Shown here one piece after another: positions 1-64,000 of a stretch of DNA of 64,000 nucleotides. Position 1 is the first letter of the stretch, and each line of letters opens with the position of its first letter. Both the position numbers and the translations under genes were made by a program. The notes under the pieces were generated by a model that was given only the letters and a program-made list of their open reading frames with translations, did no database searches and had not been told where the DNA came from. This DNA is from Acidimicrobiia bacterium (GTDB taxonomy: Bacteria > Actinomycetota > Acidimicrobiia > Spongiisociales > ZC4RG35), in NCBI GenBank assembly GCA_040510135.1, contig JBEVJN010000077.1, positions 249 through 64,248 of the forward strand, read 5' to 3'.

Positions 1-771
1 TCGTTTTCGCTCATCGACCTCGTAGTGGATGTCTTTCTGGAGCCGGTTGGTGATCTTGGCGAAATCGCGATACCACCTTGCGCTGTCGGAGAGCCGCCCC
101 GAGATGATCAATGGCGTGCGTGCCTCGTCGATCAGGATCGAATCGACTTCGTCGACGATGGCGTAGGGGTGCCCTCGCTGCACTCGGTCATCGGCGCGCA
201 TGGCCATGTTGTCCCTGAGATAGTCGAAGCCGAACTCGTTGTTGGTCCCGTAAGTGATGTCCGAGTCGTAGGCGGGATGACGCTCGGCCGAGGACATCCC
301 GTTCTGGATGAGACCGACATTCAGCCCCAGGAAGCGATGGACGGCTCCCATCCAGTCGGCGTCGCGGGATGCCAGGTAGTCGTTGACCGTGACCAGATGA
401 ACCCCCTTGCCATTGAGGGCATTCAGGTAGGCCGGCATCGTCGAAACCAAAGTCTTGCCTTCGCCGGTCTTCATCTCGGCGACCATCCCCCGATGAAGTG
501 CGGCCGCCCCGATGATCTGCACATCGAAGTGCCGCTGGCCGAGCACACGCTTCGCCGCTTCGCGGACGGCGGCAAAGGCCTCTACTTGCAGGTCGTCGAT
601 CTCCTGGCCGGCAGCTATCCGACCGCGGAATTCTGTGGTCTTGGCGGCTAGGTCCCGATCGGTGAGAGCCTCGAACTCGGGCTCGACGTCGTTTACCGCG
701 GCGACGATGCCCTGGAACTGTCTGAGTGTCTTGCCTTCCCCGGCGCGCAGGACCTTGGAGAGGATTGGCAT
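1..771 (-). CDS. secA: Preprotein translocase ATPase SecA, N-terminal 257 aa. The gene runs off the left edge of the window.
   Basis: Reverse-strand translation from the ATG at 771..769 gives [20 protein letters not shown]...[25 protein letters not shown]...[11 protein letters not shown]...[21 protein letters not shown]. This is the canonical SecA DEAD-motor N-terminus with Walker A GEGKT. It is absent from the ORF track because there is no stop codon inside the window. Confidence 0.85.
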
Positions 772-832
772 TGGGACTTCATGCTACCGGCGGGCCTGAG
801 TTGACCCACTTCGGGAATCTCGTCGAAGCCAG

Positions 833-1489
833 TCAGCGAACGTCGATGAGCCCTTCCCGCTGCGCCCAGGTAACCGCCTCGAATCGGGATTTGAGACCCA
901 GCTTGTCGAGGACGTTCCGCACATGGTTGCGAACCGTGTTCTCGGAGATGTAGAGCTCGGCGGCGATCTCTTTGGAGGTCTTGCCGGCACCGACATAGCC
1001 CAGGATCTCGAGCTCGCGTCCGGTCAGTTCAGGACTGCGAGCCACAGCTTCGCCGTGATGCCGGAGCAGGTCGCGCAAGGCACTGAACAGCTTGCCGCCC
1101 ATCGCTGGGGACACGGCGGCGCCACCCGCCAGCACGTCGTGCATGGCTGCCACGAGGCGGGGCAGCGGCGTGTCTTTAGTCAGATAGCCCGAGGCTCCCG
1201 CTTTGACCGCAGCCAGCAGGTCCTTGGCCGATTCACTCGAAGTGAGCAAAACCACCCGGGTGGTGGGACAGGACTTGATGATCGCTCCGACCACCTCGAC
1301 TCCGGACATTCCGGGCATCAGGAGATCCAGCATCACCAGATCCGGTTGGTGCTCCCGGGCCATGTCGATGGCGTGCATCGCATCGGCAGCAACTGCCTTC
1401 ACCTCGAAGCCTTCCTGGACGAACGCAGCGCGCAGCGCCTCACGAAACAACTCGGCGTCGTCGACTATCACCACAGAGGCCATCAGCAC
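833..1489 (-). CDS. NarL/LuxR-family two-component response regulator (REC + LuxR HTH)
   Basis: The N-terminus has the acidic pocket and the phospho-acceptor Asp (VVIVDD...DLVMLDLLMPGMSG). The C-terminus is GRELEILGYVGAGKTSKEIAAELYISENTVRNHV, a LuxR-type helix-turn-helix. Confidence 0.85.
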   Translation of the reverse strand: MLMASVVIVDDAELFREALRAAFVQEGFEVKAVAADAMHAIDMAREHQPDLVMLDLLMPGMSGVEVVGAIIKSCPTTRVVLLTSSESAKDLLAAVKAGASGYLTKDTPLPRLVAAMHDVLAGGAAVSPAMGGKLFSALRDLLRHHGEAVARSPELTGRELEILGYVGAGKTSKEIAAELYISENTVRNHVRNVLDKLGLKSRFEAVTWAQREGLIDVR

Positions 1490-1540
1490 CAGCCTCGTGA
1501 AGCAAATTGCCGATCATTCATGTTTGTTCTCCAGGTTGGA

Positions 1541-2107
1541 TCAACGGGGACTAGACACCGTATCGGCCAAATTGGCCGCGAGCACAAGGGCAATTCGCTC
1601 GGAGCCCAATGCCTGGATCGCGGAGCGGATGGTGGCGCCGGTCGTGACCACGTCGTCGACGAGCACCACCGGACCCGATCGTGCCCTCGCCGCCCCCAGA
1701 CTTGGCGGCGGGCGGTTGTGATCACCACCTGCCCTCTGTCGGGAATGAAGCGGAGCGGATAGCAGGTCGAGCAGCGGGACGTCTTTGGCGCGGGCAAGGC
1801 GCAGCCCTATCTCCCGGGCCGGGTCGATGCCGTACCGAAGCTGACGGGACCAGGTCCTGGGCACAGGAACCACGGGGAATCGCGGAACACGAGCGGCGAT
1901 CATCTCGACTACCAAATCGGCGAACGATGTCACGCCCCGGTACTTGAGACCGTGCACCAGCTCTCGGGCCACACCCTCATGTACGAATGCGGCAACGAGC
2001 CTGGTGCCACCAGCGAGTATTCGCTCCGGGGCGGGTCGAAGTCCGTCCCGGCACCGGGCGCAGAGAAACCCCCGGGCCGGCGAGTGACATGCCTGACAAA
2101 GCATCAT
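1541..2107 (-). CDS. ComF-family phosphoribosyltransferase (ComFC-like)
   Basis: Zn-finger CQACHSPARGFLCARCRDGL followed by the PRTase motif VVLVDDVVTTGATIRSA. The track ORF (to 2230) is over-extended upstream; the start was chosen at the internal MM (MMLCQAC). Confidence 0.7.
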   Translation of the reverse strand: MMLCQACHSPARGFLCARCRDGLRPAPERILAGGTRLVAAFVHEGVARELVHGLKYRGVTSFADLVVEMIAARVPRFPVVPVPRTWSRQLRYGIDPAREIGLRLARAKDVPLLDLLSAPLHSRQRAGGDHNRPPPSLGAARARSGPVVLVDDVVTTGATIRSAIQALGSERIALVLAANLADTVSSPR

Positions 2108-2159
2108 CTCCGACCTTAAGCGTCGGAGATGATGTTTTGCACCTGAGCGGAACCCCCTG

Positions 2160-3410
2160 TCAGGAAGTCCCTTCCTGCCATCCGGAGAGATACGCCACCT
2201 GATCGTCGGTGAGGGCGTCGACTCCCCCACCTAGATGCTCGAGCTTGATCCGGGCCACCTCGGCGTCGATTTCCTCGGGGAGCGTGTAGATCTTCGCCTC
2301 CAGGTCATCGACGTTCAATGCCAGATATTCGGCCGCAAGTGCCTGGTTGGAGAACGACATGTCCATCACGTCCGCGGGATGCCCCTCGGCTGCTCCCAGG
2401 TTGACCAACCGCCCTTCGGCGATGACGAGGAGACGTCGTCCGTCCTGCATCTCGAACTCCTCGAGATTGTTGCGGATCTCGCGACGGGCAACTGCTGCGG
2501 CGCGGAGCGCAGCCAGGTCCAGCTCGATGTCGAAGTGCCCGGCATTGGCCAGGATCACGCCGTCCTTCATCACGTCGAAATGTTCCATCCGCAGCACGTG
2601 CTTGTTGCCTGTCAGTGTGATGAAAACATCGCCGACCCGCGCTGCGTCCGCACCGGTCATGACCCGGAACCCGTCCATGGCGGCAGAGAGGGCGCGCACC
2701 GGGTCGATCTCGACGACGATGACTTTTGCTCCCAGCCCATCGGCCCGGTTAGCCACACCTCGCCCGCAATCTCCGTAGCCGATCACGACGACGTTCTGCC
2801 CGGCAAGGAGGATGTTGGTGGCCCTGATGATCCCGTCGATCGCTGACTGCCCGGTCCCGTAATGGTTGTCGAACAAATGCTTGGTTGCCGAGTCGTTGAC
2901 CGCCACCACAGGGACTCGAAGGGTCCCGTCCGCCGCCATTGCCTTGAGGCGGATGACACCGGTTGTCGTCTCTTCCGTGGACCCGATGACTTCGATGTCA
3001 CGTCGATCGGTGTGGAGGAGGGTGGCCAGGTCGGCGCCGTCGTCCATGGTGATCGCTGGAGCGTGATCGAGCACGGCGTGAATGTGCTTGTAGTACGTGT
3101 CGGCATCCTCGCCGCGAATGGCGAACACGGGAATGCCCTCGGCCACAAGAGCCGCCGCCACGTCGTCTTGGGTCGAGAGCGGGTTGGAGGCGCAGAGCAG
3201 CGGCTCGGCCCCACCGTCGCGGAGCGCCAGCATGAGGTTGGCCGTCTCGGCGGTGACATGGAGGCAGGCGGCGACAACAAGCCCATCCAGAGGTTTCTCC
3301 TTGGCGAACCGCTCCCGCACGGTTGCCAAGACCTGCATTCGGCGCCCGGCCCATTCGACTCGTCGGGCACCGGCCTCGGCCAGCGCGGGGTTGGAAATGT
3401 CGTAGTTCAT
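2160..3410 (-). CDS. ahcY: Adenosylhomocysteinase (S-adenosyl-L-homocysteine hydrolase)
   Basis: Full-length 416 aa with AhcY hallmarks (LHVTAETANL..., NAD-binding VVVIGYGDCGRGVA, GHFDIE). Confidence 0.95.
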   Translation of the reverse strand: MNYDISNPALAEAGARRVEWAGRRMQVLATVRERFAKEKPLDGLVVAACLHVTAETANLMLALRDGGAEPLLCASNPLSTQDDVAAALVAEGIPVFAIRGEDADTYYKHIHAVLDHAPAITMDDGADLATLLHTDRRDIEVIGSTEETTTGVIRLKAMAADGTLRVPVVAVNDSATKHLFDNHYGTGQSAIDGIIRATNILLAGQNVVVIGYGDCGRGVANRADGLGAKVIVVEIDPVRALSAAMDGFRVMTGADAARVGDVFITLTGNKHVLRMEHFDVMKDGVILANAGHFDIELDLAALRAAAVARREIRNNLEEFEMQDGRRLLVIAEGRLVNLGAAEGHPADVMDMSFSNQALAAEYLALNVDDLEAKIYTLPEEIDAEVARIKLEHLGGGVDALTDDQVAYLSGWQEGTS

Positions 3411-3411
3411 C

Positions 3412-4413
3412 TCAGTCCTTCACCAGTAGCTTCTTTAGTTTCTCGATCGTCTCGACCGGCACGGGGTCGACACCCGCCTCTCCGGCCAGCATGTAAGACA
3501 CCAGGTCCCCGCTCACCGTGAGTGACATCAACCGGGCGAATTCAGAATCTCCGCGCGCCCGAACCTCTCCGATCCACGGCACAGCGACCTCGGTTAGTTG
3601 CGACGTGTGATCTAGTCGGTCTCGAACCCGCGCATGGTCACCGACGTCGGTGAGGGACACGATTCCGACAACGTCCCGCGTCAACGACGGCAACGTCTCC
3701 CACCCCACGATCTCGTTGTGGTCGAGCTCGGGGAGTACCGACCACCAAGCCGGCATCTTGGCATTCTCGTTGATCTGGGTCTTCCATCGTTGAGCGGCCG
3801 TGGCGCTTATCGGGCCTCCCCCGTAGACGATGGCGACCCTGCCCACCAGTCCCTCGGCGAGCCCATGCGCAACGTCCCACGTTTCCGAGCCCTCTGTCGT
3901 GGCCGCGTCGACCAGGTCCGCCGCCTCGTCGAGAGCTGCCGTCTGATTCGGGAGGACACCCAGTGTGCTCAGGAGCCTGGAGACCGCGCCGGCCAGGTAC
4001 CCGACTGCAGCCCGAGGCTGAAGGCCGGTCGGGACCGTGATGGTTGGCCAGGCGTTTTTGGCTGAAAGGTCGCCTAACTGGCCCCCGGTGGTCACGGTCA
4101 CGATCGGGAGGCCGGCAACGTCGGCGGCGTCCACGAGGTCCAGGGTCTCCTCGGTGTTCCCCGAGTACGAGGCCGCGATGACGGTCGGCTTCACCCTGCG
4201 CACCCACCCTGGCAGCGGCGAATATCCCTTCTGGACCGCCACCCTGCCCTCGGTCCCGGTAGTCAGAGCGGCCCCGAAGTCCCCAGCGATCCCGGACCCA
4301 CCCATCCCGCCCACCAGGACCTCTGGGTTTGCCGGCAGGTCAGGAGCATCGAGGTCGCGCGCCCAACGGATCTGATCCCCCAAGGTGCGGATCATGTCCA
4401 GCATCTCAGTCAT
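3412..4413 (-). CDS. Bifunctional phosphoglucose/phosphomannose isomerase (SIS-domain PGI/PMI)
   Basis: Two SIS-like halves (GGMGGSGIAGD..., IVYGGGPISATAAQRWKTQINENAKMPAW). It lies between manB and ahcY, as manA does in actinobacterial synteny. The stop is 1 nt from the ahcY start. Confidence 0.8.
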   Translation of the reverse strand: MTEMLDMIRTLGDQIRWARDLDAPDLPANPEVLVGGMGGSGIAGDFGAALTTGTEGRVAVQKGYSPLPGWVRRVKPTVIAASYSGNTEETLDLVDAADVAGLPIVTVTTGGQLGDLSAKNAWPTITVPTGLQPRAAVGYLAGAVSRLLSTLGVLPNQTAALDEAADLVDAATTEGSETWDVAHGLAEGLVGRVAIVYGGGPISATAAQRWKTQINENAKMPAWWSVLPELDHNEIVGWETLPSLTRDVVGIVSLTDVGDHARVRDRLDHTSQLTEVAVPWIGEVRARGDSEFARLMSLTVSGDLVSYMLAGEAGVDPVPVETIEKLKKLLVKD

Positions 4414-4585
4414 CGGGGCCTCCTTCGGCCTCCTCTACCAGCATGACAGGGATTCCATCACGGACCGGATATCTGCGGCCACACGCCGAGCAGACCAGCC
4501 GCGAGGCCTCTTCGTCCTCCGTCAGGTCGGCCTTGTCGACCGGGCATACCAGGATCGCGGCCAACTGCGGATCGATCAGACTCAT
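4406..4585 (-). CDS. Trm112-like small zinc-ribbon protein (DUF343/YcaR-like), 59 aa; absent from the ORF track
   Basis: Hand translation gives MSLIDPQLAAILVCPVDKADLTEDEEASRLVCSACGRRYPVRDGIPVMLVEEAEGGPDD. The pattern (LxILxCPV...LVCxxCxxxYPVRDGIPVML) is Trm112/YcaR-like. The ATG overlaps the manB stop (ATGA) and the stop overlaps the PGI/PMI start (ATGA). Confidence 0.6.
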   Translation of the reverse strand: MSLIDPQLAAILVCPVDKADLTEDEEASRLVCSACGRRYPVRDGIPVMLVEEAEGGPDD

Positions 4586-5925
4586 CTCTCCTCCTCGAGA
4601 GTCCCCGCCAACTCGGCCACGGTCGCCTGCAGGGCCGACTCGTCGGCCGACTCGACGTTCAGCCTCAACAATGGCTCGGTGTTGGACGGCCGCAAATTGA
4701 ACCAGACGTTCCCCAGGTCGATCGTCATCCCGTCGACATGGTCTTTTTCGGCGTCGGGGTACATCGCTTCGACTCGTTTCATGGCGGCTTCGGGGTCGGA
4801 GACGACGAAGTTGATCTCACCCGATGCCCGATATGGCTCCACCTCCCGACGCAGGGCAGAGAGCGGTCGACCCGCTTCGGTGACGACGCGCATCAGGATG
4901 AGCATTGCCAGCATCCCCGAGTCGGCCCGGAAGTTGTCGGCAAAGTAGTAGTGACCGCTGTGCTCCCCTCCGAACACTGCGCCTGACTCCGCCATGACCT
5001 GCTTTATGTAGCTATGTCCGACTCTGGTCCGAATCGGAGTCCCACCTGCCGCTTTCACGGTCTCCGGCACCGCCCGCGATGTGATCAGGTTGTGGATGAT
5101 CGAGGCCCCCGGGTGCCGCGCGAGCATCCAGCGTGCGATCAGAGCGGTGACCGTGCTGCCACTCACGGCCTCGGCCCGGTCGTCTATGAAGAATGCGCGA
5201 TCGGCGTCACCGTCGAAAGCAACCCCTAGATCGTGCCCCCCGTCGGCGACCATCGCGATCAGATCCCTCAAATTCTCGGGCTGGATGGGATCCGCCGGAT
5301 GGTTGGGAAACGTCCCGTCGGGCTCCAGGTAGATGCCGTCAAGCGTCGCCTCCAGCCGGGCGAAGACCTTCTCGATGGTCACTCCCGCCATCCCATTCCC
5401 TCCATCGACCGCGACCGCGAGCAGGCCGATCGACGACCCGTCGACTATCGCGAGAAGGTGGTCCACATAATCGTCGATCGCGTCGACCGAGCGCACCGCC
5501 CCGAGCACCGCTGCGCGTTCCGCATCGCCTTCGATCACCGACTTCTTGATGTCTTCCAGACCGGTCTCAGCGCCGACCGGAGCCGCCCCGGCCCGGCATA
5601 GCTTCAAGCCGTTGTATTCGGGAGGGTTGTGCGAGGCGGTGATCATCGCCCCGGGCATGGAATATTTGCCCGAGTAGAAATAGACCAGATCGGTCGGCAC
5701 GAGCCCAAGATCCACCACGTCTGCGCCCGCAGCGGTGATCCCGTGCACCAGTGCCTCGAACAGGGCGTCCGACGACTCCCGGCAATCCCGACCTACCGCG
5801 ACCTCGTCACCGTCCACCAGCGTCACAAAGGCCCCGCCGATCTTCCGATACAAATCCGGGGTCAGTTCGCCGTTGTCCGTGCGCCCGCGCACGTCATAGG
5901 CTTTGAAGACGGAATCAGGGCTCAT
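4582..5925 (-). CDS. manB: Phosphomannomutase/phosphoglucomutase (alpha-D-phosphohexomutase)
   Basis: Phosphoserine loop TASHNPPEYNGLK, metal-binding DGDADR and sugar-binding GGEHSGHYYF motifs. Confidence 0.9.
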   Translation of the reverse strand: MSPDSVFKAYDVRGRTDNGELTPDLYRKIGGAFVTLVDGDEVAVGRDCRESSDALFEALVHGITAAGADVVDLGLVPTDLVYFYSGKYSMPGAMITASHNPPEYNGLKLCRAGAAPVGAETGLEDIKKSVIEGDAERAAVLGAVRSVDAIDDYVDHLLAIVDGSSIGLLAVAVDGGNGMAGVTIEKVFARLEATLDGIYLEPDGTFPNHPADPIQPENLRDLIAMVADGGHDLGVAFDGDADRAFFIDDRAEAVSGSTVTALIARWMLARHPGASIIHNLITSRAVPETVKAAGGTPIRTRVGHSYIKQVMAESGAVFGGEHSGHYYFADNFRADSGMLAMLILMRVVTEAGRPLSALRREVEPYRASGEINFVVSDPEAAMKRVEAMYPDAEKDHVDGMTIDLGNVWFNLRPSNTEPLLRLNVESADESALQATVAELAGTLEEER

Positions 5926-5972
5926 CGGCGCCGGAGTCTAGAGGTGGGCCTATCCCATGCTCATTTCTACAC

Positions 5973-6719
5973 TTGCCCCGGATGCGCCCCACCTTCTCGA
6001 TAGTGGTCCCCGTTTACAACGAGGCCGATTTCATCCCAACGGCCGTTCCGGCGCTCATCGAGCAGATGGACGGCATTGGCGAGCCGTATCGAATTCTCAT
6101 CGTTCAAAACGGCTCCACCGACGGAACCGCCGCGGTGGCCGAAAGGGCGGCATCGGGCCATCCGGTCACGGTGATGTCGCTCGACATTGCCGACTACGGG
6201 GCGGCGATGCGATATGGGTTCCTGGCGGCGGAAGGAAGTTGGGTGGTCAATTTCGACATCGACTACTTCTCGGCTGACTTCCTGAAGAGCGTGATTGCGC
6301 TGGATGACGTCGATCTGGTCATCGCCTCGAAGCGTGATCCCGGCTCGGAGGACAGAAGACCACTGCTCAGACGGGTCGCCACCTGGGTGTTCAACCTCCT
6401 TCTGCGCTCCATCCTCGACTCGAGGGTGAGTGACACCCATGGCATGAAGGCTTTTCGCCACGATCTGGTCTCGAAGCTGGCCCCATCAGTGCTCAGTCGC
6501 CAGGATCTGTTCGACACTGAGCTGGTGATCCGGGCCGAGCGGGCCGGTTATCGCATTGCGGAGGTGCCGGTGGTAGTCGAGGAGATGAGGGTGGCGCGGA
6601 CGTCGCTGGTGAAGCGCGTGCCCCGGACCGTCAGAGGGTTGCTCCGCATCCGACGGACTTTGTCCGACGAATCTCTAGGCCTTGCGCCGGCGCACGCCCC
6701 AGATTCCGACACCGATTAG
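5973..6719 (+). CDS. GT2 polyprenol-phosphate glycosyltransferase (Ppm1/DPM1/GtrB-like)
   Basis: FSIVVPVYNEADFI...VQNGSTDGT...DIDYF...HGMKAFR is the GT-A DxD fold typical of dolichol/polyprenol-P-mannose synthases. It is next to manB. Confidence 0.8.
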   Translation: MPRMRPTFSIVVPVYNEADFIPTAVPALIEQMDGIGEPYRILIVQNGSTDGTAAVAERAASGHPVTVMSLDIADYGAAMRYGFLAAEGSWVVNFDIDYFSADFLKSVIALDDVDLVIASKRDPGSEDRRPLLRRVATWVFNLLLRSILDSRVSDTHGMKAFRHDLVSKLAPSVLSRQDLFDTELVIRAERAGYRIAEVPVVVEEMRVARTSLVKRVPRTVRGLLRIRRTLSDESLGLAPAHAPDSDTD

Positions 6720-9011
6720 GCCCAGCACGCCGACAAGGGAGGCGATCTTCCCACCCGTCTCCGCCCATGTGTCCTGGAACTCGAGCACGACCTGCTCGCT
6801 AGTGGGGACCACGACCATCAAAGACGGGGTAGCCCGCCACGGACCATCCGCACCGGTGGCGGTCCAGTTGGGAAAGTAGGAGACCTTCACTAGGTGGGGC
6901 AACCCCACTGCGCTCGTGGTGAACGTGATCTTGTGATTCTCGACGACGATGTCACTAACGGCGTTCGCCGGTGCGTCCAGCGCCACGTTGGGTCGCTCTT
7001 CGATCGACTCGATTCGAGGCCACTCGTCGGGGCCGTCGGTCACCACCCATCTGTCGAGATTGTCCACGTCCTCGTACCAGGTGAGCGCCATGTCGAAGAA
7101 GCTGGGCAGCTCCTCACCATCCGACCCGGTGACCGTGTCGGAGCCGGTCAGCGAGTCGAGCAGACCATGCTCTGGGACCTCGTAGACCGACGGAAGGAAT
7201 GAGGCCACCTCGACCAGTTCGGTCTCGGGGAGCTGGTAGATGCTGAAGGGCCCGGTCGTGGCCAGCTTCGACATCTCGGGGATCCCGTCGGCACGTTCTG
7301 TGGCCTCAGGCGTCACCGACACGTAGTAGTCGACGCCGAACAGCTCGAGATGTTTGAGGCCGCGCTCCATTTCACCGGTGTGGTATTGCAGCCCTGGTAT
7401 CGGGTTCGACGGTCTCTCCGACATCTCCGACGAGTTGATGAAGTGGAACGGTGTGGTGAGCGACGACTCGAAGAAAAGCCCTTCCATCGAGGGGTGCGAA
7501 CCTTCGGTCCAGTAGGGAATGAGCATCGGAGACATCGGTGTGCCGTAGACACCGAGTTCCTTGTTGGCGGCCTCCCAGTGCACTCTGCCGTCGGGAAGGG
7601 TGTCGATCTCGGCCATCAGCGCCTCGTATTCGGGCCATTTGGCCTTGTTCTCGTAGCCGGCGTAGTTCCACTTCGCCCACCCGTCCACGAAGGTCACCCC
7701 GGACAGAGCGCCTAGAACCACCACGCAAACGGTGGCACCGGTCAGGAACGTGCGCGTGGACAGACTCGACTCCCAGAGAAACGTGAGGCCGATGACCAGT
7801 GCCCCAGCGACGGCGACCGGTATGGCCGCCCAGGCCGGGAACTCGGTCGAATCGACGACGAGAGCGCAGGCGACGACCGTTATCAGCGCGACCAAGGCTC
7901 GCGGCCAATATGCCGAGATCCGAGAGGGCAACCTTCTCGACAGCCAGATGATGGCCGCCCCGACAGCGACGGCCGCGAAGAAGGCGACTCCGAAATACCA
8001 ATAAGGGAGAAGCCGGCCATTCCACAGCTTCCACCGCTCGCCCCCGAACACCGTCGGGAACAGCTCGGGCATGATGTGTGGCAGTGGGAAATAGAGAACG
8101 GGCAGGATCGTCGCGGCTAGCAAGGGTGCCGCCCTCGATGTGCGACGGCTGATCCACACCGCCCCCGGGATGGCCAGCGGAAGCAACAGCCACAGCTCCA
8201 CAGGGAAGATCTCCTCCCATCGCGATAGCGGGGTCCACGACATGTCCGAGCTGAACCCGATCCTCGCGATCAGCGGCAAGGCCCAGAATGCCGCGATGGC
8301 AAAGCCCCAGAGCCAAATGGCCAGCGTGCGCCAGAAACCCTTCCGCCAAGGCAAGACAAAGAGCGACGCGAAGATGACGACGATTGTCGTCAGGACATGC
8401 GAGAGGGCGGTGGCGGCGAGCGCGAGAGCGGCCCACTTCAGATATCTTCGATCGTCACGGACCGCTCTGATGAGCAGCCCGAGATAGAGCAGCGACAGTG
8501 CAAAGGACCACGAATAGGAGAACTCGCCGGCAAGGGTCGAGGCAATGTTTCCCCCGTAGATGGAATAGCTCTCGAAGAAGGCGAACACCACCCCCGACCC
8601 TGCAGCGATGAGGGAGATGTGCTTCCCCAGTCGCATGGAGCGGGCCAGGTAATAAGCGGCGGGTGGCATGGCGAGCAAGCCCATGACGGTGACGATCTTG
8701 AACGCGACTCCGTAAGGAAGGAACAAGTCCAGGAAGACGATGGTCAGTGAGGGCAGCGGGAAGTAGAAGTAGAACGCAGGAAATCCGGCAAACCAGTCGT
8801 TTGACCATCCCTGGAGCCTGCCTTCTGGCAGGAGACTGTCTCTCAGAAAAGCGGGACCGAGGACATGGGCACCCATGTCGCCGCCTGTCGGTGTGGTGGA
8901 CGAGACGATCCACCAGGGATTCATCACCACGAGGATCACCAGCGAGATGCCGGCGAGGGTGAGGACGACCGGCCAGGGATTCCCCCGCAGATACGACCGC
9001 GGAGCGGTCAC
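6675..9011 (-). CDS. Large polytopic membrane protein, probably a GT-C-fold glycosyltransferase (YfhO/COG5617-like) with a C-terminal extracytoplasmic domain
   Basis: 778 aa. The N-terminal ~500 aa carries many hydrophobic helices and the C-terminal ~280 aa is a soluble domain. It is paired convergently with the GT2 polyprenol-P-sugar synthase. This is the architecture of GtrB/YfhO-type extracytoplasmic glycosylation. The family call is an inference. Confidence 0.5.
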   Translation of the reverse strand: MTAPRSYLRGNPWPVVLTLAGISLVILVVMNPWWIVSSTTPTGGDMGAHVLGPAFLRDSLLPEGRLQGWSNDWFAGFPAFYFYFPLPSLTIVFLDLFLPYGVAFKIVTVMGLLAMPPAAYYLARSMRLGKHISLIAAGSGVVFAFFESYSIYGGNIASTLAGEFSYSWSFALSLLYLGLLIRAVRDDRRYLKWAALALAATALSHVLTTIVVIFASLFVLPWRKGFWRTLAIWLWGFAIAAFWALPLIARIGFSSDMSWTPLSRWEEIFPVELWLLLPLAIPGAVWISRRTSRAAPLLAATILPVLYFPLPHIMPELFPTVFGGERWKLWNGRLLPYWYFGVAFFAAVAVGAAIIWLSRRLPSRISAYWPRALVALITVVACALVVDSTEFPAWAAIPVAVAGALVIGLTFLWESSLSTRTFLTGATVCVVVLGALSGVTFVDGWAKWNYAGYENKAKWPEYEALMAEIDTLPDGRVHWEAANKELGVYGTPMSPMLIPYWTEGSHPSMEGLFFESSLTTPFHFINSSEMSERPSNPIPGLQYHTGEMERGLKHLELFGVDYYVSVTPEATERADGIPEMSKLATTGPFSIYQLPETELVEVASFLPSVYEVPEHGLLDSLTGSDTVTGSDGEELPSFFDMALTWYEDVDNLDRWVVTDGPDEWPRIESIEERPNVALDAPANAVSDIVVENHKITFTTSAVGLPHLVKVSYFPNWTATGADGPWRATPSLMVVVPTSEQVVLEFQDTWAETGGKIASLVGVLGLIGVGIWGVRRRKA

Positions 9012-9184
9012 GCGCGATGCTGTCGGACGATCTCCAGAACCTGCGTGATGTCGATGTCCTCGCCATCACGGTTCCACCATCTCTCTTCGCAGTTGTGACA
9101 TGCGAAGAACAGGACCTGCGTCCCGTCGGGGAGGACGTGCTCGATCTCGATCACATCAGGTTGTGAGCACTGTGGACAGTTCAT
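9008..9184 (-). CDS. Small CxxC...CxxC zinc-ribbon protein (58 aa)
   Basis: MNCPQCSQPDVIEIEHVLPDGTQVLFFACHNCEERWW... with four Cys in two CxxC pairs. The start was chosen at the internal Met of the over-extended track ORF 9008..9409. Confidence 0.4.
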   Translation of the reverse strand: MNCPQCSQPDVIEIEHVLPDGTQVLFFACHNCEERWWNRDGEDIDITQVLEIVRQHRA

Positions 9185-9230
9185 CTCGTCTCGACACTGG
9201 GGAGGGGTACATCGTACGACCGTCGGGGCC

Positions 9231-9509
9231 TTACAACAATGCCTCCTCGTCCAGGAGTCGACCCACGTAACGACTCCGTCTCCGCCCGTTCTCGGTCCAA
9301 TACGCGTACCAGTACGGGCCGTGCGGACATCGGGTGCAGCCGGTCTTGCCGCACCGCACTTCTTGCTGACGGAGATGGACTTCAGGGTGGTCGTCGGTGC
9401 CGAGCGCACCCGAGCCCTGGAGCTGGGCCCTGGTCAGGATCAGCAGCCGCCGGAGATCGTGCTCATCGAGATCTTTGACCGCATCGAGAAGATCGCGGTC
9501 GAGGGCCAT
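9231..9509 (-). CDS. Small conserved Cys-rich protein (CGKTGCTRCPHGPYWYAYW motif), function unknown
   Basis: MALDRDLLDAVKDLDEHDLRRLL...CGKTGCTRCPHGPYWYAYWTENGRRRSRYVG. The start was set at the internal Met of track ORF 9231..9719. Its start overlaps the DUF3499 stop by 1 nt. Confidence 0.4.
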   Translation of the reverse strand: MALDRDLLDAVKDLDEHDLRRLLILTRAQLQGSGALGTDDHPEVHLRQQEVRCGKTGCTRCPHGPYWYAYWTENGRRRSRYVGRLLDEEALL

Positions 9510-9730
9510 CAGGCCACGGAGAGCGGGGCGAACAACCTGGTAACGGTTCGGCGGTCGGTGAGTGTCCACCCGAGGGGTGGGATCATGCGGTCGGCATGAT
9601 CGGCACACATGGCGTACCCATGTCGGTCGACGCCGTTGACAAGGTCGTCCATCCAGACCGAACTGTCCGAGTAGGAGAAGGTCATGACGGCGGCAGCCGG
9701 CGACCCACATCGGGCACAACTGAGAATCAT
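9509..9730 (-). CDS. DUF3499-family small zinc-binding protein
   Basis: MILSCARCGSPAAAVMTFSYSDSSVWMDDL...HGYAMCADHADRMIPPLGWTLTDRR matches the actinobacterial DUF3499 pattern (C..CG..A..TL.Y......L..L......LCA.HA......P.GW). The family lies next to manB in many actinobacteria. Confidence 0.6.
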   Translation of the reverse strand: MILSCARCGSPAAAVMTFSYSDSSVWMDDLVNGVDRHGYAMCADHADRMIPPLGWTLTDRRTVTRLFAPLSVA

Positions 9731-9762
9731 GCCCGAAACGGTAGGTGTTGGGGCTTGCCTGT

Positions 9763-10119
9763 TCAAGGATTCAAGCCTCGCGCGACATGATCGGGCATCC
9801 CGCGGTGAATCGAGGCCGAGCCGTCATCGCCGACCACCAGTGTGGAGGGCACGGCATCGACGCCGAGCTGCGTGAACAACTCGGGGTCGTGTTCCCATGA
9901 GATCTCGATGAACGAGCTGCTGCCCAGCAGCTCCCCCAGACGCGCCCGGGCCCCTGCGCAGTCGGAGCATTCTGAGGACGTGAAGAGGTAGACGCCGGGG
10001 TCGAGCCCGCCGCGATCCAAGGCGGAGGCCAACGGCCGTCGACGCATCACGACGACGATGATCAGGGAGAGGAGGACAACCCCGACGACAAGTGCTAGCC
10101 GGAGCGCTACCTCATTCAT
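9763..10119 (-). CDS. Membrane-anchored thioredoxin/glutaredoxin-like protein (CxxC)
   Basis: N-terminal TM helix (LALVVGVVLLSLIIVVV) then YLFTSSECSDCAGAR, a CxxC redox motif in a Trx-like context. Confidence 0.45.
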   Translation of the reverse strand: MNEVALRLALVVGVVLLSLIIVVVMRRRPLASALDRGGLDPGVYLFTSSECSDCAGARARLGELLGSSSFIEISWEHDPELFTQLGVDAVPSTLVVGDDGSASIHRGMPDHVARGLNP

Positions 10120-11404
10120 CGATGATCGGGACGCCGATGCTCTCTGCTTTGCCCGTATCGGTGTTTGTCACCCAGAGTGCGACCAGGTCGCCGGAGCCCT
10201 TGACTGTGTAGGAGTTGGCACCCCCCTCGATCGCCGGCACCTGAAGGACGGTTCCGGCAGGGATGCTCAGTTCCTGGGCAACGGACTGCTTGCGTAGTGC
10301 GGTGATGACCACGGAGTCTTCTTCGAGTCCGGCATTGAGGATCACGGCGCTCCCCCTGCCGCCCGGCGCCAACCCACCGCCTGGAAGAAGCCACGTCGAT
10401 GCGGTGGTCGTCGCGCCACTGGTGATGGCCACACCCGCATCAGATACATCTCGCAGGAAGACCGCCGCCGGCTGGGTCGTGATCACCCTCAGAGCTGACG
10501 CACCTTCGAGGCCCATCTCGGCGAGTTGGACGCTCGTCGCCCCCCTGCTCGGCACCACGCCCTCCTGGAACCCCTCGACTACGCCCTGGGCGCCGTAGAC
10601 ATCGACCTGGAATGTCATTTCGGCCGCGACGCCAGCCGAGATGACGAGCTCGCCGTTGAGTCCGCCCGCCGGCACCGGCATGTACCAATCGGACGCCGGC
10701 GCCACAGAATGCCAGAGGGCGCCGTCAGCGCCGGCATCGAATCGACCCACCGTCAACACATTGCCACTCGCCACCTCGATGGAGATGGAAAGCGACTGTC
10801 TCCCGGGAAGGAGCTCGGCGAGATCCACGATCGTCGACGATCTTGGCGGAACCAGGATCCCCCGCAATTGCGGAGCAGCCTCGAGACCAGACTCTGACTG
10901 GACGATCAGATCGACCACTGCCTCACCGGCATACGGGTTCATCAGTTGGACCTGGAACCGCTCGCCACTCACCGTGGACCCGCCTGCGAGCAATGTCTGC
11001 CGCACGGGCGTGGGAAGACACGCCTCGACAGCGACGGTTTGGGCTCCCACGAGGACGGATGCGGCCGCCACATCCTGCCCGGGCAACTCGGCGAGACCGG
11101 CGCCGGTGCCCAGGGGAGCGATCTCGGCGATCGGGATCGCCGCCGAGCCAGAGGCCCCTGTCGAGAACGTCGTCGAGCCGGCCGACACGCCGGCGGCAAA
11201 CGCGGTAAACCGGCCGTCGCCGTTGATGCCTGATGCGATTCCGATCGTCGTGGTCCGGCCACTCCCCTCCTCCACCGCGCACACCGCGACAGCAGGCGGG
11301 TCGACTGCAGCAACCTCGTTCGCCTGGGGCTGCTCTGGGCTGGGGATGAGCAGCACCCCGACGGTGAGGGCGGTCACCAAGACGGCCAGGAGTGCCTTGG
11401 TCAT
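10112..11404 (-). CDS. Secreted/anchored DUF5719-like protein, partner of the downstream giant GT2-membrane protein
   Basis: The start was set at MTKALLAVLVTALTVGVLLIPSP (signal/anchor). The rest is a long Ala/Gly/Val-rich beta-type domain. Its start overlaps the stop of the upstream 929-aa GT2 fusion by 4 nt. Confidence 0.5.
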   Translation of the reverse strand: MTKALLAVLVTALTVGVLLIPSPEQPQANEVAAVDPPAVAVCAVEEGSGRTTTIGIASGINGDGRFTAFAAGVSAGSTTFSTGASGSAAIPIAEIAPLGTGAGLAELPGQDVAAASVLVGAQTVAVEACLPTPVRQTLLAGGSTVSGERFQVQLMNPYAGEAVVDLIVQSESGLEAAPQLRGILVPPRSSTIVDLAELLPGRQSLSISIEVASGNVLTVGRFDAGADGALWHSVAPASDWYMPVPAGGLNGELVISAGVAAEMTFQVDVYGAQGVVEGFQEGVVPSRGATSVQLAEMGLEGASALRVITTQPAAVFLRDVSDAGVAITSGATTTASTWLLPGGGLAPGGRGSAVILNAGLEEDSVVITALRKQSVAQELSIPAGTVLQVPAIEGGANSYTVKGSGDLVALWVTNTDTGKAESIGVPIIDE

Positions 11405-14190
11405 CTCCGAGCCCTCCCCCATGCGATGAGGCCGAGCGCCAGGAGGAGAAGGCCGGCGGCCGCGTAAGGCGCGTAGGACAGGTACCCGGTCGCCGAGAAG
11501 ATGGCCCGCCCTTCCACCGCCGACACGTTGGTGAACCAGTCGACCCGCTCCGGCTGCGGCGCCCACCCACCCGAATAGTTGACCCTGATCGCAACAGGGC
11601 TCGAGGATGCCTCACCCTCGAAGGCGGTTCCGTCTCGGTGCCAGACAACGCCGTCCTCCACCCCCGCCAGCGATTCAGAGTGCGGGTTTTCGAACACCTT
11701 GGCCCCGGTGAGCAGCGGGGTTGGAGTGAGGTCCACCTGGGAGTCCAGGATCGAGTCCAAGGGTGTTTGGACCCCCTCGACGACTACCCAGTCGACGGCG
11801 AACGGCGCCAGCAACGCCCCGGGGCGCAGGTCGGTGCCGCTGGCGATCCGGTCGATTGCATCTGCGAGCTGGACATCCCCGGCCTGGGGTTCCGGGAGCC
11901 AGACCTCATCGAGAGACGTCCCCTGACCGTCGAGGATCCGGTACCAGATTCCAGGGCCCGCCCGAGCCTCACCCGGGATGAGGCTTCGATCCGAGGAGAT
12001 CACGAGCACTCGCCCAGGGCTCCCCGGATCGGCCAGGGTCGACGCAAAGGCATATCGCTCGTTGGCATCTCCAGATGGGAGCCCCAGGCGGCCGTTGACC
12101 AGCTCCCCCGCGGAGAGGAGGAGCATGACGAAGGCGGCGATCGCCGCGAGCAGTCGGCGGGGCTCGATGCTGAGACGGTCGAGAGCGGCGGCAACCAAGA
12201 TCGCCGAGCCGAACGAGGCGAGAACCAAAGCTGCCTCCTCCACCCCCGGCCCGCCCAGTGGCAGGCGAGCAACAAGCAGACCGCCCAGACCGATCAGTGC
12301 TCCGAAGAGGCCGAGACGTCGGGTACGGCCCTCGACGAGCATCAGCGGCACGGCAGTGACGGCGATGAGGACCGGCCACCAATCGGGGACGATCAGGCCC
12401 AGCCTGCGATCGAAATCGAGCAGCCAGCCCTGGTCGTCGTATAAGAACCCCACGGCGACGACGCCTGCCAAGAGAGTGACCAGACCGAGACGAAGCGACG
12501 AACGGCTCCCTCCTACCAGACGCCAGAGGACCGCGGCCGCGATAGCGACCACACCCAGGACCGGCGAGACTGCGATGAGCAGCATGGCCCAGAGAAGGGC
12601 CCACCCGATGTGGGTCATCCAATGCCTCCCCCGATCATCGGGATGGAGGATCACCGCCCGAACTGCCCAGGGCAGCAGTGCGGCCGCACCGAGGGCCAGC
12701 CACGACCCGACGCCGGCGAGGATCGCTGTGCCCGGACCGGCCAGGAGTACGAGGCCGGACAGATAACGGCCAGGCCCTCGGAATCCGAGACGACCGGCAA
12801 GCCGGCCCATTCCGAGAACTCCAAGCACGGCGAACACAATGGTGGCGATCGTCCGGGCGGCGCCCTCGGCACCGAACCAGACGAGGGAGATGAGCCCTGT
12901 GAACCCGGTGGACGGGTGCACTGCATCCGCCGTGCCCAGCCCGGAGTCGTTCCACCCTGCCAGAAACCGGTCCAGTGCCACCGTCGGCGGCTCGAACGGA
13001 AAGCTGAAACCCGAGTTGGGCACCCCGTTCAGAAAGATCGACCAAGACGCGACGACGACGACGGCAGCGGCGAGCAGTGCGCCCCAGATGCCGGGGCTCG
13101 ACCAGATCCTGCGGGTGCCACGAGCCAGCGCCTGGTCGTCGTCGAACACGGATAGCACTCGATCGGTCAGCTCCGACCCAACTTCGCGCAGCCGGACCGA
13201 TCCCCTCGACTGGAACCTGAAAAGCTCTTCGTCCCCTACGGCACGAACCTGTCGGAAGCGGCGACGCTCGCCAATGGTCGAAGGCAGATGCCAGATGTTC
13301 CAGAGCCACGACATCAGGTGGCTTGCCCCCACCTTCCAGCGAAGGAGGAGCAAGTTCGCCAAGGAATCGATGACCGATACCAGTATCTCGAACGGGACGA
13401 CCCAGAGAAGAGTGATGGGTCGATAGGCCTTGAGCATGGCTCTGAGCCGTCCCGCTTCCTCTTTCCACCCGCCGACTCTCTCCTCGCATCGTGCCTGGTG
13501 ATAGACCTCCGATGACGGGACGGTTATCACCCGTCCCCCGGCCAGACGCGCCCTCTGGGAAAAGTCGAGCCCGGCAGCAACAGGCTCGAGGAGCTCGTCG
13601 AGGCCGCGCAGCCCCTGAGCGAGGTCCCGCCGCACCAGCATCGATACAGACGAGACGAAGGCCACTTCACGGACCACGTCGTACTGCTGAAGGTCGATCT
13701 CCCCTTCGTCGAGCCCGGTGTAGGGGTCTCCGAACACGTCGGTGGCGCTGCCTATCGACTCCAACTCGTCCCGCGTCCCCGCCAGGAGCAGCTTCGACCC
13801 CCCGAGCGAAGCCTCGTTCCGGTCTAGCTCCGACACGAGCGCTGCGAGCGCGTCGGGTCGCGGCCTCGCATCGGAGTGCAGAATCCAGAGATAGTCGACT
13901 TCGGCCCCGGTCACCTCGATCGCCTCTTCCAGCGTTGCCATCCGGGTCACCCGGCCCGGCAAGTCGCCGCTTGCCTCGCCGATCACCACCACCTCGTGGA
14001 TGCCTTCGTAGACTTGCCGGTCCACGGTGGCCAGGGCCGCCTGGAGGTCGGCGCCCCCCACCAGGGTGACGATCACCTTCACGCGGGGCGCGTCCGGTGG
14101 CACCAGGGGTGTCGATTCGTCCGCGATCTGCGGAGCTGAAGCACTTGTCATGCGGGAGGACATTGTGAACGGGAGCGCGTCACTGAGCAA
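11401..14190 (-). CDS. GT2 glycosyltransferase fused to a large polytopic membrane domain (929 aa)
   Basis: N-terminal GT-A domain (VKVIVTLVGG...YLWILHSDARP...DELLEPVAAGLDFSQRARLAGGRV) followed by ~14 predicted TM helices and a C-terminal extracytoplasmic domain. Confidence 0.75.
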   Translation of the reverse strand: MLSDALPFTMSSRMTSASAPQIADESTPLVPPDAPRVKVIVTLVGGADLQAALATVDRQVYEGIHEVVVIGEASGDLPGRVTRMATLEEAIEVTGAEVDYLWILHSDARPRPDALAALVSELDRNEASLGGSKLLLAGTRDELESIGSATDVFGDPYTGLDEGEIDLQQYDVVREVAFVSSVSMLVRRDLAQGLRGLDELLEPVAAGLDFSQRARLAGGRVITVPSSEVYHQARCEERVGGWKEEAGRLRAMLKAYRPITLLWVVPFEILVSVIDSLANLLLLRWKVGASHLMSWLWNIWHLPSTIGERRRFRQVRAVGDEELFRFQSRGSVRLREVGSELTDRVLSVFDDDQALARGTRRIWSSPGIWGALLAAAVVVVASWSIFLNGVPNSGFSFPFEPPTVALDRFLAGWNDSGLGTADAVHPSTGFTGLISLVWFGAEGAARTIATIVFAVLGVLGMGRLAGRLGFRGPGRYLSGLVLLAGPGTAILAGVGSWLALGAAALLPWAVRAVILHPDDRGRHWMTHIGWALLWAMLLIAVSPVLGVVAIAAAVLWRLVGGSRSSLRLGLVTLLAGVVAVGFLYDDQGWLLDFDRRLGLIVPDWWPVLIAVTAVPLMLVEGRTRRLGLFGALIGLGGLLVARLPLGGPGVEEAALVLASFGSAILVAAALDRLSIEPRRLLAAIAAFVMLLLSAGELVNGRLGLPSGDANERYAFASTLADPGSPGRVLVISSDRSLIPGEARAGPGIWYRILDGQGTSLDEVWLPEPQAGDVQLADAIDRIASGTDLRPGALLAPFAVDWVVVEGVQTPLDSILDSQVDLTPTPLLTGAKVFENPHSESLAGVEDGVVWHRDGTAFEGEASSSPVAIRVNYSGGWAPQPERVDWFTNVSAVEGRAIFSATGYLSYAPYAAAGLLLLALGLIAWGRARR

Positions 14191-14201
14191 TATCGAGAGT
14201 C

Positions 14202-15113
14202 GTGACCAGGGTCGTTGAGCTTTCCGGAGGCGTCGGTGGCGCCCGTCTTGCGCGTGGCATCGATGCGCTGCCTGACGTCGATCTCACGGTCGTGGTGAAT
14301 GTCGGAGACGACCTCCTCCTTCATGGACTGCATCTGTCGCCCGACCTCGACACCATGGTTTACACCTTGGCAGGAGTCGAGGGACCGCATGGCTGGGGAC
14401 GTGCTGATGACACCTTCCGCGCAAACAGCGAGCTTGCCCGATTCGGCGTCGACAATGGATTTCAACTTGGCGATCTCGACATGGCTCTCAAGCTCTATCG
14501 CAGCCACCGCATCGCGCAAGGCGAAACATTGACCGCGGTGACCGACTCGGTCCGCGCCGGTTTCGGTATCCAGTCCAGGGTTCTCCCCGCATCCGACGAA
14601 CCGATCCGGACCATGGTCACTACCACAGATGGGATCACGCTGACCTTCCGGGAGTATTTCGTCGATCGAGGTCATCGGGATCACGTCGGCAAGCTCGAAT
14701 TTGCCGGTGCCCAAGACGCAACACCGGCGCCGGGGGTGCTCGAGGCCCTCGACGGCGCCGACGTGTTGGTCATCGGACCCTCCAATCCCCCACTGTCCAT
14801 CTGGCCGATACTCGCCATCGACGCGATCGAACAGGCAATCCGACGTCACCCCAAAGTGATCGCGATCAGCCCGCTGATTGGAGGTCGCACCCTCAAAGGC
14901 CCGGCTGACGTCGTCATGGCCGATCTGGGTCTCGGATCTGGTTCGAGCGCGGTGCTCGCCTCTTACGACGGTCTCATCGACACGCTCGTGGTCGATGTCA
15001 CGGACAATGGCGACGTGGGTGAGGTCGAGGGTGTCGGCATCGTGGCGATGGAGACCCGAATCACTGACACCGGGCATGCGGCGAGGCTGGCCCGGGCGAT
15101 ACTGGGCCTGTGA
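14202..15113 (+). CDS. cofD: 2-phospho-L-lactate transferase (F420 biosynthesis, FbiA/CofD)
   Basis: VVELSGGVGGARLARG...VVVNVGDD...HGWGRADDTF... is characteristic of CofD. It is followed directly by cofE. Confidence 0.9.
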   Translation: MTRVVELSGGVGGARLARGIDALPDVDLTVVVNVGDDLLLHGLHLSPDLDTMVYTLAGVEGPHGWGRADDTFRANSELARFGVDNGFQLGDLDMALKLYRSHRIAQGETLTAVTDSVRAGFGIQSRVLPASDEPIRTMVTTTDGITLTFREYFVDRGHRDHVGKLEFAGAQDATPAPGVLEALDGADVLVIGPSNPPLSIWPILAIDAIEQAIRRHPKVIAISPLIGGRTLKGPADVVMADLGLGSGSSAVLASYDGLIDTLVVDVTDNGDVGEVEGVGIVAMETRITDTGHAARLARAILGL

Positions 15114-15808
15114 CCCTTCAGATCATTCCACTGACCGGGATCGGCGCCATTCGTCCAGGTGACGAGCTCACCGACATCCTCGCCACTGCACTCGCGCCCC
15201 TGACCCCCAAAGGGGGGGACGTGGTGGTGGTCACCCACAAGATCGTCTCCAAGGCGGAAGGAAGAGTTGTCACCATCGAAGGCGACGAGGAGGAGTTCAA
15301 ACGCACGTTGGTTGAATCTGAAGCGGTCTCCGTGGTGAGACGACGGGGCAACCTGATCATCGCCGAGACCCAGCACGGGTTCATCTGTGCCAATGCCGGC
15401 GTCGACCGGTCGAATGCCGAGTCGGGAACCATGATCCTCCTTCCTGAGGACCCGGATCGATCGGCCCACCGGATCAGGGTCCGTCTCCAACACAGCTTCG
15501 GCGTCGACATCCCAGTCATCATCTCCGACACTTTCGGGCGACCCTGGCGGCGCGGGCTGACCGACATCGCAATCGGTGTGTCAGGCATCCAACCGGTGAT
15601 CGACCTGAAGGGCACGAACGATTGGGCAGGCCGTGAGCTCGAGGTCACCGAAATCGCAGCAGCCGACGAGCTCGCCGCTGCGGCCGATCTCGTGATGGGG
15701 AAAGCGGATGGGATCCCCGCCGCGCTCATCCGTGGTTACGAGGGTCCGCGGGGCGAGGGTCGGGGCTCGGATCTGATCAGGGCACCAGCGGACGACATGT
15801 TCCGATGA
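15110..15808 (+). CDS. cofE: Coenzyme F420-0:L-glutamate ligase (CofE / FbiB N-terminal domain)
   Basis: IIPLTGIGAIRPGDEL...VVVVTHKIVSKAEGR...FICANAGVDRSN fits the CofE family. It overlaps cofD by 4 nt. Confidence 0.85.
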   Translation: MTLQIIPLTGIGAIRPGDELTDILATALAPLTPKGGDVVVVTHKIVSKAEGRVVTIEGDEEEFKRTLVESEAVSVVRRRGNLIIAETQHGFICANAGVDRSNAESGTMILLPEDPDRSAHRIRVRLQHSFGVDIPVIISDTFGRPWRRGLTDIAIGVSGIQPVIDLKGTNDWAGRELEVTEIAAADELAAAADLVMGKADGIPAALIRGYEGPRGEGRGSDLIRAPADDMFR

Positions 15809-15831
15809 TCCGGGGCAGGAGTCGGGACCGG

Positions 15832-17106
15832 CTATGCCCCCGGACGACCTAGACCCCAGTAGTCGAGACCGACCGACCGAACCTTCTTCGGGTCCAGGAT
15901 GTTGCGCGCATCGACCACGCGGTGTCCTCGCATCACCTTGGACACCTCAGCCATGTTCACCGTCAGGAACTCAGGCCACTCGGTGGCGATGAGCAGCACA
16001 TCGGCGTCGGTCACCGCCGCGATCGGATCTGGTGCCATTGTCAGCAGATCAGTCGTCGCTTCGGGGTCGTAGGCCACCACCTCGGCGCCGTCGGCCTGGA
16101 GCAGGGAGGCGATGCGCACGGCAGGCGACTCGCGGACGTCGTCGGTGCCGGCCTTGAAGGCGACACCCCACATTCCGACACGGCGCCCTCGAAGGCCACC
16201 ACCGGCGGCCTGTCGAACCTTGTCGGCGACCCGCCGGCGCTGCTCCTCGTCGGCCTCGATGACCGCTCGAAGCAACTCGAAGTCATAGCCGGCGTCCTGG
16301 GCTACAGCGATCAGTGCCTGAGTGTCCTTCGGGAAACACGAGCCGCCGTATCCAGGCCCAGGTTGGAGGAAATGAGGACCGACGCGATGATCCATCCCCA
16401 GACCCTTGACGACGTCGAGGATGTCGGCGCCAACAGCCTCACAAACATTGGACAGGGTGTTGACAAAGGTGAGCCTCGCGGCGAGGTAGGCGTTGGAGGC
16501 GTATTTGATCATCTCGGCAGACGTTGGATCGGTGATGACAACCGACGCGTCGAGGCTCCGGTAGAGATCAGCCACGGCTCGTGCATCGGCCTCATCCCAT
16601 GCGCCGACCACGATGCGATCAGGCTCGAGGAAATCGTCAACCGCCTTGCCCTCACGGAGGAACTCCGGGTGGGAAACGATGCGTGCCGGGCTGCCGAGGT
16701 CGGCCAGCCGCTTCCGTAGCGATGCAACCGTGCCCGGAGGGACGGTTGATTTGACGACGAAGATCGTGTCCTCATCGACTTCGTTGGCTAGCTCATCCAC
16801 TACCGCATGAACATATTTGAGGTCAGCCCGGCCATCGTCCCCCTCGGGGGTGGGAAGGGCGAGAAAGACAAACCCGGCGCCATCGACTGCCTCTTTGTTG
16901 GAGGTGTGGAAGCTGAGAAGACCGCGCTCGGTGGCATGTGACAGGAGGTCCGGCAACCCCTGCTCATAAATGGGCACCCCGCCCTTGCGCAGGAGCTCGA
17001 CTCGCTCTGCATTGGCCTCGCCAAGACGCACTCGGTGACCCAGGTTGGCGAGCCCACCTCCCGTTACGAGACCGACGTAGCCGGCCCCAATGATTGCGAT
17101 ATCCAT
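15832..17106 (-). CDS. ugd: UDP-glucose 6-dehydrogenase
   Basis: MDIAIIGAGYVGLVTG Rossmann loop, catalytic GGSCFPKD, and a C-terminal UDP-binding domain. Confidence 0.9.
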   Translation of the reverse strand: MDIAIIGAGYVGLVTGGGLANLGHRVRLGEANAERVELLRKGGVPIYEQGLPDLLSHATERGLLSFHTSNKEAVDGAGFVFLALPTPEGDDGRADLKYVHAVVDELANEVDEDTIFVVKSTVPPGTVASLRKRLADLGSPARIVSHPEFLREGKAVDDFLEPDRIVVGAWDEADARAVADLYRSLDASVVITDPTSAEMIKYASNAYLAARLTFVNTLSNVCEAVGADILDVVKGLGMDHRVGPHFLQPGPGYGGSCFPKDTQALIAVAQDAGYDFELLRAVIEADEEQRRRVADKVRQAAGGGLRGRRVGMWGVAFKAGTDDVRESPAVRIASLLQADGAEVVAYDPEATTDLLTMAPDPIAAVTDADVLLIATEWPEFLTVNMAEVSKVMRGHRVVDARNILDPKKVRSVGLDYWGLGRPGA

Positions 17107-17139
17107 TGAACCCCCATGGTAGATCGGTGCGCGTTGCGA

Positions 17140-18411
17140 TCAGGAGGCGTCGGCACCGACGATCACAACGGCGTCATATCCGTTATCGACGGCACCGGTC
17201 TGAACTACACCGAAACCGATCTGCCCGAGGATCTGATCCCCTGCGGTACTGCCATCGGGGACGACGATCGTCGTGGTGGCGTAATCCCTCGCCCCCGCAT
17301 TGCCGACACCGGCGATCTCGATGCCCAACCCGGCGAGCCTTTCTGACATGGCTGAGGCGGCGCCGGCAATGCCATTGCCGTTCAACACCTGGACACGCAA
17401 TGGTGCGGAATCGACGGTCTCGACGCCGGACAGGAAGCCATCGATCGTCGCCGATGCCTCGGGCTCGGCCGCCATCACCACGGAGGCGCCGTTGACCGTG
17501 TCGCCGAAGACCGGCAGCGTCTGGCCATCGATGCTACCTGTCACCAGGCCCCGGAAGTCCCACGCCAGGGAGGCGACCGAGGCGGAGGCAAGGGCAGCAT
17601 CGACTGTCATGTGTTCTGCCAGAGAGCCTGCGATTTGTCCCGCCTCCACGATCGAAGCCGGGGTTCTCAGCTCGGTGAGGATCGCCCGGACCACTTCCTG
17701 TTGCCGGTGGGTCCGTCCGAGGTCGCTGGCATCGACGCTCACCCATGAGTCGTTCTGATATTCCTCATACTTTCGGGAGCGGGCGAAGGCGAGTGCTTGC
17801 TCGCCGTCGAGTGTTTGGTTCCCGGCCTCGACATTCAGCCCGGATTTGGCATCACGGGCCGGGTAGGGGAAGGTCATCTCGATTCCACCCAACTCGTCGA
17901 CCATCTCGATGAACCCGACGAAGTCGACCTCCACATAGTGGTTGACCTCGATCCCGAGATTTTCCCGGATGGTTTTAACCATGAGTGAGGGCCCTCCATA
18001 CGAATAGGCCGCGTTTATCTTGCCCTCACCATTGCCCGGGATGTCGACCCACAGATCCCGGGGAATCGAGAGCATCCGTGCCTCACCGGTCGCCTGATCG
18101 AGATGGACGAGCATGATCACGTCCCCCCGCTCCCCGGCTGACCGGCCGAAAAAGGCGAGGTCATCCAGACGTTCGCGTGAGTCACTCCCGACGACGAGAA
18201 AAGTCAATGTGTCGCCGTCGGCCGCGCTGAGTTCGCTGACGACCTCTTCGTCGCTCTCGGCCAAGGCGAGCGCGCCCTGGCCGGTGTTCAGGGCCCAGAA
18301 AATGGCCAATGTGCCGAGCGTGGACGCCAACAACAGGCCGAGGATTGTGATCTTCAGCCATTTGGGCAGCCCGCGACGGGGCGCAAGGTGTCGTGGGGAG
18401 GATGAGGACAT
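17140..18411 (-). CDS. LytR-CpsA-Psr (LCP) family cell-wall glycopolymer transferase with a LytR_C domain
   Basis: N-terminal TM, then LCP core (FLVVGSDSRE...GDVIMLVHLD...LSIPRDLWVDIPG...KINAAY) and a C-terminal LytR_C-like domain. Confidence 0.85.
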   Translation of the reverse strand: MSSSSPRHLAPRRGLPKWLKITILGLLLASTLGTLAIFWALNTGQGALALAESDEEVVSELSAADGDTLTFLVVGSDSRERLDDLAFFGRSAGERGDVIMLVHLDQATGEARMLSIPRDLWVDIPGNGEGKINAAYSYGGPSLMVKTIRENLGIEVNHYVEVDFVGFIEMVDELGGIEMTFPYPARDAKSGLNVEAGNQTLDGEQALAFARSRKYEEYQNDSWVSVDASDLGRTHRQQEVVRAILTELRTPASIVEAGQIAGSLAEHMTVDAALASASVASLAWDFRGLVTGSIDGQTLPVFGDTVNGASVVMAAEPEASATIDGFLSGVETVDSAPLRVQVLNGNGIAGAASAMSERLAGLGIEIAGVGNAGARDYATTTIVVPDGSTAGDQILGQIGFGVVQTGAVDNGYDAVVIVGADAS

Positions 18412-18499
18412 CGTCGGGTGAGACGTGTTCAGGCTAGGCAGGGGTTCCTCGTAGTTCTGGCAATCCCCGGATCACTCGGCCGGCCTAATCTGCCCGCCG

Positions 18500-19237
18500 A
18501 TGGCGGTATTGGCACACGAGGGAACCCACCCGATCATGTACGGGGGCTGGCCCTTGCCCATCGGCTCCAGTCTCCGCACGCAGTACCTCGCCCGGCCGGA
18601 CGTCGCCGGTCGGTTCCCCGTCGTCCTCGTGCTACCGACCCTCGCCGGCTTGTCCGGGTTCGAGAAGAGCATGTGCCGCATGTTCGCCCGTTGGGGAGTC
18701 GCCGCCATCGGGGTCGACCCTTACCGCCAAAAGGGCGATCCGCACCAGGCATACGAAGCACTGCCCGATCGCCGGGCATTGCTGGACCTCGATGAGATCC
18801 AGGAATTCATCATGTCCGATGATGTCAGCTGGGCCGTCAGCGGTGATCTCGGGGTCCTCGGTCTCGATGTCGGGGGACGATTCGCCATCGTGAGCGCCTC
18901 GACCCGGCCTTGGGTCAAGTCGGTGGCTGTCGCCTACACCCCCCTCACGGGCGACGAAGACCGTGAGTACCAGGTGGCCACCTACCTCGACAACCTCCCG
19001 GTGCCGGTCCTCGGGCTCTACGGAACGGAGGACGAGCTGATCGCACCATCTTCTGTCGATGAGGCGCAACGGCGGAACGACCATGGACAGTGGCTGTTTT
19101 ATGAGGGAGCCGGGCACTCCTTCCTCGATGACGAGGCCGACGGTTACAGCGCCGATGCCTCCGCCGACGCCTACCCACGGCTCGTCGATTTCTTCAAGGC
19201 GACGCTGCCGGCTGCGATCGAGGTCGATCTCGGCTAG
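18500..19237 (+). CDS. Dienelactone hydrolase-family alpha/beta hydrolase
   Basis: DLH-fold elements and a C-terminal GAGHSF. It overlaps birA convergently by 4 nt. Confidence 0.75.
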   Translation: MAVLAHEGTHPIMYGGWPLPIGSSLRTQYLARPDVAGRFPVVLVLPTLAGLSGFEKSMCRMFARWGVAAIGVDPYRQKGDPHQAYEALPDRRALLDLDEIQEFIMSDDVSWAVSGDLGVLGLDVGGRFAIVSASTRPWVKSVAVAYTPLTGDEDREYQVATYLDNLPVPVLGLYGTEDELIAPSSVDEAQRRNDHGQWLFYEGAGHSFLDDEADGYSADASADAYPRLVDFFKATLPAAIEVDLG

Positions 19238-19887
19238 TGGCGCAGGTGCTTGATCGCGCCTGAGGTAAGGGTCTGCCTCCTCCCGGAGACTTCAACGACA
19301 AGGCCCCCGTCCCCGGCGACGTCGACCGCGTTCCCATGGCCATCAGGCTCCCACGAGATCGTTTTTCCCAGCGTCGAGCAAAGTGACCGATACTCATCGA
19401 GCGGCCATTCGTCAGCATCGACGAGACGCATCAACTCCGCCGCCCAGATCGCGGCGATCCGAGTGTGCATCACGGCGCCGGGATCGGCATCGTGGAGAGC
19501 GCCGATCCCCTCGGGGGCATCGGGCCACCAGAGGTTGACCCCCATCCCGACCACCAGTTCGTCGGCGCGCTCCACAAGGATTCCCCCCACCTTGGCGCCA
19601 TCGGACATCAAGTCGTTGGGCCATTTCAGACCGACACCTTTCAGGACACGGGCTGCCGCCACGCCGGCCATCAGTGAGAACGGGCGTAGGTCGTCATCAG
19701 AGGGTCGGAAGGCGAGCGAGACCGCGAGGGCACGAGGCGCTGACAACCAGGCCGCTCCTCCCCTCCCTCGACCGGCCGTTTGTCGCTCGGCGGCTACAAG
19801 CAGCGGTAGAGCGCCGAGTTCAGAGCGGGCGAGGTCCTGTGTGGATGGGACCTCCTCCACCCACAATTGCAAATAGGGTGTAGCCAT
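19234..19887 (-). CDS. birA: Biotin-[acetyl-CoA-carboxylase] ligase, group I (no N-terminal HTH)
   Basis: ERQTAGRGRGGAAW, LKWPNDL and KVGGILVE are BPL catalytic motifs. It is divergent from accD5-accA. Confidence 0.85.
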   Translation of the reverse strand: MATPYLQLWVEEVPSTQDLARSELGALPLLVAAERQTAGRGRGGAAWLSAPRALAVSLAFRPSDDDLRPFSLMAGVAAARVLKGVGLKWPNDLMSDGAKVGGILVERADELVVGMGVNLWWPDAPEGIGALHDADPGAVMHTRIAAIWAAELMRLVDADEWPLDEYRSLCSTLGKTISWEPDGHGNAVDVAGDGGLVVEVSGRRQTLTSGAIKHLRH

Positions 19888-19931
19888 CTCGTCTCCTGAC
19901 GAGTCGGAATGTGTGAGGTTACGGAGGAGTC

Positions 19932-21482
19932 TTGGGGACCGAGGCGCGAATCGAGCGACTCAGGGAGCTTCGCGAAGAGGCCCTGCATGCCGGAAGTCAG
20001 CGAGCCATCGCCCGCCAGCACGAGCAGGGCAAGCTGACGGCCCGGGAGCGGCTGGATGCACTGCTCGACAAAGGCTCCTTCCAGGAGATCGATCAGTTCG
20101 TCCGGCACCAGTCTTCGGGGTTCGGCATCGAGGACAAACGCCCTCTCGGCGACGCAGTCGTCACCGGGCACGGAACCATCGATGGCCGCCCCGTCTTCGT
20201 CTTCGCCGAGGACTTCACGGTGTTTGGCGGCAGCCTGAGCAAGGTTGTCGCGGACAAGATCTGCAAGGTGCTCGACATGGCACTCGACACCGGAACCCCG
20301 GTGATCGGTCTCAAGGACTCGGGTGGAGCTCGCATCCAGGAAGGGATCGCCTCCCTCGATGGGTATGGGCGGATCTTCGAGCGCAACGTGAGAGCGTCTG
20401 GGGTCATCCCCCAGATCTCAGTCATCATGGGACCGTGCGCCGGTGGGGCGGTCTACTCCCCCGCCCTCACCGACTTCGTGTTCCAGGTGGACCAGACCAG
20501 CCACATGTTCATCACCGGGCCCGACGTCATCAAGGCGGTGACCGGCGAGGAGGTGACCATGGAAGAGTTGGGCGGAGCAGCGACTCATGCCTCGAAATCC
20601 GGCGTCACTCATTTCGTCTATCCGAGCGGAATCGACGCACTCGAAGCGGTGCGGTACCTCATGTCATACCTGCCCCGCAACAACATGGAGCTTCCGCCTT
20701 ACTTCGCCCCCACCGATCGCCCCGATCGCATCGACGACTCCCTGGACTCGATGATCCCCGATTCGGCGAACCAGCCATACGACATGGTGGAACTGGTGGA
20801 AACCATCCTCGACGGGGGTGAGTTCCTCGAGGTGCACGAGATGTGGGCGAAGAACATCGTGGTGGGGTATGGGCGACTGGACGGGCACACAGTCGGGGTG
20901 GTGGCGAACCAGCCTGCGATCCTCGCGGGCACGCTCGACATCGAGGCGTCAGAGAAGGCGGCGCGATTCGTCCGCTTCTGCGACGCCTTCAACATCCCGA
21001 TCATCACCTTTGTCGACGTCCCCGGCTTTCTCCCCGGCGTCGAGCAGGAACATCACGGGATAATCCGTCACGGGGCCAAGCTCTTGTACGCGTATTGCGA
21101 GGCGACAGTGCCCCGGATCACGGTCATCACCCGAAAGGCATATGGCGGCGCCTACCTGGTCATGAACGCCCGCGGGATACGAGCGGACCTGGTCTTCGCC
21201 TGGCCGTCGGCCGAAATCGCGGTGATGGGGGCTCAGGGTGCAGTGAACATCATCCATCGCCGGGAGATCAGCGCCACCAAGGAACCGGACAGAGCGCGCT
21301 CGGACCTCATCGCCGACTACGAGGAGAGGTTCAACAACCCCTACGTGGCAGCCGAGCTCGGCCTCGTCGACGAGGTGATCGAGCCTCGTGAGACCCGTTA
21401 CAAACTGGTCCGAGCTCTCGAGGTCCTCCGCACCAAGCGAGAAACGCTCCCCCCGAAGAAGCACGGAAACGGTCCTCAGTGA
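19932..21482 (+). CDS. accD5: Acyl-CoA carboxylase carboxyltransferase beta subunit (propionyl/acetyl-CoA carboxylase, AccD5/PccB-like)
   Basis: 516 aa, a typical full-length PccB with both CT half-sites. It overlaps accA by 4 nt. Confidence 0.95.
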   Translation: MGTEARIERLRELREEALHAGSQRAIARQHEQGKLTARERLDALLDKGSFQEIDQFVRHQSSGFGIEDKRPLGDAVVTGHGTIDGRPVFVFAEDFTVFGGSLSKVVADKICKVLDMALDTGTPVIGLKDSGGARIQEGIASLDGYGRIFERNVRASGVIPQISVIMGPCAGGAVYSPALTDFVFQVDQTSHMFITGPDVIKAVTGEEVTMEELGGAATHASKSGVTHFVYPSGIDALEAVRYLMSYLPRNNMELPPYFAPTDRPDRIDDSLDSMIPDSANQPYDMVELVETILDGGEFLEVHEMWAKNIVVGYGRLDGHTVGVVANQPAILAGTLDIEASEKAARFVRFCDAFNIPIITFVDVPGFLPGVEQEHHGIIRHGAKLLYAYCEATVPRITVITRKAYGGAYLVMNARGIRADLVFAWPSAEIAVMGAQGAVNIIHRREISATKEPDRARSDLIADYEERFNNPYVAAELGLVDEVIEPRETRYKLVRALEVLRTKRETLPPKKHGNGPQ

Positions 21483-23209
21483 TGAAAAGCCTCCTCGTCG
21501 CCAATCGCGGCGAGATCGCGGTCCGGGTGATCCGCACGGCCCGAGAGATGGGGATTCGCACCATTGCCGTGTATTCGGAATTGGATCGCGATGCCCTTCA
21601 TGTCGACCTGGCCGACGAGGCCTGGAATGCCGGCCCCGCGCCGGCAGCCGATAGCTATTTGAATCAACAAAGGATCCTCCAGATCGCCCACGACTCGGGC
21701 GCCGAGGCCATTCACCCCGGTTACGGGTTCCTCTCCGAGAATGCCCGGTTTGCGGGGGCGGTCACCGACGCGGGGATCGTGTGGGTCGGCCCTCCGGCCA
21801 GCGCCATCGAGGCCATGGGTGACAAGATCACCTCGAGACGAAATGCCGAGAAGTTCGGCGTGCCGACGGTGCCCGGCGTCACCGAACCGGTCACCTCTGT
21901 CGGGCAAGTCGCCACCCTCGCCGAGCAGTTCGGATACCCGGTCGCAATCAAGGCCGCTCACGGCGGTGGGGGGAAGGGTTTGCGGGTGGTTCGGGGGCCC
22001 GAGGAGTTGGACGATGCGTTCGAAGGCGCCCGACGTGAGGCCGATGCATACTTCGGGAACCCGGAGGTCTATGTCGAGAAGTACCTCGAAAAACCCCGGC
22101 ACGTCGAGGCACAGGTCCTCTACGACAGCCAGGGCAAGGGGCTCTTTCTCGGGGAGCGGGACTGCTCCGTGCAGCGGCGGCATCAGAAACTGATCGAAGA
22201 GACCCCCTCCCCGGGCTTGACCATCAAGCAGCGCCGGGCCTTGGGCCGGGCCGCCTTGGCCGCGGGCAAGTCTTGCGGATACGTGAATGCTGGGACCGTG
22301 GAGTTCCTGGTCGATCGCTCCGGGGAGTTCTACTTCCTCGAGATGAACACGCGCCTCCAAGTCGAGCACACCATCACCGAGATGGTCACGGGGCACGACC
22401 TGGTCGAGTGGCAGCTCAGGATCGCGACGGGAGAGGAGCTGACCATCGATGCCGTGGAGCCGAGAGGGCACGCCATCGAGTTCCGGATCAATGCCGAGGA
22501 CCCCTACAACCAGTTCCTCCCCACGCCCGGACAGGTGGTGGAGTGGCAGGAGCCCGCCGGGCCTGGCGTCAGGGTCGATTCCTGGATCAGACCCGGCACC
22601 AATGTCTCCCAGTACTACGACAATCTGATGGCCAAACTCGTCGTGTGGGCCCCGGACAGAGCCCGGGCCATCCAGAAGGGCCGACGGGCTTTGGAGGAAT
22701 TCCGGGTGACCGGCGTGGCGTCGACGATCCCCGCCCATCTGGCCGTCCTCAATCACCCAGACTTCATCAACGGGACACACCACACCAGATGGATGGAGGA
22801 GAACGTGGACCTCGGGGGAAGCGATCCCGAGGCCACCCCGTCGCTCCCGGAGGAGGAGAGCCTGTCCCGGCGTGATATCACTGTCGAAGTCGGGGGTCGT
22901 CGCTTCGCGGTGAGCTATTGGGCGCCGGAACCCCTGACCGGCAGCATTCGCAGGAGGCCACCCAAGCTCCAGCTGACCGGCCCCGGCTCGGCGTCCGACG
23001 GGATGGTCACCGCGCCGATGCAGGGCACGATCGTAAAGGTCCATGTCGCCGCTGGGGTCGCGGTGAGCGAGGGCGACCCGATCTGCGTCCTCGAGGCCAT
23101 GAAGATGGAGAACGAGGTTCGCTCACCGGCCACCGGCGAAGTCGTCGACCTCAGGGTCCAGCCCGGTGACACCGTGACGCCGGGTCAGGTCATTGCCATC
23201 GTGAAGTGA
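21479..23209 (+). CDS. accA: Acyl-CoA carboxylase alpha subunit (biotin carboxylase + BCCP)
   Basis: Biotin carboxylase ATP-grasp motifs and a C-terminal biotinyl domain CVLEAMKMENEV with the AMKM biotin attachment site. Confidence 0.95.
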   Translation: MMKSLLVANRGEIAVRVIRTAREMGIRTIAVYSELDRDALHVDLADEAWNAGPAPAADSYLNQQRILQIAHDSGAEAIHPGYGFLSENARFAGAVTDAGIVWVGPPASAIEAMGDKITSRRNAEKFGVPTVPGVTEPVTSVGQVATLAEQFGYPVAIKAAHGGGGKGLRVVRGPEELDDAFEGARREADAYFGNPEVYVEKYLEKPRHVEAQVLYDSQGKGLFLGERDCSVQRRHQKLIEETPSPGLTIKQRRALGRAALAAGKSCGYVNAGTVEFLVDRSGEFYFLEMNTRLQVEHTITEMVTGHDLVEWQLRIATGEELTIDAVEPRGHAIEFRINAEDPYNQFLPTPGQVVEWQEPAGPGVRVDSWIRPGTNVSQYYDNLMAKLVVWAPDRARAIQKGRRALEEFRVTGVASTIPAHLAVLNHPDFINGTHHTRWMEENVDLGGSDPEATPSLPEEESLSRRDITVEVGGRRFAVSYWAPEPLTGSIRRRPPKLQLTGPGSASDGMVTAPMQGTIVKVHVAAGVAVSEGDPICVLEAMKMENEVRSPATGEVVDLRVQPGDTVTPGQVIAIVK

Positions 23210-23233
23210 GCGCCCCGGACTGCCACCAGATGT

Positions 23234-24592
23234 CTATTCGGCGGCGTCGGAAATGGCTTCCATCATCGAGGGGTGGACCATCAGTGTCTCGACGAGCTCT
23301 TTGACGGTTACGTCCGCCTGAACAGCGAGGGTGAGAACACCAATGAGCTCTGAAGCGCGGTGACCAACGATGGTTCCGCCCAGAACGACACCCGTGGCTG
23401 GGTCGGACGTCAACTTGACGAAGCCTCTCGTGAAATGCTGGAGAACGGAGCGGGCATTGGCGGCGAAGGGGACCTTCATCGTCCGCACCTTGCGACCCTG
23501 GGCCGCTGCTTCGACATCAACCAGACCGACCGAGGCGATCTCGGGTTCGGTGAATATGGCCTCGGCGACCTTGGAGTAGTCGAGAGGTGTCACCGGCAAA
23601 TCCAGGGCGTGACGAGCGATCTTCCGCCCTTGCATAGAAGCCACGGATGACAGGGGCATCTGGCCGGTGACGTCGCCGGCGGCGTAGATGTGTGGAGCCG
23701 ACGATCGTTGATACTCGTCGACGTCGACGTAACCATCCTTGGCGACCACCCCGGCCGCGTCGAGACCGATGCCTTCGGTTAGAGGGACGGAACCGACTGC
23801 GAGCAGCGCATGCGATCCGCGCAGCACCCGCCCGTCATCACAGAAGACCGAGACGCCCGTCCCATCCAGATCGATTTTCTCGGCCCTTGCCCCGATGGCG
23901 AGATGCACACCACGCTCCAGGAAGTCCTCTTCGAGCACTGCGGCGACCTCGGCGTCCCGGTGGGGCAGGATCTGACGACGGGAAACGACGAGGCTTACCT
24001 TCGATCCCAGGCTCTCGAAGATGTGGGTGAACTCCACCCCCGTGACACCGGAACCGATGATCACGATGTGCTCGGGGACGTCGACCATGTCGTAACAGTG
24101 GCGCGTCGTGAGCACCCTCTCTCCGTCGACCGGTGCCCACTCGGGGATGCGGGGCGACGAACCGGTGGAGACCATCGCCCGATCGAACGCGACACGACGC
24201 TCGCCCGAGCCCGTCTCGACCACGAGTTCCCGATCCGAAACGAAACGGCCATCGCCGTAGATCACCTCCACCGACTGCGACTCGAGCAGTTCCAGCCAGT
24301 TGCGATTGATATCCCCGGTTATGGCCTTGATCCGGGCCGCCAACACGCCGGTGTCGACCCGTGTGGGCTCGGTGGCAAGCCCGAGCTGGGCGGCATTGCG
24401 TATCGACGAGTGGCGGAGGGCGCTTGCCGCCATCGTCTTCGAAGGAATGCAGTCCCAGAGATGGGCAGCGCCGCCGACGATCTCCCTCTCGATCAGCGTG
24501 ACCCTTCCGCCCTTCGACGCCGCCGTGGTGGCAGCCTGTGTTCCGGCCGGGCCACCCCCGATGATGGCCAGGTGTCTCCTCGTGTCGCTCAT
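23234..24592 (-). CDS. FAD-dependent pyridine-nucleotide-disulfide oxidoreductase, LpdA-like NAD(P)H dehydrogenase (single active-site Cys)
   Basis: HLAIIGGGPAGTQAA FAD loop. GGAAHLWDCIPSK has only one Cys, unlike the CxxxxC of lipoamide dehydrogenase, as in mycobacterial LpdA. A second Rossmann fold (VIIGSGVTGVEF) and a C-terminal dimerisation domain follow. Confidence 0.8.
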   Translation of the reverse strand: MSDTRRHLAIIGGGPAGTQAATTAASKGGRVTLIEREIVGGAAHLWDCIPSKTMAASALRHSSIRNAAQLGLATEPTRVDTGVLAARIKAITGDINRNWLELLESQSVEVIYGDGRFVSDRELVVETGSGERRVAFDRAMVSTGSSPRIPEWAPVDGERVLTTRHCYDMVDVPEHIVIIGSGVTGVEFTHIFESLGSKVSLVVSRRQILPHRDAEVAAVLEEDFLERGVHLAIGARAEKIDLDGTGVSVFCDDGRVLRGSHALLAVGSVPLTEGIGLDAAGVVAKDGYVDVDEYQRSSAPHIYAAGDVTGQMPLSSVASMQGRKIARHALDLPVTPLDYSKVAEAIFTEPEIASVGLVDVEAAAQGRKVRTMKVPFAANARSVLQHFTRGFVKLTSDPATGVVLGGTIVGHRASELIGVLTLAVQADVTVKELVETLMVHPSMMEAISDAAE

Positions 24593-24607
24593 CTCATTCC
24601 TTGGTCA

Positions 24608-26170
24608 TCATGCCGGACGGTAGACACCGAACACGGCCCGCAGACGATTGGACACCTCGCCGACGCTGGCCCCGTGTCGCAAGGCATCCTTCATCGGGGT
24701 GAGGACGTTGCCGTTTCCTTTCGCCTGGTCCTGTAGTTCGGCCAGGGCTGACTCCACGGCCGGCTCGTCGCGCGCGGCCCGCCATCCGGACAAGCGTCTG
24801 CGCTGCTCCTCCTCGAGGCCGGGGTCGACCTCGAGGGCTGGGATGGCCTCGCCACCACCGGTGGAGTATCGGTTCACCCCGACGACGACGCCGGTTCCGT
24901 CTGCCTGACGTCGTGCCTCTGCGTACGCGGCGTCCTCGATCTGGGCCTGCATCCAGCCTTCTTCGATAGCCGCGACCGCGCCACCCATGTCCTCGATCTG
25001 GGTCAGCAACGACTGTGCCGCCTCCTCGAGCTGATCGGTCAGGTACTCCACGAAGTAGGACCCGGCCAGGGGGTCCACGGTGTCGGCGACCCCGGACTCA
25101 TGAGCGATCACCTGTTGGGTGCGGAGGGCGAGGAGGGCCGACTCATCCGTGGGAAGACCCAGCGCCTCGTCATACGAGTTCGTGTGAAGCGACTGTGTGC
25201 CGCCGAGGACTGCGGCGAGCGCCTGGATCGTGGTCCGAACCACGTTGTTGAGCGGCTGTTGTGCGGTGAGGGTGGAGCCAGCGGTCTGGGTGTGGAAACG
25301 CATCGCCCAGCCCTTGGGGTCCTTGGCGCCGATCTCGTCCCGCATCAGCCTGGCCCAAAGGCGCCGGCCGGCACGGTACTTGGCTATCTCCTCGAAGAAC
25401 GCGTTGTGCCCGTTCCAGAAAAACGAGAGGCGGGGGGCAAATGCGTCCACTTCGAGACCTGCGTCGATCGCCGCACGGACATAGGCGAGCCCATTGGCGA
25501 TGGTGAAGGCCAGCTCCTGGGCGGCGGTCGACCCTGCTTCACGGATGTGGTAACCGCTGATCGAGATCGGGTTCCATTGCGGCAGCTCGGCGGCCGCGTA
25601 GGCGAACACATCGGTGATGAGCCGCATCGAGGGGCGTGGTGGATAGATATAGGTGCCTCGGGCTACGTACTCCTTGAGGATGTCGTTCTGGATCGTGCCC
25701 CTGAGCTGACCCGGGTCGACGCCCTGTTCTTCGGCCACCAGCTGATACAGGAGCAGGAGGATGGCTGCTGTGGAATTGATCGTCATCGATGTCGACACCT
25801 GATCGAGTGGGATTCCGGCGAGCAGCCTCCGCATGTCGTCGATTGTGTCGATGGCAACCCCAACCTTTCCGACCTCGCCCGCCGCCAGCGGATCGTCGGA
25901 GTCCAGACCCATTTGAGTGGGGAGGTCGAAAGCGACACTCAATCCGGTTTGGCCGGCATCGAGCAGAGCGCGGAATCGCTGGTTGGTCTGGTCTGCCGTG
26001 CCGAACCCTGCGTACTGGCGCATGGTCCAGAGACGGCCCCGGTACATGGTCGGATGCGGCCCCCGGGTGTAAGGGAACTCCCCGGGATCACCGATTGCCG
26101 CGGGGTCTCCAGGCTCGTCGTGCACCACCCGAATCTCGATGCCACTGGTAGTGCGACGGTTTTGCTCCAT
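24608..26170 (-). CDS. Methylmalonyl-CoA mutase-family large (substrate-binding) subunit without a fused B12-binding domain (McmA/IcmA-like)
   Basis: Characteristic MCM TIM-barrel motifs. There is no C-terminal B12 DxHxxG domain. The start was set at the internal Met (MEQNRRT) of the track ORF. Confidence 0.85.
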
Positions 26171-26215
26171 GTTCCGGGTATCCTTGCATCGTTCCCGTCG
26201 GTGTAGATCGGGAAC
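26171..26215. promoter_or_regulatory. Candidate operator in the divergent mcm-like/ponA intergenic region: three GTTCC(C/G)GG half-sites, two of them forming the inverted repeat GTTCCCG-N11-CGGGAAC
   Basis: gttccgggtatccttgcatcgttcccgtcggtgtagatcgggaac. The half-site GTTCCSGG occurs at 26171 and 26191 and as the reverse complement at 26209-26215. Confidence 0.3.
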
Positions 26216-26247
26216 TCGCGGGACGACCACGACGTCCATCTCTCTCA

Positions 26248-28830
26248 ATGGCCAGAAAAGCGCTGATCCACCAAATAGAGGCGCGGGAACGGCGCGGCCG
26301 ATGGTTCGGCGCCCTTGCCACGCTCATCTCGATCTCCCTGCTCCTCTCCGGATGGGTGGGGCTCTTCGCGTTTCTCGGCGCCAATTCGGCATACGGCACC
26401 TTCGAAGGGGTGAAAAACGATTGGGTGCCCGATACCCAGTCGATGGAGCTCACCCTTCCCGACCTGAGTCGGGTGAGCCGGATCTATGCCGATTCTGGTG
26501 AGGTCCTCGCCGAGCTTCATGACGGGCGCAATTCCGAGCCCGTCGCCTACAAGGACGTGCCGGAGACCCTCGTCTACGCCATCCTGGCCGCCGAAGACAG
26601 CGAGTTCTTCGAGCACGAGGGAATCGATTTCTCGGCCATCGTCTCTGCCGCCATCGACAACCTGATCACCGACCGCACCCGTGGTGGCTCGACGATCACC
26701 CAGCAGGTCGTCAAGAACGCCTTTGTCGGCAGCGAGGTGAGCATCCAGCGCAAGATCACCGAGGCCTTCGTATCGGCGGAGGTCGAACGACGGTTCCCCA
26801 AGGAGCGGATCCTCGAGTTCTATATGAACTCGGTGTACTTCGGGGCCGGCGCCTACGGGGTCAAGACCGCATCCGTCGAGTTCTTCAATAAGCCGATGGC
26901 CAAGCTCACCATCGCCGAGGCGGCGACGCTCGCGGTCATGGTCCGCAACCCGTCGCTCTACAACCCGCGCAATCGCCCTGAGCTGACTCTGGAGCGACGG
27001 GACGAGGTCATCCGGGAGATGCAGGAGAACGGCTGGGTCACCGAGGCCCAAGCCACTGCTGCCGCCGACGCGCCCATCGGGGTGATCGAGGCTCCCCTGC
27101 GCCGAGGGCAGGCCGACCACGTCGTCGCAGAGGTCAAGCGACAGCTGCTCAACGACCCCGAGTTCGACTTCTTGGGAGCCTCACCCGAGGAGCGGAAGAA
27201 GGCGGTGTTCGGCTGTCCGGCCGACGACGTCGCCTGTGAGGGAGGGGGCGGACTCCAGGTGTACACCACCATCGACCTCGAGCTGCAGAAAAAAGCAAAC
27301 GAGATCCTGGCCGCATGGCTCCCCCTGCCGCCATACGAAGAGAATCTCGCCAAGTGCCGTGAGATCCTCCCCGAGGAGACCGACGACTTCCTAGCTCGGT
27401 ACGCCGAGACCCACTCGTGTGTACCCACCGGGGCCATGACCATGACCGACAACTGGACCGGCGCGGTGAAGGTCATGGCATCCGGCCTCCCCTTCGAGTT
27501 CTCCCAGTTCGACCTCGCCGTGCAGGGCCGTCGCAACCCCGGCTCATCGTTCAAACCATTCGGCCTCATCGCGGCCTTGGAGAACGGCTTCACCATGGGT
27601 CACAGCTGGAGTGGCAAGAGCCCGATCAAGATCGAATGCCCCTTCCCCTGTGCCCCCAACGGCTCCAACATCTGGACCGTTCGCAACGCCGGCGCGTCGT
27701 TCGGGGTCATCGACCTGGCCGAGGCCACGTACAACTCGGTGAACGCCGTCTACGCCCAATTGTCACTCGAAGTCGGCCCCGAAAAGGTGGTCGATGTCGC
27801 CAAACGCATGGGCATCGACGAGTCGGCACTCGACCCCGTCCTCTCCATCGTCCTCGGCAGCTCGGCGGTGAGCACCAAGGAGATGGCGAACGCCTACTCG
27901 AACTTTGCCACATATGGGATGCACGCCGATGACTACATCGTCGCCAAGATCGTCAACAGCGCCGGAGAGACCATCTACGAGCACAAGCCCGAGACGACAC
28001 AGGTCGCCGACCCGGCCATCTTTGCGGCCGCCAACCGTGCCCTGAAGATCGTTCCCGTCTCCGGCACCGCCCCTCGCGCCAATATCGGGATCCCCCAAGG
28101 CGGCAAGACCGGCACCCATCAGAGCTATCTCGATGCCTGGTACGTCGGGTACACACCGGAGTACAGCACCGCCGTGTGGGTGGGATACGAGGCCCAGCAG
28201 GTCCCTCTAGAAAACGTGACCATCAATGGCCAGCAATACGACCGTGTCTTCGGAGGCTCGGTCCCCGCGCCCATATGGGCCGAGTTCATGACGTACGTTC
28301 ATGCCGGTCTCCCGGTCACCGACTTTCCCCCGGAGCCAGGCAACATCGACAAGTGGCTGATTCCGCCGCCCACGACTGTGCCCGATGTCATCGGGCTGTC
28401 CGAGGACGACGCGGAAGCCGAGTTGAGAGAGGCCAAGCTGAATGCGTCGGTCGAGGAGGTGCCCTCGCTGGAGCCGGAAGGAGTCGTGGTCAACCAGGCG
28501 CCTGGCGGTGGATCCACGGTCAGGCAGGGGTCCTTCGTCACCATCTTCGTCTCGACCGGCGAGATCCCGACCGGTGCCCTGCCCAATCTCATCGGGCTGA
28601 CCTTCGATGAGGCCCTGGAGATAGTGCGCTCGTTCGAGACCGACACCGGAGTCAGGGTGAACCTGATTCAGGAGAACACCGGCACGCCGGATCCAGCACT
28701 GGTGGGCAGGATCGTCGACACGAACCCGCCACCCGCTGCTGCCGTCGAGGGCGCGGTCGACGTGGTGGCCTTTGTCGGGGTGCTCAAGGAGCCTCCGCCA
28801 CCGACGACGACGCCACCCGGCAACGACTGA
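26248..28830 (+). CDS. ponA: Class A penicillin-binding protein (transglycosylase + transpeptidase) with two C-terminal PASTA domains
   Basis: GT51 motifs ([22 protein letters not shown]), TPase SSFKP/SVN/KTGT, then two PASTA-like repeats ([21 protein letters not shown]..., [18 protein letters not shown]...) and a Pro/Thr-rich tail. Confidence 0.9.
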
Positions 28831-28929
28831 TCGGGCTGGACATCCGTCCCTGAGCGCCTCCACTGCCCAGGGCCACCCAGGTTCGCCGGGTTCCGGACCT
28901 CTCCGAGACAATTGTTTCGCGACCTACGT

Positions 28930-28968
28930 TTGTGACTCTTGACGTTGTTTTATATTCGCTGGTAGATC
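28930..28968 (+). promoter_or_regulatory. AT-rich sigma-70-like promoter: TTGACG (28939-28944), 18-nt spacer, TAGATC (28963-28968), 7 nt before the ATG of the 28976 ORF, so probably leaderless
   Basis: cttgacgttgttttatattcgctggtagatct stands out as a ~45% GC island in a ~68% GC genome, immediately after ponA. Confidence 0.3.
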
Positions 28969-28975
28969 TCGACGT

Positions 28976-29386
28976 ATGAGAACCGAAGTGCCTGGAGGCG
29001 GCCAGACTGCTCGTCCTCCGCATCTGCGCACCGTGGGGCCTCCGGGCGCTTCGGTCCGGCCGACGGCGAGGGTCCGGCCGGTGGTCCCGGTCCGGCTGGA
29101 GCCTCGTCGCGGTGGGTTCGAGCCCTCGGACCCCTACGTGCGGCGGTTCTGGGTGGCCGCAATCGGCTCGAGTGCCGTTGCCGAGCTGCTCCGCCTGGTT
29201 CGGGCGGCCGAGAAGGGGGAGGGGGTGCGGCTGCCCAGAACCCTCCCGACCTTGCTTCGAGTCGGCCTCGTCAAGGCCGAGACATCAGGGCTCGTGGTGT
29301 TCGATCACATCCCTGTGGTGCCAGTGGAGATGCGTTGGAGATTCCCACCTAGCCTCGGGGCCGAGCATTCGAGATGGGTGACTTGA
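28976..29386 (+). CDS. Hypothetical protein (Arg/Pro-rich N-terminus; conserved-looking core DPYVRRFWVAAIGSSAVAELLRLV)
   Basis: Reasonable GC3 and an upstream promoter-like element. No recognised family. The 3' end overlaps the convergent wzx-like gene. Confidence 0.3.
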   Translation: MRTEVPGGGQTARPPHLRTVGPPGASVRPTARVRPVVPVRLEPRRGGFEPSDPYVRRFWVAAIGSSAVAELLRLVRAAEKGEGVRLPRTLPTLLRVGLVKAETSGLVVFDHIPVVPVEMRWRFPPSLGAEHSRWVT

Positions 29387-30611
29387 GAACCGGCCCGCCG
29401 GTCGCGAGGAATGCCATAGCCACCAAGGCAACGGTTTCGCCGATGAGGAAGGCAAGTGCCACCCGAACGTCGGGGGCACCCCCGAGGAGCAACAGCGCCA
29501 GCACTGCGGACACGAGGCCGGCGATCCAGGCGATGGAGAGTCGCGACGTTCGTCCTTCGGCCACCAGGACCTGACCCGCGATCTGCGCCGTAGCCGCCGC
29601 CGTCACACCAGCGGCGGTGAGAGCAGCCACCGTCGCAGAAGGAGCGAACTCGGGAATGAAGAGAAAGCTGACGACTTCTGGCCCGACCAGCCAGCCAACC
29701 AGCGCACCGATGCCAGCAAGCACCACCCCACCGATCACGACGAGCCGGGCGATCTGGGCCAGGCCCTTGCGGTCCCCGGAAGCGGCCATTCCCACGAGGT
29801 AGGGAAGGACCCTGCCCTGGAGCGAGAAGATCAGGGTGAGCGGAGCTCGGAACAGGGTGAAAGTGGCGAAGACGATGGATTGGATCGCCTCGTCGCCTCC
29901 CAGCAGGGCGACGGCTACCGGGGCAGCGCCGAGCAGGACTTGTGACGCAGCGGTACCGCCGACATAACCACCGAGGAATCGAGTTGGCGGCGCGGCCGGA
30001 GGACGGGTGTGTCCCTGGTCGTAACGCCACCAGCCCATCCCGAGGACCGCGAATCCGCCGAGCACCATCGCCCAACCCAACGATTCCGCCGAAGCGGCGA
30101 GTTGGATGGCGGCGATGCCCGCCGCCAGCCGCACCACGGTCTCGACGATCAGGACCCAACCCACCTTGGCGAAATGGCGTCGGCCGGCGTACACGCCCTT
30201 GCCCACGAAAAGCAATCCGTAGCCGATCATGAGGAGAACGATCTGAATCACATATGCCATGCTCCCGGCAAACAGCCGGTCCGAGGTGAAGAACACGAAC
30301 CCGCCACCGATGACTGCCCCAATCGCAGTCACAGTCATCGCCGGCACCAGGTCGACCGGTATCACTTTCCGGCCCCCGGCCACCTCGCGGGTGATGTATT
30401 GCTCCACAGGGACCAGCAGCACGGTCGCGATGATGAAGAACACCGTCCACAACTGGGCGACCGGTGCGAAGGCTTCGGTGCCGAGCTGGCGGCCTCCGTA
30501 AGCCTGGAAGATGTAGGCGCCGACCGCTCCGATCAGCCCTCCGGCCACCATGAAGGTGGTGCCAGGAGCCCGAAAGCCTCTCGGATGGGCCTCTATCACT
30601 GGGGCGCTCAA
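29349..30611 (-). CDS. Polysaccharide flippase (Wzx/MOP-superfamily, polysaccharide biosynthesis protein)
   Basis: 420 aa with ~12-14 hydrophobic helices and the MOP-family pattern. The alternative overlapping 446-aa ORF (29305..30645) is Arg/Gly-rich nonsense. Confidence 0.75.
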   Translation of the reverse strand: MSAPVIEAHPRGFRAPGTTFMVAGGLIGAVGAYIFQAYGGRQLGTEAFAPVAQLWTVFFIIATVLLVPVEQYITREVAGGRKVIPVDLVPAMTVTAIGAVIGGGFVFFTSDRLFAGSMAYVIQIVLLMIGYGLLFVGKGVYAGRRHFAKVGWVLIVETVVRLAAGIAAIQLAASAESLGWAMVLGGFAVLGMGWWRYDQGHTRPPAAPPTRFLGGYVGGTAASQVLLGAAPVAVALLGGDEAIQSIVFATFTLFRAPLTLIFSLQGRVLPYLVGMAASGDRKGLAQIARLVVIGGVVLAGIGALVGWLVGPEVVSFLFIPEFAPSATVAALTAAGVTAAATAQIAGQVLVAEGRTSRLSIAWIAGLVSAVLALLLLGGAPDVRVALAFLIGETVALVAMAFLATGGPVLKSPISNARPRG

Positions 30612-31891
30612 CGGGCGCCGAACCCGGTGAGGACCGTCCAGACACTCTTCCAGAGCACGCGGAGATCCATCACCGGGGACATGTGCTTGATGTAATAGAG
30701 GTCATAGGTCAGCTTCTCGACGGTGTCAGCTTGATCATCGGCATACCCATAGTTGACCTGAGCCCAACCCGTGATTCCGGGGCGAACCAGATGTCGATGG
30801 GCGTAGAAGGGAATCTGACTGCGAAAGACGTCGGCGAACGGGACCTGCTCGGCACGCGGCCCCACCAGGCTCATCTCGCCCCGAAGCACGTTGAATAGTT
30901 GCGGGATCTCATCGAGTCGCGACTTTCTCAGAAACCTGCCTCCCCGGATGATCCGGTGGTCGCGTTCGCTGGCGAAGCTGGGACCATCCTTCTCGGCGTC
31001 GTGACCCATCGTCCGAAACTTGTACATGATGAAGGGGGCTCCCCCCAGCCCCACCCTCTCCTGCCGGAACAGCACCGGGCCCGAGAATGTCAGCCGGAGA
31101 TAGGCTGCCACGATCACGCTGAGAGTGACCCAGATTGGGGCGGTGATCACCGTGGCAAGCGTCTCAACCGCTCGTTTGCCGGGGAGCCAGGGCGCGACTT
31201 CGAGCAAGGGCGCCGAGATCTCCCACCCCTCGGCCAAATGCACCAGTGGAACTCGGCCGGTGTGCTCCTCATAGGTCGACGTGAACGGCCGGATCGTGTA
31301 GCCCGCCACATCCGATGACGAGAGGAACTGGGCGACACGCTCGGAGAGGACGACTTTCAGGTCCACTGCCATCGTGACATCTCTTTCCGGCAGGTCGGGG
31401 ACACTCTCCGACTTGGGGTCGAGAACCCAGACGACTTCCGCATGGGGCGAGTCGATCAGATCCTCGGCGAGTTGCTTCTCCCCGGTGATGAGCGCGATTC
31501 GCTCGGTCCAGGGCCGTCGGCGTCTCACCATGCGGTGGGCGGTGGCCAGGACCAGCCAGGAGACGGCCGTGACGATCAGGAACCTTCTCGAGAAGTAATC
31601 GCGACTGAACAGGATCAGCAACGCGGTCAGCCCACCAGTGCCGAGGAAGATGGCGAACATCCTGCCGTAGCTGGGACGTGGCACGCCGGGCCCGGACATC
31701 TGTGCGGTGAGCATCGAGAACACGATCATCGACAGTGTCAGGTAGACCACCATCGGTATCGATCGTGTGCCTCCTACGATCGAGTTCCAAGGGAGCACGG
31801 TCCCAAAGACGTAGAAGGATGCGACGACCATGGCCGCGCCCAGCGAAACCAGGTCGCTGAGACTGGAACGGATCAGGAAACGTCTGCGCAC
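30608..31891 (-). CDS. Polyprenyl glycosylphosphotransferase (WbaP/WcaJ-type initiating sugar transferase)
   Basis: N-terminal TM helices and a C-terminal bacterial sugar transferase domain (MYKFRTM...RLDEIPQLFNVLRGEMSLVGPR...PGITGWAQV). Confidence 0.85.
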   Translation of the reverse strand: MRRRFLIRSSLSDLVSLGAAMVVASFYVFGTVLPWNSIVGGTRSIPMVVYLTLSMIVFSMLTAQMSGPGVPRPSYGRMFAIFLGTGGLTALLILFSRDYFSRRFLIVTAVSWLVLATAHRMVRRRRPWTERIALITGEKQLAEDLIDSPHAEVVWVLDPKSESVPDLPERDVTMAVDLKVVLSERVAQFLSSSDVAGYTIRPFTSTYEEHTGRVPLVHLAEGWEISAPLLEVAPWLPGKRAVETLATVITAPIWVTLSVIVAAYLRLTFSGPVLFRQERVGLGGAPFIMYKFRTMGHDAEKDGPSFASERDHRIIRGGRFLRKSRLDEIPQLFNVLRGEMSLVGPRAEQVPFADVFRSQIPFYAHRHLVRPGITGWAQVNYGYADDQADTVEKLTYDLYYIKHMSPVMDLRVLWKSVWTVLTGFGAR

Positions 31892-31918
31892 AGGGAGATG
31901 CTAGGAACTGGCAGCCTT

Positions 31919-33346
31919 TCAGGCTGGCTCGGCCATGGCCCGGGCCAGCTCGACGAGAGTCCGGACCCCGATTCCCGAGGCCCCCTTCACGTGCTCGCCC
32001 GCAGTCTCCCTTGATCGAGCCGGCCCGGCGATGTCGAGATGCGCCCATTTCGCATCCTCGACGTAGCTCGAAAGAAAGAGGGCGGCAGTGATGGCGCCGC
32101 CGTAACGCCCACCTGAGATGTTCTTCAGGTCGGCGATGTCCGATTCGATCGACTTCTTGTACTCCTTGAACAAGGGCAACTCCCAGAAGTGCTCCCCGGC
32201 GCGAGAAGCGGCCGCCAGGACCTGAGAAGCCACCTCTGAATCTGAGCCGAACACGGCGGCGATCTTGTCACCCAGGGCGACATGGGCGGCGCCGGTGAGC
32301 GTCGCCACGTCGATGATCAGGTCGGGCTCGTAACGGCGAACTACTCCCAGACCGTCGGCGAGGATGAGACGTCCCTCGGCGTCGGTGTTGAGCACCTCGA
32401 TCGTGGGCCCTGCGACCGGTCTGAGGACATCGCCGGGTCTCGTCGCCTTGCCGCCCACGGCGTTGTCGGTGAGCGGCACGACCGTGGTGACTCGCACGGG
32501 GAGCCCGAGCCGAGCAATGGCAGTCGTCGCCGCCACGACGACGGCGGCGCCGGACATGTCATCCTTCATCTCCTCCATGTACTGGGCGGTCTTGATCGAA
32601 AGACCGCCGGAGTCGAAGGTGATTCCCTTTCCCACGAGGCCGAGATGAGCCTCGGCCGACTCGGGCTGATATTCGATAACGACGAGTCGCGGCGGACGAT
32701 CCGACCCGGCGGCGACGCCAAGGAGAGCGCCCAGCTTCTCGGCGACGATCCGGTCTTGATCCCATACCTCCACCGTGAGACCTGCAGCTTCTGCCTCTTC
32801 CCTCATCCCCTCGGCAAGTATCTCTGGCGCCTTGTCCAGCGCAGGAGTGTTGACCCAGTTCCGGGCCAGGATGGTGGCCTCGGTTGTGATCAGCGCCTCG
32901 CCGAGCTCTGTCTCGTCGCACTCGATCAGTTCGAGAGTCTCGATCGACAGCGCCTCGCCCTCGGTCTTGTAGACGCGGAATTGGTAGCCACCGAGCGCGG
33001 CGCCCTCGACCACCGCCCTCGTCGCCCCATCGACAGGGATCTTGTCGAGGTTGGTCACCGCTCGCTCAGTCTTCACCACCCGGACCGCATTCCCCATCCC
33101 ACTCCGGATCGTCTCGTAGCTCGCCTCGTCTCCCAATCCCACAAAGACGACTGACTTGGCCTCGGAATGCGGCAGGGTGAGCGTCTGGCCCATCTTCCCT
33201 TCGAACTTGGCCAGATCGAGCAGTGAGGGATCCGCATTGGCGTAGGCCTCCTCGGCGCCAGGGGCAGGCTCGTTCTCGGAAAGCATGCCCACGATCAGAG
33301 TTGCGTCGGTCAGGTCCACGTCGTCGGGTGCGTTGCGTATCTCCAT
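31919..33346 (-). CDS. pepA: Leucyl aminopeptidase (M17)
   Basis: NTDAEGRL signature, metal ligands in VGKGITFDSGG and DMSGAA. Confidence 0.9.
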   Translation of the reverse strand: MEIRNAPDDVDLTDATLIVGMLSENEPAPGAEEAYANADPSLLDLAKFEGKMGQTLTLPHSEAKSVVFVGLGDEASYETIRSGMGNAVRVVKTERAVTNLDKIPVDGATRAVVEGAALGGYQFRVYKTEGEALSIETLELIECDETELGEALITTEATILARNWVNTPALDKAPEILAEGMREEAEAAGLTVEVWDQDRIVAEKLGALLGVAAGSDRPPRLVVIEYQPESAEAHLGLVGKGITFDSGGLSIKTAQYMEEMKDDMSGAAVVVAATTAIARLGLPVRVTTVVPLTDNAVGGKATRPGDVLRPVAGPTIEVLNTDAEGRLILADGLGVVRRYEPDLIIDVATLTGAAHVALGDKIAAVFGSDSEVASQVLAAASRAGEHFWELPLFKEYKKSIESDIADLKNISGGRYGGAITAALFLSSYVEDAKWAHLDIAGPARSRETAGEHVKGASGIGVRTLVELARAMAEPA

Positions 33347-33358
33347 GATGTCTCCTGT

Positions 33359-34045
33359 TCAACTGGCAAACGGGCCCACGCCGGCGACCAGTGCCCGGCC
33401 GAGGAAAATCCCCCCCAGCGTGGTGAGCACCGCCAAATATGACAAACCGGTGGCGGCCATGACTCCGGCGTAGGCCGGGTAACGCAGCGACCCAACCACG
33501 GCCGCCATCAGCGCGACCGAGGTGACCATGAGGACCCAATATGCGATCGTGCCGCCGCCCGCGGGGAGTCCGGCGACGGCCAGTACTGTCGAGTCCAGGG
33601 CAAGCCCGGCTATGCCCACGAAGGCGAGCGTCCTCAAGATCCATCGCGGGAGCCTCGGATCGACCAGATACCAATGCCCGAGAGCCATCTCCCCCGTCAC
33701 GCCCCCGAGGGCAAGGGCGGCCGAGATCGCCGGTGCCCAACCGCCGGCGGAGGCCTGGATCAGCAAGGCCAGCCCGGCAAAGGCCTGGAGGATCCCCGAG
33801 AGCTGGCGGTTTCGCGCAACGATCAATCCGACCACGAGGAGGATGAGGCCGAATCGAGCCCACCAGGGATCCTCGGCGTAGAGACCGACCACTCCGATCA
33901 CTGCTGCGATCGAAGCGACCAGCCAGGTGAAGCCGGGGCCGACCAATCTGGCGAGAGCGACCGATGCCGAGACCAGGGCCAGACCGGCAGCCCACGCCAC
34001 CAACACGAACTCGGGTTGGACCAGTGTGGTCAGGTCGTCGGGCAC
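33359..34045 (-). CDS. Integral membrane protein, unknown function (6-7 TM)
   Basis: Continuous hydrophobic helices with no recognised motif. Confidence 0.45.
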   Translation of the reverse strand: MPDDLTTLVQPEFVLVAWAAGLALVSASVALARLVGPGFTWLVASIAAVIGVVGLYAEDPWWARFGLILLVVGLIVARNRQLSGILQAFAGLALLIQASAGGWAPAISAALALGGVTGEMALGHWYLVDPRLPRWILRTLAFVGIAGLALDSTVLAVAGLPAGGGTIAYWVLMVTSVALMAAVVGSLRYPAYAGVMAATGLSYLAVLTTLGGIFLGRALVAGVGPFAS

Positions 34046-34159
34046 GGGCCGGGATCATATGGCGGCGCTCGTCGGGCGGTGGCCGACGAGGCTGCCACTC
34101 GAAATCCACGGATTGGGGAGCACACGGGCGTCTAGCGCCACTGCCATAATCGCCCGAAG

Positions 34160-35080
34160 ATGCCAGATGAGGCCCCCACCCCGGACAGTGTCGCCGTCTC
34201 GATCATCCTCCCGGTCTACAACGAGCTCGGCCACCTGGAAGAAGAGATCGAACGCATTCGCAAAACGATGGACGAATCCGACTACAGCTACGAGCTGGTA
34301 GTGGTCGACGACGGTTCGACCGACGGTTCAGGCCAGCGACTGAAGGAGATCGAGGGAATCCGTCTCCTACGCTTCGCCACCAACCGCGGCAGCGGGTCGG
34401 CGCGCAAGTACGGCACCCAGGCCTCGGAGGGGTCGATCATTGTCTGGACCGATGTCGACATGACCTATCCCAACGACACGATTCCCGACCTCCTCGACCA
34501 GCTCGACGGATACGACCAGGTCGTCGGAGCCCGCACCAGCGAGGAGGGGACCTTGAAGCTGCTTCGCGGGCCGGCAAAATGGCTGATACGGAAGCTGGCC
34601 TCGTACCTCACCGGGGTGCGGATTCCGGACCTGAACTCTGGGTTCCGCGCTTTTCGTCGTGAGGTCGCACTTCAGTTCCTCCACCTGCTCCCCCGGGGGT
34701 TCTCTTGCGTGACCACCATCACGATGGCGTTCCTCTCCAATGGCTACTCGGTGCGATACGTTCCGATCGACTACGCGCCACGCGCAGGGGAATCGAAGTT
34801 CCATTGGTGGAAGGACACCAAGCGGTACCTGCTCCAGGTGCTGCGTCTCACCTTGATGTGGGAGCCAATGCGGATCTTCGGCCCTCCCTCCGCGCTCCTC
34901 GGCATCGTCGGCGTCGCCAAGTTGGTCTACGACCTCATCGACAAGGACTTCAGGGTCGCCACCAACACCATCGTGATCCTGGGTGTCGCCTTTGCTCTGG
35001 CCCTGATAGGAATGGTGGCCGACATGCTGGTCCAGTTGAACAAGCGGCCGCATGACGTGATGCCGGCAACCATCGAGTGA
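34160..35080 (+). CDS. GT2 polyprenol-phosphate sugar synthase (GtrB/DPM1-like with C-terminal TM anchor)
   Basis: VSIILPVYNE...VVVDDGSTDGS...DVDMTYP GT-A DxD fold plus two C-terminal TM helices (IFGPPSALLGIVGVAKLVY / IVILGVAFALALIGMV). Confidence 0.8.
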   Translation: MPDEAPTPDSVAVSIILPVYNELGHLEEEIERIRKTMDESDYSYELVVVDDGSTDGSGQRLKEIEGIRLLRFATNRGSGSARKYGTQASEGSIIVWTDVDMTYPNDTIPDLLDQLDGYDQVVGARTSEEGTLKLLRGPAKWLIRKLASYLTGVRIPDLNSGFRAFRREVALQFLHLLPRGFSCVTTITMAFLSNGYSVRYVPIDYAPRAGESKFHWWKDTKRYLLQVLRLTLMWEPMRIFGPPSALLGIVGVAKLVYDLIDKDFRVATNTIVILGVAFALALIGMVADMLVQLNKRPHDVMPATIE

Positions 35081-35832
35081 CCGACCAGCAACAGGCCCGT
35101 CCGCCCGCCCTCAGCCCGAGTGCTTCGCTGCGTCTACCTTTGATCGAGCGTTGGCTCGCCCTCATCGCCCCCTCCTCGGTACTCGAGGCGGGAAGCGGGA
35201 TGGGGGCGATGGCGTGGAGATTCGCCAGTCGGTTCGACTACCGGGGCTACGAGCCCGACCCAACGTCCTACGCCGAAGCGGCAACGCGTCTGGCACGTCT
35301 GGGAAAGGGGGAAGTACGCAACGAGCCCGTGCCCGACCAACCCGACCGCAGCTTTGATCTGCTGGCCGCCTTCGAGGTGCTCGAACACATCGAGGATGAT
35401 CGGGGAACCCTGCGTAGCTGGGTTCGGTGGTTGACCCCTGGCGGTCACGTCCTCATCAGCGTCCCGGCCCATCCCGACCGCTTCGGGCCGTGCGATGAGA
35501 TGGCCGGGCATTGCCGCCGATATGAGCGAGACAGCTTGGCCTCGGTGCTTCGATCGTCCGGGCTCGAGCCACTCTCGATCGAATCATGGGGCATGCCACT
35601 CGGGTACCTGCTGGAGGCAGGGCGGAACGTCCTGGCCCGACGCCGGCTCGACAAGGACGTCGGCACGGCAGGGAGCGGACGGTTCTTCCAACCACCGGCC
35701 ACTCTGGGGCGGACAGTGGAGTTGGCGCTTCGTCCCGCGGCATTCGCCCAGAGGCCGTTCCACGACACCGAGATGGGCATCGGATACGTCGCGGTCGGCC
35801 GTCTCGCAGACGCCCGAACCGAGGATGAATGA
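35077..35832 (+). CDS. Class I SAM-dependent methyltransferase
   Basis: VLEAGSGMGAMA glycine-rich SAM motif I, an acidic motif II and a post-I LTPGGHVLISVP. It overlaps its neighbours by 4 nt on both sides. Confidence 0.7.
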   Translation: MTDQQQARPPALSPSASLRLPLIERWLALIAPSSVLEAGSGMGAMAWRFASRFDYRGYEPDPTSYAEAATRLARLGKGEVRNEPVPDQPDRSFDLLAAFEVLEHIEDDRGTLRSWVRWLTPGGHVLISVPAHPDRFGPCDEMAGHCRRYERDSLASVLRSSGLEPLSIESWGMPLGYLLEAGRNVLARRRLDKDVGTAGSGRFFQPPATLGRTVELALRPAAFAQRPFHDTEMGIGYVAVGRLADARTEDE

Positions 35833-36953
35833 GAGTCCTCTGGACAGGCACATTCGATCCTGAGTTCTCCCGCAACAAGAAGCTGGCTCGACTCATGAAT
35901 CTCTCCGCGGTCCACTGGCGTGTCATCCGGGAGAACGTATGGGCGTCCGACCGGGTGGCGCTGGCCTCGCGGCCGAGCCTCACAGTGGCGCTGAGAGCTC
36001 TCATCGCCTATCCGAAACTGTTGGTTCGACTTCTGATGGCACCGGCACCCGACGTGTACCTGGTTTCCTACCCGGGTTGGTTCGACGTGCCGGTCGTTCG
36101 CCTCGTCGCATCGGTGAGGAGAAGGCCGCTGGTGTTCGACCCGTTTCTGTCCCTCTTCGACACGATGATCTCGGACCGCGGGCTTCGCAGCGCCACTTCC
36201 TTGGTCGGGCGTCTGGCCGCCGCGATCGATCGGTGGTCGTTGCGGCTCGCCGACGTGGTGATTGCCGACACCGAGCCTCAGCTCGCCTTCTATCGGAGGA
36301 TCGCCGGCCGACTCCGGGGCGAAGGATCGGTGATCGCGGTGGGAGCTGACGATGAGTTGTTCGGACCGCGCCCCGACGTGAAGCCAGAGGCGGGTGTCGT
36401 GCTGTATTACGGCAACTTCATACCCCTCCACGGCGCCACCACCATCGTCGAGGCGGCGGCTCTTCTCGAGCCGAACGGGGTCAAGCTGGTCTTGATTGGC
36501 GATGGTCCGGATCGTGACGTCGTCGAGCAAGCGATCGCTCGCACCGGCGTCTCGGTCGAGCGGCACGGGATCATCCCCCTCCGAGAGCTCCCGGCACAGG
36601 TGGCCCGGGCCACGGTGTGTCTCGGCGTTTTCGGCGGCTCGCAGAAGGCCGGTCGCGTCATCCCCCACAAGGTCTATGAGGCACTCGCCATGCGTAAGCC
36701 AGTGGTGACCCGGGAAGGCGCCGCCGTCAGCGCAGCTTTCCCAAATGGCGGGCTAGTGACGGTGCCCCCAGAGGATGCGCACGCCCTGGCCGACGCCGTG
36801 CTCGCCCTGATCGAGGATCCGTCCCGCCGAGAGCAGGTAGCCACCGTCGGGCACGAGTCATATCGAGATCGTTTTCAGGAGCGAGCGCTGGCCGCGGACC
36901 TATTCGTCGTCCTCGAGTCCAGCGTCGAGAGCGGGCGCCCTGTCGGTCCCTGA
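35829..36953 (+). CDS. GT4-family (GT-B) glycosyltransferase
   Basis: C-terminal Glycos_transf_1-like region (VVLYYGNFIPLHG...KLVLIGDGPDRD...KVYEALAMRKPVV) with the EX7E-type motif. Confidence 0.75.
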   Translation: MRVLWTGTFDPEFSRNKKLARLMNLSAVHWRVIRENVWASDRVALASRPSLTVALRALIAYPKLLVRLLMAPAPDVYLVSYPGWFDVPVVRLVASVRRRPLVFDPFLSLFDTMISDRGLRSATSLVGRLAAAIDRWSLRLADVVIADTEPQLAFYRRIAGRLRGEGSVIAVGADDELFGPRPDVKPEAGVVLYYGNFIPLHGATTIVEAAALLEPNGVKLVLIGDGPDRDVVEQAIARTGVSVERHGIIPLRELPAQVARATVCLGVFGGSQKAGRVIPHKVYEALAMRKPVVTREGAAVSAAFPNGGLVTVPPEDAHALADAVLALIEDPSRREQVATVGHESYRDRFQERALAADLFVVLESSVESGRPVGP

Positions 36954-37913
36954 GACGATTTCCCCTCCCGATCGCCCGGGTCTCACGAACGCATAGACGA
37001 TCCCGGCCGCCGCGAGCTCAGCGACGGTGATCCACAACCGGGAAGCGACCGAAACCACCAAGGCGACCGAAGTAGGCATGATCTGGTTGAGAAAGATGGC
37101 CAGGATGCCCTCGCGCACGCCGAGCCCGGAGGGGGCGAACAAAGCGAGGATCCCGATGACGCTCGACAGCGAGAAGGCTCCCGACAGATAGAGGATCGAC
37201 GAGAGCTCGAGGGAGTAGAACGAGCGAATGAAAACGTACAGAGCCACGCCGAACAGCAGCCAATTCACGAAGTAGAGAAAGACGTAGCCAAGAACCTGGC
37301 GGTAGCTCAGATCGATCTGGAATGGTTGTCGGCGCAGGGCTCTAGCCGCGAGTTTGATCGCCCAGCCCATGAACCGAGGGTGAAGCGCGATCAGAAAGGC
37401 GACGAGCGCTATCAACAGCAGCCACCGATAATCGTCGAGGGCCGGGACGTCCGACGTGAGGGCAGCGAGGAGGACGGTGAGCACCGCGGCGGCGAGATTC
37501 CCTACGAACTCCACCCCGAATGCGACGGTGATCGGTCCGGCGCCGCGTCCCTCGCGTGTGTACAGATGCACCCGGCCCAGATACAGAAACACTTTCCCCG
37601 GCACGTACTTGCCGAGCTGCGAGTAGAACCAGGCGGCCATCGCCTTCGGCAGCGGGATGTGGGCGCCGTTGCTCACTGTCAGGAGATGCCAGATGGTGGC
37701 CTGCGCCACCATCCACAATCCGAGCAGGACGAAGGACCCGAGCAGGAGCCAGATGTCGAAATGGAGGTCTGCTGCGGCCAACTGGTCCCAGTTGCGAACC
37801 AGGCTCCGCGCGATGAAAAAGAAGATGGCGCCGACCGCCAGCCATCCGACGACTGACCGGAGCCGACTCGGGCGCTCCCCCGTGCCGCCAGGCGCGCGAG
37901 GGGACTCGTTCAA
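36900..37913 (-). CDS. UPF0104/MprF-TM-like flippase-domain membrane protein
   Basis: Eight hydrophobic helices with the motif pattern of lysylphosphatidylglycerol synthase TM region family proteins (YSQLGKYVPGKV...APSGLGVREG). Confidence 0.65.
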   Translation of the reverse strand: MNESPRAPGGTGERPSRLRSVVGWLAVGAIFFFIARSLVRNWDQLAAADLHFDIWLLLGSFVLLGLWMVAQATIWHLLTVSNGAHIPLPKAMAAWFYSQLGKYVPGKVFLYLGRVHLYTREGRGAGPITVAFGVEFVGNLAAAVLTVLLAALTSDVPALDDYRWLLLIALVAFLIALHPRFMGWAIKLAARALRRQPFQIDLSYRQVLGYVFLYFVNWLLFGVALYVFIRSFYSLELSSILYLSGAFSLSSVIGILALFAPSGLGVREGILAIFLNQIMPTSVALVVSVASRLWITVAELAAAGIVYAFVRPGRSGGEIVSGTDRAPALDAGLEDDE

Positions 37914-38035
37914 GCGGAGGTGTCCGCGGAGGTCATATCGGTGTACGACGTTAGGTGCGATTCCGCAGGCCGCCGGTCAATGCCGGGCCCTCGAGGGGAT
38001 CTGTCGAAGCCACTGATGGGCGGTAACGTCCCGGC

Positions 38036-38554
38036 GTGCCGAAGCCGGATCATCCAAGGGCGTGGCGCCAGCGCCTCGGCACGGTATATACCCGATACCT
38101 CCCCGCTGCACTTGGCCTGACCGCCGTCGTCAATCTTGCCCTAACGCCATTTCTGCCCGGGTCGGCCGCCCCGATACGAACTCATCGGGACGGGTCACTG
38201 ACCGAGCTGGTTCACACCGAGCAACGAGCCGTGGATCGGCGATTCGGGTTCTATATGGAGCTCGACGACGCCACCAACGGCGGGACCTTGATCGTCCCGA
38301 TGGGATCGTTCGTCAACGCCGAGCTGGCCGAAGGCTTTGCCAGCTTCGACGTCGTCGAGTTGGACTACGACCCGGCAGCGGGGGCGACCGGTGTGCCCGA
38401 GGTCCCTGAACAATGGCTGGTCGAGACCGAGTCGGGTGATCTCGTCTTTTCGATCATCCCCGGGAACGACGACCTGTGGTGGCTCGCCGAGCGACCCAAC
38501 GGCGATGTCGTGGTCGTCCCTGATTCTGTCGCGCCGGCCCCGGTGTCACCGTGA
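38036..38554 (+). CDS. Hypothetical membrane-anchored protein
   Basis: One N-terminal TM (YLPAALGLTAVVNLALTPFL) and an acidic C-terminal domain. No family recognised. Confidence 0.35.
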   Translation: MPKPDHPRAWRQRLGTVYTRYLPAALGLTAVVNLALTPFLPGSAAPIRTHRDGSLTELVHTEQRAVDRRFGFYMELDDATNGGTLIVPMGSFVNAELAEGFASFDVVELDYDPAAGATGVPEVPEQWLVETESGDLVFSIIPGNDDLWWLAERPNGDVVVVPDSVAPAPVSP

Positions 38555-39993
38555 TATCCGAGATCGCCATAGCCGTGGGCCTGACAATTGCTGGCAGCGT
38601 TCTGCTCACCGCGGTGCGTCGAGACGTGACGGCAGCCGCGAGATGCTGGCTGTCGTTGCCGGTCGGGGCGGCGGCGTACCTGATCGCGGCTGTGGTGTCC
38701 CTGGTCCTGGTCGGGACCCTCGACCCTGCCATGACACTCCTCACCGTCCTCGGGCTGGGGTTGGTGGTGGCGGCGGTGTCCATCATCAGGGACGGAATCA
38801 GGCGGGACGACGTGCTTTGGATGCTCGTGGGCGTTGGGATCGCCGTCGTGACCGCCCTCGCCGCAAGGCAGTGGCACCTCACCCGGCTGACGCCTGACTC
38901 GCTGCGGTACGTGCTGGCATCCAACGATCTGGTGCTAGCCGAAGGCTTGCGGGAGATGAATGCAACCGATCTGGTGACCCGCCAGATCGGCCTGCCCGCG
39001 CTGCAAAGTCTCTCTGACATGGTTGGCCGGGATTACCTGGCCGCTCTAGGTCCCCTGTTCGGAGTGTTCGGGCTCGGGTTGTTCGCCTGGCTGGCTTTGG
39101 AGGTGACCCGGGGCGCCCTGGGCCGCCGGAACCGTCTGATCCTGGTCGGGACCGCGATCCTGTTCCTCTTGTCGTCGAACCGCCTCGTCTATGACTCGTT
39201 CTACATCAACACCCACATCCAAATGGCCTCGTACCTGTTGATCGCGGTAGCCGGCATTTGGCTCGCAGTGTCGCGAGGGCTGTCACTATGGGCGATCCCC
39301 TCCGGTCTCGCCCTCGCAGTGACTCTCGTGTTCCGTCCCGAGGCTCCACTGGTCGTTGCCATCGTCTTGGTGACCGTTGCGGCGAGCAGGGCAAACATGT
39401 CGATCCGGCTTGACGTGATCGTCCCGACTGTCGCAGTCGGCATCCTGTGGTACGGACTCGGCCTGTGGCGCTATGCGGCCGGTGGCAATGAGATCTCGCC
39501 GACCGCTCCCGTCTTCGGAAGTCTTGTTGCCATCGCTGTCGCCGTCGTCCTATGTCTCGCCGGTGGTGCCGGCCGCGTACGACCCTGGGCGCGCTGGCTG
39601 GACCTGGCCGGGGTCGCCGGCCTCGCCCTGCTGCTCGCCTTCTATGTGGCCACGGATCCGACCGTCTTCAGCATGTCCGTCGAAGCCACTGCTCGCAACC
39701 TGGTCCGAGACGGCTTCTGGTTGCTGACCTGGGTGGCGGCGATCGCTCTCCTGGTTGTCGCGTTGATCGTTCAAGTCATCCCCGACGCTCGCGTCTGGAC
39801 GGTCCCGATCATTGGGTTCGCCCTGCTCTATTGGGCGCTCCCGTATGTGCGTGAAGGAGCATGGCGGGTGGGGGCCGGTGATTCCGGCAACCGGATACTT
39901 GCCCACTACCTGGCGGTCTCGCTGATCTTCCTCGTCCTGGCCGCGGTGCACAACAGGGGTGTTGCCTCCGCGGACCGGGTTGAAAGCGTGTGA
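38551..39993 (+). CDS. Polytopic membrane protein (~12 TM), candidate Wzy-type polymerase/O-antigen ligase-like
   Basis: 480 aa, entirely TM helices with one larger loop. It is coupled by a 4-nt overlap to the upstream ORF and sits inside a Wzx/WbaP/GT cluster. The assignment is an inference. Confidence 0.4.
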   Translation: MISEIAIAVGLTIAGSVLLTAVRRDVTAAARCWLSLPVGAAAYLIAAVVSLVLVGTLDPAMTLLTVLGLGLVVAAVSIIRDGIRRDDVLWMLVGVGIAVVTALAARQWHLTRLTPDSLRYVLASNDLVLAEGLREMNATDLVTRQIGLPALQSLSDMVGRDYLAALGPLFGVFGLGLFAWLALEVTRGALGRRNRLILVGTAILFLLSSNRLVYDSFYINTHIQMASYLLIAVAGIWLAVSRGLSLWAIPSGLALAVTLVFRPEAPLVVAIVLVTVAASRANMSIRLDVIVPTVAVGILWYGLGLWRYAAGGNEISPTAPVFGSLVAIAVAVVLCLAGGAGRVRPWARWLDLAGVAGLALLLAFYVATDPTVFSMSVEATARNLVRDGFWLLTWVAAIALLVVALIVQVIPDARVWTVPIIGFALLYWALPYVREGAWRVGAGDSGNRILAHYLAVSLIFLVLAAVHNRGVASADRVESV

Positions 39994-40006
39994 GAATCCG
40001 GGCGTG

Positions 40007-40954
40007 ATGGATCAGCCCTCGGTCGACGTGATCGTGCCGGCCAAGGACGCCGGGGACACGATCCGGCCCGCGCTCGAAGCGATCAACGACCAGACCTATC
40101 GCCTGCTCGGATCAGTCGTGGTCGCGGCCTCAGATCCCGGGACCGCCGCCGTCGCCCGAGAATGTGGAGCCGAAGTGGTGGACAACCCGACCGGCCGCAC
40201 CCCCACCGGCCTCAACCTGGCTCTGGCCCAGACCACCGCCGAGGTCATCGCCCGAGTGGATGCCCACGCTGTCATCCCGCCCGGCTATCTGGCCCGGGCG
40301 GTGCAAGTGCTCACAGATACCGGGGCCGACACTGTCGGCGGCATGCAGGTCCCGGTGGGGAACACGGCATCGGAGAAGGCTGTAGCCGCCGCAATGTCGT
40401 CCCGACTCGGCGCCGGCGACGCCCGCTATCGCATCGGCGGCAAGGCAGGGCCGGCCGACACCGTCTATCTGGGCGTGTTCCTCAGATCGACGTTGGAACG
40501 CCTCGGTGGCTACGACGAGCATTTCGACCGCAACCAGGACTACGAGCTGAATCAGCGAATCAGGGACTCGGGCGGCACGGTCTGGTTCGACCCCGAGCTA
40601 GAGGTCTCCTACCGGCCCCGGGGATCGGTCAGCGCCCTGGCGCGCCAATACTTCGACTACGGGCGATGGAAGCGGGAATTCGCCCGTCATCACCCCGGCT
40701 CACTGCGGCCACGTCAGTTGGCGCCCCCACTCCTCGTCACCGGACTAGTCGTGGCCATCCTTGCTGGCTTGTGGTGGCCGTGGGCCTGGCTCGCAGTTGC
40801 GGCCTATGTCATCGTTCTCGTTCTGTTCGGGCTAAGCCGGCTCCCGGGCACCGGCCCCGGCGCCCTCCTCATACCTCTGGCCCTGGCAGTGATGCATTTG
40901 AGTTGGGGTTTCGGGTTCCTCCTTGGCCGGACAGGGCCAAGTAGAACTCGGTGA
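40007..40954 (+). CDS. GT2 glycosyltransferase with C-terminal TM helices
   Basis: VDVIVPAKDAGDTI...(DxD)...two C-terminal TM helices. The start was chosen at Met17 (MDQPSVD) to avoid overlapping the upstream gene. Confidence 0.75.
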   Translation: MDQPSVDVIVPAKDAGDTIRPALEAINDQTYRLLGSVVVAASDPGTAAVARECGAEVVDNPTGRTPTGLNLALAQTTAEVIARVDAHAVIPPGYLARAVQVLTDTGADTVGGMQVPVGNTASEKAVAAAMSSRLGAGDARYRIGGKAGPADTVYLGVFLRSTLERLGGYDEHFDRNQDYELNQRIRDSGGTVWFDPELEVSYRPRGSVSALARQYFDYGRWKREFARHHPGSLRPRQLAPPLLVTGLVVAILAGLWWPWAWLAVAAYVIVLVLFGLSRLPGTGPGALLIPLALAVMHLSWGFGFLLGRTGPSRTR

Positions 40955-41978
40955 CCTCCCTGTGGGGCCAGCGATACCGATCCCGCACCATCGCTACGTC
41001 GACACCAGCCCTCGCCCGCAGATCTCCCTCGAGAGCCTCGTTGATCCCTTCAGCCATCGCCAGAGAGTTCTCCGGTTCCACCAAGATGACGGCAAGCTTT
41101 TCTGCTCCCGCCTGCCGGATCCCGGGAAGATCGGAGGCGACAACCGGGACCCCGAGTGACAGGTACTCGAAGAGCTTGGTTGGGATCGAGTCGCGGTAGT
41201 TCGGCAAGTTCTTCCAAGGCACGATCGCCACGGCGGCTCCCGCGGCGATCCTCATCGCCTCCGGGTTGGGCCGCGGGCCCACGAAGAGGACCTCAGCACT
41301 CTTTGCCCTGGCCAGATTCGACAACTCCGATCGAGCATCGAAGCTCACTGGCCCGACCAGGCGCAATGGCATCCCGACCAAGGCGCAGGCCTCGATCGCG
41401 GTGTCGAGACCGCGAACCATCGTCACATCTCCGACATGGATCACTTCCCGTCGTGACTCTGGCTCGGGGTCCGGATAGCCAGAGGTATCCGGGTAGTTGG
41501 GGAAGACCACATGCTCGTGTGCGAAGAGATGGGAGTACCCCGCCTCGGCCAGCGTGATGACCAGGAATCGCTCCGCCAGCCCAAGCACCCACTTGCTGAG
41601 CACAGCCAGCGGGCGCCGCAGCGGACCGGGCACCCAGGGACGGGTGAGAGCGGTGGCCGGGATGTCCTCGTGTACATCGAACACCACGGGGCGCCGCTTC
41701 AGTGTCCGCGCCAGCAGCCCGATCGGGATGGTCTCGGGATCGTGGAGGACGAGCACGTCCCAATCTCGGCGCATGACAAGGCCCAGGGCGCGAAACCAAC
41801 GGAAGGCGCGACCACCTCGAAGTGGAAACCATCGCAGGCCGGTGATGTCGGAGGGCCCCGGCTCTTTCGTCGCGTATACGACTTCGAAGTCCACGGCCAG
41901 AGTTCGGACCAATCGCTCTCGTATCCGGGTGTCGTCTGGCCGATGCACCGTGGACAACACCAGGACGCCTGACCTCAT
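40869..41978 (-). CDS. GT4-family (GT-B) glycosyltransferase
   Basis: LVLSTVHRPDDTRI N-terminal GT-B start and a C-terminal Glycos_transf_1 region (VGPRPNPE...KLFEYLSLGVPVVASDLPG). Confidence 0.75.
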   Translation of the reverse strand: MRSGVLVLSTVHRPDDTRIRERLVRTLAVDFEVVYATKEPGPSDITGLRWFPLRGGRAFRWFRALGLVMRRDWDVLVLHDPETIPIGLLARTLKRRPVVFDVHEDIPATALTRPWVPGPLRRPLAVLSKWVLGLAERFLVITLAEAGYSHLFAHEHVVFPNYPDTSGYPDPEPESRREVIHVGDVTMVRGLDTAIEACALVGMPLRLVGPVSFDARSELSNLARAKSAEVLFVGPRPNPEAMRIAAGAAVAIVPWKNLPNYRDSIPTKLFEYLSLGVPVVASDLPGIRQAGAEKLAVILVEPENSLAMAEGINEALEGDLRARAGVDVAMVRDRYRWPHREVTEFYLALSGQGGTRNPNSNASLPGPEV

Positions 41979-43312
41979 AGCGGCTCGACGTTCTCCGCGG
42001 TGATCCCGAGACGGCGATACACACCTCGCGCGTCGTACACAGCAGGCACCTGGTCGGCGAGGTGTTTGTAGTCGACGTCCGAGTGGTCGGTGAGAACGGC
42101 AGCCAGCTCGAATCGAGATAGATCGTCATCGGGACCGACTGACTCGTAACCAAGTGCCTCGATGCGCCGGGCACCGACCACGGGATCGAGAGCGGCAACT
42201 CGAGCACCTCGCTCCTTGAGGACATCGAGAACCTGAAGGGATGCCGACTCACGATCGTCGGCGATATCCGGCTTGTAGGCGAGGCCGACACCAAGTATCG
42301 GCGTTCCCCTGACGGGAAGCCCGCGACGATTGAGGATCTCCGCTATCCGATCGGCACTGTAGGCCGGCATCTTCGAGTTGACCTGTTCGGCGATATCGAT
42401 GAACCGCGTGGTGAAGTTGGTCTCACGAGCTCGCCAGGCCAGATACTGGGGGTCGAGTGGGATGCAATGCCCTCCCACTCCCGGGCCTGGGTAGAAGGGC
42501 TGGAACCCAAACGGCTTCGTGGCTGCGGCATCGACTACCTCCCACACATCGATGTCCAGTTCATGACACAGCTGGGCAATCTCGTTGATCAACCCGATGT
42601 TCACGGCCCGATAGGTGTTCTCGAGCAGTTTGCTCATCTCGGCCGCCCGCGCCGAGCTGACCCGGTGTACCGAAGGGACCAAACGCCGGTAGGCGGCCTC
42701 GGCTACCTCCCCGGACACGTCAGTGACTCCTCCCACCACCTTGGGGATGTCGGCTGTCTTCATCAGGTCGCCCGGCGATACCCGCTCGGGGGAGAAAGCA
42801 ACCCACACATCCTCGTCGAGAGTGAGTCCCGCAGCAGACACTGCCGGGACCAGATAGTCCTCGGTCGTACCCGGGTAGGTGGTCGACTCCAGACAGATCA
42901 ATTGCCCGGGCCGGACTACCCGGGACACCGTCTCTGCCGCTGCCTCGATGTAGGAGAGGTCGGGCTGACGATTGCGGCCGAGTGGGCTGGGCACGCAGAT
43001 GAAAATGGCGTCGGCCTCGGCGAGGATGTTCTGATCCGAGGAGAACCTGACACCTTCCGCCAGAGCCGTTGCGAGTGTCTCATCGGATACATCGTCGACA
43101 TGTGAACGACCCGCGGCCAGGGCTGCGACCAGCTCACCAGAGACATCGAACCCGATCGAGGGAAGACCACGATTCGCCGCGGTTACGAGCAGCGGCAAAC
43201 CCACATAACCCAGCCCGACGACCCCTGCGGTCCATGGCCGGTTGGTGAAGAAGTCGATCCTGTTTGTCACCGCCGCGATGGTAGGAGGATCAGGAATCCC
43301 ACTCCGCGGCAC
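41975..43312 (-). CDS. UDP-N-acetyl-D-mannosamine/glucosamine 6-dehydrogenase (WecC/WbpA/Cap5O family)
   Basis: GVVGLGYVGLPL Rossmann loop. The catalytic GGHCIPLDPQYL is of the UDP-ManNAc/GlcNAc dehydrogenase type, unlike the GGSCFPKD of Ugd. Confidence 0.85.
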   Translation of the reverse strand: MPRSGIPDPPTIAAVTNRIDFFTNRPWTAGVVGLGYVGLPLLVTAANRGLPSIGFDVSGELVAALAAGRSHVDDVSDETLATALAEGVRFSSDQNILAEADAIFICVPSPLGRNRQPDLSYIEAAAETVSRVVRPGQLICLESTTYPGTTEDYLVPAVSAAGLTLDEDVWVAFSPERVSPGDLMKTADIPKVVGGVTDVSGEVAEAAYRRLVPSVHRVSSARAAEMSKLLENTYRAVNIGLINEIAQLCHELDIDVWEVVDAAATKPFGFQPFYPGPGVGGHCIPLDPQYLAWRARETNFTTRFIDIAEQVNSKMPAYSADRIAEILNRRGLPVRGTPILGVGLAYKPDIADDRESASLQVLDVLKERGARVAALDPVVGARRIEALGYESVGPDDDLSRFELAAVLTDHSDVDYKHLADQVPAVYDARGVYRRLGITAENVEPL

Positions 43313-45119
43313 GCTTGAGGAATGCCGCCATCTGCCCCCGGGTCACATGGTCGCCGGGGCAGAACCTGTCGTTGGTCGGTGGATTGCAGCCGAGGGTTAT
43401 ACCGACCGAGGCGATCTTGTTGATCGCCGGCTGGAACTCTGAGCCGGAGTCGTCGACAAAATGGTCCATCGGGGCGTTGGGTAGGCCGTACGCCCGCGCC
43501 AGGAAGGCCGCCATCTGCCCGCGGGGGATGGGCTGACCACCACAGAACTCATTCGCCCGACACCCGAATGTGATGCCGGACTCGTAGAGACGGTTGGCCG
43601 CGTCTTCGTAGAACTCCCCATCATCATCCGAGAAATGGTCGGCGGTCGGAGCGGCAAGGTTCAGCGCTCTGGAGATGAACACCGCCATTTGACCTCTGGT
43701 CACTTCGTTGTCAGGGCAGAATTTGCTGTTCAGAGGTGGGTTGCAGCCCAGAGTGATCTTCTGCTGCGCCAGCCAGATGATGGCCGCCTCGAACGTGTTG
43801 TTGGCGATGTCGAGGAAAGGCCCCTGGTAGTCGATGCCGCTCACGTAAGGAGACACTCGGACCTCAGCCCCGTCCCGGCGGAAGGCGTTGTCGATCAGGA
43901 AGATCCTCAGCTTCTCCCCCCACAGATTCGCCGTCGGGGTGGAGTCGCCGTTCTTGCCGGTGAACTCGATCACGGCGCCGGGTGGACCGGCGATCTGCCT
44001 GACGTTGGTCACTCTCTCCCACCCGAAGTGGGCGGCGATCCTCGGGGCCGGGACAACCACTGTCCACCTCGCCAGCGGGTTGATCTCTGGATCCGCCGAC
44101 CACTTGTCATCGACCGACCTCAGCCAGGGAAGGGCTGTCCCGCCCCAGACAAACTCAACGTCCTCGCTGGCGCCGCCATTGGAGGAGGAGTAGAAGGCAC
44201 GGGCGATGCGAAGCGCATAGTTGGACTGCGGGTGAATCAGAACGCTCCGGTCGGTGGCCTGGACGGCAGCCACCCATTGGGCGCCGAAGTTGCCCGCGGC
44301 CGGGCTCTCCTTGCCCCATCCGACGTATGCCTGATCGGCGGTGGTGTCTCTCAGGTGACATCCACAGCCCGGGTCTTTTCCAGAGCCATCATTTCCGCCC
44401 CGCAAGACGGCGGTGGCGACCGCATAGCTGCGACCGATGATCGCTTGGGCTTTGAGAGCCTCTGCCGGCCAGGAGGAAGGGACCTCGGCCAGTCCAAATA
44501 GGTAGGCCTCCAGCCCGACCATGGCCACGACGTGGAATCCATTCGCCGAGTCGACGAAGCGGATCTGCCCTCGCGCGTACTGGGTGCCATTGATCGACAC
44601 CCTGCTGGACGGGCTGAGGCCGGTGATGCGGCCGTTGCAAGGCTTGTAACCGGTGTGGCCCCCTCCTTCGCCCTTCTTACGGAATCGACACTGGTTGGGG
44701 TTCGCATCGTCAGCCTCGAACACCCACGACTCGCCCGGGTTGATGGTGGTGTCGGCAAAGGCCGTAGTCGGTGGACACTGCCCCGCCGGCTGACAGAGGG
44801 ACAGGGACCCCCCGACCGCAGTCAGATTGACCGCCGTCGTGTTCTCGATCAGACCTACCCAAAGCGCGTTGGGCTGCCTGGTCCAGTGGCTGCTCGGCAT
44901 CGATTCGACCGACGTGCCGGTGTAGTAGTGCTGAAGGATCTGAGTGGCATCTCGCCCATCCTGGGCTTGACCCAGGGCGCCGAACTGCGACAGCCCGACT
45001 CCGTGGCCCCAACCACCGCCGTCGAATTCCCACTCTTCATCGGCAGCGAGGGCTGGCACCGCCAAGCCCAGGAGCGTCAGGGACGCGACAAAAATAGCGA
45101 TCGTCCTTCGGAGCCTCAC
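43290..45119 (-). CDS. Secreted SpoIID/LytB-domain protein with three C-terminal SLH-like (Cys-variant) repeats
   Basis: Signal peptide, a SpoIID-like region (AQAIIGRSYAV...AFYSSSNGG), then 3x ~55-aa repeats of the shared SLH-like module (for example DHFSDDDGEFYEDAANRLYESGITFGCRANEFCGGQPIPRGQMAAFLARAYGL). Confidence 0.8.
   Translation of the reverse strand: MRLRRTIAIFVASLTLLGLAVPALAADEEWEFDGGGWGHGVGLSQFGALGQAQDGRDATQILQHYYTGTSVESMPSSHWTRQPNALWVGLIENTTAVNLTAVGGSLSLCQPAGQCPPTTAFADTTINPGESWVFEADDANPNQCRFRKKGEGGGHTGYKPCNGRITGLSPSSRVSINGTQYARGQIRFVDSANGFHVVAMVGLEAYLFGLAEVPSSWPAEALKAQAIIGRSYAVATAVLRGGNDGSGKDPGCGCHLRDTTADQAYVGWGKESPAAGNFGAQWVAAVQATDRSVLIHPQSNYALRIARAFYSSSNGGASEDVEFVWGGTALPWLRSVDDKWSADPEINPLARWTVVVPAPRIAAHFGWERVTNVRQIAGPPGAVIEFTGKNGDSTPTANLWGEKLRIFLIDNAFRRDGAEVRVSPYVSGIDYQGPFLDIANNTFEAAIIWLAQQKITLGCNPPLNSKFCPDNEVTRGQMAVFISRALNLAAPTADHFSDDDGEFYEDAANRLYESGITFGCRANEFCGGQPIPRGQMAAFLARAYGLPNAPMDHFVDDSGSEFQPAINKIASVGITLGCNPPTNDRFCPGDHVTRGQMAAFLKRAAEWDS
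43293..43832 (-). repeat. Three tandem SLH-like Cys-variant repeats (protein level) at the C-terminus of the SpoIID-like protein
   Basis: Each copy follows the consensus F.DD.G..F...I..L...GIT.GC.PP.N..FCP...VTR.QMA.FL.RAL. Confidence 0.7.
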
Positions 45120-45163
45120 CTAACGTGAATCGGCCAGTCCTCGGCCACCCTGTAGGGAATCGG

Positions 45164-46858
45164 TCAACCCCCGGTCAGTCGGTAGACGACACCATCGAGG
45201 TAGTCGACGGCGAGCACTTCTCCACTGTTGTTGATCTCGAACGACACGAAGCCCGAACCACCGAGCCAGGAGGTGAGGTCTCGGGGCTCGACGGCCCGCC
45301 CCTCCAGGTAGCGGAACGCGAGGACCCGGCCACTGCCGAAGTCGGCGTAGACGTAGTACTGATCGAGCGACCGGACTGTCGGACCCCTGTAGACCACTCC
45401 CCCGGTGACAGTCCTTCCCACCGATCTTCCGTACTCGGCCACGGGGAATGTGAGCCCGGTACGAGAGCAGCTGGGATCGGTGTCATTGGGATTGCACACG
45501 GTGCCCTCATAGCGGGACCATCCGAAGTCGTAGCCACGCGGGGTCACCGGCACGGCGTCGATCTCCTCACGTGCGCCCTGCCCGACATCGCCGATGAACA
45601 TCAGGTTGCCGTCGAACGACCAGCGGAACGGGTTGCGAAGTCCCGAGGCCCATATCTCGTCACGACCCGACCTTCCGACATACGGGTTGTCGGCGGGGAT
45701 TCTGTAGGGCTGGGCTCCGTCGACATCGATCCGGATCATCTTGCCAAGAAGGGTGTTCACGTCCCGGGCCCGACCGCCGGGATCGTTTCCGCTTCCACCG
45801 TCACCCAGAGAGAGGTAGAGATAGCCGTCGGGGCCAAATGAAAGGAACCCTCCGTTGTGGTTGCTGAACGGCTGGTCCACGGCCAGCACGGTCCGTGGCG
45901 ACGACGCGGTCTGGAGGTTGGCGGCAATGTCGTATTCGACCAGGTAGGTGGTGTGGTCACCACTCCCGCCGGGCTGCAGGGGGCCCGAGTACCAAGCGAA
46001 AAGGCGCCGATCGGCCGGGTAGTTCGGGTGGAGCTCGATCGAGAGGAGGCCGCGCTCGCCGCTGAAAATGACGTTATCGGAGATGTCGAGGAAAACCCCG
46101 GTCACGGCACCACCCTGGGCGATTCGAATGACCCCACCCTGCTCGGCGATCAGAAGGCGGGTCTCCCCCGGCGGGGCGAGAACCTGGATCGGCGCCTCCA
46201 GCCCGTCGACGACCGTGGCCCAGCCGAGGGCGGGCCGTGCCGGCGGTCGGATCGGAGTGAGGCCAAGGGCTCTGGTCAACATCCCGGCTATCTGAGCCCG
46301 GGTGACGCCGTCGTTGGGGCAGAAGCGGTTGTTGGTCGGGGGGTTACAGCCCAGCGTTATGCCACGATCGGCGATGCGGTTGATGGCCCCTTCGAGCACA
46401 TGACCGTTGTCGTCGATGAAATGATTGGTGCTCGAAGAAGGGATGGAGAGCGCTCGAGCGAGGAATCCTGCCGCCTGGGCCCTAGTGACCGTGTTGTCGG
46501 GGCAAAAGCGGTCGTTCGCCGGGGGGTTGCATCCGAGGGTGATCCCCGCTGCGGCCAGTCGGTTGATGGCACCCTCAAGAACATGGCCATCGTCGTCGAT
46601 GAACGCATCTGTGGGCGTGGCAGGGAGAGTCTGCGCCCTCGCGATCATTGCCGCCATCTGCGCCCTGGTCAGCACCCGCTCCGGGCAATACCGATCGTTG
46701 AAGGGAGGGTTACAACCGAAAGTGATGCCTTCATCGGCTATCGCCTCTATCCCTGGCTCGAGGACGTGCCCGTCGTCGTCGGTGAACGTGCCCCCGGGGG
46801 GCAGACCCACCACCTGGAACATGCTCAGGGCCAAGGCAAAGGCAGCCAGATACGTCAT
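45164..46858 (-). CDS. Secreted PQQ-dependent soluble sugar (aldose) dehydrogenase beta-propeller with three N-terminal SLH-like repeats
   Basis: Three SLH-like repeats follow the signal peptide. The C-terminus has the SGDH/YliI-like propeller (SNHNGGFLSFGPDGYLYLSLGDGG...WASGLRNPFRWSFD). Confidence 0.8.
   Translation of the reverse strand: MTYLAAFALALSMFQVVGLPPGGTFTDDDGHVLEPGIEAIADEGITFGCNPPFNDRYCPERVLTRAQMAAMIARAQTLPATPTDAFIDDDGHVLEGAINRLAAAGITLGCNPPANDRFCPDNTVTRAQAAGFLARALSIPSSSTNHFIDDNGHVLEGAINRIADRGITLGCNPPTNNRFCPNDGVTRAQIAGMLTRALGLTPIRPPARPALGWATVVDGLEAPIQVLAPPGETRLLIAEQGGVIRIAQGGAVTGVFLDISDNVIFSGERGLLSIELHPNYPADRRLFAWYSGPLQPGGSGDHTTYLVEYDIAANLQTASSPRTVLAVDQPFSNHNGGFLSFGPDGYLYLSLGDGGSGNDPGGRARDVNTLLGKMIRIDVDGAQPYRIPADNPYVGRSGRDEIWASGLRNPFRWSFDGNLMFIGDVGQGAREEIDAVPVTPRGYDFGWSRYEGTVCNPNDTDPSCSRTGLTFPVAEYGRSVGRTVTGGVVYRGPTVRSLDQYYVYADFGSGRVLAFRYLEGRAVEPRDLTSWLGGSGFVSFEINNSGEVLAVDYLDGVVYRLTGG
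46258..46801 (-). repeat. Three tandem SLH-like Cys-variant repeats at the N-terminus of the PQQ sugar dehydrogenase
   Basis: GITFGCNPPFNDRYCPERVLTRAQMAAMIARAQ, GITLGCNPPANDRFCPDNTVTRAQAAGFLARAL, GITLGCNPPTNNRFCPNDGVTRAQIAGMLTRAL. Confidence 0.7.
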
Positions 46859-46906
46859 CGAGCGGGCACCAAGGTACCCGTTCCCACTTCCTAACCAATC
46901 AGGTCT

Positions 46907-48661
46907 GTGATCATGCGTATCTCGATGCGCCCCCTCCTAGCCCTCCTAATGATGGTTGGTATGACCCCGGCAGCCGCCCACGCCACCCCCGCCACTCCAA
47001 CGCCCGCGGAGACCATGCAGGTGGCGATTCCGGCCGAAGTCGGCGCGGATCATCCGCTCGTCCAATCCGAGGCCGTGAAAGGGCAGGCAGCCAAGGGCGA
47101 ACAATGGGTCAGTGTCGAGGTCCCGGTCGAGGGGACCCCGGCTGCGACAGTCCGCTCCCTGTCCCGCGAGCTGGGCGTGCAAGTCTGGGAGGATCAGATA
47201 CTCCAGCTTCAGGCACCCGACGACGAGCCTCTGTTCCCCGAGCAATGGCATCACCACAATGTCGGACAGACCGGAGGGGTGACCGATGCAGATATCGACA
47301 CCCCCATAGCCTGGCCTCGGGCACTCGGTGCCGGAGTGGTCGTGGCCGTCATCGATTCCGGCGTGGACGCCACTCACCCCGATCTCTCCCTGCGGATGCA
47401 TCCCACGGCTTGGGATTTCGTGGACAACGATGCTGATGCCAGCCCCGTCGGCACCGGCGGCAACGAGGCGCATGGAACCCGTGTCGCCGGGGTCATCGCC
47501 GCCTCGCTGAATGGCATCGGGGCGGTCGGTGTCGCCCCCGAGGCGAGAATCATGGCCATTCGAGCGTGCGAAGGTGGAGGCTGCCTGACCAGCGACATTG
47601 CCAACGGCATCCACTTCGCCATCGACAACGGCGCAGATGTCATCAACCTGTCCGTTGGTGCGATCGTGTCCTCGGGTGGCATCGTCGAGAGTGCAGTGGC
47701 CAGAGCCGAGTCGCAGAACGTGACCATCGTCGCGGCCGCGGGCAACCAGGGCGTCGATCTCGGCGACTTGCCAATAGGCCAGATCATGGTGCCCGGCGGG
47801 CTGCCTCAATCCAACGTAGTGGCGGTGGCCGCGACAACGAGTCGGGATCAACTCGCCGGATTCAGCAACTACGGCCGGGACATCGTCGATATCGCCGCAC
47901 CCGGCTCGGAGATCGTCACGACGGATCCCGGTGGGGGTTACGTCCTCGGCGACGGGACATCGTTTTCGGCACCGGTGGTGGCAGGTGTGGCCGCTCTCCT
48001 CCTCAGCCAGGATCCGGGGATTGGCCACCAAGAGTTGATCGCCCGAATCAAGGCGTTCGCCGATCGTCCTGGGAATCTGGCTTCGACGGTGGAAACCGGG
48101 CGGGTCAATGCCGGGAGCACATTGACGCGCCGATTCGTCGACACGGCCGGATCGGTTTTTGTTAAGGCGATCGACCATCTGGCCGCGATCAACGTGACGC
48201 AGGGATGTGACCCACCCCAAAACATCCGCTACTGCCCGGACAGCCTCGTTACACGGGGCCAGATGGCGGTGTTTCTCACCCGGGCCTTCGATCTTCCCCA
48301 GACCTCGACCGACTTCTTCGACGACGACGACGGGGCCTTCTACGAGGAGGCCGCCAATCGAATGGCGGCGGCCGGCCTCAGCACGGGGTGCGCTCCTGAC
48401 CGATACTGCGGGACACAACCGATGCCCAGAGGGCAGATGGCCGCCATGCTATATCGCGGTCTGGACCTGGCGCCAGGCCCCGATGTCTTCGTCGACGACG
48501 AAGCCTCAGCCTTCGAGGGGGCGATCAATCGAGTCGCCGCAGCCGGTATCAGCTTCGGTTGCAACCCGCCACAGAACAATCACTTCTGTCCCGGAGATCC
48601 AGTCACCCGAGGCCAAATGGCCGGGTTCATCCGGCGATCCCTCGACCTGATCAACTCCTGA
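46907..48661 (+). CDS. Secreted S8 subtilisin-like serine peptidase with three C-terminal SLH-like repeats
   Basis: Signal peptide, catalytic triad motifs VAVIDSGVD (Asp), HGTRVAGVIAA (His) and GTSFSAPVVAGVAALL (Ser), then 3 SLH-like repeats. Confidence 0.85.
   Translation: MIMRISMRPLLALLMMVGMTPAAAHATPATPTPAETMQVAIPAEVGADHPLVQSEAVKGQAAKGEQWVSVEVPVEGTPAATVRSLSRELGVQVWEDQILQLQAPDDEPLFPEQWHHHNVGQTGGVTDADIDTPIAWPRALGAGVVVAVIDSGVDATHPDLSLRMHPTAWDFVDNDADASPVGTGGNEAHGTRVAGVIAASLNGIGAVGVAPEARIMAIRACEGGGCLTSDIANGIHFAIDNGADVINLSVGAIVSSGGIVESAVARAESQNVTIVAAAGNQGVDLGDLPIGQIMVPGGLPQSNVVAVAATTSRDQLAGFSNYGRDIVDIAAPGSEIVTTDPGGGYVLGDGTSFSAPVVAGVAALLLSQDPGIGHQELIARIKAFADRPGNLASTVETGRVNAGSTLTRRFVDTAGSVFVKAIDHLAAINVTQGCDPPQNIRYCPDSLVTRGQMAVFLTRAFDLPQTSTDFFDDDDGAFYEEAANRMAAAGLSTGCAPDRYCGTQPMPRGQMAAMLYRGLDLAPGPDVFVDDEASAFEGAINRVAAAGISFGCNPPQNNHFCPGDPVTRGQMAGFIRRSLDLINS
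48119..48658 (+). repeat. Three tandem SLH-like Cys-variant repeats at the C-terminus of the S8 peptidase
   Basis: INVTQGCDPPQNIRYCPDSLVTRGQMAVFLTRAF, GLSTGCAPDRYCGTQPMPRGQMAAMLYRGL, GISFGCNPPQNNHFCPGDPVTRGQMAGFIRRSL. Confidence 0.7.
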
Positions 48662-48684
48662 GGAGCCGATACGATCATTGAGCG

Positions 48685-50439
48685 ATGCATGTCTGCCTCG
48701 TCGCTCGAAATCGGTTCCACAACGACCGCCATGCCCTTTCACTGCACCGCGCTCTGAGCGCGGCAGGACACAGGGTGTCCGTGGTAGCAGTCGAGAATCG
48801 ACCGGCCGCCGGGTTGGTCGACACAACCGTTCCCAACAACGTGCCGGTCGGCCTCGGTCCGATCGGGTCGGCTCTACGCAGGGCTCGCCCGAAGTCTCGG
48901 CGAGAGGCCGGAATCATCCGTCGGCTGTCGGACGCGGCTGCGGCGACCGGTGCCACAACTTTCGTGCCAACCCACTCCAGCGCCGTCGCCGCGGCTGTGG
49001 CCGCCGCCCGGGTCAACCAGGGCACAGTGCTCCGGCAACCTCAAATGGAGTGCCCGCCCGACGTCGATTTGATCGCGATCGCCCCGACCCGGCCCGACCT
49101 GGCGGCTCCGGTGTTGGGGTTCGGCTCGTTCCAGACACCGGACGATCGTCGCGCGCCGTATTCCCCGGTTCCCGACCGTCACCAAGGTCGAAGAGTGATC
49201 ATCTGTTACCGGAAGACCGACTCCAATCCGGGCAAGTACCTCGAGTCGGCTCTCCGGAGAAGCGGGGCTGACGTCCAGCTGGAAAAGGTGGGCATCGACC
49301 TGGACAGCGTCGATGCCGGAACTGACCTGATCGTCTTCGTGGAAGGCCCATACCCGGCGCTCGAAGTGACGGGCGCGACCGAAGTTCCCACCCTCTTCTG
49401 GGCGCACCACGGGGAGCACCACCTCCACACCAATCTGCGGCTGGCCAACCGATACCGGGCGGACGGAGTCCTCCTCGCCCACTCCTGGCACCTGGCTCCG
49501 TGGTTCCCTGCCCCCATTTATCGCTTTCCGTTCGGTGTGGCGACCGAGGTGCTCGATCCCAGTCTTCGATTGAAGGACCGACCCTTCGATGTGGCCTTGG
49601 TCGGAGCCAAACTCTGGGAGGGTGGCCCCTATGGCAGGCGACAGGAGATCGTGCGGGACCTGGAGGCGTCGTTCCCGGCGCATCGACTCGCCTTCGGCGA
49701 GAAGGTCACCGCCGACGTGATGGCCGACATGTATGCCAGGGCTCGGATCGTCGTGAACGAGGGCGGCACCAGGCACTTCCCCATCACGATGCGAGTCCTC
49801 GAGGCTGTAGGCAGCGGGGCGGTGCTCCTCTCTGATCATCTCCCCGGCATGGAGATGATGTTGGAGCCAGAGGCCGAATACGCCGTGCTGAGCCCGGACG
49901 TCGTCAAAGACGTCAGGGAGCTCCTCTCCGACCCGGGGGCAATGCAGGACATGGCCGACCGGGCTTTGACCCGGTCGCTGGGTATCAACACTTATGACCA
50001 TCGGGTAGACGAGCTGTTCCAGATCGCAGCGGAGGTCGAGAAGCGGGATATCCCGGCTATCCCCGAACTGGAGCCAATGGCGGAGCTGATCCGGCGCGAC
50101 GCCGAGGTCCAGAAAGTGGTCGAGTTCGGGGCGCCCGAGCTGGTTGGGGCGCTACCCGATCGTGAGATCTGGGGAGCCACCGAGATCAGCCGGCACCGCC
50201 TGCGCCCTCGCAATCTCGAGGCGGCGGCGGTTCGTCAGGGTGGAGACCCGGACCTCATGGAAAAAGTGCTGGCGAGCGCCAGGCGATACATCTACGTCGA
50301 CGGGCCCTTCGACGGGCTGGACGAATTCGTCGAAGCCCAGCATCCGAACGCCGTCGTGTCTCAGCATGGCAGCGCTCGCCGGTACGACCTGATGGCGGAG
50401 GCATATCGCATCATGCCCCATGAGGTCGTCACCGAGTGA
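48685..50439 (+). CDS. CgeB-like glycosyltransferase (DUF3880 + GT1-like C-terminal domain) with an N-terminal extension
   Basis: The C-terminal half (RIVVNEGGTRHFPITMRVLEAVGSGAVLLSD...) resembles the spore-maturation CgeB GT family. The assignment is tentative. Confidence 0.45.
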   Translation: MHVCLVARNRFHNDRHALSLHRALSAAGHRVSVVAVENRPAAGLVDTTVPNNVPVGLGPIGSALRRARPKSRREAGIIRRLSDAAAATGATTFVPTHSSAVAAAVAAARVNQGTVLRQPQMECPPDVDLIAIAPTRPDLAAPVLGFGSFQTPDDRRAPYSPVPDRHQGRRVIICYRKTDSNPGKYLESALRRSGADVQLEKVGIDLDSVDAGTDLIVFVEGPYPALEVTGATEVPTLFWAHHGEHHLHTNLRLANRYRADGVLLAHSWHLAPWFPAPIYRFPFGVATEVLDPSLRLKDRPFDVALVGAKLWEGGPYGRRQEIVRDLEASFPAHRLAFGEKVTADVMADMYARARIVVNEGGTRHFPITMRVLEAVGSGAVLLSDHLPGMEMMLEPEAEYAVLSPDVVKDVRELLSDPGAMQDMADRALTRSLGINTYDHRVDELFQIAAEVEKRDIPAIPELEPMAELIRRDAEVQKVVEFGAPELVGALPDREIWGATEISRHRLRPRNLEAAAVRQGGDPDLMEKVLASARRYIYVDGPFDGLDEFVEAQHPNAVVSQHGSARRYDLMAEAYRIMPHEVVTE

Positions 50440-52934
50440 CAGAGGGAGTGCAACCGCACAACGTCAACGAGGTTGCTCCCGATCCGACCGGGGCATCCGA
50501 CCTTCGAGTGGCCGTAGTCATCCCCGCCTACAACCGACCGGCGCTCCTTGCTCGGACTCTCACCTCACTGGCGGACCAGACCGACACGTCGGTGTTCGAA
50601 GTTCATGTCGGCGACGACGGGTCAAAGGAGGATATTCGTGGCGTCGTCGAGTCCGTCGAGGGGCTGGACGCCCATTACCACTTTCAATCGCACGACGGTT
50701 TCGGGGCGGGCCGGGCCCGCAATATGGGCGCAGCTCACGCCAACGCCGACGTGCTCCTCTTGCTCGACTCAGACTGCATCGTCCCCCCTGATTTCGTCGA
50801 ACGGCACCGGGCTTGGCACGGGTCGTCCTCGCTGTCGGTGGTGATCGGGGGCCGATCCAACCCCCCCGACCAGACCTCAGGGGAGGCGGAGCACTACCGG
50901 AGCAGATTGCTCCGCAGGTCGGCCGGTCTCCAACACGGCGGCGAGGCGTTTCGGGCGTTCGTCTCCTCGAACGTCTCCATCCGCCTGCCCTTCTTCCGTG
51001 AGCTGGGGGGATTCGATGAGCGTTTTCGCTGGTGGGGAAGCGAGGACACAGAATTGGGCTGGCGGGCCTGGCAGGCCGGCGCCTCTTTCGTGTTCGACCC
51101 AACGCTCGAGATCGAGCACCAACTGGATCAGGACTCGGCCGGTGGACCCGCGGGCAGAAAAGAAGCGCGGAGACTCAACTCCGGACTGATGACGAGTCTC
51201 GTGCCGCACCATTTCTATCGGAAGCAGCCTCCGCCCACGATCCCGGAGAACCCAAAGCTCTCAATTGTCCTGTACGACGTCCCGATCGGTGCCCTGGAAC
51301 CCACTTGGAAATTGTTGGTCGCCCAGCCGCGGACAGACTTCGAGCTGGTCGTGGTCGCCAATCCCGACGATCACGATCCTTTCGCAGGAGCAACCATCGG
51401 CGACCAGCGCATCCGGTTCAGCACCTCGGTCGAAGAAGCGACGTCGTCGTCCGCCAGTGAATACATCTGCTACTTGAACGGCCATGGAGCACCCTCCGAT
51501 GCGCTGTTTCCGGAGATGATCAAGCGGCTCGACCAGCGCCCGGAGTACGTGTCAGCGACGACCGGGTACGCGCTGCCGGCCGATCAGGGTGGGGCCGTGC
51601 GGACCCAGAACGGGGCGGCCACGGTCGACATGGGATGGCAGTCGGACATGCCGCTCTGTTGGTTCATACGGAAACGAGAGACCGCGAAGCTGATGCGGCA
51701 AGGCGCAGGAATCGCGGAGATCTGGCGAACCGCCAAAGAATGGGACCTGAATCGGCATTGGCCATCAGCAGCAGTTCGGCTACCCGGGCTCGAAAGAGCA
51801 GAGCGCCCGGCTGACTTCACCAACGTCTCACCCGACCCGCGTCGGCTGGCCAAGGACCTGGTCAAGAATCCCCGTGACGCGGTGGCCACAACCGCGAGAT
51901 TCGTCGCCGCCAGACGAAACGGGACTACATACGCACCGGTGCCCCAGGCCGCCCGATCCACCACCGTAAGCCCCGAACGCCCTCAGGCCCGCTACGTCGG
52001 ATGGACAGGTAGGTTCAACCTCGGTGACGACATCATGGTCGACTGTGTGCGGGAGCTTCTCGACTGGGCGGACATAGTCGAGTCTGGTGACCCACAGGAT
52101 CTGATCATCCTCGGCGGCGGAACGTTGATCAACCGGCGCACCTACCTGCGCTGGGTATCCGAGCGTGACTCACCCCGCATCGAGCGGGCGACACTGGGGA
52201 CGGGAGTTGCCAGCCCTGACTTCTGGGGTCTGACCGAGGACCCCAAACGGTGGGTTCGCTGGTTGTCGAGTTGCGCCTACGTCGGTGTCCGCGGCCCCCA
52301 ATCCGCGGAAACACTGAGGTCGTGGGGCTACAGGGGCGAGATTGAGGTCTGTGGTGACTCGGCGCTTCTCGTCACCCCGGGCCCCGAGGTCGAACGGAAA
52401 GCCGGTCGAGTGGTCGTCGCTCCGGCTTGGACCAAAGGCGAGCTCTGGGGTGGCTCCGACAGCGATGTAATCGAAGCCCTGGCCGGTGCGATCGAGCGAT
52501 GGAAGCACGACGGCAGAGAGGTGGTGTGCCTTGCCTCCAGCCCCGAGGACGATGGCCAGATTCTCCAGCTGAGCAGGGCGACCGGGGGTGAAGTGCTTCC
52601 ATACCTAGCCGGATATGTGGACAATCAGGCAGCGATCGACCTGATCGGCTCCGCCGAGGTTGTCGTCGGCGAGCGGCTCCACGCTTGCATCCTGGCGGCC
52701 GCGGTGTCGACGCCATTCATCGGCATCGAGTACCGCCCCAAACTGAAGGATTTCGCCGAGTCGGTGGATCGCGGAGATCTCGTGGTCCGCACCGACACCC
52801 TGTCCGGTGAGTCGATCGTCGAACTCGCGGCCGAAGCGACGAGCCGCGGCACGGAAGCGGCCGACTTGCGCGTTGCCGTCTATCGCGATCGCCTGCGGCA
52901 GGCATCGGCCTCCCTGCAGAAGGCCTTGCGCTGA
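50436..52934 (+). CDS. Tri-domain fusion: GT2 + GT2 + polysaccharide pyruvyl transferase (CsaB/WcaK/EpsO family, PF04230-like)
   Basis: Domain 1 VAVVIPAYNRPALLARTL...DSDC (GT2). Domain 2 LSIVLYDVPIGALEPTWK... (second GT-A). The C-terminal ~330 aa reads YVGWTGRFNLGDDIMV...ILGGGTLIN...YVGVRGPQSAETL...CGDSALLV...VVGERLHACILAAAVSTPFIGIEYRPK. This is the G..G.FN.GD / ILGGG / VRG..S pyruvyltransferase pattern. Confidence 0.65.
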   Translation: MTEGVQPHNVNEVAPDPTGASDLRVAVVIPAYNRPALLARTLTSLADQTDTSVFEVHVGDDGSKEDIRGVVESVEGLDAHYHFQSHDGFGAGRARNMGAAHANADVLLLLDSDCIVPPDFVERHRAWHGSSSLSVVIGGRSNPPDQTSGEAEHYRSRLLRRSAGLQHGGEAFRAFVSSNVSIRLPFFRELGGFDERFRWWGSEDTELGWRAWQAGASFVFDPTLEIEHQLDQDSAGGPAGRKEARRLNSGLMTSLVPHHFYRKQPPPTIPENPKLSIVLYDVPIGALEPTWKLLVAQPRTDFELVVVANPDDHDPFAGATIGDQRIRFSTSVEEATSSSASEYICYLNGHGAPSDALFPEMIKRLDQRPEYVSATTGYALPADQGGAVRTQNGAATVDMGWQSDMPLCWFIRKRETAKLMRQGAGIAEIWRTAKEWDLNRHWPSAAVRLPGLERAERPADFTNVSPDPRRLAKDLVKNPRDAVATTARFVAARRNGTTYAPVPQAARSTTVSPERPQARYVGWTGRFNLGDDIMVDCVRELLDWADIVESGDPQDLIILGGGTLINRRTYLRWVSERDSPRIERATLGTGVASPDFWGLTEDPKRWVRWLSSCAYVGVRGPQSAETLRSWGYRGEIEVCGDSALLVTPGPEVERKAGRVVVAPAWTKGELWGGSDSDVIEALAGAIERWKHDGREVVCLASSPEDDGQILQLSRATGGEVLPYLAGYVDNQAAIDLIGSAEVVVGERLHACILAAAVSTPFIGIEYRPKLKDFAESVDRGDLVVRTDTLSGESIVELAAEATSRGTEAADLRVAVYRDRLRQASASLQKALR

Positions 52935-52948
52935 CCGGGCCGGCGCCT

Positions 52949-54358
52949 CTGCGCATTCTCCTCGTCACCAGCAATGGTTGGGGGCTGGGGCATCTGACCC
53001 GCCAGCTCGCAATCGCCCTCGCCATTGGCGATCGGGCGGAGACGACCATGTTCTCCCTCTCCCCCGGATTTCCCCTCGCCATGGACTTTGGGGTCAGGGG
53101 TGAGTACTGCCCGAGCTTCACGACACAGTTCATCGTGCGAAAGGAATGGGACAACTATCTCCAGGACCGGCTGGCGGCTTTCGCCGATGAAGTGCGGCCC
53201 GACGTGATGTTGTTCGACGGTGTCGCGCCATATTCCGGGTTCATGCGGGCCATCGCTCAGCTACCCGACTGCGTCGTGGGCTGGCTGCGTCGTGGCATGT
53301 GGCGCGAGGGATCCAACGAGCATCAGCTTCAGAAAACAGCCGGGTTCGACTTCGTGATCGAGCCCACCGATCTAGCGTCGGACGTCGACACGGGCGCCAC
53401 CATCGGCGCCGAGGCGCTGCGGGTGCCGCCAATCAGCCTGCTAGAGGTGATGGACCAACTCGATCGGGAGACCGCGGCGCGTGAGCTCGGCATCGACCCG
53501 CATCGCCCGACACTTCTGTTGACTCTGGGCTCGGGCCGGCTAGGTGATGTAGCCGGGCCTGGCTCTACCGCCCTCGATGTGGCCCTGGGTGACACGGACT
53601 GGCAGGTGGCTGTGACCAATTCCCCGGTCGCGGTGAATTTGGTCCCCTTGGTCGAGGATTCACGGGTGATCGAGATCAAAGGGGTGTACCCGCTGCTCCG
53701 CTACTTCAAAGCGTTCGATGCCACGGTGAGTGCCGCCGGATACAACTCGGTGCATGAGCTGGTCCCGGCAGGGGTTCCCACCCTGCTCATCCCCAATACC
53801 TCGAGCAAGACCGACAACCAAGAGGGACGCGCTCAATACCTGGCCGACCTCGGTGTCGCCCTGTCTGCCCGTGACGACGATCTGAGGGCGGTCGCGAGAG
53901 AAACCGCGCGCCTCCTCGACCCGGCGGTTCGGGCCGAGCTGATCGATAACCACCAGACGAGCGGAGTCGCCGACCGCGTCGGCGGCGCCAAAGCAGTCGC
54001 TTCCGAGCTCTTGAAGCCTCCGCAACCCTCGGGACGGGAGCGGGCGCAGACCCATTGGGACGCGCCGCTATCGAGTCGAATCGCCGGAGCGCTTCTCGGT
54101 GAGAAAGGGAAAGCCACGGTCAAGCGGCTGCTTGGCCGCACCGTTCCCGACTACACGACCGAACGACGCCGGGTCCGCCTCGGTGATAAGGAAGCCACAC
54201 CGGAGCGCGGGATCCTGCGCCTGTTGGTCACTAGCGAGCGTGACCGGATCGATCCACGTGCCGCCTATCCGATCGAGCATGTACTGAAGGGGTCAACACC
54301 GGGCTACCGACAACGCCGCATGGAGATAGTCGAGAAGTATTACGAGGTGCTCGAATAG
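52949..54358 (+). CDS. MurG-like/GT28-type GT-B UDP-glycosyltransferase. Its conserved N-terminus lies upstream of the first ATG (53048), so the likely start is CTG at 52949.
   Basis: In frame upstream of the ATG at 53048 the sequence encodes RILLVTSNGWGLGHLTRQLAIALAIGDRAETT. This is the canonical GT-B N-terminal glycine loop. The C-terminal AGYNSVHELVPAGVPTLLIPN is of MurG/Glyco_tran_28_C type. There is no ATG/GTG/TTG in frame between the upstream stop (52808-52810) and 53048. Confidence 0.55.
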   Translation: MRILLVTSNGWGLGHLTRQLAIALAIGDRAETTMFSLSPGFPLAMDFGVRGEYCPSFTTQFIVRKEWDNYLQDRLAAFADEVRPDVMLFDGVAPYSGFMRAIAQLPDCVVGWLRRGMWREGSNEHQLQKTAGFDFVIEPTDLASDVDTGATIGAEALRVPPISLLEVMDQLDRETAARELGIDPHRPTLLLTLGSGRLGDVAGPGSTALDVALGDTDWQVAVTNSPVAVNLVPLVEDSRVIEIKGVYPLLRYFKAFDATVSAAGYNSVHELVPAGVPTLLIPNTSSKTDNQEGRAQYLADLGVALSARDDDLRAVARETARLLDPAVRAELIDNHQTSGVADRVGGAKAVASELLKPPQPSGRERAQTHWDAPLSSRIAGALLGEKGKATVKRLLGRTVPDYTTERRRVRLGDKEATPERGILRLLVTSERDRIDPRAAYPIEHVLKGSTPGYRQRRMEIVEKYYEVLE

Positions 54359-54362
54359 TGGA

Positions 54363-55457
54363 CTACGGCATGGCCCGGACAAAGAAGGTGGCCATCTGTG
54401 ACCGCTTCAGCGGCATGTCCGGACAGAAGTTGGTATTGGCGGGTGGATTGCACCCCATTGTGACGCCATGGGCGGCGAGGGCATTGATCGAGTCTTCGAA
54501 CCGGTTGCCCTCATCGTCGACGAAGTAGTTAGTGGCTGTCGGGTTGTCGTAGCCGAAAGCCCGAACCAGCAACTCCGCCATCTCGTGGCGAAGGAGCGAA
54601 ACACTGGGACAGAACTCGGTCTTCGTGCAACCGAACCCGATTCCAGCCGCCTCGATCGCACGGATCGCCGGCTCGAACTTGTTGCCGGCGACGTCGGTAT
54701 ACGGGATATCCCCGCCCTCGGGCAAATCGAGAGCGCGAGCGATGAATGCTGCCATCTGCCCGCGCGTAATCTGATCTTCGGGGCAGAACATGTTGTTGAG
54801 CGGCGGGTTGCATCCGAGTGTGATCCCGCGTTGCGCGATGATCTCGATGTTTTTCTCGTGGACGTTGCCGTCGTCATCGCGGAAACGCCCATCCCAGCCA
54901 CCAGCCGCGTTGACCAGGTACGGGTAGGCATCGATCGCTGTCCCGTTCTTGCGCAATTCGAAATGCAGGTGTGGGACCGTCTCCGCCGCATTCCCGGAGT
55001 CACCGGCCCAGCCGATGACCTGACCACGCTTGACCGCGACGCCTTCGACGAGGCCCGCGGCAATCCCCCATCCCTCGCCGTCGGTGTTGTCGATGTAGTT
55101 CCCGGCGGCGTCCTTCTTGTCGTCATTCAGATGGATGTAGCGCGTGACCCATCCGCCGCCATGGTCGATACCCACATAGCAACAGTCCGAAGGCCCCGAG
55201 CTGATCCAGCTGATGGTGCCGTCGGCTACGGCGAGGACTGGCACACCTTTGGCCGTCATGATGTCGACGCCCTCGTGGGTCCTGGAGCACCCAGATCCTC
55301 GGCAATCGCCGAAACTGTCGGTCAGCCGATACTCCCCGTCGAGGGGGAAGGTCATGGCACTTGGATCAAAGGGTGCTGCAAGAGCGGGCGCGGTCGTAGG
55401 CAGCAAAGACCCGAAGGCCAACACGAGCCCCGCTAACAAACGCGTCGAAAACTTCAC
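54363..55457 (-). CDS. Secreted M23-family peptidoglycan endopeptidase with three C-terminal SLH-like repeats (GTG start)
   Basis: Signal peptide, M23 motifs (HEGVDI...HLHFE), then 3 SLH-like repeats (GITLGCNPPLNNMFCPEDQITRGQMAAFIARAL...). Confidence 0.85.
   Translation of the reverse strand: MKFSTRLLAGLVLAFGSLLPTTAPALAAPFDPSAMTFPLDGEYRLTDSFGDCRGSGCSRTHEGVDIMTAKGVPVLAVADGTISWISSGPSDCCYVGIDHGGGWVTRYIHLNDDKKDAAGNYIDNTDGEGWGIAAGLVEGVAVKRGQVIGWAGDSGNAAETVPHLHFELRKNGTAIDAYPYLVNAAGGWDGRFRDDDGNVHEKNIEIIAQRGITLGCNPPLNNMFCPEDQITRGQMAAFIARALDLPEGGDIPYTDVAGNKFEPAIRAIEAAGIGFGCTKTEFCPSVSLLRHEMAELLVRAFGYDNPTATNYFVDDEGNRFEDSINALAAHGVTMGCNPPANTNFCPDMPLKRSQMATFFVRAMP
54366..54905 (-). repeat. Three tandem SLH-like Cys-variant repeats at the C-terminus of the M23 peptidase
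   Basis: Same consensus as in the other four proteins. Confidence 0.7.
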
Positions 55458-55705
55458 GCCGAACCGGTATCGGCGCTCCTACCCGGACTCTTGAATCTTC
55501 GGAAGACGGACCTCCCATCGCGCTCTTTGCCAATATCGCCAACGGCGCGTACGGGTAGACCCATGCCTTCCTCCTCTGTAGAGCCGGCGGCGACGGTACC
55601 CCGTGTGCCCCCGATTCAAACATCGGACTCTGACCGACCTAGGGCGTTGGAGCTTCAGTACGCTCGTCCAACCGGTCAACTCGGCCGAGAGTCAGGGGGA
55701 TAGTC

Positions 55706-56428
55706 TTGAGAAAGTCCACCATTCTCGCTGTGGTCGTCGCCGTCCTGATGGCTGTGCCGCTCACGCTGTACGCGTCACATCAATTTCAGGACGTCCCTGA
55801 CTCTCACACGTTCCATACCGCGATCGACTTCATGGCTGCCAACGGGATCACTCAAGGGTGCAACCCGCCGGCCAACACCAACTACTGCCCCGAAGATCCA
55901 GTCACGCGGAGTCAGATGGCCGGCTTCTTGAAGCGTTTCCATGACACCTTTATCGCCGGCAGTGGAACCGGGCTTGGTGCTGCCGTTCGTCCCCAGAGTG
56001 CACCCCCTGATCCTGGCAATGGTGTCGTCGATGACCTGACTTTGAATCTCCACGTTCCGCAGGCGGGCGTCCTCGTGGTCACAGGGAGCCTGCAAATGGC
56101 GAACTTCTCGGAATTGGATGCGTTCTCTTGTGGCATCAACTTCGGCTCCGCACCCAGCACCGCTAAGAGCGATTCCTGGCGTGATATCGACCTGACGGCT
56201 AGTTTCCTCGCCTCATGCGATACGATCACCGCTATCGAGGTGGGGCCAGGAACTCAACCTGTTCGGCTTGTGATTTCGGGCGCAGCACCAACCACTGAGG
56301 CTCTGCAAGGTGGTATGACGGCGGTCCTGTACACGTTCGGAGGGTCTTTTGGCCTCCTCGGCACAGCCACCGATGCCACCGAGGCACGGTCTTTGAGCGA
56401 CATCCCGAAGAGCGCCGCCGCCGGATAG
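55706..56428 (+). CDS. Secreted protein with a single N-terminal SLH-like repeat and a C-terminal domain of unknown function
   Basis: Signal/TM (ILAVVVAVLMAVPLTLYA), then FQDVPDSHTFHTAIDFMAANGITQGCNPPANTNYCPEDPVTRSQMAGFLKRF (one SLH-like copy), then an ~150-aa Gly/Ala/Thr-rich domain. Confidence 0.6.
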   Translation: MRKSTILAVVVAVLMAVPLTLYASHQFQDVPDSHTFHTAIDFMAANGITQGCNPPANTNYCPEDPVTRSQMAGFLKRFHDTFIAGSGTGLGAAVRPQSAPPDPGNGVVDDLTLNLHVPQAGVLVVTGSLQMANFSELDAFSCGINFGSAPSTAKSDSWRDIDLTASFLASCDTITAIEVGPGTQPVRLVISGAAPTTEALQGGMTAVLYTFGGSFGLLGTATDATEARSLSDIPKSAAAG

Positions 56429-56459
56429 CCGGACACCCACAACTCTCGTCGATCCGGCT

Positions 56460-56478
56460 GGCCGGTAGCTTGCCGGCC
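56460..56478 (+). terminator. Perfect GC hairpin GGCCGG-TAGCTTG-CCGGCC between the SLH-protein gene and the downstream methyltransferase (no U-tract)
   Basis: 6-bp GC stem with a 7-nt loop, 32 nt after the stop at 56428. Actinobacterial terminators often lack U-tails. Confidence 0.3.
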
Positions 56479-56509
56479 CTCCCGGGTCCACAATCCGGAG
56501 GGTCACGCC

Positions 56510-57082
56510 TTGACAAACAACGGACATCGCCGTGTTGCGATCTTCAGCCGGTTGCTGGCGCTCTTTTCTCCCGGACGCCTCATCGATCTCGGGGCGGGCC
56601 ACGGCAAGTTCTCAATGGTTGCAGCCAAGGCAGGTTGGGAGGTCATGGCGGTTGACGCCCGTACGGAGCGCAACACCGCTGCACCTGGCGTGACCTGGGT
56701 CGAGGGTGATGTGCGCGACGTCGACCTTGAAGGCTACGACCTGGTGGCGTGTCTCGGGCTCTTCTATCACCTCACGGCCGAGGACCAGCTCGATCTCCTG
56801 GCCAGATGCAAGGGAGTTCCATTGATCATCGACACCCACCTCGCCAATGGGCTGTCCACCCACCCATTAGGCGAGGAAGTCGAGCTCCAGGGGTACACGG
56901 GGCGTGTCTATCACGAAGGGACGGGCCTGCTCTCGTCGTGGGGGAATCAGCAGTCTTTCTGGCCGACACCGGAATCGTTTCACCAAATGCTGGATCAGGC
57001 CGGTTACAACTTCGTGCTCGCCGTAGAGCCCTGGTACCTGCCAGATCGCACCTTCTTCCTCGCTCTGTCGAAATCGTCCTAG
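56510..57082 (+). CDS. Class I SAM-dependent methyltransferase
   Basis: LIDLGAGHGKFSMVAA (motif I) and DLVACLGLFYHL (motif II/III). Confidence 0.7.
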   Translation: MTNNGHRRVAIFSRLLALFSPGRLIDLGAGHGKFSMVAAKAGWEVMAVDARTERNTAAPGVTWVEGDVRDVDLEGYDLVACLGLFYHLTAEDQLDLLARCKGVPLIIDTHLANGLSTHPLGEEVELQGYTGRVYHEGTGLLSSWGNQQSFWPTPESFHQMLDQAGYNFVLAVEPWYLPDRTFFLALSKSS

Positions 57083-57894
57083 ACGCCGGACTCGGCGCCG
57101 TAGCCGAATTCCCTCAAGAGGCCGGACAGCTCGACTTCGATCTTGGAGACCTGTGATTCATCGAGTCGACCCTCCCACGCCTCTCGATGGATGCTGCCCG
57201 GTCTTCCCATCGGAGCACTGACCGGAGTCCTCTTGTCGGCTTCAGCTCTCAAGAAGGCATCAACTTCCGGATGGTTTTCCAAGCCGAGGAAGGTGAATAT
57301 TCCCTGCACAGTCGAGTGTCCATCTTCGACGAGACTCTCGAAGTGGATCTCGTGGTAGCGGTCCTCTCCTACGATCATTCCGAAGCTGTGAGCGTGTGTC
57401 ACGAAGGCACGCCATGCTTCGATCGCCTCATCGAAGCCGAGCCACCCCTTCGACAGGATGGATGCAACGACCGCCCGGGGATCACGAATGATGTGGACAT
57501 ATTGGCCCTCTGGAAAGAGTCGGTCCATCGTCGCCAGAGCCTCGGAATCCTGGTCGCCGTCGGCGTACTGGGGATACTTGTCTCCCCATCGCTGACCCGG
57601 TCGAGCCCCAAGATCGCGGTATATCTGCTCGACCACGCGCGGGACCTGTTGCCACAGGCTCTCGATGACCTCGTCACGCGAAGTGGCGAGGAGACGACGC
57701 GTCCCAACCCAACGATTGAGCATCCGGCTGAACAAGAGCATGAGGCGGGTCTCATTGGTCAGGAAGATCTCGGGGTGATGGTCGAGGACCCGCGCCAGGA
57801 AGGTCGTTCCCGACCGAGGGGCCCCGATGACCCAGAACGGTGGGGCCATCGGCGTCTCGACCGGAGGTTCTTGCTTGGGGGGTCGACGCAACAT
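57079..57894 (-). CDS. Sulfotransferase-family protein (PAPS-dependent)
   Basis: 5'-PSB P-loop FWVIGAPRSGTTFL and 3'-PB HIIRDPRAV. The start was set at the internal Met (MLRRPP) of the track ORF 57079..58053. Confidence 0.7.
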   Translation of the reverse strand: MLRRPPKQEPPVETPMAPPFWVIGAPRSGTTFLARVLDHHPEIFLTNETRLMLLFSRMLNRWVGTRRLLATSRDEVIESLWQQVPRVVEQIYRDLGARPGQRWGDKYPQYADGDQDSEALATMDRLFPEGQYVHIIRDPRAVVASILSKGWLGFDEAIEAWRAFVTHAHSFGMIVGEDRYHEIHFESLVEDGHSTVQGIFTFLGLENHPEVDAFLRAEADKRTPVSAPMGRPGSIHREAWEGRLDESQVSKIEVELSGLLREFGYGAESGV

Positions 57895-57908
57895 GTCGGC
57901 GGGATCCT

Positions 57909-58616
57909 CTAGTCCAGCATCCACTCGTATTCGGTGCCAGACAACAACGCGGCGATCTCGTGGTAGTTCGACACCATCGATTCGAGTCTGTCTGCCCCGG
58001 TTCGGTCCAGGCCGGGTCGCACCTCCTCCGGGTTGATGCCGATGAAATCGCACACGGACGCGTAGGCCTTGACCGGATCGACCGCAACGTCGTCCTCATA
58101 GGTGAGATGAAGGGCGGCCCGGTCGGAGAGAGCCGACTTCAGATCCGCCTCCCCTTGCTTCATCTCCTCGAAGACCGCGAGCAGCGGCTGTCGTGGCCCG
58201 AATGGCACAGCATTCAGATCGACCCGGACACTTGTGTCCGGCATGGTCTCGTCCGAGGTCCGGTGCCAACGTCGCCTCTCGCGGCCGATCACACCCGACA
58301 CAACGCGTCGCAGGTAGTTGTGTCGGTGCAGTGTCACGTAGTGGTTGACGCCGACCGAGTCGGTGAGATCGAGAAGACCGGCCAGGTCGAGACCGAGGAT
58401 CCGCGGGTGGTGCGATGGGAGGTACTTGATCTCGAACCCATAGATCTCAGGAGTGTCACCGATCCGGTTGATGAGGAACTCTCGGGGCGGAACCTCCTCG
58501 AACCCGATCTTTGACCGGACCTTGTCCTCGAACACCTCACCATCCCAGGAGATTGCCGGGTGCCGGCCGAGCATCTCTGCCACGACCGTGCTGCCACAAC
58601 GGCCGACATGGAGCAT
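57909..58616 (-). CDS. Stf0-like sulfotransferase (start uncertain: 58616, 58697 or 58718)
   Basis: P-loop-like AMLHVGRCGSTVVAEML near the N-terminus. The size (~235-269 aa) and layout match the Stf0 family. The assignment is tentative. Confidence 0.45.
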   Translation of the reverse strand: MLHVGRCGSTVVAEMLGRHPAISWDGEVFEDKVRSKIGFEEVPPREFLINRIGDTPEIYGFEIKYLPSHHPRILGLDLAGLLDLTDSVGVNHYVTLHRHNYLRRVVSGVIGRERRRWHRTSDETMPDTSVRVDLNAVPFGPRQPLLAVFEEMKQGEADLKSALSDRAALHLTYEDDVAVDPVKAYASVCDFIGINPEEVRPGLDRTGADRLESMVSNYHEIAALLSGTEYEWMLD

Positions 58617-58711
58617 CGCGACTGTCGTTCGGGGGGCCAGCACAGAGAGACTGTAAGAGAAGTGCGCCCGTTGGACACAACCGCGAAAAGGCCTCATTAC
58701 ATTCGACGGCA

Positions 58712-60391
58712 ATGGCATTGGCTTCGCCGACGGAAGTGGGTGAGCCAGGCTCCGTCGAGGGATCTGGGAGCGGAGCTGGTTGGCACTGGGTGGTGCTGGC
58801 CCTCATCTTTGCCATCGCACTAGGGGCACGTCTCTGGAGCATCGACCATGGCCTCCCGGCGGTCTTCAATCCCGACGAGGCGTCCCATTTCGTCCCTCGG
58901 GCTGTCCGATTCCATCTGACAGGCGGGTTCGATCCTGGCTACTTCTTGAACCCTCCTCTGATCACCTACGTGTTCTACCTCGCGTTCGCCGTTTGGTTCG
59001 GCGGCAGCGACGGTGTGGCCGCCATCGCGGCGTCCGATCCAGCCACGCCTTATCTGGTGGGTCGTGTCGTCATTGCCGCCGTAGGGGCCGTTGGGGCCAT
59101 CGTCGTGTATCTGGTGGGACGGGTCCTGATCGATCGTCGTGCCGGCCTCGTGGCCGCGTTGTTAATGGCTGTCTCATTCCTCCCGGTCCATTGGTCACAT
59201 TTCGCCACCAACGACGTGGCAGCCATGGTGGCCGGCACCGTCTCGCTGCTGGGGTCTGTGCTCGTCCTCAAGAAACATCACCTTGGTGGCTATGCCCTTG
59301 CCGGCGTCGGCCTGGGGCTGGCAAGCGGGACCAAATACACCGCTGGCATCGTGATCCTGCCTCTCCTTGCCGCGGCCGTGATCCACTGGCGCTCCGAGCA
59401 TTGGCGGGCGGTGCTCGGACTTCTCATCGCCGGCGCATCTTCGATCGCCGCCTTCCTGCTGGCGGTTCCCACACTGATGACAGACACCCAGTCCGTTCTC
59501 GATGACCTGGTCCGATTCGATCCCTCGGGAGGCACGGCACCGAAGATCGGCCAGGCACAGGAGAACGGTCACCTCTACTACGGGTGGGTGCTCACCTGGG
59601 GGCTGGGGTGGTTGGCATGCGCCTTGGCAGTCGTTGGTGCGATCTGGTCGCTGATTCGGGACCGGAAGGTGGCCGCCATCCTGCTTCCGGCGCCCGTTGC
59701 CTATATCGCCTTCATGGGCGGGCAGGCGGCATTCTTCGGGAGATGGCTGCTTCCGGTCTTCCCGTTCGTGATTCTCCTCGCCGCCCTCGGAGTGGTTCGC
59801 CTGACCGCCGCGATTACCGAGCGTCTGGACTGGTCACCGACTCCGTTGCTGGTCGTGGCCACGGTTCTCGTGTGTCTCCAGTCCGTGATCCACGTGGTGC
59901 GGATGAACGACCTTCTTAGCCGCACCGACACCAGAGCCGAGGCGGTGCAATGGATGCGGGACAACCTCCCCGCCGGCAGCCGTTTCATCAACTCCGGTGT
60001 GCTGGTGCGGCCGATGATCGACGAGGACCCGAGCACTCGTGCGGTCGAGAGCAGATGGGAGGTGACCTCGCTGAACGGCAACCAGTCCACGGTCGGGGCC
60101 CGTCCCAGCATGCTCGACCAGTACGAGAAGGAAGGCTGGTGCTGGGTGTCTGCGTCGAGTCTCTTCTATGACCGGTTGTTCGCCGACGAGCACCTCCGCC
60201 CCGCGGGCGCCGCCTACTACCGGGAGCTGGAGGAGCGTGGGGAGGTCGTGTTCCGTGCCACGCCATATCGGTCTGGGGCCGCACCCGTCCCCTTCAACTT
60301 CGATTGGGCGACGAATCTCTACCCCTTCGAGTTCGAGCAGCCTGGAGGAGAGGTGACCATCTACCGCTTGCATGGAGGTGCCTGCGCCTAG
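58712..60391 (+). CDS. GT-C glycosyltransferase of the PMT_2/ArnT (GT39/GT83-like) family, polyprenol-P-sugar dependent
   Basis: WHWVVLALIFAIALGARLW...FNPDEASH... is the typical ArnT/PMT N-terminus with a periplasmic DE motif, then ~11 TM helices and a C-terminal soluble domain. The start was set at MALASPTEV (Met68 of the track ORF). Confidence 0.7.
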   Translation: MALASPTEVGEPGSVEGSGSGAGWHWVVLALIFAIALGARLWSIDHGLPAVFNPDEASHFVPRAVRFHLTGGFDPGYFLNPPLITYVFYLAFAVWFGGSDGVAAIAASDPATPYLVGRVVIAAVGAVGAIVVYLVGRVLIDRRAGLVAALLMAVSFLPVHWSHFATNDVAAMVAGTVSLLGSVLVLKKHHLGGYALAGVGLGLASGTKYTAGIVILPLLAAAVIHWRSEHWRAVLGLLIAGASSIAAFLLAVPTLMTDTQSVLDDLVRFDPSGGTAPKIGQAQENGHLYYGWVLTWGLGWLACALAVVGAIWSLIRDRKVAAILLPAPVAYIAFMGGQAAFFGRWLLPVFPFVILLAALGVVRLTAAITERLDWSPTPLLVVATVLVCLQSVIHVVRMNDLLSRTDTRAEAVQWMRDNLPAGSRFINSGVLVRPMIDEDPSTRAVESRWEVTSLNGNQSTVGARPSMLDQYEKEGWCWVSASSLFYDRLFADEHLRPAGAAYYRELEERGEVVFRATPYRSGAAPVPFNFDWATNLYPFEFEQPGGEVTIYRLHGGACA

Positions 60392-60404
60392 CCTCGCGTA
60401 GCTC

Positions 60405-61262
60405 GTGAAGACTCCCAATCTCTCCGTGGTCGTTCTCGCATGGAACAAGCTGGAGTTGACCCGGCATTGTGTCGACTCGATTCGGTCAGGAACACGTGAT
60501 GACTACGAGCTGATCCTGGTCGACAACGGCTCGACGGATGGGGGCGCCGATTTTGCATCCGCCGCGGCCGACAAGGCGGTGATCAACGCGGAGAATCTCG
60601 GTTTTGCCGCCGGGAACAACTCAGGGCTCGCAGTTGCCATCGGTACCCACGTGGCGTTCGTCAACAACGACACCGTCTTGCCGGCGGGATGGGATGTGTC
60701 GCTCACCGGGATCCTCGACGCCGAGCCGCACACCGGGATGGTCCTACCCGCCGTGACCGCTGCAGGCAACCCGGTGACGGTCAGAACCGAGCCCGGGGAG
60801 ATCGTCGAGGTCTTGCTCCCCTTTGGCGAGTTTCCCAGCGGTGTCGTTGTGGTGATGAGGAGATCTCAGATCGAGGGGTTGGGTGGCTGGAACGAGGAGT
60901 ATGAGCGAGCCAGTGGGGAGGATCTCGACCTGGCCTTCACGGTCTGGGCCCACGGCCTCGACGTGGTAGTCGACACCAGGGTCCTCGTGGAGCATGCGTC
61001 TCAGGCCAGCATGAAGGAGGTCCCCGGGCTGACCGCCCTCTACCGGAACAACCTCGAACGATTCCTCGACCGCTGGGACACAGGGCCCGACGGGCCGATG
61101 CTGGACACGATCGACCGCACGGACTATCTCCGAAACCTGGACCGAGCCAGGACAGCGGTGACATGGATTCGGCGGATGATGGCGGCCCGCGACGAGGCGA
61201 TGGCACTGAGGAGAGCGGTCGATGAGCCCTCGACCAGGCCCTGGTTCAGATCCAGGTCCTGA
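60405..61262 (+). CDS. GT2 glycosyltransferase
   Basis: LSVVVLAWNKLELTRHCVDSI...LILVDNGSTDG...FVNNDTV is the GT-A fold with the DxD motif. Confidence 0.8.
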   Translation: MKTPNLSVVVLAWNKLELTRHCVDSIRSGTRDDYELILVDNGSTDGGADFASAAADKAVINAENLGFAAGNNSGLAVAIGTHVAFVNNDTVLPAGWDVSLTGILDAEPHTGMVLPAVTAAGNPVTVRTEPGEIVEVLLPFGEFPSGVVVVMRRSQIEGLGGWNEEYERASGEDLDLAFTVWAHGLDVVVDTRVLVEHASQASMKEVPGLTALYRNNLERFLDRWDTGPDGPMLDTIDRTDYLRNLDRARTAVTWIRRMMAARDEAMALRRAVDEPSTRPWFRSRS

Positions 61263-62085
61263 GCTCGGTCACCAGCTCCCCAATCGACTCGCGCCAGTGG
61301 GGTAGCGGCTCGAGTCCGATGCCCTCGAGCCGCTCCGAGGCGAGTACGGAGTACGCCGGCCGGCGGGCCGGAGTCGGGTAATCCTGCGTCTCACAAGGCG
61401 AGAGCCTGGAGACGTCGAGGTCGGCGAGCCCGACGCTGGTTCTGGCCAGCTCGTACCAGGTGGTCTCTCCCTGGTTGGTGAGATGAAGCAGCCCGGACGC
61501 CCCGGAACGCAAAGCGGCGTAGCTGACCCGAGCCAGATCGGCCGCCACGGTCGGATTGCCCCGTTGGTCGTCCACCACCCGCAGATCATGTTCCCTGACC
61601 CTCCGCAGGATGGTGGCGACGAAGTTGGGGTGACTCCCCGAGATCACCCATGAAGTTCGCACGACGAGAGTCCCCTGATCAACGGCTAAGGACTCGCCCA
61701 GCAGCTTGGAGCGTCCGTAGGCGTTGATCGGGCTGGTCGGGGAGGACTCGACATATGGCCGGTCAGCGAGCCCGTCGAAGACATAATCGGTCGAGAATGT
61801 GAGCATTGGCCGCGAGCGGTGCGCAGCCCACTCGGCAAGGACTCCCACCGCCACCGTGTTGATTGTTGTGGCCAGCCCTTCTTCTTCCTCGGCTCGATCG
61901 ACCGCCGTGTAGGCGGCACAGTTGATCACTACTGAGGGGTCGAGCGCATCCAGAGTGGGGGCGATGTCGTCGAGACGGGTCAGATCGAGGTCAGCGTGTG
62001 AGAGCCCGTTCGCGTCGTCGCCGAGGAGACGGGTGAAGGCGGTGCCCAGTTGGCCGCCCCCACCGAGGACGGCTATGCCTCTGAT
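61246..62085 (-). CDS. rmlD: dTDP-4-dehydrorhamnose reductase. The N-terminal Rossmann motif lies upstream of the first ATG (61929) and no canonical start codon is visible upstream.
   Basis: Track ORF 61246..61929 starts at MINCAAYTAVD, which is the middle of RmlD. In-frame upstream translation gives ...RGIAVLGGGGQLGTAFTRLLGDDANGLSHADLDLTRLDDIAPTLDALDPSV. This is the RmlD N-terminal NAD(P)-binding loop. There is no ATG/GTG/TTG before the in-frame stop at 62134-62136. Confidence 0.75.
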   Translation of the reverse strand: MRGIAVLGGGGQLGTAFTRLLGDDANGLSHADLDLTRLDDIAPTLDALDPSVVINCAAYTAVDRAEEEEGLATTINTVAVGVLAEWAAHRSRPMLTFSTDYVFDGLADRPYVESSPTSPINAYGRSKLLGESLAVDQGTLVVRTSWVISGSHPNFVATILRRVREHDLRVVDDQRGNPTVAADLARVSYAALRSGASGLLHLTNQGETTWYELARTSVGLADLDVSRLSPCETQDYPTPARRPAYSVLASERLEGIGLEPLPHWRESIGELVTELRTWI

Positions 62086-62948
62086 CGATGCTCCTCGACA
62101 ACTCGGGCCACATACTCGCGGTATGTGGAGTTAGGCATCGCAGACAGGGTGGCTTCCATTTCCTCCAAGGTCACCAGGCCCTTTTCCAGGGCGATCTCCT
62201 CCAGACAGGCGATCTTGAGGCCCTGCCGGTGCTCGATGGTGGCGATGAAGTTGGCCGCTTCGAGCAGAGAATCGTGGGTGCCGCTGTCCAGCCATGCGAT
62301 CCCACGTCCCAACCGGATAGCCCGAAGGGTCCCCTCTTCCATGTAAGCGCGGTTGAGATCGGTGATCTCCAGTTCGCCCCGTGCTGACGGATTGAGCTTC
62401 TTGGTCATCTCCACGACCCTCCCGTCGTAGAGGTAGAAGCCGGGCACTGCCAGGTTCGACTTGGGCTGGGCCGGCTTCTCCTCGAGCGAAAGTACCTTGC
62501 CGTCATCGGCGAGTTCGACGACGCCGTATCGGACCGGGTCGGAAACCGGGTATCCGAAGACGAGGGCACCGATGGCAAATCCTTCCACGATTTCAGCCAG
62601 GCCGAGCGCACCATGAAAGATGTTGTCACCGAGGATGAGGGCCACGGGGTCGGTGCCCACGAATGCTTCGCCCACGAGGAAGGCCTGGGCGATGCCACCG
62701 GGATGCTCTTGGACGACATACTCGATCGACAGCCCCCAGAGTGCGCCATCGCCGAGCAAATCTCTGAAACGCGGGGTGTCGTGTGGTGTGGAGATGAGGA
62801 GTATCTCCGAGATGCCGGCCTCCATCAGCGTGGCCAGCGGGTAATAGACCATCGGCTTGTCGTAGACCGGCTGCAATTGCTTGCTGGCGACCCTGGTCAT
62901 CGGGTCGAGCCTGGTGCCGGCCCCCCCGGCGAGGACGATGCCCTTCAC
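62073..62948 (-). CDS. rmlA: Glucose-1-phosphate thymidylyltransferase
   Basis: KGIVLAGGAGTRLDPMTRVASKQLQPVYDKPMVYYPL... is the canonical RmlA. The start is taken as GTG at 62948, giving (M)KGIVLAGG and overlapping the rmlB stop as GTGA. Alternative ATG at 62978. Confidence 0.9.
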   Translation of the reverse strand: MKGIVLAGGAGTRLDPMTRVASKQLQPVYDKPMVYYPLATLMEAGISEILLISTPHDTPRFRDLLGDGALWGLSIEYVVQEHPGGIAQAFLVGEAFVGTDPVALILGDNIFHGALGLAEIVEGFAIGALVFGYPVSDPVRYGVVELADDGKVLSLEEKPAQPKSNLAVPGFYLYDGRVVEMTKKLNPSARGELEITDLNRAYMEEGTLRAIRLGRGIAWLDSGTHDSLLEAANFIATIEHRQGLKIACLEEIALEKGLVTLEEMEATLSAMPNSTYREYVARVVEEHRSEA

Positions 62949-63916
62949 GGAGTTGCCTTCTTCAAAGGCCGCCACCATTCCTCGCGGCTCCGGTACCAAT
63001 CGACTGTGTCACTCAGACGCTCGTCGAATGGGTGTGCCGGCGCCCAGCCGAGGGCACGAATCTTGGAGGAATCCACGGCATACCTGAGGTCATGTCCTTT
63101 TCGGTCCTCCACGTATTCGATCGACGATTCGTCTTTGCCCATGATCTCGAGCATGCGCCGCGTGAGATCGAGGTTGGTCATCTGCGCATTGGCCCCGATG
63201 TTGTAGATCTCACCCGTTGTGCCGGCGTCGACAAGCGTGTGAAGGGCCGAGCAATGATCCTCGACATAGAGCCAGTCCCGCTCGTTGGATCCGGTCCCAT
63301 AGAGGGGCACCTTGCGCTCGTCGATGAGGTTCGTGACAAAGAGGGGGATGACCTTCTCCGGGAACTGATAAGGCCCGTAGTTGTTGGTGCATCTGGTGAC
63401 GATCACCGGGTAATCGAAGGTGACCCGATATGAGAGAGCGATCAGATCGCTGCCAGCCTTGGACGCGGAGTAGGGGGACGATGGGTCCAGCAGAGCAGTC
63501 TCCGGGGCGAACCCCTCGGCCACCGACCCGTACACCTCGTCGGTGGACACGTGGATGAACCTGGGAACCCGGTTCCGAGCAGCGGCGTCTAGAACCACAC
63601 CGGTTCCCACCACATTCGTATCCAGAAACACCGACGGGCCGGTGATCGACCGATCCACGTGGCTCTCGGCGGCAAAGTGCACCAACACGTCGACGTCTCG
63701 GGCGAGACTGTTCACGAGATCAGCATCACGAATGTCACCGAGCACGAAGTTGTGCCCCGGGTATCGATCCAACTCGTCGACAGTCGTCTTCACCCCCGCA
63801 TAGGTGAGGAGGTCCAAGTTGGTCACCAAGGCGTCGGGTTCGTTCTCCAACACGTAGCGAACGAAATTCGACCCGATGAAGCCGGCTCCGCCGGTCACGA
63901 GGTACTTGCGTGGCAC
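62945..63916 (-). CDS. rmlB: dTDP-glucose 4,6-dehydratase
   Basis: YLVTGGAGFIGSNFV Rossmann loop and catalytic YSASKAGSD. Full-length 323 aa. Confidence 0.95.
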   Translation of the reverse strand: MPRKYLVTGGAGFIGSNFVRYVLENEPDALVTNLDLLTYAGVKTTVDELDRYPGHNFVLGDIRDADLVNSLARDVDVLVHFAAESHVDRSITGPSVFLDTNVVGTGVVLDAAARNRVPRFIHVSTDEVYGSVAEGFAPETALLDPSSPYSASKAGSDLIALSYRVTFDYPVIVTRCTNNYGPYQFPEKVIPLFVTNLIDERKVPLYGTGSNERDWLYVEDHCSALHTLVDAGTTGEIYNIGANAQMTNLDLTRRMLEIMGKDESSIEYVEDRKGHDLRYAVDSSKIRALGWAPAHPFDERLSDTVDWYRSREEWWRPLKKATP

Positions 63917-64000
63917 CCGCTCAACCTATGCGAAGACTTACGGGTCGCGCAAGTGCGGAGCCTCAGAGCTCGTGCGACGGGGAGTCCTGTAGCTGATCAA

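What the first reader, a model, noticed from the sequence alone, without database searches (positions are those of the whole stretch)
43290..56428. Candidate SCWP-pyruvylation plus SLH-like anchoring system in an actinobacterium
Within ~13 kb, five secreted proteins carry 13 copies of one ~55-aa repeat (F.DD.G..F...I..L...GIT.GC.PP.N..FCP...VTR.QMA.FL.RAL). The five are a SpoIID/LytB-like protein, a PQQ sugar dehydrogenase, an S8 subtilase, an M23 endopeptidase and a small protein. The repeat matches the S-layer-homology (SLH) topology. That topology has F-D, a helix and G-I, a second conserved stretch and ITRxExAxxLxRA. Here the usual GY.DGTFRP stretch is replaced by a conserved Cys pair (GC...FCP), possibly a disulfide. 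SLH domains bind pyruvylated secondary cell wall polymer, and the pyruvyl ketal is installed by CsaB. This cluster contains a CsaB/PF04230-like pyruvyltransferase domain fused to two GT2 domains (50436..52934). Next to it are a MurG-like GT, a CgeB-like GT and, upstream, a UDP-ManNAc/GlcNAc 6-dehydrogenase and a Wzx/WbaP polysaccharide locus. Together they form a coherent wall-polymer synthesis, pyruvylation and SLH-anchoring module tethering peptidoglycan-remodelling enzymes. I am not aware of this Cys-bearing SLH variant being described.
Basis: partly seen in the sequence, partly recalled or inferred. Interest (0 to 1): 0.85.

Follow-up and report, generated by a model that had tools for sequence, protein, structure and literature searches.

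The report
Cysteine-stapled SLH wall anchors with pyruvyltransferase
An Acidimicrobiia (actinobacterial) cell-wall locus encodes five exported proteins carrying a two-cysteine variant of the known S-layer-homology wall-anchoring domain, in the same operons as a three-domain sugar-transferase/pyruvyltransferase, so it is a lineage-specific version of a well-known anchoring system, not a new kind.

Summary
Exactly 13 copies of a ~57-aa repeat, each with two invariant Cys, lie in five ORFs between 43.3 and 56.4 kb and nowhere else in the window.

The repeat is an SLH domain.
- Pfam SLH passes its cutoff in 4 of 5 proteins.
- A family profile hits B. anthracis Sap SLH at 2e-16.
- An AlphaFold model of one triple (pLDDT 96.7) matches only SLH trimers (Sap, SpaA; TM 0.7-0.83).
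- The pyruvate-binding Gly and Arg are invariant. The stacking Trp is not kept.

ORF 50436-52934 has three domains: a K4CP-A1-like GT2, a degenerate GT-A domain, and a PF04230 pyruvyltransferase with the PEP-binding RLH motif. It is not a CsaB equivalog (86 vs 213 bits).

Eight of nine loci carrying a full-length homologue of this enzyme (identity down to 36%) have Cys-SLH proteins within 10 kb.

The two Cys are present together or absent together (467 both, 7 neither), which fits a disulfide. I could not measure the Cys-Cys distance.

Novelty is moderate. These proteins are already auto-annotated as SLH, and SLH/CsaB in some Actinobacteria is published. The Cys-stapled subfamily (about 5,700 clusters at 50% identity) and the fused enzyme appear undescribed. 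Ligand and wall association remain untested.

The parts
43290..45119 (-). Protein A (609 aa): signal peptide, SpoIID/LytB domain, C-terminal triple Cys-SLH module (aa 433-609 = nt 43293-43823)
   Evidence: Pfam SpoIID 4.8e-15 and SLH 29.5 bits. TIGR02669 SpoIID_LytB 5.5e-41. 3 repeat-HMM hits. The stop overlaps the start of the downstream dehydrogenase gene by 23 nt.
45164..46858 (-). Protein B (564 aa): N-terminal triple Cys-SLH module (aa 23-202 = nt 46253-46792), then a glucose/sorbosone dehydrogenase-type beta-propeller
   Evidence: Pfam GSDH 3.4e-33 and SLH 33.8 bits. AF2 model of aa 23-202: pLDDT 96.7, pTM 0.90. Foldseek top hits are Sap and SpaA SLH.
46907..48661 (+). Protein C (584 aa): signal peptide, subtilase S8 (mycosin-like), C-terminal triple Cys-SLH module (aa 408-583 = nt 48128-48655)
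   Evidence: Pfam Peptidase_S8 3.3e-51 and SLH 23.7 bits. 3 repeat-HMM hits. Lies 23 nt upstream of D on the same strand.
48685..50439 (+). Protein D (584 aa): CgeB-like glycosyltransferase (Glyco_trans_1_2). Its stop overlaps the start of E by 4 nt.
   Evidence: Pfam PF13524 1.7e-17. A D-like gene lies directly upstream of the E homologue in every locus examined.
50436..52934 (+). Protein E (832 aa), three domains: GT2 related to the GalNAc-transferase (A1) domain of chondroitin polymerase K4CP (aa ~24-262); a degenerate GT-A domain lacking DxD (aa ~270-480); a PF04230 pyruvyltransferase (aa ~515-832) with invariant E746-R747-L748-H749
   Evidence: Pfam GT2 3e-28 and PS_pyruv_trans 1e-22. TIGR03609 CsaB 85.9 bits, below the 213.1 cutoff. 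Family profile vs PDB: K4CP 7e-65, and SpsA on the middle domain 4.5e-8. Pvg1p 2.5e-6 with RLH aligned. AF2 pLDDT 87.8, with Foldseek hits to Pvg1p and to GT-A proteins. The ~830-aa architecture is conserved in about 110 of the 120 listed homologues.
53048..54358 (+). Protein F (436 aa): GT-B glycosyltransferase with a MurG-like C-terminal domain
   Evidence: Pfam Glyco_tran_28_C 1e-07, 32.5 bits vs cutoff 22. Syntenic in L001, L085 and L089.
54363..55457 (-). Protein G (364 aa): signal peptide, M23 metalloendopeptidase, C-terminal triple Cys-SLH module (aa 190-364 = nt 54366-54890)
   Evidence: Pfam Peptidase_M23 8.8e-20 and SLH 32.7 bits. 3 repeat-HMM hits. M23-SLH is syntenic in L001, L085, L086, L089 and L090.
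55706..56428 (+). Protein H (240 aa): signal peptide, a single Cys-SLH repeat (aa 26-83 = nt 55781-55954), then a ~150-aa domain with no family hit
   Evidence: Repeat HMM 94.2 bits. Pfam SLH 17.1 bits, below cutoff. C-terminal part has no Pfam hit. Four tandem single-repeat paralogues occur in L090.
41975..43312 (-). Nucleotide-sugar dehydrogenase of the UDP-ManNAc/UDP-GlcNAc dehydrogenase clade, co-directional with B and A
   Evidence: Pfam UDPG_MGDP_dh N, central and C domains. TIGR03026 362 bits. Best equivalog-type hits are UDP-ManNAc dehydrogenases (241 and 233 bits), below their cutoffs. Syntenic in L001, L085, L086 and L087.
40869..41978 (-). GT4 glycosyltransferase. Its start overlaps the stop of the dehydrogenase gene by 4 nt.
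   Evidence: Pfam Glyco_trans_1_4 and Glycos_transf_1. Syntenic in L001, L085, L086 and L087.
17140..18411 (-). LCP (LytR-CpsA-Psr) glycopolymer-to-peptidoglycan ligase. Candidate for attaching the wall polymer; lies outside the finding's coordinates and the link is inferred.
   Evidence: Pfam LytR_cpsA_psr 1.3e-44. TIGR00350 139.7 bits vs cutoff 62.3.

Best explanation
This is an Acidimicrobiia version of the SLH / pyruvylated wall-polymer anchoring system.

Shown here:
- The 13 repeats are SLH domains. Tandem triples fold into the SLH three-prong spindle.
- They keep the two residues that hold the pyruvate carboxylate in SpaA and Sap: the last Gly of the GIxxG motif (SLH-Gly29) and the Arg of TRAE (SLH-Arg43).
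- In place of the canonical G-x-D-G-x-F-x-P hairpin they have G-C-(N-P-P-x-N-x-x-F)-C-P. The two Cys bracket a loop of 5-8 residues.

Inferred:
- The two Cys form a disulfide that staples this enlarged loop after export.
- Protein E adds a HexNAc with its K4CP-A1-like GT2 domain and then pyruvylates the lipid-linked glycan from PEP with its C-terminal PF04230 domain. This would be an 'add-and-cap' enzyme doing on one polypeptide what TagA plus CsaB do separately in Paenibacillus.
- D, F, the GT4 and the UDP-HexNAc-type dehydrogenase build the rest of an anionic polymer, which an LCP ligase attaches to peptidoglycan.
- The SLH triples then hold a SpoIID/LytB lytic enzyme, an M23 endopeptidase, an S8 protease, a PQQ-type sugar dehydrogenase and a small protein non-covalently on that polymer.
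For: SLH identity.
- Pfam PF00395 is above cutoff in A, B, C and G.
- NF033190 (three SLH domains of a Bacillus NEAT-LRR protein) aligns over the whole triple.
- The family profile hits Sap at 1.9e-16, SbsB at 4e-13 and SpaA at 1e-4, with all three repeats in register.
- AF2 pLDDT is 96.7. The 15 best PDB matches are all Sap or SpaA SLH trimers, at TM 0.65-0.83.

Ligand residues. G26 and R43 of the repeat are invariant in 13/13 window copies and 98-99% conserved in 363 homologous repeats. Their roles in SpaA are described in PMC6081394.

Cys pair.
- 99% conserved.
- In 476 repeats of 142 representative proteins: 467 have both, 7 have neither (all with a canonical-length loop), and 2 have one (a fragment and a probable frameshift).
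- 74/74 repeats in the first 11 fetched loci and 27/27 in three more loci have exactly two Cys, even with divergent loops.
- All five window proteins have even Cys counts.

Enzyme E.
- PF04230 1e-22.
- CsaB is the only pyruvyltransferase NCBIfam model hit.
- The invariant ERLH aligns with Pvg1p R337/L338/H339, the modelled PEP contacts.
- The N-terminal domain hits K4CP A1 at 7e-65. A1 adds GalNAc (PMC2889854).

Genetic linkage.
- B-A-dehydrogenase-GT4 run co-directionally, with 23-nt and 4-nt overlaps. C-D-E-F run co-directionally, with a 23-nt gap and a 4-nt overlap.
- 8 of 9 loci with a full-length E homologue (89% down to 36% identity) carry 1-9 Cys-SLH proteins within 10 kb.
- An LCP ligase is present in the window.
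Against: - E scores far below the CsaB equivalog cutoff (85.9 vs 213.1 bits).
- PF04230 enzymes also pyruvylate capsules and exopolysaccharides that have nothing to do with SLH.
- No TagA/WecG-type ManNAc transferase and no UDP-GlcNAc 2-epimerase was found in the window. The canonical 4,6-Pyr-beta-D-ManNAc epitope is therefore not supported.
- The neighbouring dehydrogenase would make a 6-carboxy sugar, which cannot carry a 4,6-ketal.
- The stacking Trp (SLH-Trp13) is replaced by V/I with an adjacent F/Y/H/L.
- One E-homologue locus (L088, 34% identity, 12.7-kb contig) has no SLH gene.
- Cys-SLH genes also occur far from any pyruvyltransferase (L002-L004). That is expected for SLH cargo, but it shows linkage is not obligatory.
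- The Cys-Cys distance could not be read from the model because no coordinates are returned.
- There is no experimental evidence for secretion, wall binding or pyruvate in any Acidimicrobiia wall.
Confidence: 0.7

Rival explanations
1. The repeats are true SLH domains, but they bind something other than a pyruvylated polymer, for example peptidoglycan itself or an unpyruvylated uronic-acid (teichuronic-type) polymer. Protein E and its neighbours would then make a capsule or exopolysaccharide unrelated to anchoring. The co-location would only reflect a large cell-envelope gene region.
For: - Negativicutes OmpM SLH domains bind polyamine-modified peptidoglycan rather than pyruvylated polymer (discussed in bioRxiv 10.1101/2021.05.31.446380).
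- SLH-Trp13 is not conserved here.
- The window carries two nucleotide-sugar dehydrogenases, a sulfotransferase and many glycosyltransferases, consistent with a separate anionic polysaccharide.
- E is not a CsaB equivalog.
- L088 has E without SLH genes.
Against: - The Gly and Arg that contact the pyruvate carboxylate are invariant.
- SLH genes are interleaved with the polymer genes inside apparent operons, with overlapping stop and start codons, not merely nearby.
- This interleaving persists down to 36-39% identity of E.
Confidence: 0.2
2. The two conserved Cys per repeat are not a structural disulfide. They would be functional thiols, either a metal site or a redox-switchable pair that regulates ligand binding or release of the tethered hydrolases.
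For: - The both-or-neither pattern fits any paired function, not only a disulfide.
- The first Cys sits immediately after SLH-Gly29, whose backbone flip gates ligand binding in SpaA (PMC6081394). Its state could therefore affect binding.
Against: - Two thiols alone make a poor metal site.
- The domains are extracytoplasmic, and all five proteins have even Cys counts, the usual signature of exported disulfide-bonded proteins.
- The loop between the Cys varies from 5 to 8 residues while the Cys stay, as expected for a staple.
Confidence: 0.08
3. The match to SLH is convergent or spurious, and the repeat is an unrelated wall- or protein-binding repeat.
For: Single repeats score only near or below the Pfam cutoff (best E 1.4e-4, e.g. 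19 bits vs 20.8). Protein H falls below the cutoff.
Against: - Profile-to-sequence E 1.9e-16 to Sap across three repeats in register.
- The high-confidence model matches SLH trimers exclusively.
- 82 of 94 family representatives hit PF00395 at E<=1e-5.
Confidence: 0.02

Closest known systems
Paenibacillus alvei SCWP locus (csaB, tagA, tagO, spaA, slhA) and the SpaA SLH trimer (PDB 6CWC, 6CWF, 7SV3)
   Same: - Triple SLH module with the same fold (TM 0.70-0.74).
- Conserved SLH-Gly29 and SLH-Arg43. A TRAQ-type motif occurs naturally in SpaA SLH3 and is the rule here (TRGQ/TRAQ).
- SLH-protein genes are clustered with a PF04230 pyruvyltransferase and polymer glycosyltransferases (PMC6801904).
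   Different: - Here the G-x-D-G-x-F-x-P hairpin is replaced by a longer Cys-bracketed loop.
- SLH-Trp13 is absent.
- The pyruvyltransferase is fused to two GT-A domains and is not a CsaB equivalog.
- No tagA or tagO type genes. Initiation is probably by a WbaP-type Bac_transf.
- The cargo is wall-remodelling enzymes rather than an S-layer protein.
Bacillus anthracis Sap/EA1/BSL proteins with CsaB (PDB 3PYW, 6BT4)
   Same: - Best structural and sequence match (TM 0.76-0.83, profile E 1.9e-16).
- Many different enzymes, including peptidoglycan hydrolases, are tethered through the same triple SLH module.
   Different: - Firmicute proteins lack Cys in the SLH domain.
- CsaB is a stand-alone enzyme acting on terminal ManNAc.
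- Sequence identity to the present module is only about 22%.
E. coli K4 chondroitin polymerase K4CP/KfoC (PDB 2Z86, 2Z87)
   Same: - The N-terminal GT2 of E aligns with the K4CP A1 (GalNAc-transferase) domain over about 270 residues (domain E 2e-53).
- The alignment runs on into the start of the K4CP A2 domain, so the two-GT-A layout is shared.
   Different: - The second GT-A domain of E has lost the DxD motif ('NGH' in E; family consensus FLxGHxA).
- A pyruvyltransferase domain is appended.
- Polymerase activity is therefore doubtful.
Yeast pyruvyltransferase Pvg1p (PDB 5AX7), the only pyruvyltransferase among the PDB matches
   Same: GT-B-like fold match (E 8e-7). Shared N-terminal G-x-x-x-N-x-G-D motif and C-terminal (D/E)-R-L-H-A motif, which contains the modelled PEP contacts.
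   Different: Very low identity (about 16%). Pvg1p acts on Gal of N-glycans in the Golgi.

Membership tests
SLH domain (Pfam PF00395 / PROSITE PS51272) | Profile match above the curated threshold | tested here: met
   Whole-protein scores are 29.5, 33.8, 23.7 and 32.7 bits against a cutoff of 20.8 for A, B, C and G. H scores 17.1, below cutoff. Single repeats are marginal: 10/13 at E<=1. 82/94 family representatives hit at E<=1e-5.
SLH domain (Pfam PF00395 / PROSITE PS51272) | Three tandem domains form a pseudo-threefold 'three-prong spindle' (six helices with a central three-helix bundle) | tested here: met
   In silico only. AF2 pLDDT 96.7 and pTM 0.90, six helices. Foldseek top 15 are all Sap or SpaA SLH, TM 0.65-0.83.
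SLH domain (Pfam PF00395 / PROSITE PS51272) | GIxxG motif ending in SLH-Gly29, and the Arg of the TRAE motif (SLH-Arg43), which bind the pyruvate carboxylate | tested here: met
   G26 and R43 of the repeat are invariant in 13/13 copies. In 363 homologous repeats the figures are 99% and 98%. The motif reads T-R-(G/A)-Q rather than TRAE.
SLH domain (Pfam PF00395 / PROSITE PS51272) | Conserved SLH-Trp13 that stacks on the ManNAc ring | tested here: not met
   No Trp at this position. The aligned position is V/I. The next residue is F 60%, H 21%, L 11%.
SLH domain (Pfam PF00395 / PROSITE PS51272) | Non-covalent binding to pyruvylated secondary cell-wall polymer | not testable with these tools
   Needs binding assays with sacculi or synthetic ligands.
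CsaB (NCBIfam TIGR03609, equivalog) | Score above the equivalog cutoff | tested here: not met
   85.9 bits against a cutoff of 213.1. Only model positions 122-290 of 301 are matched.
CsaB (NCBIfam TIGR03609, equivalog) | Stand-alone enzyme partnered with a TagA-type ManNAc transferase that supplies the acceptor | tested here: not met
   The domain is fused to GT2 plus a GT-A-like domain. No PF03808/TagA or 2-epimerase hit in any scanned ORF of the window. The rest of the genome was not seen.
Polysaccharide pyruvyl transferase (Pfam PF04230) | Profile match above the gathering score | tested here: met
   81.8 bits against 25.3, E 1e-22, residues 528-766.
Polysaccharide pyruvyl transferase (Pfam PF04230) | PEP-contacting R-L-H motif (Pvg1p R337/L338/H339) and a GT-B-like fold | tested here: met
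   E746-R747-L748-H749 is invariant in 35 homologues and aligns with Pvg1p DRLH. The Foldseek hit to 5AX7 has E 8e-7. The role of these residues is taken from PMC6801904.
Polysaccharide pyruvyl transferase (Pfam PF04230) | PEP-dependent ketal pyruvylation of a lipid-linked sugar | not testable with these tools
   Needs an enzyme assay.
Bifunctional GT2 glycosaminoglycan polymerase (K4CP/pmCS type) | Two active GT-A domains, each with a DxD motif | tested here: not met
   The A1-like domain is present with DSD (LLLDSDCIV) and matches K4CP at 7e-65. The second domain has a GT-A fold (SpsA 4.5e-8; Foldseek), but its DxD is replaced by NGH (family consensus FLxGHxA).

The most novel reading that the evidence does not exclude
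The Cys-stapled SLH module, together with the fused GT2/GT-A/pyruvyltransferase, would be the main protein-to-wall anchoring system of the whole class Acidimicrobiia, which is abundant in ocean, soil and sediment.

In this reading it has diverged in ligand. The enlarged disulfide-closed loop and the loss of the stacking Trp would adapt the groove to a pyruvylated sugar other than beta-D-ManNAc, or to a pyruvate/uronate epitope. That epitope would be installed as a chain cap by a single add-and-cap enzyme. Anchoring might also be redox-sensitive.
Probability: 0.3. Interest if true: 0.65.

Novelty: new variant of a known kind. Interest (0 to 1): 0.45.

Why it matters
SLH/pyruvylated-polymer anchoring has been worked out only in Firmicutes, Thermus/Deinococcus and cyanobacteria. 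Almost nothing is known about the cell envelope of Acidimicrobiia, a mostly uncultured class.

The data give a concrete and testable model.
- It names a defined ligand-binding module that is large as a family: about 5,700 clusters at 50% identity with E<=1e-30.
- It names a candidate enzyme that both adds and pyruvylates the ligand sugar.
- It names the set of wall-remodelling enzymes that are tethered.

The Cys pair is a natural experiment on the loop next to the ligand-gating Gly of SLH domains. The module could also serve as an affinity probe for Acidimicrobiia cell walls.

This does not overturn any concept. It extends a known mechanism to a new lineage, with two structural novelties.

Tried and rejected
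1. Cys-Cys distance. I used the both-or-neither pattern of the Cys pair instead.
2. Single-sequence phmmer of the E C-terminal 352 aa against the PDB found nothing. Only profiles (A3, A7) reached Pvg1p.
Only L005 and L006 (plus L011 in Armatimonadetes, and L007 without the pyruvyltransferase) were informative. No genome-wide co-occurrence statistics could be made.
4. 29349-30611 and 38551-39993 remain unassigned membrane proteins.
5. Literature searches for SLH plus Acidimicrobiia, and for SLH plus disulfide/cysteine, returned nothing relevant. This is absence within an open-access library only.
6. I considered and rejected that the repeat is a chance or compositional feature. Per-repeat HMM E-values are 1e-21 to 1e-30 and there are no hits elsewhere in the window.
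7. I considered that E might be a true chondroitin-type polymerase. I rejected this because the second GT-A domain lacks DxD.
8. One cluster member is labelled 'Myxococcota bacterium' and one E homologue 'Acidobacteria bacterium'. Both sit on short MAG contigs. I treat them as possible mis-binning and not as evidence for a wider taxonomic range.

Full report
OBSERVATION

The region 43290-56428 contains eight real genes, judged by GC3 well above GC2. Five of them carry a ~57-aa repeat. A regex scan, a manual extraction and an HMM built from the copies and run against the six-frame translation of all 64 kb agree. There are exactly 13 copies, with per-copy i-E between 1e-21 and 1e-30, and none outside this region.

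| Protein | Coordinates | Catalytic domain | Repeats |
|---|---|---|---|
| A | 43290-45119(-) | SpoIID/LytB | 3, C-terminal |
| B | 45164-46858(-) | GSDH-type propeller | 3, N-terminal |
| C | 46907-48661(+) | Peptidase_S8 | 3, C-terminal |
| G | 54363-55457(-) | Peptidase_M23 | 3, C-terminal |
| H | 55706-56428(+) | none (~150-aa unassigned domain) | 1 |

Seven columns are invariant across the 13 copies: D5, G26, C27, C36, R43, A47 and R52. The middle repeat of A, C and G has a Cys loop three residues shorter. A, C, G and H begin with classical-looking Sec signal peptides. B's N-terminus is hydrophobic but has no basic residue. No signal-peptide predictor was available.

WHAT THE REPEAT IS

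- Pfam PF00395 passes its gathering score for A, B, C and G (23.7-33.8 bits vs 20.8) and falls just short for the single-repeat protein H (17.1).
- Scanned one at a time, 10 of 13 repeats hit SLH at E<=1, but only marginally (best 1.4e-4). The Pfam model only just recognises this variant.
- NCBIfam NF033190, whose C-terminus is the three-SLH module of a Bacillus NEAT-LRR protein, aligns over whole triples.
- A profile of 50 homologous triples hits B. anthracis Sap at 1.9e-16, SbsB at 4e-13 and P. alvei SpaA at 1e-4, with all three repeats in register.
- An AlphaFold2 model of B residues 23-202 is very confident (pLDDT 96.7, pTM 0.90, six helices).
- By Foldseek against the PDB, its 15 best matches are all Sap or SpaA SLH trimers (TM 0.65-0.83, E 1e-8 to 2e-5). 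The next hit has E 0.14.

HOW IT DIFFERS FROM CANONICAL SLH

In the Sap alignment, canonical '...KG-ND---KGMFEP-GKELTRAE' corresponds to '...KG-CNPPANDRFCP-DDSVTRGQ'.
- The first Cys directly follows the last Gly of the GIxxG motif (SLH-Gly29).
- The second Cys lies between the conserved aromatic residue and the Pro.
- The loop is 3-4 residues longer than in Sap.

Blackler et al. (PMC6081394) showed that three residues make the 4,6-Pyr-beta-D-ManNAc pocket in SpaA: SLH-Gly29, SLH-Arg43 and SLH-Trp13. The Gly and Arg are invariant in the window and 99% and 98% conserved in 363 homologous repeats. The Trp is not kept. The aligned position is V/I, followed by F, H or L. The motif T-R-(G/A)-Q replaces TRAE. 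TRAQ already occurs in SpaA SLH3.

THE CYS PAIR

- Both Cys are 99% conserved in 363 repeats from 120 close homologues.
- In 476 repeats from 142 cluster representatives, 467 have both and 7 have neither. Those 7 come from two proteins (P0329, P0250), and in all of them the loop has shrunk back to canonical length. Two repeats have one Cys: a truncated fragment and an apparent frameshift.
- All 74 full-length repeats found in the first 11 fetched loci, and all 27 in three further loci, have exactly two Cys. This holds even where the loop is only 5 residues long and otherwise unrelated.
- The five window proteins have 12, 8, 8, 10 and 4 Cys.

This is the pattern expected of a structural disulfide in exported proteins. 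From my own knowledge, not tested here, Actinobacteria are known to use exported disulfides widely, unlike Firmicutes. The direct test, the S-S distance in the model, could not be run because coordinates are not returned.

THE PYRUVYLTRANSFERASE GENE

ORF E (50436-52934, 832 aa) has three domains.
- Residues ~24-262 are a GT2 domain (Pfam 3e-28). At profile level this domain matches the A1 domain of E. coli K4 chondroitin polymerase at 7e-65. The alignment continues into the first strand of the K4CP A2 domain. A1 is the GalNAc-adding site (PMC2889854).
- Residues ~270-480 have no Pfam hit. They fold as GT-A, with Foldseek hits to SpsA, TarP, K4CP and 6P61 and a profile hit to SpsA at 4.5e-8. 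The DxD motif is replaced by N-G-H (family consensus FLxGHxA), so the domain is probably catalytically degenerate.
- Residues ~515-832 are PF04230 (1e-22). They have a GT-B-like fold that matches yeast Pvg1p. An invariant E746-R747-L748-H749 aligns with Pvg1p D-R337-L338-H339, the modelled PEP contacts.

CsaB (TIGR03609) is the only pyruvyltransferase NCBIfam model hit. The score of 85.9 bits is far below the 213.1-bit equivalog cutoff. E is therefore a pyruvyltransferase and not a CsaB orthologue.

The ~830-aa fusion is conserved in about 110 of the 120 listed homologues, down to 34% identity. Where a source gives a name, it is Acidimicrobiia.

LINKAGE OF SLH PROTEINS TO THE POLYMER GENES

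Within the window the SLH genes lie inside the biosynthetic operons.
- B, A, the UDP-HexNAc-type dehydrogenase and a GT4 run co-directionally. A overlaps the dehydrogenase gene by 23 nt, and the dehydrogenase overlaps the GT4 by 4 nt.
- C, D, E and F run co-directionally. C-D are separated by 23 nt, and D and E overlap by 4 nt.

Across other assemblies I examined nine loci that carry a full-length E homologue.

| Locus | Identity of E homologue | Cys-SLH proteins within 10 kb |
|---|---|---|
| L001 | close relative (83-89% range; not fixed) | yes |
| L085 | 49% | yes |
| L006 | 45% | yes |
| L090 | 45% | yes (9 proteins) |
| L005 | 40% | yes |
| L086 | 39% | yes |
| L089 | 38% | yes |
| L087 | 36% | yes |
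| L088 | 34% | none (12.7-kb contig) |

Eight of the nine carry between 1 and 9 Cys-SLH proteins. These are usually the same SpoIID-SLH, GSDH-SLH and M23-SLH genes, together with the D-like GT, the dehydrogenase and a GT4. A D-like gene is always adjacent to E.

Cys-SLH genes also occur elsewhere without a pyruvyltransferase nearby (L002-L004), as expected for dispersed SLH cargo.

The window also holds an LCP glycopolymer-to-peptidoglycan ligase, a WbaP-type initiating transferase, a UDP-glucose dehydrogenase, dTDP-rhamnose genes, a sulfotransferase and a GT-C enzyme. No TagA, no 2-epimerase and no Wzx were detected.

SIZE AND RANGE OF THE FAMILY

- The word-indexed search found 1,676 proteins at E<=1e-3. 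Almost all of the best 120 were already tagged PF00395. Where named, they are called 'S-layer homology domain-containing protein [Acidimicrobiia bacterium]'.
- The exhaustive profile search over 1.84 billion cluster representatives gave 5,669 proteins at E<=1e-30, 41,581 at 1e-10 and 108,574 at 1e-3. The weaker tiers will include canonical SLH proteins.
- Cargo domains in 94 representatives include beta-helix, Ig-like, trypsin, VanY, amidase_2, S8, metallophosphatase and GSDH domains. This is a typical SLH-anchored exoproteome.

MECHANISM

Shown:
- SLH identity and fold.
- Retention of the pyruvate-binding Gly and Arg.
- A PF04230 domain with the PEP motif.
- Operonic and syntenic linkage.

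Inferred:
- E adds a HexNAc and pyruvylates the lipid-linked glycan.
- The polymer is exported and ligated to peptidoglycan by an LCP enzyme.
- After Sec export the Cys pairs oxidise and staple the enlarged loop beside the ligand groove.
- The triples then tether lytic and proteolytic enzymes to the pyruvylated polymer.

The identity of the pyruvylated sugar is open. The absence of ManNAc-pathway genes in the window, the loss of the stacking Trp and the altered loop all allow a ligand different from 4,6-Pyr-beta-D-ManNAc.

COMPARISON WITH WHAT IS KNOWN, AND NOVELTY

The system works like the Paenibacillus and Bacillus SLH/CsaB systems. It passes the SLH and PF04230 membership tests. It fails the CsaB-equivalog test and the Trp13 feature.

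SLH domains in Actinobacteria are noted in PMC6081394 (33 species) and PMC6030368. The retention of SLH/CsaB in 'a few examples within Actinobacteria' is stated in bioRxiv 10.1101/2021.05.31.446380.

I found no paper that mentions SLH in Acidimicrobiia, a Cys-bearing SLH variant, or a GT-fused SCWP pyruvyltransferase. These searches cover an open-access library only.

My verdict is a real, coherent and well-supported finding that is a new variant of a known kind. I score its interest at 0.45.

Noticed in passing
window 50505-51221 (E aa ~24-262) and 51243-51875 (aa ~270-480): The N-terminal GT2 of the pyruvyltransferase fusion is a strong homologue of the GalNAc-transferase (A1) domain of E. 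coli K4 chondroitin polymerase (profile E 7e-65). It is followed, where the K4CP A2 domain would be, by a GT-A domain that has lost its DxD motif. This suggests descent from a glycosaminoglycan-type two-domain polymerase.
   Followed up: partly
window 43509-43577, 48374-48442, 54576-54644 (middle repeats of A, C, G): In the three C-terminal triple modules the middle repeat always has a Cys loop three residues shorter (GC-x5-C) and a less canonical motif (PRGQ / LRHE). In B's N-terminal triple all three repeats are full length. This looks like position-specific specialisation of the three grooves, as in SpaA.
   Followed up: no
window 55706-56428 (H); L090 15860-20103: H is a small protein with one Cys-SLH repeat plus an unassigned ~150-aa domain. 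A related locus has four such single-repeat genes in tandem. Single-SLH proteins would have to trimerise to form a binding module. They could be a structural surface component.
   Followed up: partly
P0329 and P0250 (representatives): These are rare family members in which all repeats have lost both Cys together and the loop has reverted to canonical SLH length (e.g. GTGPNTFSP, GDANGDYNP). They would be useful natural controls for the role of the Cys pair.
   Followed up: partly
window 57079-58053 (-): A sulfotransferase gene (Sulfotransfer_3, 7.8e-27; weak NoeE similarity) sits just downstream of the SLH cluster, next to a methyltransferase and a GT-C (PMT_2) enzyme. It hints at a sulfated glycan, which is unusual for a bacterial wall locus.
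   Followed up: no
window 17140-18411 (-) and 15832-17106 (-): An LCP-family glycopolymer-to-peptidoglycan ligase lies next to a TuaD-like UDP-glucose 6-dehydrogenase. Together with the second (UDP-HexNAc-type) dehydrogenase, this suggests a uronic-acid-containing wall polymer.
   Followed up: partly
window 6675-9011 (-), 29349-30611 (-), 38551-39993 (+), 33359-34045 (-): Four sizeable ORFs with coding-type GC3 have no Pfam or NCBIfam hit even at E<=1. 38551-39993 is clearly a polytopic membrane protein. These are candidates for the missing flippase or polymerase.
   Followed up: partly
L090 20152-21731: In one syntenic locus an ABC-2 type transporter pair (ABC2_membrane plus ABC_tran) lies about 8 kb from the E homologue. 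This would fit an ABC-transporter-dependent pathway in which terminal pyruvylation caps the chain. No such pair was found in the window.
   Followed up: no
L011 (Armatimonadetes MAG, chromosome OY970296.1) 10001-13406: This is a distant full-length match (29% identity, residues 15-824) to the GT2/pyruvyltransferase fusion outside Actinomycetota. No Cys-SLH repeat occurs within 10 kb.
   Followed up: no
window 14202-15808 (+): F420 biosynthesis genes cofD and cofE are embedded among the cell-envelope genes. This is consistent with an actinobacterial origin of the window.
   Followed up: no

Follow-up and report, generated by a model that had tools for sequence, protein, structure and literature searches.

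Which reactions are carried out by a protein in which glycosyltransferase-type domains are joined to a pyruvyltransferase, and for which envelope polymer, is the question raised by an 832-aa protein encoded in the 64-kb stretch of Acidimicrobiia DNA analyzed here (hereafter the window). Ketal-pyruvyltransferases are hard to study, since their acceptor substrates are mostly not known or not obtainable, and a natural fusion to the glycosyltransferase (GT) that probably makes the acceptor would offer a self-contained system giving donor, acceptor and product via one recombinant protein. The gene and its parts are as follows.

50436..52934, + strand: whole gene with a GTG start, encoding the 832-aa fusion of a GT2 domain, a degenerate GT-A domain and a pyruvyltransferase
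50505..51221, + strand: domain 1 (aa 24–262), predicted intact GT2 (GT-A) domain with a C-terminal part of the beta4GalT type
51237..51815, + strand: domain 2 (aa 268–460), GT-A/GT2 fold without catalytic motifs, a putative pseudo-glycosyltransferase
51816..51977, + strand: linker (aa 461–514), partly disordered
51978..52931, + strand: domain 3 (aa 515–832), polysaccharide pyruvyltransferase by its Pfam match to PF04230

The full-length AF2 model has a pLDDT of 88.5 and a pTM of 0.79, and the linker comprises two basic helices (aa 468–494, pLDDT ~65) followed by a disordered segment (aa 496–512, pLDDT <50), being poorly conserved at 20% identity. No transmembrane segment is predicted in the protein, the highest 19-aa Kyte-Doolittle window being 1.38, and a reading of the protein as a membrane protein was dropped because a hydrophobic segment is absent. 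By tblastn, none of the three domains has a paralogue elsewhere in the window, and no second pyruvyltransferase was found there.

The C-terminal domain, which the earlier note had taken for a pyruvyltransferase, indeed belongs to this family, with PF04230 matching aa 528–766 at 81.8 bits against a gathering score of 25.3, and the domain 3 profile matches Pvg1p (5ax7) at E 2.9e-6. Conservation of motifs was assessed in 50 homologues of 33–89% identity, among which the elements G560-G-G-T563, R619-G-P, E746-R-L-H749 and E765-Y-R-P-K769 are invariant, as are 40 of the 318 columns of the domain as a whole. Phosphoenolpyruvate (PEP) is bound in CsaB by R148, R306, H308 and K328, which correspond to R217, R337, H339 and K361 of Pvg1p (PMC10435577). 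Their predicted equivalents in domain 3, R619, R747, H749 and K769, are kept in all 50 homologues; the RLH motif aligns with Pvg1p, and R619 and K769 were assigned by motif and spacing (20 residues from H to K, as in CsaB) rather than by direct alignment with CsaB. Domain 3 differs from CsaB in that the NCBIfam equivalog model TIGR03609 reaches 85.9 bits where 213.1 is required and aligns only with aa 607–778, which leaves the presumed acceptor-binding N-terminal part uncovered, so the acceptor need not be ManNAc. The WcaK equivalog models gave marginal matches to the 832-aa protein (E ~0.01), and membership of the CsaB, WcaK and EpsD equivalogs was rejected, all three scoring below their cut-offs.

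Domain 1 bears the full GT2 catalytic signature, that is D60-D61-G-S, a D111-x-D113 metal site and an E203-D204 base. It matches PF00535 at 99.3 bits (gathering score 23.3, aa 27–161), with PF13641 and PF10111 also above their cut-offs, and its top NCBIfam match is the exopolysaccharide (EPS) glycosyltransferase EpsD, below cut-off. D60, D61, S63, D111, D113, E203 and D204 are invariant in 50/50 homologues and G62 in 49/50, with 31 of 239 columns invariant overall.

Two GT-A domains preceding the pyruvyltransferase had been proposed in the earlier note, together with the addition of two sugars that are then pyruvylated. The two folds stand, as domain 2 displays a GT-A fold and detectable GT2 ancestry, and its DFEL and GEY motifs align with SpsA; the second sugar transfer does not. 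Domain 2 escapes detection by Pfam GT2 models altogether, the nucleotide-binding DD is not kept (D19/N7/P/S and others at the position after beta-2), the DxD equivalent is N348-G349-H350 and varies among homologues (N22/D16/H8/G3/S1, then G, then H27/R7/W5 and others), and conservation is absent from the stretch corresponding to ED. Only 5 of its 193 columns are invariant, far below either flanking domain, and it evolves faster (35% identity versus 51–52% for domains 1 and 3); those residues that are invariant sit in the generic GT2 structural motifs DFEL, DPRI, GEY and RRRE. Some GT-A enzymes function without a DxD. In domain 2, DD, DxD and ED are all lost and so few columns are invariant that the domain is most likely non-catalytic, and only the first GT2 domain, as judged from its motifs, retains those for catalysis. 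An enzyme in which both GT-A domains are active, adding two successive sugars as the chondroitin polymerase K4CP does before the disaccharide is pyruvylated, is thus unlikely in view of the same evidence. The protein is best understood as an enzyme that transfers a single sugar and adds pyruvate, in which the pseudo-glycosyltransferase would serve as a scaffold or an acceptor-binding module.

The genetic surroundings were compared in 30 GTDB species loci, each flanked on either side by 8 kb or more of sequence, which reach down to ~36% identity. Neighboring genes with conserved positions are listed here.

48685..50439, + strand: CgeB-like protein of 584 aa (PF13524, Glyco_trans_1_2), directly upstream, the conserved partner
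53048..54358, + strand: 436-aa GT-B-like protein with a weak Glyco_tran_28_C/MurG-like C-terminal domain, downstream; in 16/30 loci
41975..43312, − strand: nucleotide-sugar dehydrogenase, with UDP-ManNAc dehydrogenase as top equivalog matches, below cut-off; syntenic in 19/30 loci
40869..41978, − strand: GT4 glycosyltransferase; syntenic in 22/30 loci

The coupling to the CgeB-like gene suggested earlier is confirmed, given that its stop overlaps the GTG start of the fusion gene by 4 nt (GTGA), that it lies directly upstream in 25 of the 30 loci, and that a 1521-aa protein (P0143) unites CgeB-like, GT2, middle and pyruvyltransferase parts in one chain. Farther out, the region contains genes for a phosphoglycosyltransferase that initiates synthesis, of the Bac_transf type (EPS-type, polyprenyl), for several glycosyltransferases, an LCP ligase, a class A PBP and dTDP-rhamnose enzymes, and methyltransferase and sulfotransferase genes are present in the cluster. 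Homologues of TagA (GT26), TagO and MnaA were not found among the window ORFs scanned, all of which lie beyond 17 kb.

The genes encoding SLH-domain proteins around the fusion gene, overlooked in the earlier note, constitute the main contextual clue.

43290..45119, − strand: SpoIID-domain protein with C-terminal SLH repeats, two of them with a TRGQ motif
45164..46858, − strand: glucose/sorbosone-dehydrogenase-like protein with three N-terminal SLH repeats (TRAQ)
46907..48661, + strand: subtilase (S8) with C-terminal SLH repeats
54363..55457, − strand: M23 peptidase with C-terminal SLH repeats

These four triple-SLH genes and one SLH-like ORF flank the fusion gene within ~7 kb, none occurring elsewhere in the window, and every SLH repeat of the 64 kb falls inside 43278–55987. 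In most repeats, the GIxxG glycine and the TR(A/G)Q arginine are kept; in SpaA, these residues make contact with pyruvate (PMC6081394). An SLH gene is present within 10 kb in 29/30 related loci, and three or more in 28/30; at the divergent loci L069 and L083, an SLH gene is absent within that distance.

Since the gene sits among genes for SLH proteins, its product probably makes a pyruvylated wall sugar that those proteins hold. We consider it reasonably likely that the fusion is a soluble or peripheral cytoplasmic enzyme in which domain 1 transfers one sugar, domain 3 pyruvylates and domain 2 assists as a pseudo-glycosyltransferase, the product being the ligand of the neighboring SLH proteins. 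The setting would be a cell-wall glycopolymer pathway of the Acidimicrobiia bacterium. Domain 1, as an inverting GT2, would use a nucleotide sugar to add one hexose or HexNAc in beta linkage to a polyprenyl-diphosphate-linked oligosaccharide, and domain 3, as a ketal-pyruvyltransferase, would then transfer a pyruvyl group from PEP to that sugar or to its neighbor, still at the lipid-linked stage. Domain 2 would no longer bind a metal-nucleotide sugar and may act as a rigid scaffold and/or as a module by which the pyruvyltransferase binds its acceptor or carrier, the whole protein presumably acting in concert with the CgeB-like protein, to which it is translationally coupled. Once exported and attached to peptidoglycan, the pyruvylated polymer may be bound by the triple-SLH proteins (SpoIID, dehydrogenase-like, subtilase and M23) encoded beside the gene.

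Alternatively, the substrate of the fusion could be a capsule or an exopolysaccharide that is secreted, as for EpsO, WcaK and GumL, the SLH genes being incidental envelope neighbors. Such a role would accord with EpsD as the best, though sub-threshold, match of domain 1, with the EPS-type initiating enzyme, with the methyltransferase and sulfotransferase genes, which are typical of decorated EPS, and with the fact that most PF04230 enzymes studied to date act on EPS, CPS or O-antigens (PMC6801904). Nevertheless, the tight and specific clustering of SLH genes around the fusion gene, its recurrence at 28–29 of the 30 species loci, the retention of the pyruvate-contacting Arg and Gly, and the LCP ligase and class A PBP in the same region all argue against it, and we regard this role as improbable.

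The same domain order, which the earlier note had proposed to look for elsewhere, is found at full length in more than 110 independent protein clusters from different samples (34–89% identity) and at 67 GTDB species-level genome loci, nearly all of them Acidimicrobiia MAGs; complete Acidimicrobiia chromosomes, OZ244213.1 and OY970200.1, also carry the gene. An assembly chimera or a frameshift joining separate glycosyltransferase and pyruvyltransferase genes, a doubt raised in that note, can be dismissed as virtually impossible because of this recurrence, with which the confident full-length model agrees. The fusion of GT2, pseudo-glycosyltransferase and pyruvyltransferase is a real, conserved enzyme of uncultured Acidimicrobiia. 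Its description as unusual holds relative to characterized enzymes only: a literature search found no described glycosyltransferase-pyruvyltransferase fusion or bifunctional enzyme of this kind, but among the best 144 representatives (50% identity) of a pyruvyltransferase-profile search, 34 are fused forms of the GT2/middle/pyruvyltransferase family, and GT2-pyruvyltransferase and sulfotransferase-pyruvyltransferase proteins also occur among them. Pyruvyltransferase fusions with GT2, sulfotransferase or CgeB-like proteins thus recur in metagenomes, so the present one is an uncharacterized variant within kinds already known rather than a category of its own. Close relatives of ~350 aa consisting of the pyruvyltransferase domain were not accepted as stand-alone enzymes; at least one of them, P0128, falls into the same 90% cluster as a 765-aa member and is probably a truncated gene call.

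Proteins composed of the middle and pyruvyltransferase domains without the active GT2 also exist, and the role of domain 2 therefore appears to be tied to the pyruvyltransferase. A more speculative extension, which we put forward as a possibility with the odds against it, is that the pseudo-glycosyltransferase and the pyruvyltransferase form the conserved evolutionary unit, the dead GT-A domain having been reused for recognition of the acceptor or lipid carrier, with fusion to the active GT2 and to the CgeB-like protein being optional additions; the unit might then provide Acidimicrobiia with a route to a pyruvylated SLH ligand that is independent of TagA and CsaB and possibly built on a sugar other than ManNAc. 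The retained pseudo-GT-A domain would be a testable example of how an enzyme domain that has lost its activity can be taken over as the partner of a modifying enzyme. Acidimicrobiia are an actinobacterial class that is widespread but mostly uncultured, and the fusion gives a candidate for their SLH-anchoring pathway; it also suggests that this pathway uses other parts than that of Firmicutes, with a GT2 enzyme instead of the GT26 enzyme TagA. Polysaccharide pathways often contain fused domains, and every part of this protein comes from a known family; hence, known biology is extended here and no new category is opened.

Among known systems, the E. coli K4 chondroitin polymerase K4CP (KfoC, PDB 2z86) also has two GT-A domains, both of them active and each with a DxD. 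The fusion differs from it in the missing motifs of its second GT-A domain, so that apparently only one is catalytically competent, and in the appended pyruvyltransferase, and nothing in the analysis points to a K4CP-like polymerase activity. CHPF is the pseudo-glycosyltransferase partner in a GT-A complex, the human chondroitin polymerase CHSY3-CHPF (9q8z), and domain 2 may be likened to it by analogy only. Stand-alone PF04230 enzymes, such as S. pombe Pvg1p (5ax7), Klebsiella WbbZ (6x1l), WcaK, EpsO and GumL, are single-domain proteins of ~300–430 aa, unlike the present C-terminal domain of an 832-aa chain. A functional parallel is the TagA and CsaB pair of Paenibacillus alvei and Bacillus anthracis, which serves the pyruvylation of the SCWP to which SLH proteins are anchored. 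CsaB is a ManNAc 4,6-pyruvyltransferase whose acceptor is the beta-D-ManNAc in the lipid-linked ManNAc-GlcNAc that TagO and TagA produce. In P. alvei, tagO, tagA and csaB are transcribed together as a single unit, and the lipid-linked product of TagA is the substrate that CsaB pyruvylates (PMC6030368). By analogy, the fusion would likewise couple an inverting glycosyltransferase step to PEP-dependent ketal-pyruvylation at a lipid-linked stage, with the PEP-binding Arg/His/Lys set present in domain 3; the co-transcribed genes of the pair adjoin those for SLH proteins, and the fusion gene, like csaB, is associated with such genes across genomes. In contrast to the pair, both predicted activities reside on one polypeptide, the glycosyltransferase is a GT2 enzyme of GT-A fold and not of GT26, a pseudo-GT-A domain is interposed between glycosyltransferase and pyruvyltransferase, and the hosts are actinobacterial Acidimicrobiia rather than Firmicutes. 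The fusion may accordingly be viewed as a covalent analogue of TagA and CsaB.

The target gene (50436-52934, + strand) is an ORF of 832 codons with a GTG start and a coding-type composition (GC1/2/3 = 0.67/0.50/0.76, in a window of 64% G+C), and all the peptides quoted in the earlier note are present in its translation. The 4-nt overlap with the upstream CgeB-like gene (48685-50439), also reported there, is the shared sequence GTGA, in which the stop of that gene meets the target start; GAGG lies approximately 11 nt upstream of this start. Pfam places PF00535 (Glycos_transf_2) at aa 27-161 (99.3 bits), with PF13641 and Glyco_transf_7C carrying the GT2 region on to approximately aa 232, and PF04230 (PS_pyruv_trans) at aa 528-766 (81.8 bits, E 1e-22), and the protein is a member of both PF00535 and PF04230. 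No Pfam match was obtained for aa 262-500, the region of domain 2; a profile of this region, built from 27 sequences, matches the GT2 structures SpsA (E 1.6e-8), 3bcv (1.4e-5) and 6p61 (7e-4). NCBIfam returned only sub-threshold matches (EpsD, 137 bits vs 370), and the protein falls outside the CsaB equivalog (85.9 bits vs 213, at aa 607-778 only). The predicted full-length model is confident (pLDDT 88.5, pTM 0.79), and the only disordered stretches in it are aa 1-3 at the very N-terminus, aa 145-151 in a loop and aa 496-512 in the linker. The protein looks soluble or peripheral, with no transmembrane segment. Given these Pfam, profile and model results, the description as GT2 - GT2 - pyruvyltransferase is correct at the level of the fold.

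Motif conservation was scored in an alignment of 50 homologues. Domain 1 keeps D60-D61-G-S, D111-x-D113 and E203-D204 invariant, and domain 3 keeps GGGT (560-563), R619-G-P, E-R-L-H (746-749) and E-Y-R-P-K (765-769), the RLH of which aligns with that of Schizosaccharomyces pombe Pvg1p. R619, R747, H749 and K769 correspond to CsaB R148, R306, H308 and K328, with R619 and K769 assigned by motif and spacing rather than by direct alignment to CsaB; these CsaB residues are important for PEP binding, as judged by mutagenesis of R148, H308 and K328 and by docking for R306 (PMC10435577). Domain 2 retains generic GT2 structural motifs (PK-S, DFEL, DPRI, GEY, RRRE), and SpsA matches several of them in the profile alignment. 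Its residue after beta-2 is unconserved (D19/N7/P/S and others), its DxD-equivalent reads N22/D16/H8/G3/S1, then G49, then H27/R7/W5 and others (N348-G-H in the target itself), and the expected ED-base region is variable. Mean pairwise identity is 51% in domain 1, 35% in domain 2, 20% in the linker and 52% in domain 3, and invariant columns number 31/239, 5/193 and 40/318 in the three domains, respectively. Domain 2 is thus most likely a pseudo-glycosyltransferase, although a metal-independent activity would still be compatible with its sequence. Therefore, the proposal that the protein adds two sugars is unlikely to hold, with the functional positions of domain 2 unconserved and only 5 of its 193 columns invariant.

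The same domain order, which the earlier note had suggested searching for in other genomes, is found widely. More than 110 clusters with the full-length architecture (34-89% identity) were recovered from approximately 5.8 billion proteins; where a source is named, they come from Acidimicrobiia MAGs and one Acidobacteria MAG, and are annotated just as 'glycosyltransferase'. A scan of GTDB species representatives gave 193 stretches encoding relatives. Of the 80 loci kept, 67 combine an N-terminal GT2 with the pyruvyltransferase domain, two of these 67 being on complete chromosomes. All these GTDB loci are from MAGs, with no cultured organism among them. The architecture is already abundant, though unannotated, in public MAG data, and a chimeric artefact is ruled out by these clusters and loci. 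Several MAGs with close homologues (up to 94% identity; L007, L008, L013-L015, L018 and others, MFD bins) carry record titles such as 'uncultured Acidobacteriota' or 'Chitinophagaceae'; these titles are probably mislabelled, since the gene content and closest named relatives are those of Acidimicrobiia.

A domain 3 profile searched against 1.84 billion representative proteins gave 11,119 relatives at E <= 1e-3, of which 600 reached E <= 1e-30. Domain HMMs assigned the best 144 to the following architecture classes, in which some short entries are truncated gene calls (P0128 clusters with a 765-aa member).

Architecture classes among the best 144 domain 3 relatives
GT2 + domain 2 + pyruvyltransferase: 20 representatives
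Domain 2 + pyruvyltransferase: 13 representatives
GT2 + pyruvyltransferase: 1 representative
Pyruvyltransferase only: 110 representatives

Domain 2 appears to be tied to the pyruvyltransferase. An intact 540-aa gene of this pairing, without a catalytic GT2, is present on the 55.9-kb contig of locus L083 (9335-10957, +); its middle domain matches the domain 2 profile with an hhalign probability of 95%, and the gene has a 4-nt overlap with the stop of a CgeB-like gene. P0117 (627 aa) keeps GT2 and domain 2, while its pyruvyltransferase half is decayed and truncated, without GGGT or RLH. The domain 3 profile also retrieved GT2-pyruvyltransferase fusions (P0263, P0261) and sulfotransferase-pyruvyltransferase fusions of approximately 700-730 aa (P0169, P0209, P0215, P0249). 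P0143 (1521 aa, from Logan assemblies; 90% cluster of two members, two contigs each) joins a CgeB-like part to GT2, domain 2 and pyruvyltransferase; over the N-terminal part it shares 33% identity with the upstream CgeB-like protein of the window (E 2e-78). This fusion supports a functional link between the CgeB-like gene and the target. Because several fusion types were found, with GT2, domain 2, sulfotransferase and CgeB-like partners, pyruvyltransferase fusions are recurrent in environmental sequence data; our literature search found no description of one.

Genes with SLH repeats surround the target, and SLH repeats were found nowhere else in the 64-kb window.

SLH genes around the target
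43290-45119: SpoIID with three tandem SLH repeats
45164-46858: glucose/sorbosone-dehydrogenase-like protein with three tandem SLH repeats
46907-48661: subtilase with three tandem SLH repeats
54363-55457: M23 peptidase with three tandem SLH repeats
55706-56428, +: 240-aa ORF with a TTG start and no Pfam match; SLH-like repeat at 55799-55987 (tblastn E 6e-14)

The last ORF may encode one more SLH-related protein, a small fifth one, or may be the remnant of a gene. Most repeats read G-I-T-x-G ... T-R-(A/G)-Q and retain the SLH glycine and arginine, which in Paenibacillus alvei SpaA directly contact the pyruvate ketal, TRAQ being a natural variant of TRAE (PMC6081394). TR(A/G)Q stands here at the place of the canonical TRAE, and the loop after GIxxG, mostly G-C-N-P-P-x-N-x-x-F-C-P, contains two conserved cysteines (as in aa 21-200 of the 45164-46858 protein); these repeats may represent an actinobacterial SLH subtype stapled by disulfides. 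Neighbouring genes were compared across 30 related species-level loci flanked by 8 kb or more on each side: an SLH gene lies within 10 kb in 29, three or more SLH genes are present in 28, and a CgeB-like gene is directly upstream on the same strand in 25. Recurring genes encode M23 (27), dehydrogenase-like (26), SpoIID (24), GT4 (22) and nucleotide-sugar dehydrogenase (19) proteins.

The target sits within a cell-envelope glycopolymer region.

Glycopolymer genes
17140-18411, -: LCP (LytR-CpsA-Psr) ligase
26248-28830, +: class A PBP with PASTA domains
57079-58053, -: sulfotransferase, 4 kb downstream of the target
61246-63916, -: dTDP-rhamnose genes (RmlD-, RmlA-, RmlB-like)
In the region of the target: Bac_transf initiating phosphoglycosyltransferase
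In the region of the target: several GT2 and GT4 enzymes, methyltransferases, PMT/GT87-like GT-C
In the region of the target: nucleotide-sugar dehydrogenase, closest to UDP-ManNAc dehydrogenases

The rhamnose genes, ligase and PBP fit a peptidoglycan-attached, possibly rhamnose-containing wall polymer, and the sulfotransferase, together with the sulfotransferase fusions elsewhere, is a hint that some polymers bear sulfate as well as pyruvate. Two ORFs of coding-type composition inside this region, at 38551-39993 (+, 480 aa) and 29349-30611 (-, 420 aa), have no Pfam or NCBIfam match and are possible candidates for the missing membrane proteins of polymerase, flippase or ligase type. On its left, the envelope gene region is bounded by ordinary central metabolism: genes for acyl-CoA carboxylase subunits, a pyridine-nucleotide-disulfide oxidoreductase and methylmalonyl-CoA mutase occupy 19932-26248.

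The tagO-tagA-csaB genes of P. alvei belong to a single transcription unit. There TagA, an inverting transferase, attaches beta-ManNAc to GlcNAc-PP-lipid, and CsaB pyruvylates the TagA product at the lipid-linked stage, giving the SLH-domain ligand (PMC6030368). The analysis shows which domains the target has, the state of their motifs, their conservation and the synteny of the gene. On this evidence the target appears to follow the TagA/CsaB logic on a single chain, in which a putative pseudo-GT-A domain and a flexible basic linker stand between an inverting GT2 and the pyruvyltransferase, and the translationally coupled CgeB-like GT-B protein would be its working partner. We infer a lipid-linked acceptor, the reaction order, the role of domain 2, and a product that would serve as the SLH ligand. 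The pyruvyltransferase part N-terminal to aa 607 presumably binds the acceptor and lies outside the CsaB model match; since this part is uncovered and the CsaB equivalog threshold is not reached, ManNAc should not be assumed as the sugar. In practical terms, the target provides a self-contained system in which the acceptor of a pyruvyltransferase can be defined. It also gives Acidimicrobiia a candidate pathway for SLH anchoring and, in domain 2, a putative pseudo-glycosyltransferase partner that is open to testing.

All parts of the target come from known families. Of its closest known counterparts, TagA and CsaB resemble it in proposed function, but are separate proteins of a different phylum, with a glycosyltransferase of another family. 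K4CP shares the tandem GT-A fold, with both of its GT-A domains active, but lacks a pyruvyltransferase, whereas Pvg1p, WbbZ, WcaK and EpsO share PF04230 with domain 3, but are stand-alone single domains.

Follow-up and report, generated by a model that had tools for sequence, protein, structure and literature searches.

Does the run of sulfotransferase, glycosyltransferase and dTDP-rhamnose genes near the end of this 64,000-nucleotide stretch of Acidimicrobiia DNA (hereafter the window) serve a single sulfated, rhamnose-containing envelope glycan, and what kind of glycan would that be? With moderate confidence, the region is read here as a segment of a wall-glycan locus devoted to precursors and modification, where a lipid-linked, rhamnose-containing wall polysaccharide would be sulfated in the cytoplasm. 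All eight genes of the original prediction were found, at or near the positions first assigned to them, and are given below with one neighboring gene and the central intergenic region.

55706-56428, forward strand: small secreted SLH-like protein, 240 aa; accessory
56510-57082, forward strand: methyltransferase (MT), class-I SAM-dependent, 190 aa, cytoplasmic; accessory
57079-57894, reverse strand: ST1, PAPS-type sulfotransferase of the Sulfotransfer_3 family, 271 aa, cytoplasmic
57909-58616, reverse strand: ST2, divergent sulfotransferase-fold protein, 235 aa; alternative starts up to 58718
58617-58711: divergent intergenic region, 95 bp, between the ST2-ST1 and GT-C-GT2 operons
58712-60391, forward strand: GT-C glycosyltransferase, PMT_2/PMT (ArnT/PMT-like), 559 aa; accessory
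60405-61262, forward strand: GT2, soluble glycosyltransferase, 285 aa; Glycos_transf_2 60.8 bits
61246-62085, reverse strand: rmlD (dTDP-4-dehydrorhamnose reductase); TIGR01214 258 bits, cut-off 224
62073-62948, reverse strand: rmlA (glucose-1-phosphate thymidylyltransferase); TIGR01207 405 bits, cut-off 361
62945-63916, reverse strand: rmlB (dTDP-glucose 4,6-dehydratase); TIGR01181 425 bits, cut-off 365

The sulfotransferase pair

ST1 scored 96.1 bits with PF13469 (Sulfotransfer_3; cut-off 27) and 35.5 bits with PF00685, and carries the motifs PRSGTT and IIRDPRAVVAS, in agreement with its predicted identity as a PAPS-type sulfotransferase. No TM segment was found in it by TM scan. The top PDB matches were TPST1/2 and the olefin-synthase sulfotransferase 4gox (E ~1e-11), and PRSGTT, RDPRAVVAS and the Glu of NETR line up with TPST. 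These nearest solved structures act on protein tyrosine or polyketide and not on sugars, which speaks against a glycan acceptor. Homologues of ST1, 43-44% identical, were found in Isoptericola and in one metagenome contig; the cultured Isoptericola sp. NPDC057391 has an ST1 homologue. Both loci adjoin genes for an LCP enzyme, an ABC transporter, a UDP-GlcNAc 2-epimerase and a second sulfotransferase, and the Isoptericola cluster also has rmlABCD.

ST2 had been described as Stf0-like, a label that HMM search did not support: there was no match to the Stf0 model PF09037, and no NCBIfam model matched either. ST2 alone scored 22.7-23.2 bits against Sulfotransfer_3, under the cut-off of 27 and over the P-loop only, so that HMM confirmation, obtained for ST1, fails for ST2 taken alone. 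Among its homologues, 33 of 37 match PF13469, and a profile of the family searched against the PDB returned sulfotransferases only (4gox at 8.7e-4, NodH 9vki at 2.8e-3). In the family alignment (A1), the motifs HxGRCGST, RxNxLRRxxS and YED vary little or not at all, R98/N100/S107 and Y173/E174 being invariant and GRCGST nearly so, and both PAPS phosphate-binding motifs are kept across the 37 homologues. An AlphaFold2 model of ST2 (pLDDT 93.9) had sulfotransferases as its best three Foldseek matches (3rnl, 4gox and SULT7A1); the TM-score to the best sulfotransferase was only 0.54, with nucleoside kinases of the same fold close behind and adenylate kinases also among the matches. The family comprises 659 representatives at E<=1e-30, in some of which the domain is fused to GT2, Wzt (ABC_tran+Wzt_C), an FkbM methyltransferase or a second sulfotransferase (Sulfotransfer_3), and one homologue, 40% identical, is set among three Sulfotransfer_1 genes, a GT4 and a GT2. 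The family profile, PAPS-binding motifs, structural model and domain fusions still make ST2 a putative divergent glycan sulfotransferase. That the acceptor is a glycan is suggested by the domain fusions of the ST2 family together with the wall-cluster setting of the ST1 homologues.

The dTDP-rhamnose genes and the sequence beyond the window

The predicted rmlB, rmlA and rmlD are all present, with scores above the NCBIfam equivalog cut-offs. The start of rmlD is non-canonical and conserved, either ATC at 62085 or ATA at 62076: no ATG, GTG or TTG lies ahead of the Rossmann motif, the ATC is kept in all eight of eight relatives, and the whole N-terminus is conserved. For rmlA, called as 291 aa in contig L001, the start is likely the GTG at 62948, which overlaps the rmlB stop as GTGA. 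The window holds no rmlC. Contig L007 is 100% identical to window positions 62838-64000 (1163 nt) and then runs past the window end, providing a 9.9-kb extension. Its operon order is rmlC (242 bits), a TOD1/MUCI70-sulfotransferase fusion (ST3; Sulfotransfer_3 92.6 bits, TOD1_MUCI70 81.5 bits) and rmlB-A-D, with a fourth sulfotransferase (ST4; Sulfotransfer_3 78.4 bits) alongside, so that the sulfotransferase domain of ST3 sits inside the rml operon. ST1 to ST4 are at most 24% identical to one another and are thus not recent duplicates, and none of the four sulfotransferase domains has a TM or signal segment by TM scan. The original proposal of a sulfation and rhamnose envelope module was, in its core, even understated, given rmlC and two more sulfotransferase domains past the window; its weaker parts were the Stf0-like assignment and the links to MT and GT-C.

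The organism might still carry out no sulfation, either by lacking PAPS or because ST2 and the others use another nucleotide or transfer, the sulfotransferase fold being common to nucleoside kinases. No gene for PAPS synthesis, cysD, cysN and cysC included, lies in the 64-kb window or the 9.9-kb extension (74 kb of sequence), ST2 falls under the threshold of every curated model, and nucleoside and adenylate kinases are among its fold matches. This is nevertheless considered very unlikely: the Sulfotransfer_3 scores of ST1, ST3 and ST4 are 78-96 bits, the ST2 family keeps both phosphate-binding motifs, and in actinobacteria PAPS genes usually lie apart from sulfotransferase genes.

Conserved core and accessory genes

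Seven or more contigs of related Acidimicrobiia share this gene order (L001/L017, L002/L019, L003, L013, L015, L016 and L018; 56-94% protein identity), and the adjacency of the module is therefore more than chance. Its conserved core is rml, GT2, ST2 and ST1, which is kept in L013 without GT-C and MT; these two genes are accessory to it. ST2 lies upstream of ST1 with a gap of 14 nt, in one operon. The 95-bp intergenic region, whose limits follow the start codons called in most relatives, presumably contains promoters facing both ways; it gave no match to the sigma-70 consensus, which is uninformative in this phylum.

Alternatively, these genes could be independent neighbors, with rmlBAD and GT2 forming the housekeeping actinobacterial pathway to a linkage unit (Rha-GlcNAc, WbbL-like) and the sulfotransferases acting on an unrelated lipid, metabolite or peptide tyrosine. 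The window does show synteny to the secA-sahH-manA-pmm-cofD/E-LCP region conserved in actinobacteria, where mycobacteria also have rmlD and wbbL, and the tyrosylprotein and polyketide sulfotransferases nearest to ST1 would fit such substrates. Against this, the ST3 fusion joins a sulfotransferase domain to a glycosyltransferase-like domain within the rml operon, the ST2 family includes fusions with GT2 and Wzt, the rml-GT2-ST2-ST1 adjacency persists down to 54-62% identity, and the neighborhood is free of pks, pap, mmpL and RiPP-type genes. Independence of the genes is accordingly judged quite unlikely, and a shared glycan remains the preferred account.

MT is a SAM methyltransferase, as predicted, and belongs to class I, with Methyltransf_23 (34.2 bits) and Methyltransf_25 (33.1 bits) both over cut-off and no TM segment found by TM scan. 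Its 3' end overlaps that of ST1 by 4 nt, and the convergent arrangement places it outside the ST1 operon. The adjacent small SLH-like protein has an N-terminal hydrophobic segment (residues 5-23, TM scan) and a weak SLH match (17 bits), and is 69% identical in L001 as against 96-98% for flanking genes. Both genes are missing from L002, L003 and L013, and form an accessory pair gained or lost jointly. Insofar as MT is accessory, absent from these three contigs and convergent with ST1, its tie to the glycan is weak; of the proposed O-methylation, the enzyme family stands and the glycan link is in doubt. Likewise, the order that places the sulfotransferases between MT and GT-C is conserved, with the qualification that MT faces ST1 and some relatives lack it. 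Sequence divergence is much faster in the modification genes than in their flanks, and that of the sulfotransferases, MT and SLH-like protein suggests a surface structure that differs among strains.

GT-C was confirmed as ArnT/PMT-type by matches to PMT_2 (53.9 bits) and PMT (47.2 bits), and passes the curated cut-offs. It spans the membrane with at least nine TM helices, carries NPDE in its first extracytoplasmic loop and ends in a soluble domain of ~150 aa; matches to archaeal Agl23 and STT3 models were weak, and neither a PMT_4TMC domain match nor a sequence-level relative in the PDB was found. A start at 58511 was rejected in favor of 58712, the 559-aa form being the one called in all relatives. 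GT2 at 60405-61262 belongs to the predicted family, with a score above the curated cut-off, and always adjoins rmlD convergently, in L013 as elsewhere. Its match to the ArnC model reached only 14.9 bits, and the TM scan showed a single weak hydrophobic stretch in the middle of the protein (residues 133-151, score 1.74) but no C-terminal TM helices like those of GtrB or ArnC. Being soluble and not ArnC/GtrB-like, it was rejected as a polyprenyl-phosphate-sugar synthase, and is a candidate rhamnose-related transferase. Of the proposed assembly from polyprenol-P-sugar donors, the ArnT/PMT-type GT-C stands; that enzyme is dispensable, and the adjacent GT2 is not the donor synthase.

The surrounding island, a proposed pathway and known systems

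The locus belongs to a large wall-glycan island conserved in Acidimicrobiia. Also encoded there are an LCP ligase, GT2s resembling polyprenyl-phosphate-sugar synthases, SLH-domain proteins and a CsaB-like pyruvyltransferase.

17140-18411: LCP enzyme
34160-35080, forward strand: GT2, polyprenyl-phosphate-hexose synthase type, one C-terminal TM helix
50436-52934, forward strand: fusion of GT2 and CsaB-like polysaccharide pyruvyltransferase, same conserved block
54363-55457, reverse strand: secreted M23 peptidase with SLH repeats; Peptidase_M23 71 bits, SLH 32.7 bits

The fusion gene (Glycos_transf_2 99 bits, PS_pyruv_trans 81.8 bits; CsaB model 85.9 bits, under its cut-off of 213) is syntenic in all relatives, and the M23 peptidase is a conserved neighbor of ST1, directly adjoining it in L002, L003 and L013. 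The GT2 at 34160-35080 has a TM segment at residues 271-289 and matched AglJ (104.6 bits), dolichyl-phosphate hexose transferase (79 bits) and ArnC (70 bits), all under the NCBIfam cut-offs; it and 5973-6719 are better candidates for a polyprenyl-phosphate-sugar synthase than the GT2 beside rmlD. No ABC transporter was found in the 64-kb window; for two multi-TM proteins that it encodes, at 38551-39993 and 29349-30611, there was no family match.

The glycan could instead be attached to protein: assembly of a sulfated, rhamnose-containing oligosaccharide would take place on a lipid carrier, followed by its transfer through the PMT-like GT-C to SLH-anchored or S-layer proteins, in resemblance to haloarchaeal sulfated S-layer glycans and actinobacterial Pmt O-mannosylation. 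The PMT and PMT_2 matches of GT-C, which are to protein-O-mannosyltransferase models, and its weaker Agl23 and STT3 matches would suit this, as would AglJ, an S-layer glycoprotein pathway enzyme, as best match of the GT2 at 34160-35080, and the interleaving of at least five secreted SLH-domain proteins with glycan genes. Such attachment is nonetheless unlikely, since L013 keeps rml, GT2, ST2 and ST1 without GT-C, no PMT_4TMC domain was found, and the LCP ligase, CsaB-like pyruvyltransferase and initiating phosphoglycosyl transferase favor a wall polymer, as does the LCP and ABC-transporter setting of the Isoptericola homologue.

Judged from its genes, this uncultured Acidimicrobiia bacterium probably has a wall polysaccharide that contains rhamnose and is sulfated. 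dTDP-L-rhamnose would be built into a polyprenyl-linked glycan at the cytoplasmic membrane face, with GT2 and the TOD1-like domain as putative transferases. The sulfotransferases would use PAPS to modify several positions or residues of the lipid-linked intermediate, and would do so before export, PAPS being confined to the cytoplasm. After export GT-C, where present, may add a side sugar from a polyprenyl-phosphate-sugar donor made by an ArnC/AglJ-like GT2 elsewhere in the island, and the LCP enzyme would link the polymer to peptidoglycan. The island's many SLH-domain proteins likely have as their wall ligand or environment either this polymer or a sister one that the CsaB-like enzyme pyruvylates. 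To our knowledge no chemistry exists for the wall polymers of any Acidimicrobiia, and we know of no chemical demonstration in this phylum of the polysaccharide predicted here.

Polysaccharide clusters bearing sulfotransferases have precedents (PMC11641403, PMC8205485, PMC13390465). PAPS genes and sulfotransferases together are a hallmark of such clusters (PMC11641403), and the present locus differs in that these PAPS genes are absent from the window and its extension. Synechocystis, Vibrio and Actinoplanes are known to have similar clusters, and in Isoptericola the ST1 homologue lies in a wall-polysaccharide cluster with rml, ABC-transporter and LCP genes.

Sulfotransferases and sugar-pathway genes of the module

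The original prediction placed an eight-gene module for sulfation, methylation and rhamnosylation at 56510-63916, and all eight genes proved to be real:

56510-57082 (+), methyltransferase (MT)
57079-57894 (-), sulfotransferase ST1
57909-58616 (-), predicted sulfotransferase ST2
58712-60391 (+), GT-C glycosyltransferase
60405-61262 (+), GT2 glycosyltransferase, 285 aa
61246-62085 (-), rmlD
62073-62948 (-), rmlA
62945-63916 (-), rmlB

ST1 scored 96.1 bits against the Pfam Sulfotransfer_3 model (PF13469; gathering threshold 27). When ST1 was aligned to the tyrosylprotein sulfotransferase (TPST) 8w5z, its motifs GAPRSGTT and IIRDPRAVVAS and the Glu of NETR fell on the corresponding TPST residues, the last at the position of the catalytic Glu. 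The P-loop for 5'-phosphosulfate binding, the R...S motif for 3'-phosphate binding and the catalytic acidic residue were all present. ST1 is an unambiguous Sulfotransfer_3 protein and is predicted to be PAPS-dependent, as had been proposed. Its match to the NoeE model was weak (36 bits, far under the equivalog cut-off). A role as a tyrosylprotein sulfotransferase was considered and rejected: TPSTs matched at about 45 bits (E ~1e-11), the polyketide sulfotransferase 4gox scored equally, and the genomic context is that of glycan synthesis. Because TPST and 4gox score alike, these PDB matches reflect a common fold, not a common acceptor.

The assignment of ST2 required its wider family. Alone, the protein scored 22.7-23.2 bits against Sulfotransfer_3, under the curated threshold of 27 and in the P-loop region only. 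The proposal that it is Stf0-like was not borne out: HMM scans returned neither an NCBIfam match nor a PF09037 (Stf0) match, PF09037 was matched by just one of 37 family members, and the profile match to NodH (9vki) was weak at 2.8e-3. An Acidimicrobiia MAG encodes a hypothetical protein identical (100%) to ST2. In the alignment of the 37 members, R98, N100, S107, Y173 and E174 were invariant and HxGRCGST nearly so; we take these to be the expected 5'-phosphosulfate and 3'-phosphate binding elements, together with the YED motif of NodH/olefin-synthase-type enzymes. PF13469 was matched by 33 of the 37 at E<0.01, and the family profile found only sulfotransferases in the PDB (4gox, CurM, SULT1A1 and TPST2 besides NodH). 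An AlphaFold2 model (pLDDT 93.9) gave sulfotransferases as its top three Foldseek matches, with modest TM-scores, followed by kinases of the same fold. On the basis of the family motifs, PF13469 matches, PDB profile matches and structural model, ST2 is predicted to be a divergent sulfotransferase. An exhaustive profile search placed 659 clusters (50% identity) in its family at E<=1e-30, a number that rose to 4057 at E<=1e-10.

The flanking methyltransferase matched generic class-I methyltransferases in Pfam. The GT-C passed the thresholds of both PMT_2 (53.9 bits, threshold 26.1) and PMT (47.2 bits, threshold 22.7), has at least nine transmembrane (TM) segments and carries the acidic motif NPDE at residues 52-55 in its first outer loop, in keeping with its designation as ArnT/PMT-type; phmmer found no match to it in the PDB. 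Its start was called at 58712 in every relative, which puts 95 bp of divergent intergenic sequence between it and ST2. From its family, the GT-C would use a polyprenyl-phosphate sugar outside the membrane, and two GT2s resembling ArnC, AglJ and dolichyl-phosphate-hexose synthases, at 34160-35080 and 5973-6719, are candidate donor synthases that could feed it. The adjacent GT2 was rejected for that role: it is without C-terminal TM helices, resembled ArnC-type enzymes only marginally (14.9 bits), and stays beside rmlD where the GT-C is absent. It reads instead as a candidate rhamnose-linked nucleotide-sugar transferase.

RmlA, RmlB and RmlD exceeded their equivalog cut-offs, in agreement with the original assignments. 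No rmlC was found inside the window; it lies 1.7 kb past the window end (242 bits) on a contig identical (100%) where the two overlap, so that the dTDP-L-rhamnose pathway is complete. Within 61929-62085 (-), no ATG, GTG or TTG precedes the part of rmlD that encodes the Rossmann motif VLGGGGQLG, and gene callers therefore cut the gene to 227 aa with loss of the cofactor-binding site. An in-frame ATC (62085) was kept in eight of eight relatives and an ATA (62076), overlapping the rmlA stop (62073-62075) as 'ATAG', in seven of eight; tblastn showed the N-terminus of the full 276-aa form to be conserved. These features suggest that translation of rmlD either starts at a non-canonical codon or re-initiates, coupled to the termination of rmlA. 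A scan of 55400-64000 for promoter and terminator consensus sequences performed no better than on shuffled sequence.

The rml operon beyond the window and the surrounding glycan island

A Logan contig, L007, encodes the exact RmlB protein, and its last 1163 nt equal window positions 62838-64000 at 100% identity. Upstream of rmlB and in the same direction, L007 carries rmlC and a 548-aa protein in which a TOD1/MUCI70 glycosyltransferase-like domain (81.5 bits) is fused to a further Sulfotransfer_3 domain, ST3 (92.6 bits):

L007 8255-9901 (+), TOD1-ST3 fusion, about 100 nt past the window end, between rmlC and rmlB
L002 1176-2870, TOD1-ST3 fusion in a relative
L009 420-2066, TOD1-ST3 fusion on a further contig

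From this gene order, the operon is rmlC, TOD1-ST3, rmlB, rmlA and rmlD. Rhamnose and sulfation are linked most directly by this predicted fusion enzyme inside the rml operon. The TOD1/MUCI70 domain (DUF616; GT116) resembles the GalA transferase of plant pectin RG-I; a literature search on bacterial TOD1/MUCI70 (GT116) found nothing relevant. A fourth sulfotransferase, ST4 (78 bits), lies on the opposite strand beside rmlC and the fusion, and further out are two soluble proteins of unknown function and then large glycosyltransferase fusions. The four sulfotransferase domains share pairwise identities of at most 24%, which marks them as distinct enzymes, not recent duplicates.

When nearly every credible gene was scanned with Pfam and NCBIfam, the module fell at the right-hand end of a large envelope-glycan island running from about 29 kb to the window end. 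The left part of the window (window G+C 61-67%) is a conserved actinobacterial region of secA, sahH, PGI-like, pmm, cofD-cofE, LCP and acyl-CoA carboxylase genes. Besides GT2 and GT4 enzymes, two nucleotide-sugar dehydrogenases and several unannotated multi-TM proteins, the island and its surroundings include:

17140-18411, LCP enzyme
30608-31891, polyprenyl glycosylphosphotransferase
35077-35832, second methyltransferase
43290-48661 and 54363-56428, SLH-domain proteins, interleaved with the next gene
50436-52934, GT2 fused to a CsaB-like pyruvyltransferase (PS_pyruv_trans, 81.8 bits)
38551-39993 (+), polytopic protein, about 15 predicted TM segments
29349-30611 (-), polytopic protein, about 10 predicted TM segments
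6675-9011 (-), polytopic protein, about 12 predicted TM segments

SLH domains scored above the Pfam cut-off in four secreted proteins, fused to SpoIID, GSDH (glucose/sorbosone dehydrogenase-like), an S8 protease and an M23 peptidase; a fifth candidate, a small protein, matched SLH weakly. The pyruvyltransferase fusion reached 85.9 bits against the CsaB equivalog (cut-off 213). Together these genes hint at a possible SLH/pyruvylated-polymer display system in Acidimicrobiia. The three polytopic proteins matched nothing in Pfam or NCBIfam and may represent a flippase, polymerase or ligase of unrecognised families.

Conservation of the locus and its likely acceptor

Conservation was assessed by tblastn of a 20-protein panel against the related loci retrieved, together with gene tables; a single-protein scan for related loci had given five, all from close relatives. 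The order S8-SLH / GT1_2 / GT2-pyruvyltransferase / GT28_C-like / M23 / [SLH-like + MT] / ST1 / ST2 / GT-C / GT2 / rmlD-A-B / TOD1-ST3 / rmlC was kept in contigs L001/L017, L002/L019, L003, L015, L016 and L018, with the methyltransferase and the small SLH-like gene jointly missing from L002, L003 and L019. Further removed is L013 (ST1 60% identical), which lacks the methyltransferase and the GT-C, retains rmlCBAD, the 285-aa GT2, two ST2-like genes and ST1, and carries an ABC-transporter ATPase. These losses define the conserved core as rml, GT2, ST2 and ST1.

Within 55706-58616, identities to L001/L017 were 85% for ST1, 88% for ST2, 80% for the methyltransferase and 69% for the SLH-like protein, against 95-98% for their neighbours (rmlBAD, GT-C, M23-SLH, GT1_2 and GT28_C). 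Such divergence of modification genes ahead of their neighbours is, as read from these alignments, the signature of a hot spot of surface-glycan diversification. The TOD1-ST3 fusion of the window organism shares only 50% identity with that of L001, although the rml genes on either side of it are at 97-98%, and this divergence looks like allelic replacement.

The close relatives are Acidimicrobiia-type MAGs, all from metagenomes. Three Microflora Danica MAGs (L015, L016 and L017; ST2 89-94% identical) are titled 'uncultured Acidobacteriota'; they are probably mislabelled Acidimicrobiia, since the other carriers and the actinobacterial synteny of the window indicate that class. On L002 (GCA_025937575.1, 1-590), a 721-aa Sulfatase-family protein (PF00884) adjoins rmlC and could be a polymer-remodelling sulfatase or a phosphoglycerol transferase of the LtaS/GacH type.

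At the locus itself, the four sulfotransferase domains stand among glycosyltransferase, rml, LCP and phosphoglycosyl-transferase genes. Three independent lines point to glycans as the acceptors of these sulfotransferases. The first is the architecture of multidomain members of the ST2 family, which join the ST2-type domain to GT2, Wzt (ABC_tran+Wzt_C), an FkbM methyltransferase, a further Sulfotransfer_3 domain or TPR repeats. The second is an ST2 homologue (40% identical) whose neighbours are three Sulfotransfer_1 genes together with one GT4 and one GT2. The third is the setting of ST1 homologues (43-44% identical), which in a cultured Isoptericola sp. and on a metagenome contig neighbour an ABC2/ABC-transporter pair, a UDP-GlcNAc 2-epimerase, a DUF6270-sulfotransferase fusion and glycosyltransferases; both contigs also have LCP close by, and that of Isoptericola carries the four rml genes. 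The ST2-type proteins fused to Wzt, GT2, FkbM or a second sulfotransferase were P0280, P0250, P0272, P0293, P0235 and P0236. Wzt_C is a glycan-cap-binding domain, and the fusion to Wzt is a hint that some systems may couple sulfation to chain termination or to export. The wall-polysaccharide cluster of the Isoptericola ST1 homologue (GCA_042668085.1; L010 16767-19070) also encodes a 767-aa fusion of PAPS_reduct with an NAD-dependent epimerase/dehydratase, which may link sulfur-nucleotide with sugar-nucleotide metabolism.

A proposed sulfated wall glycan and its relation to known systems

PAPS and SAM are cytoplasmic, and all of the sulfotransferases and the methyltransferase are without TM or signal segments, so modification would have to precede export. 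In the scheme that we propose, the glycan would be synthesized on a lipid carrier in the cytoplasm, with sulfate as its anionic substituent, exported, decorated outside the membrane by the GT-C, and finally joined to peptidoglycan through the LCP enzyme (17140-18411). Genes for ATP sulfurylase, APS kinase and the PAPS-reductase family (cysD/N/C) were found neither in the 64-kb window nor in the L007 extension. The original prediction was largely correct as an observation, apart from the Stf0-like label, and its interpretation, a putative PAPS-dependent sulfated rhamnose envelope glycan, is plausible and strengthened. A bolder reading, which we consider improbable, is that the Acidimicrobiia wall polyanion is charged by sulfate, not phosphate: a multiply sulfated rhamnose/uronic-acid ('ulvan-like') polysaccharide, made with the bifunctional TOD1/MUCI70-glycosyltransferase-sulfotransferase, would replace teichoic acids and help to anchor or organise SLH-domain surface proteins, with sulfation varying among strains. 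As a side branch of this reading, one sulfation could act as a chain-terminating signal for export by an ABC transporter, given the fusions of ST2-like domains to Wzt with Wzt_C.

Animals, algae, cyanobacteria and a few marine proteobacteria are well-documented producers of sulfated polysaccharides. In Actinomycetota such polymers have so far been predicted only (PMC13390465). The present locus extends that prediction to abundant, uncultured soil and sediment Acidimicrobiia, with an unusually sulfotransferase-rich design of four divergent domains, one fused to a glycosyltransferase-like domain in the rml operon. It also ties to glycan synthesis, through domain fusions, a large sulfotransferase family barely detected by Pfam (at least 659 clusters at 50% identity, E<=1e-30). 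If true, the proposal would matter for the charge of the wall, for recognition by phages and predators and for envelope designs that spare phosphorus, and would offer new polysaccharide sulfotransferases for biotechnology. Isoptericola sp. NPDC057391, with an ST1 homologue in an rml/ABC/LCP cluster, provides a cultured handle.

The proposed scheme resembles the assembly of streptococcal rhamnose wall polysaccharides and of mycobacterial arabinogalactan. In the Gac/Rgp wall polysaccharides of streptococci and lactococci, rml genes and GT2 rhamnosyltransferases build the polymer on a cytoplasmic lipid carrier, a GT-C adds side chains outside the membrane from a polyprenyl-phosphate sugar made by an ArnC-like GT2, and LCP ligates the product to peptidoglycan. 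Those systems belong to Firmicutes, are not known to include sulfotransferases, and are decorated with anionic glycerol phosphate by GacH, not with sulfate. The rhizobial NodH, NoeE and LpsS and the mycobacterial Stf0 are likewise soluble P-loop PAPS-dependent sugar sulfotransferases, with weak matches here for NodH and NoeE; their acceptors are Nod factor, LPS and trehalose, and their genomic contexts are unlike this locus.

As in SLH/CsaB secondary cell wall polymer systems, genes for several SLH-domain proteins stand next to wall-glycan genes and one for a polysaccharide pyruvyltransferase (PMC6030368, PMC6801904), but the pyruvyltransferase of this locus is a GT2 fusion and falls under the CsaB equivalog cut-off. 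Our literature search found no report of sulfated SLH-binding polymers, of sulfotransferases together with secondary cell wall polymers, or of Acidimicrobiia sulfotransferases. In the xss (synechan) system of Synechocystis, a polymer assembled by a Wzx/Wzy-type route is modified along the way by its own dedicated sulfotransferases in the cytoplasm; synechan differs in being a cyanobacterial exopolysaccharide and not a wall polymer, with other sulfotransferase families and regulation, no rml fusion and no GT-C (PMC8205485). The capsule of Vibrio sp. KMM 8419 is a chemically proven sulfated rhamnose-containing polymer, in whose large glycan locus several sulfotransferases are spread and one adjoins the dTDP-rhamnose operon; it is, however, a Gram-negative capsule with Kps-type ABC export, no GT-C and no SLH context (PMC11641403). 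Sulfotransferase genes in the locus together with PAPS-synthesis genes have been proposed as the hallmark of sulfated-polysaccharide clusters, and the Vibrio cluster holds a second cysDNC copy (PMC11641403); the window and L007 extension have the former and none of the latter.

Closest in lineage is wps-1 of Actinoplanes missouriensis (2026), a polysaccharide cluster of another actinomycetotal bacterium for which a sulfated product was predicted, without chemical proof, from two sulfotransferases of different families and a SAM methyltransferase (PMC13390465); the likeness is one of gene content. It encodes a Wzx/Wzy exopolysaccharide of the sporangium matrix, and its genes include those of a GH26 enzyme and a protein kinase (PMC13390465), whereas the present locus has four sulfotransferase domains, an rml operon with a glycosyltransferase-sulfotransferase fusion, a GT-C and an SLH/pyruvyltransferase wall context. 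The enzyme families are ordinary, and their combination and host are moderately novel: the locus is a known kind of system, new in its lineage (Acidimicrobiia), in the number of its sulfotransferases, in the fusion within rml and in its wall context.
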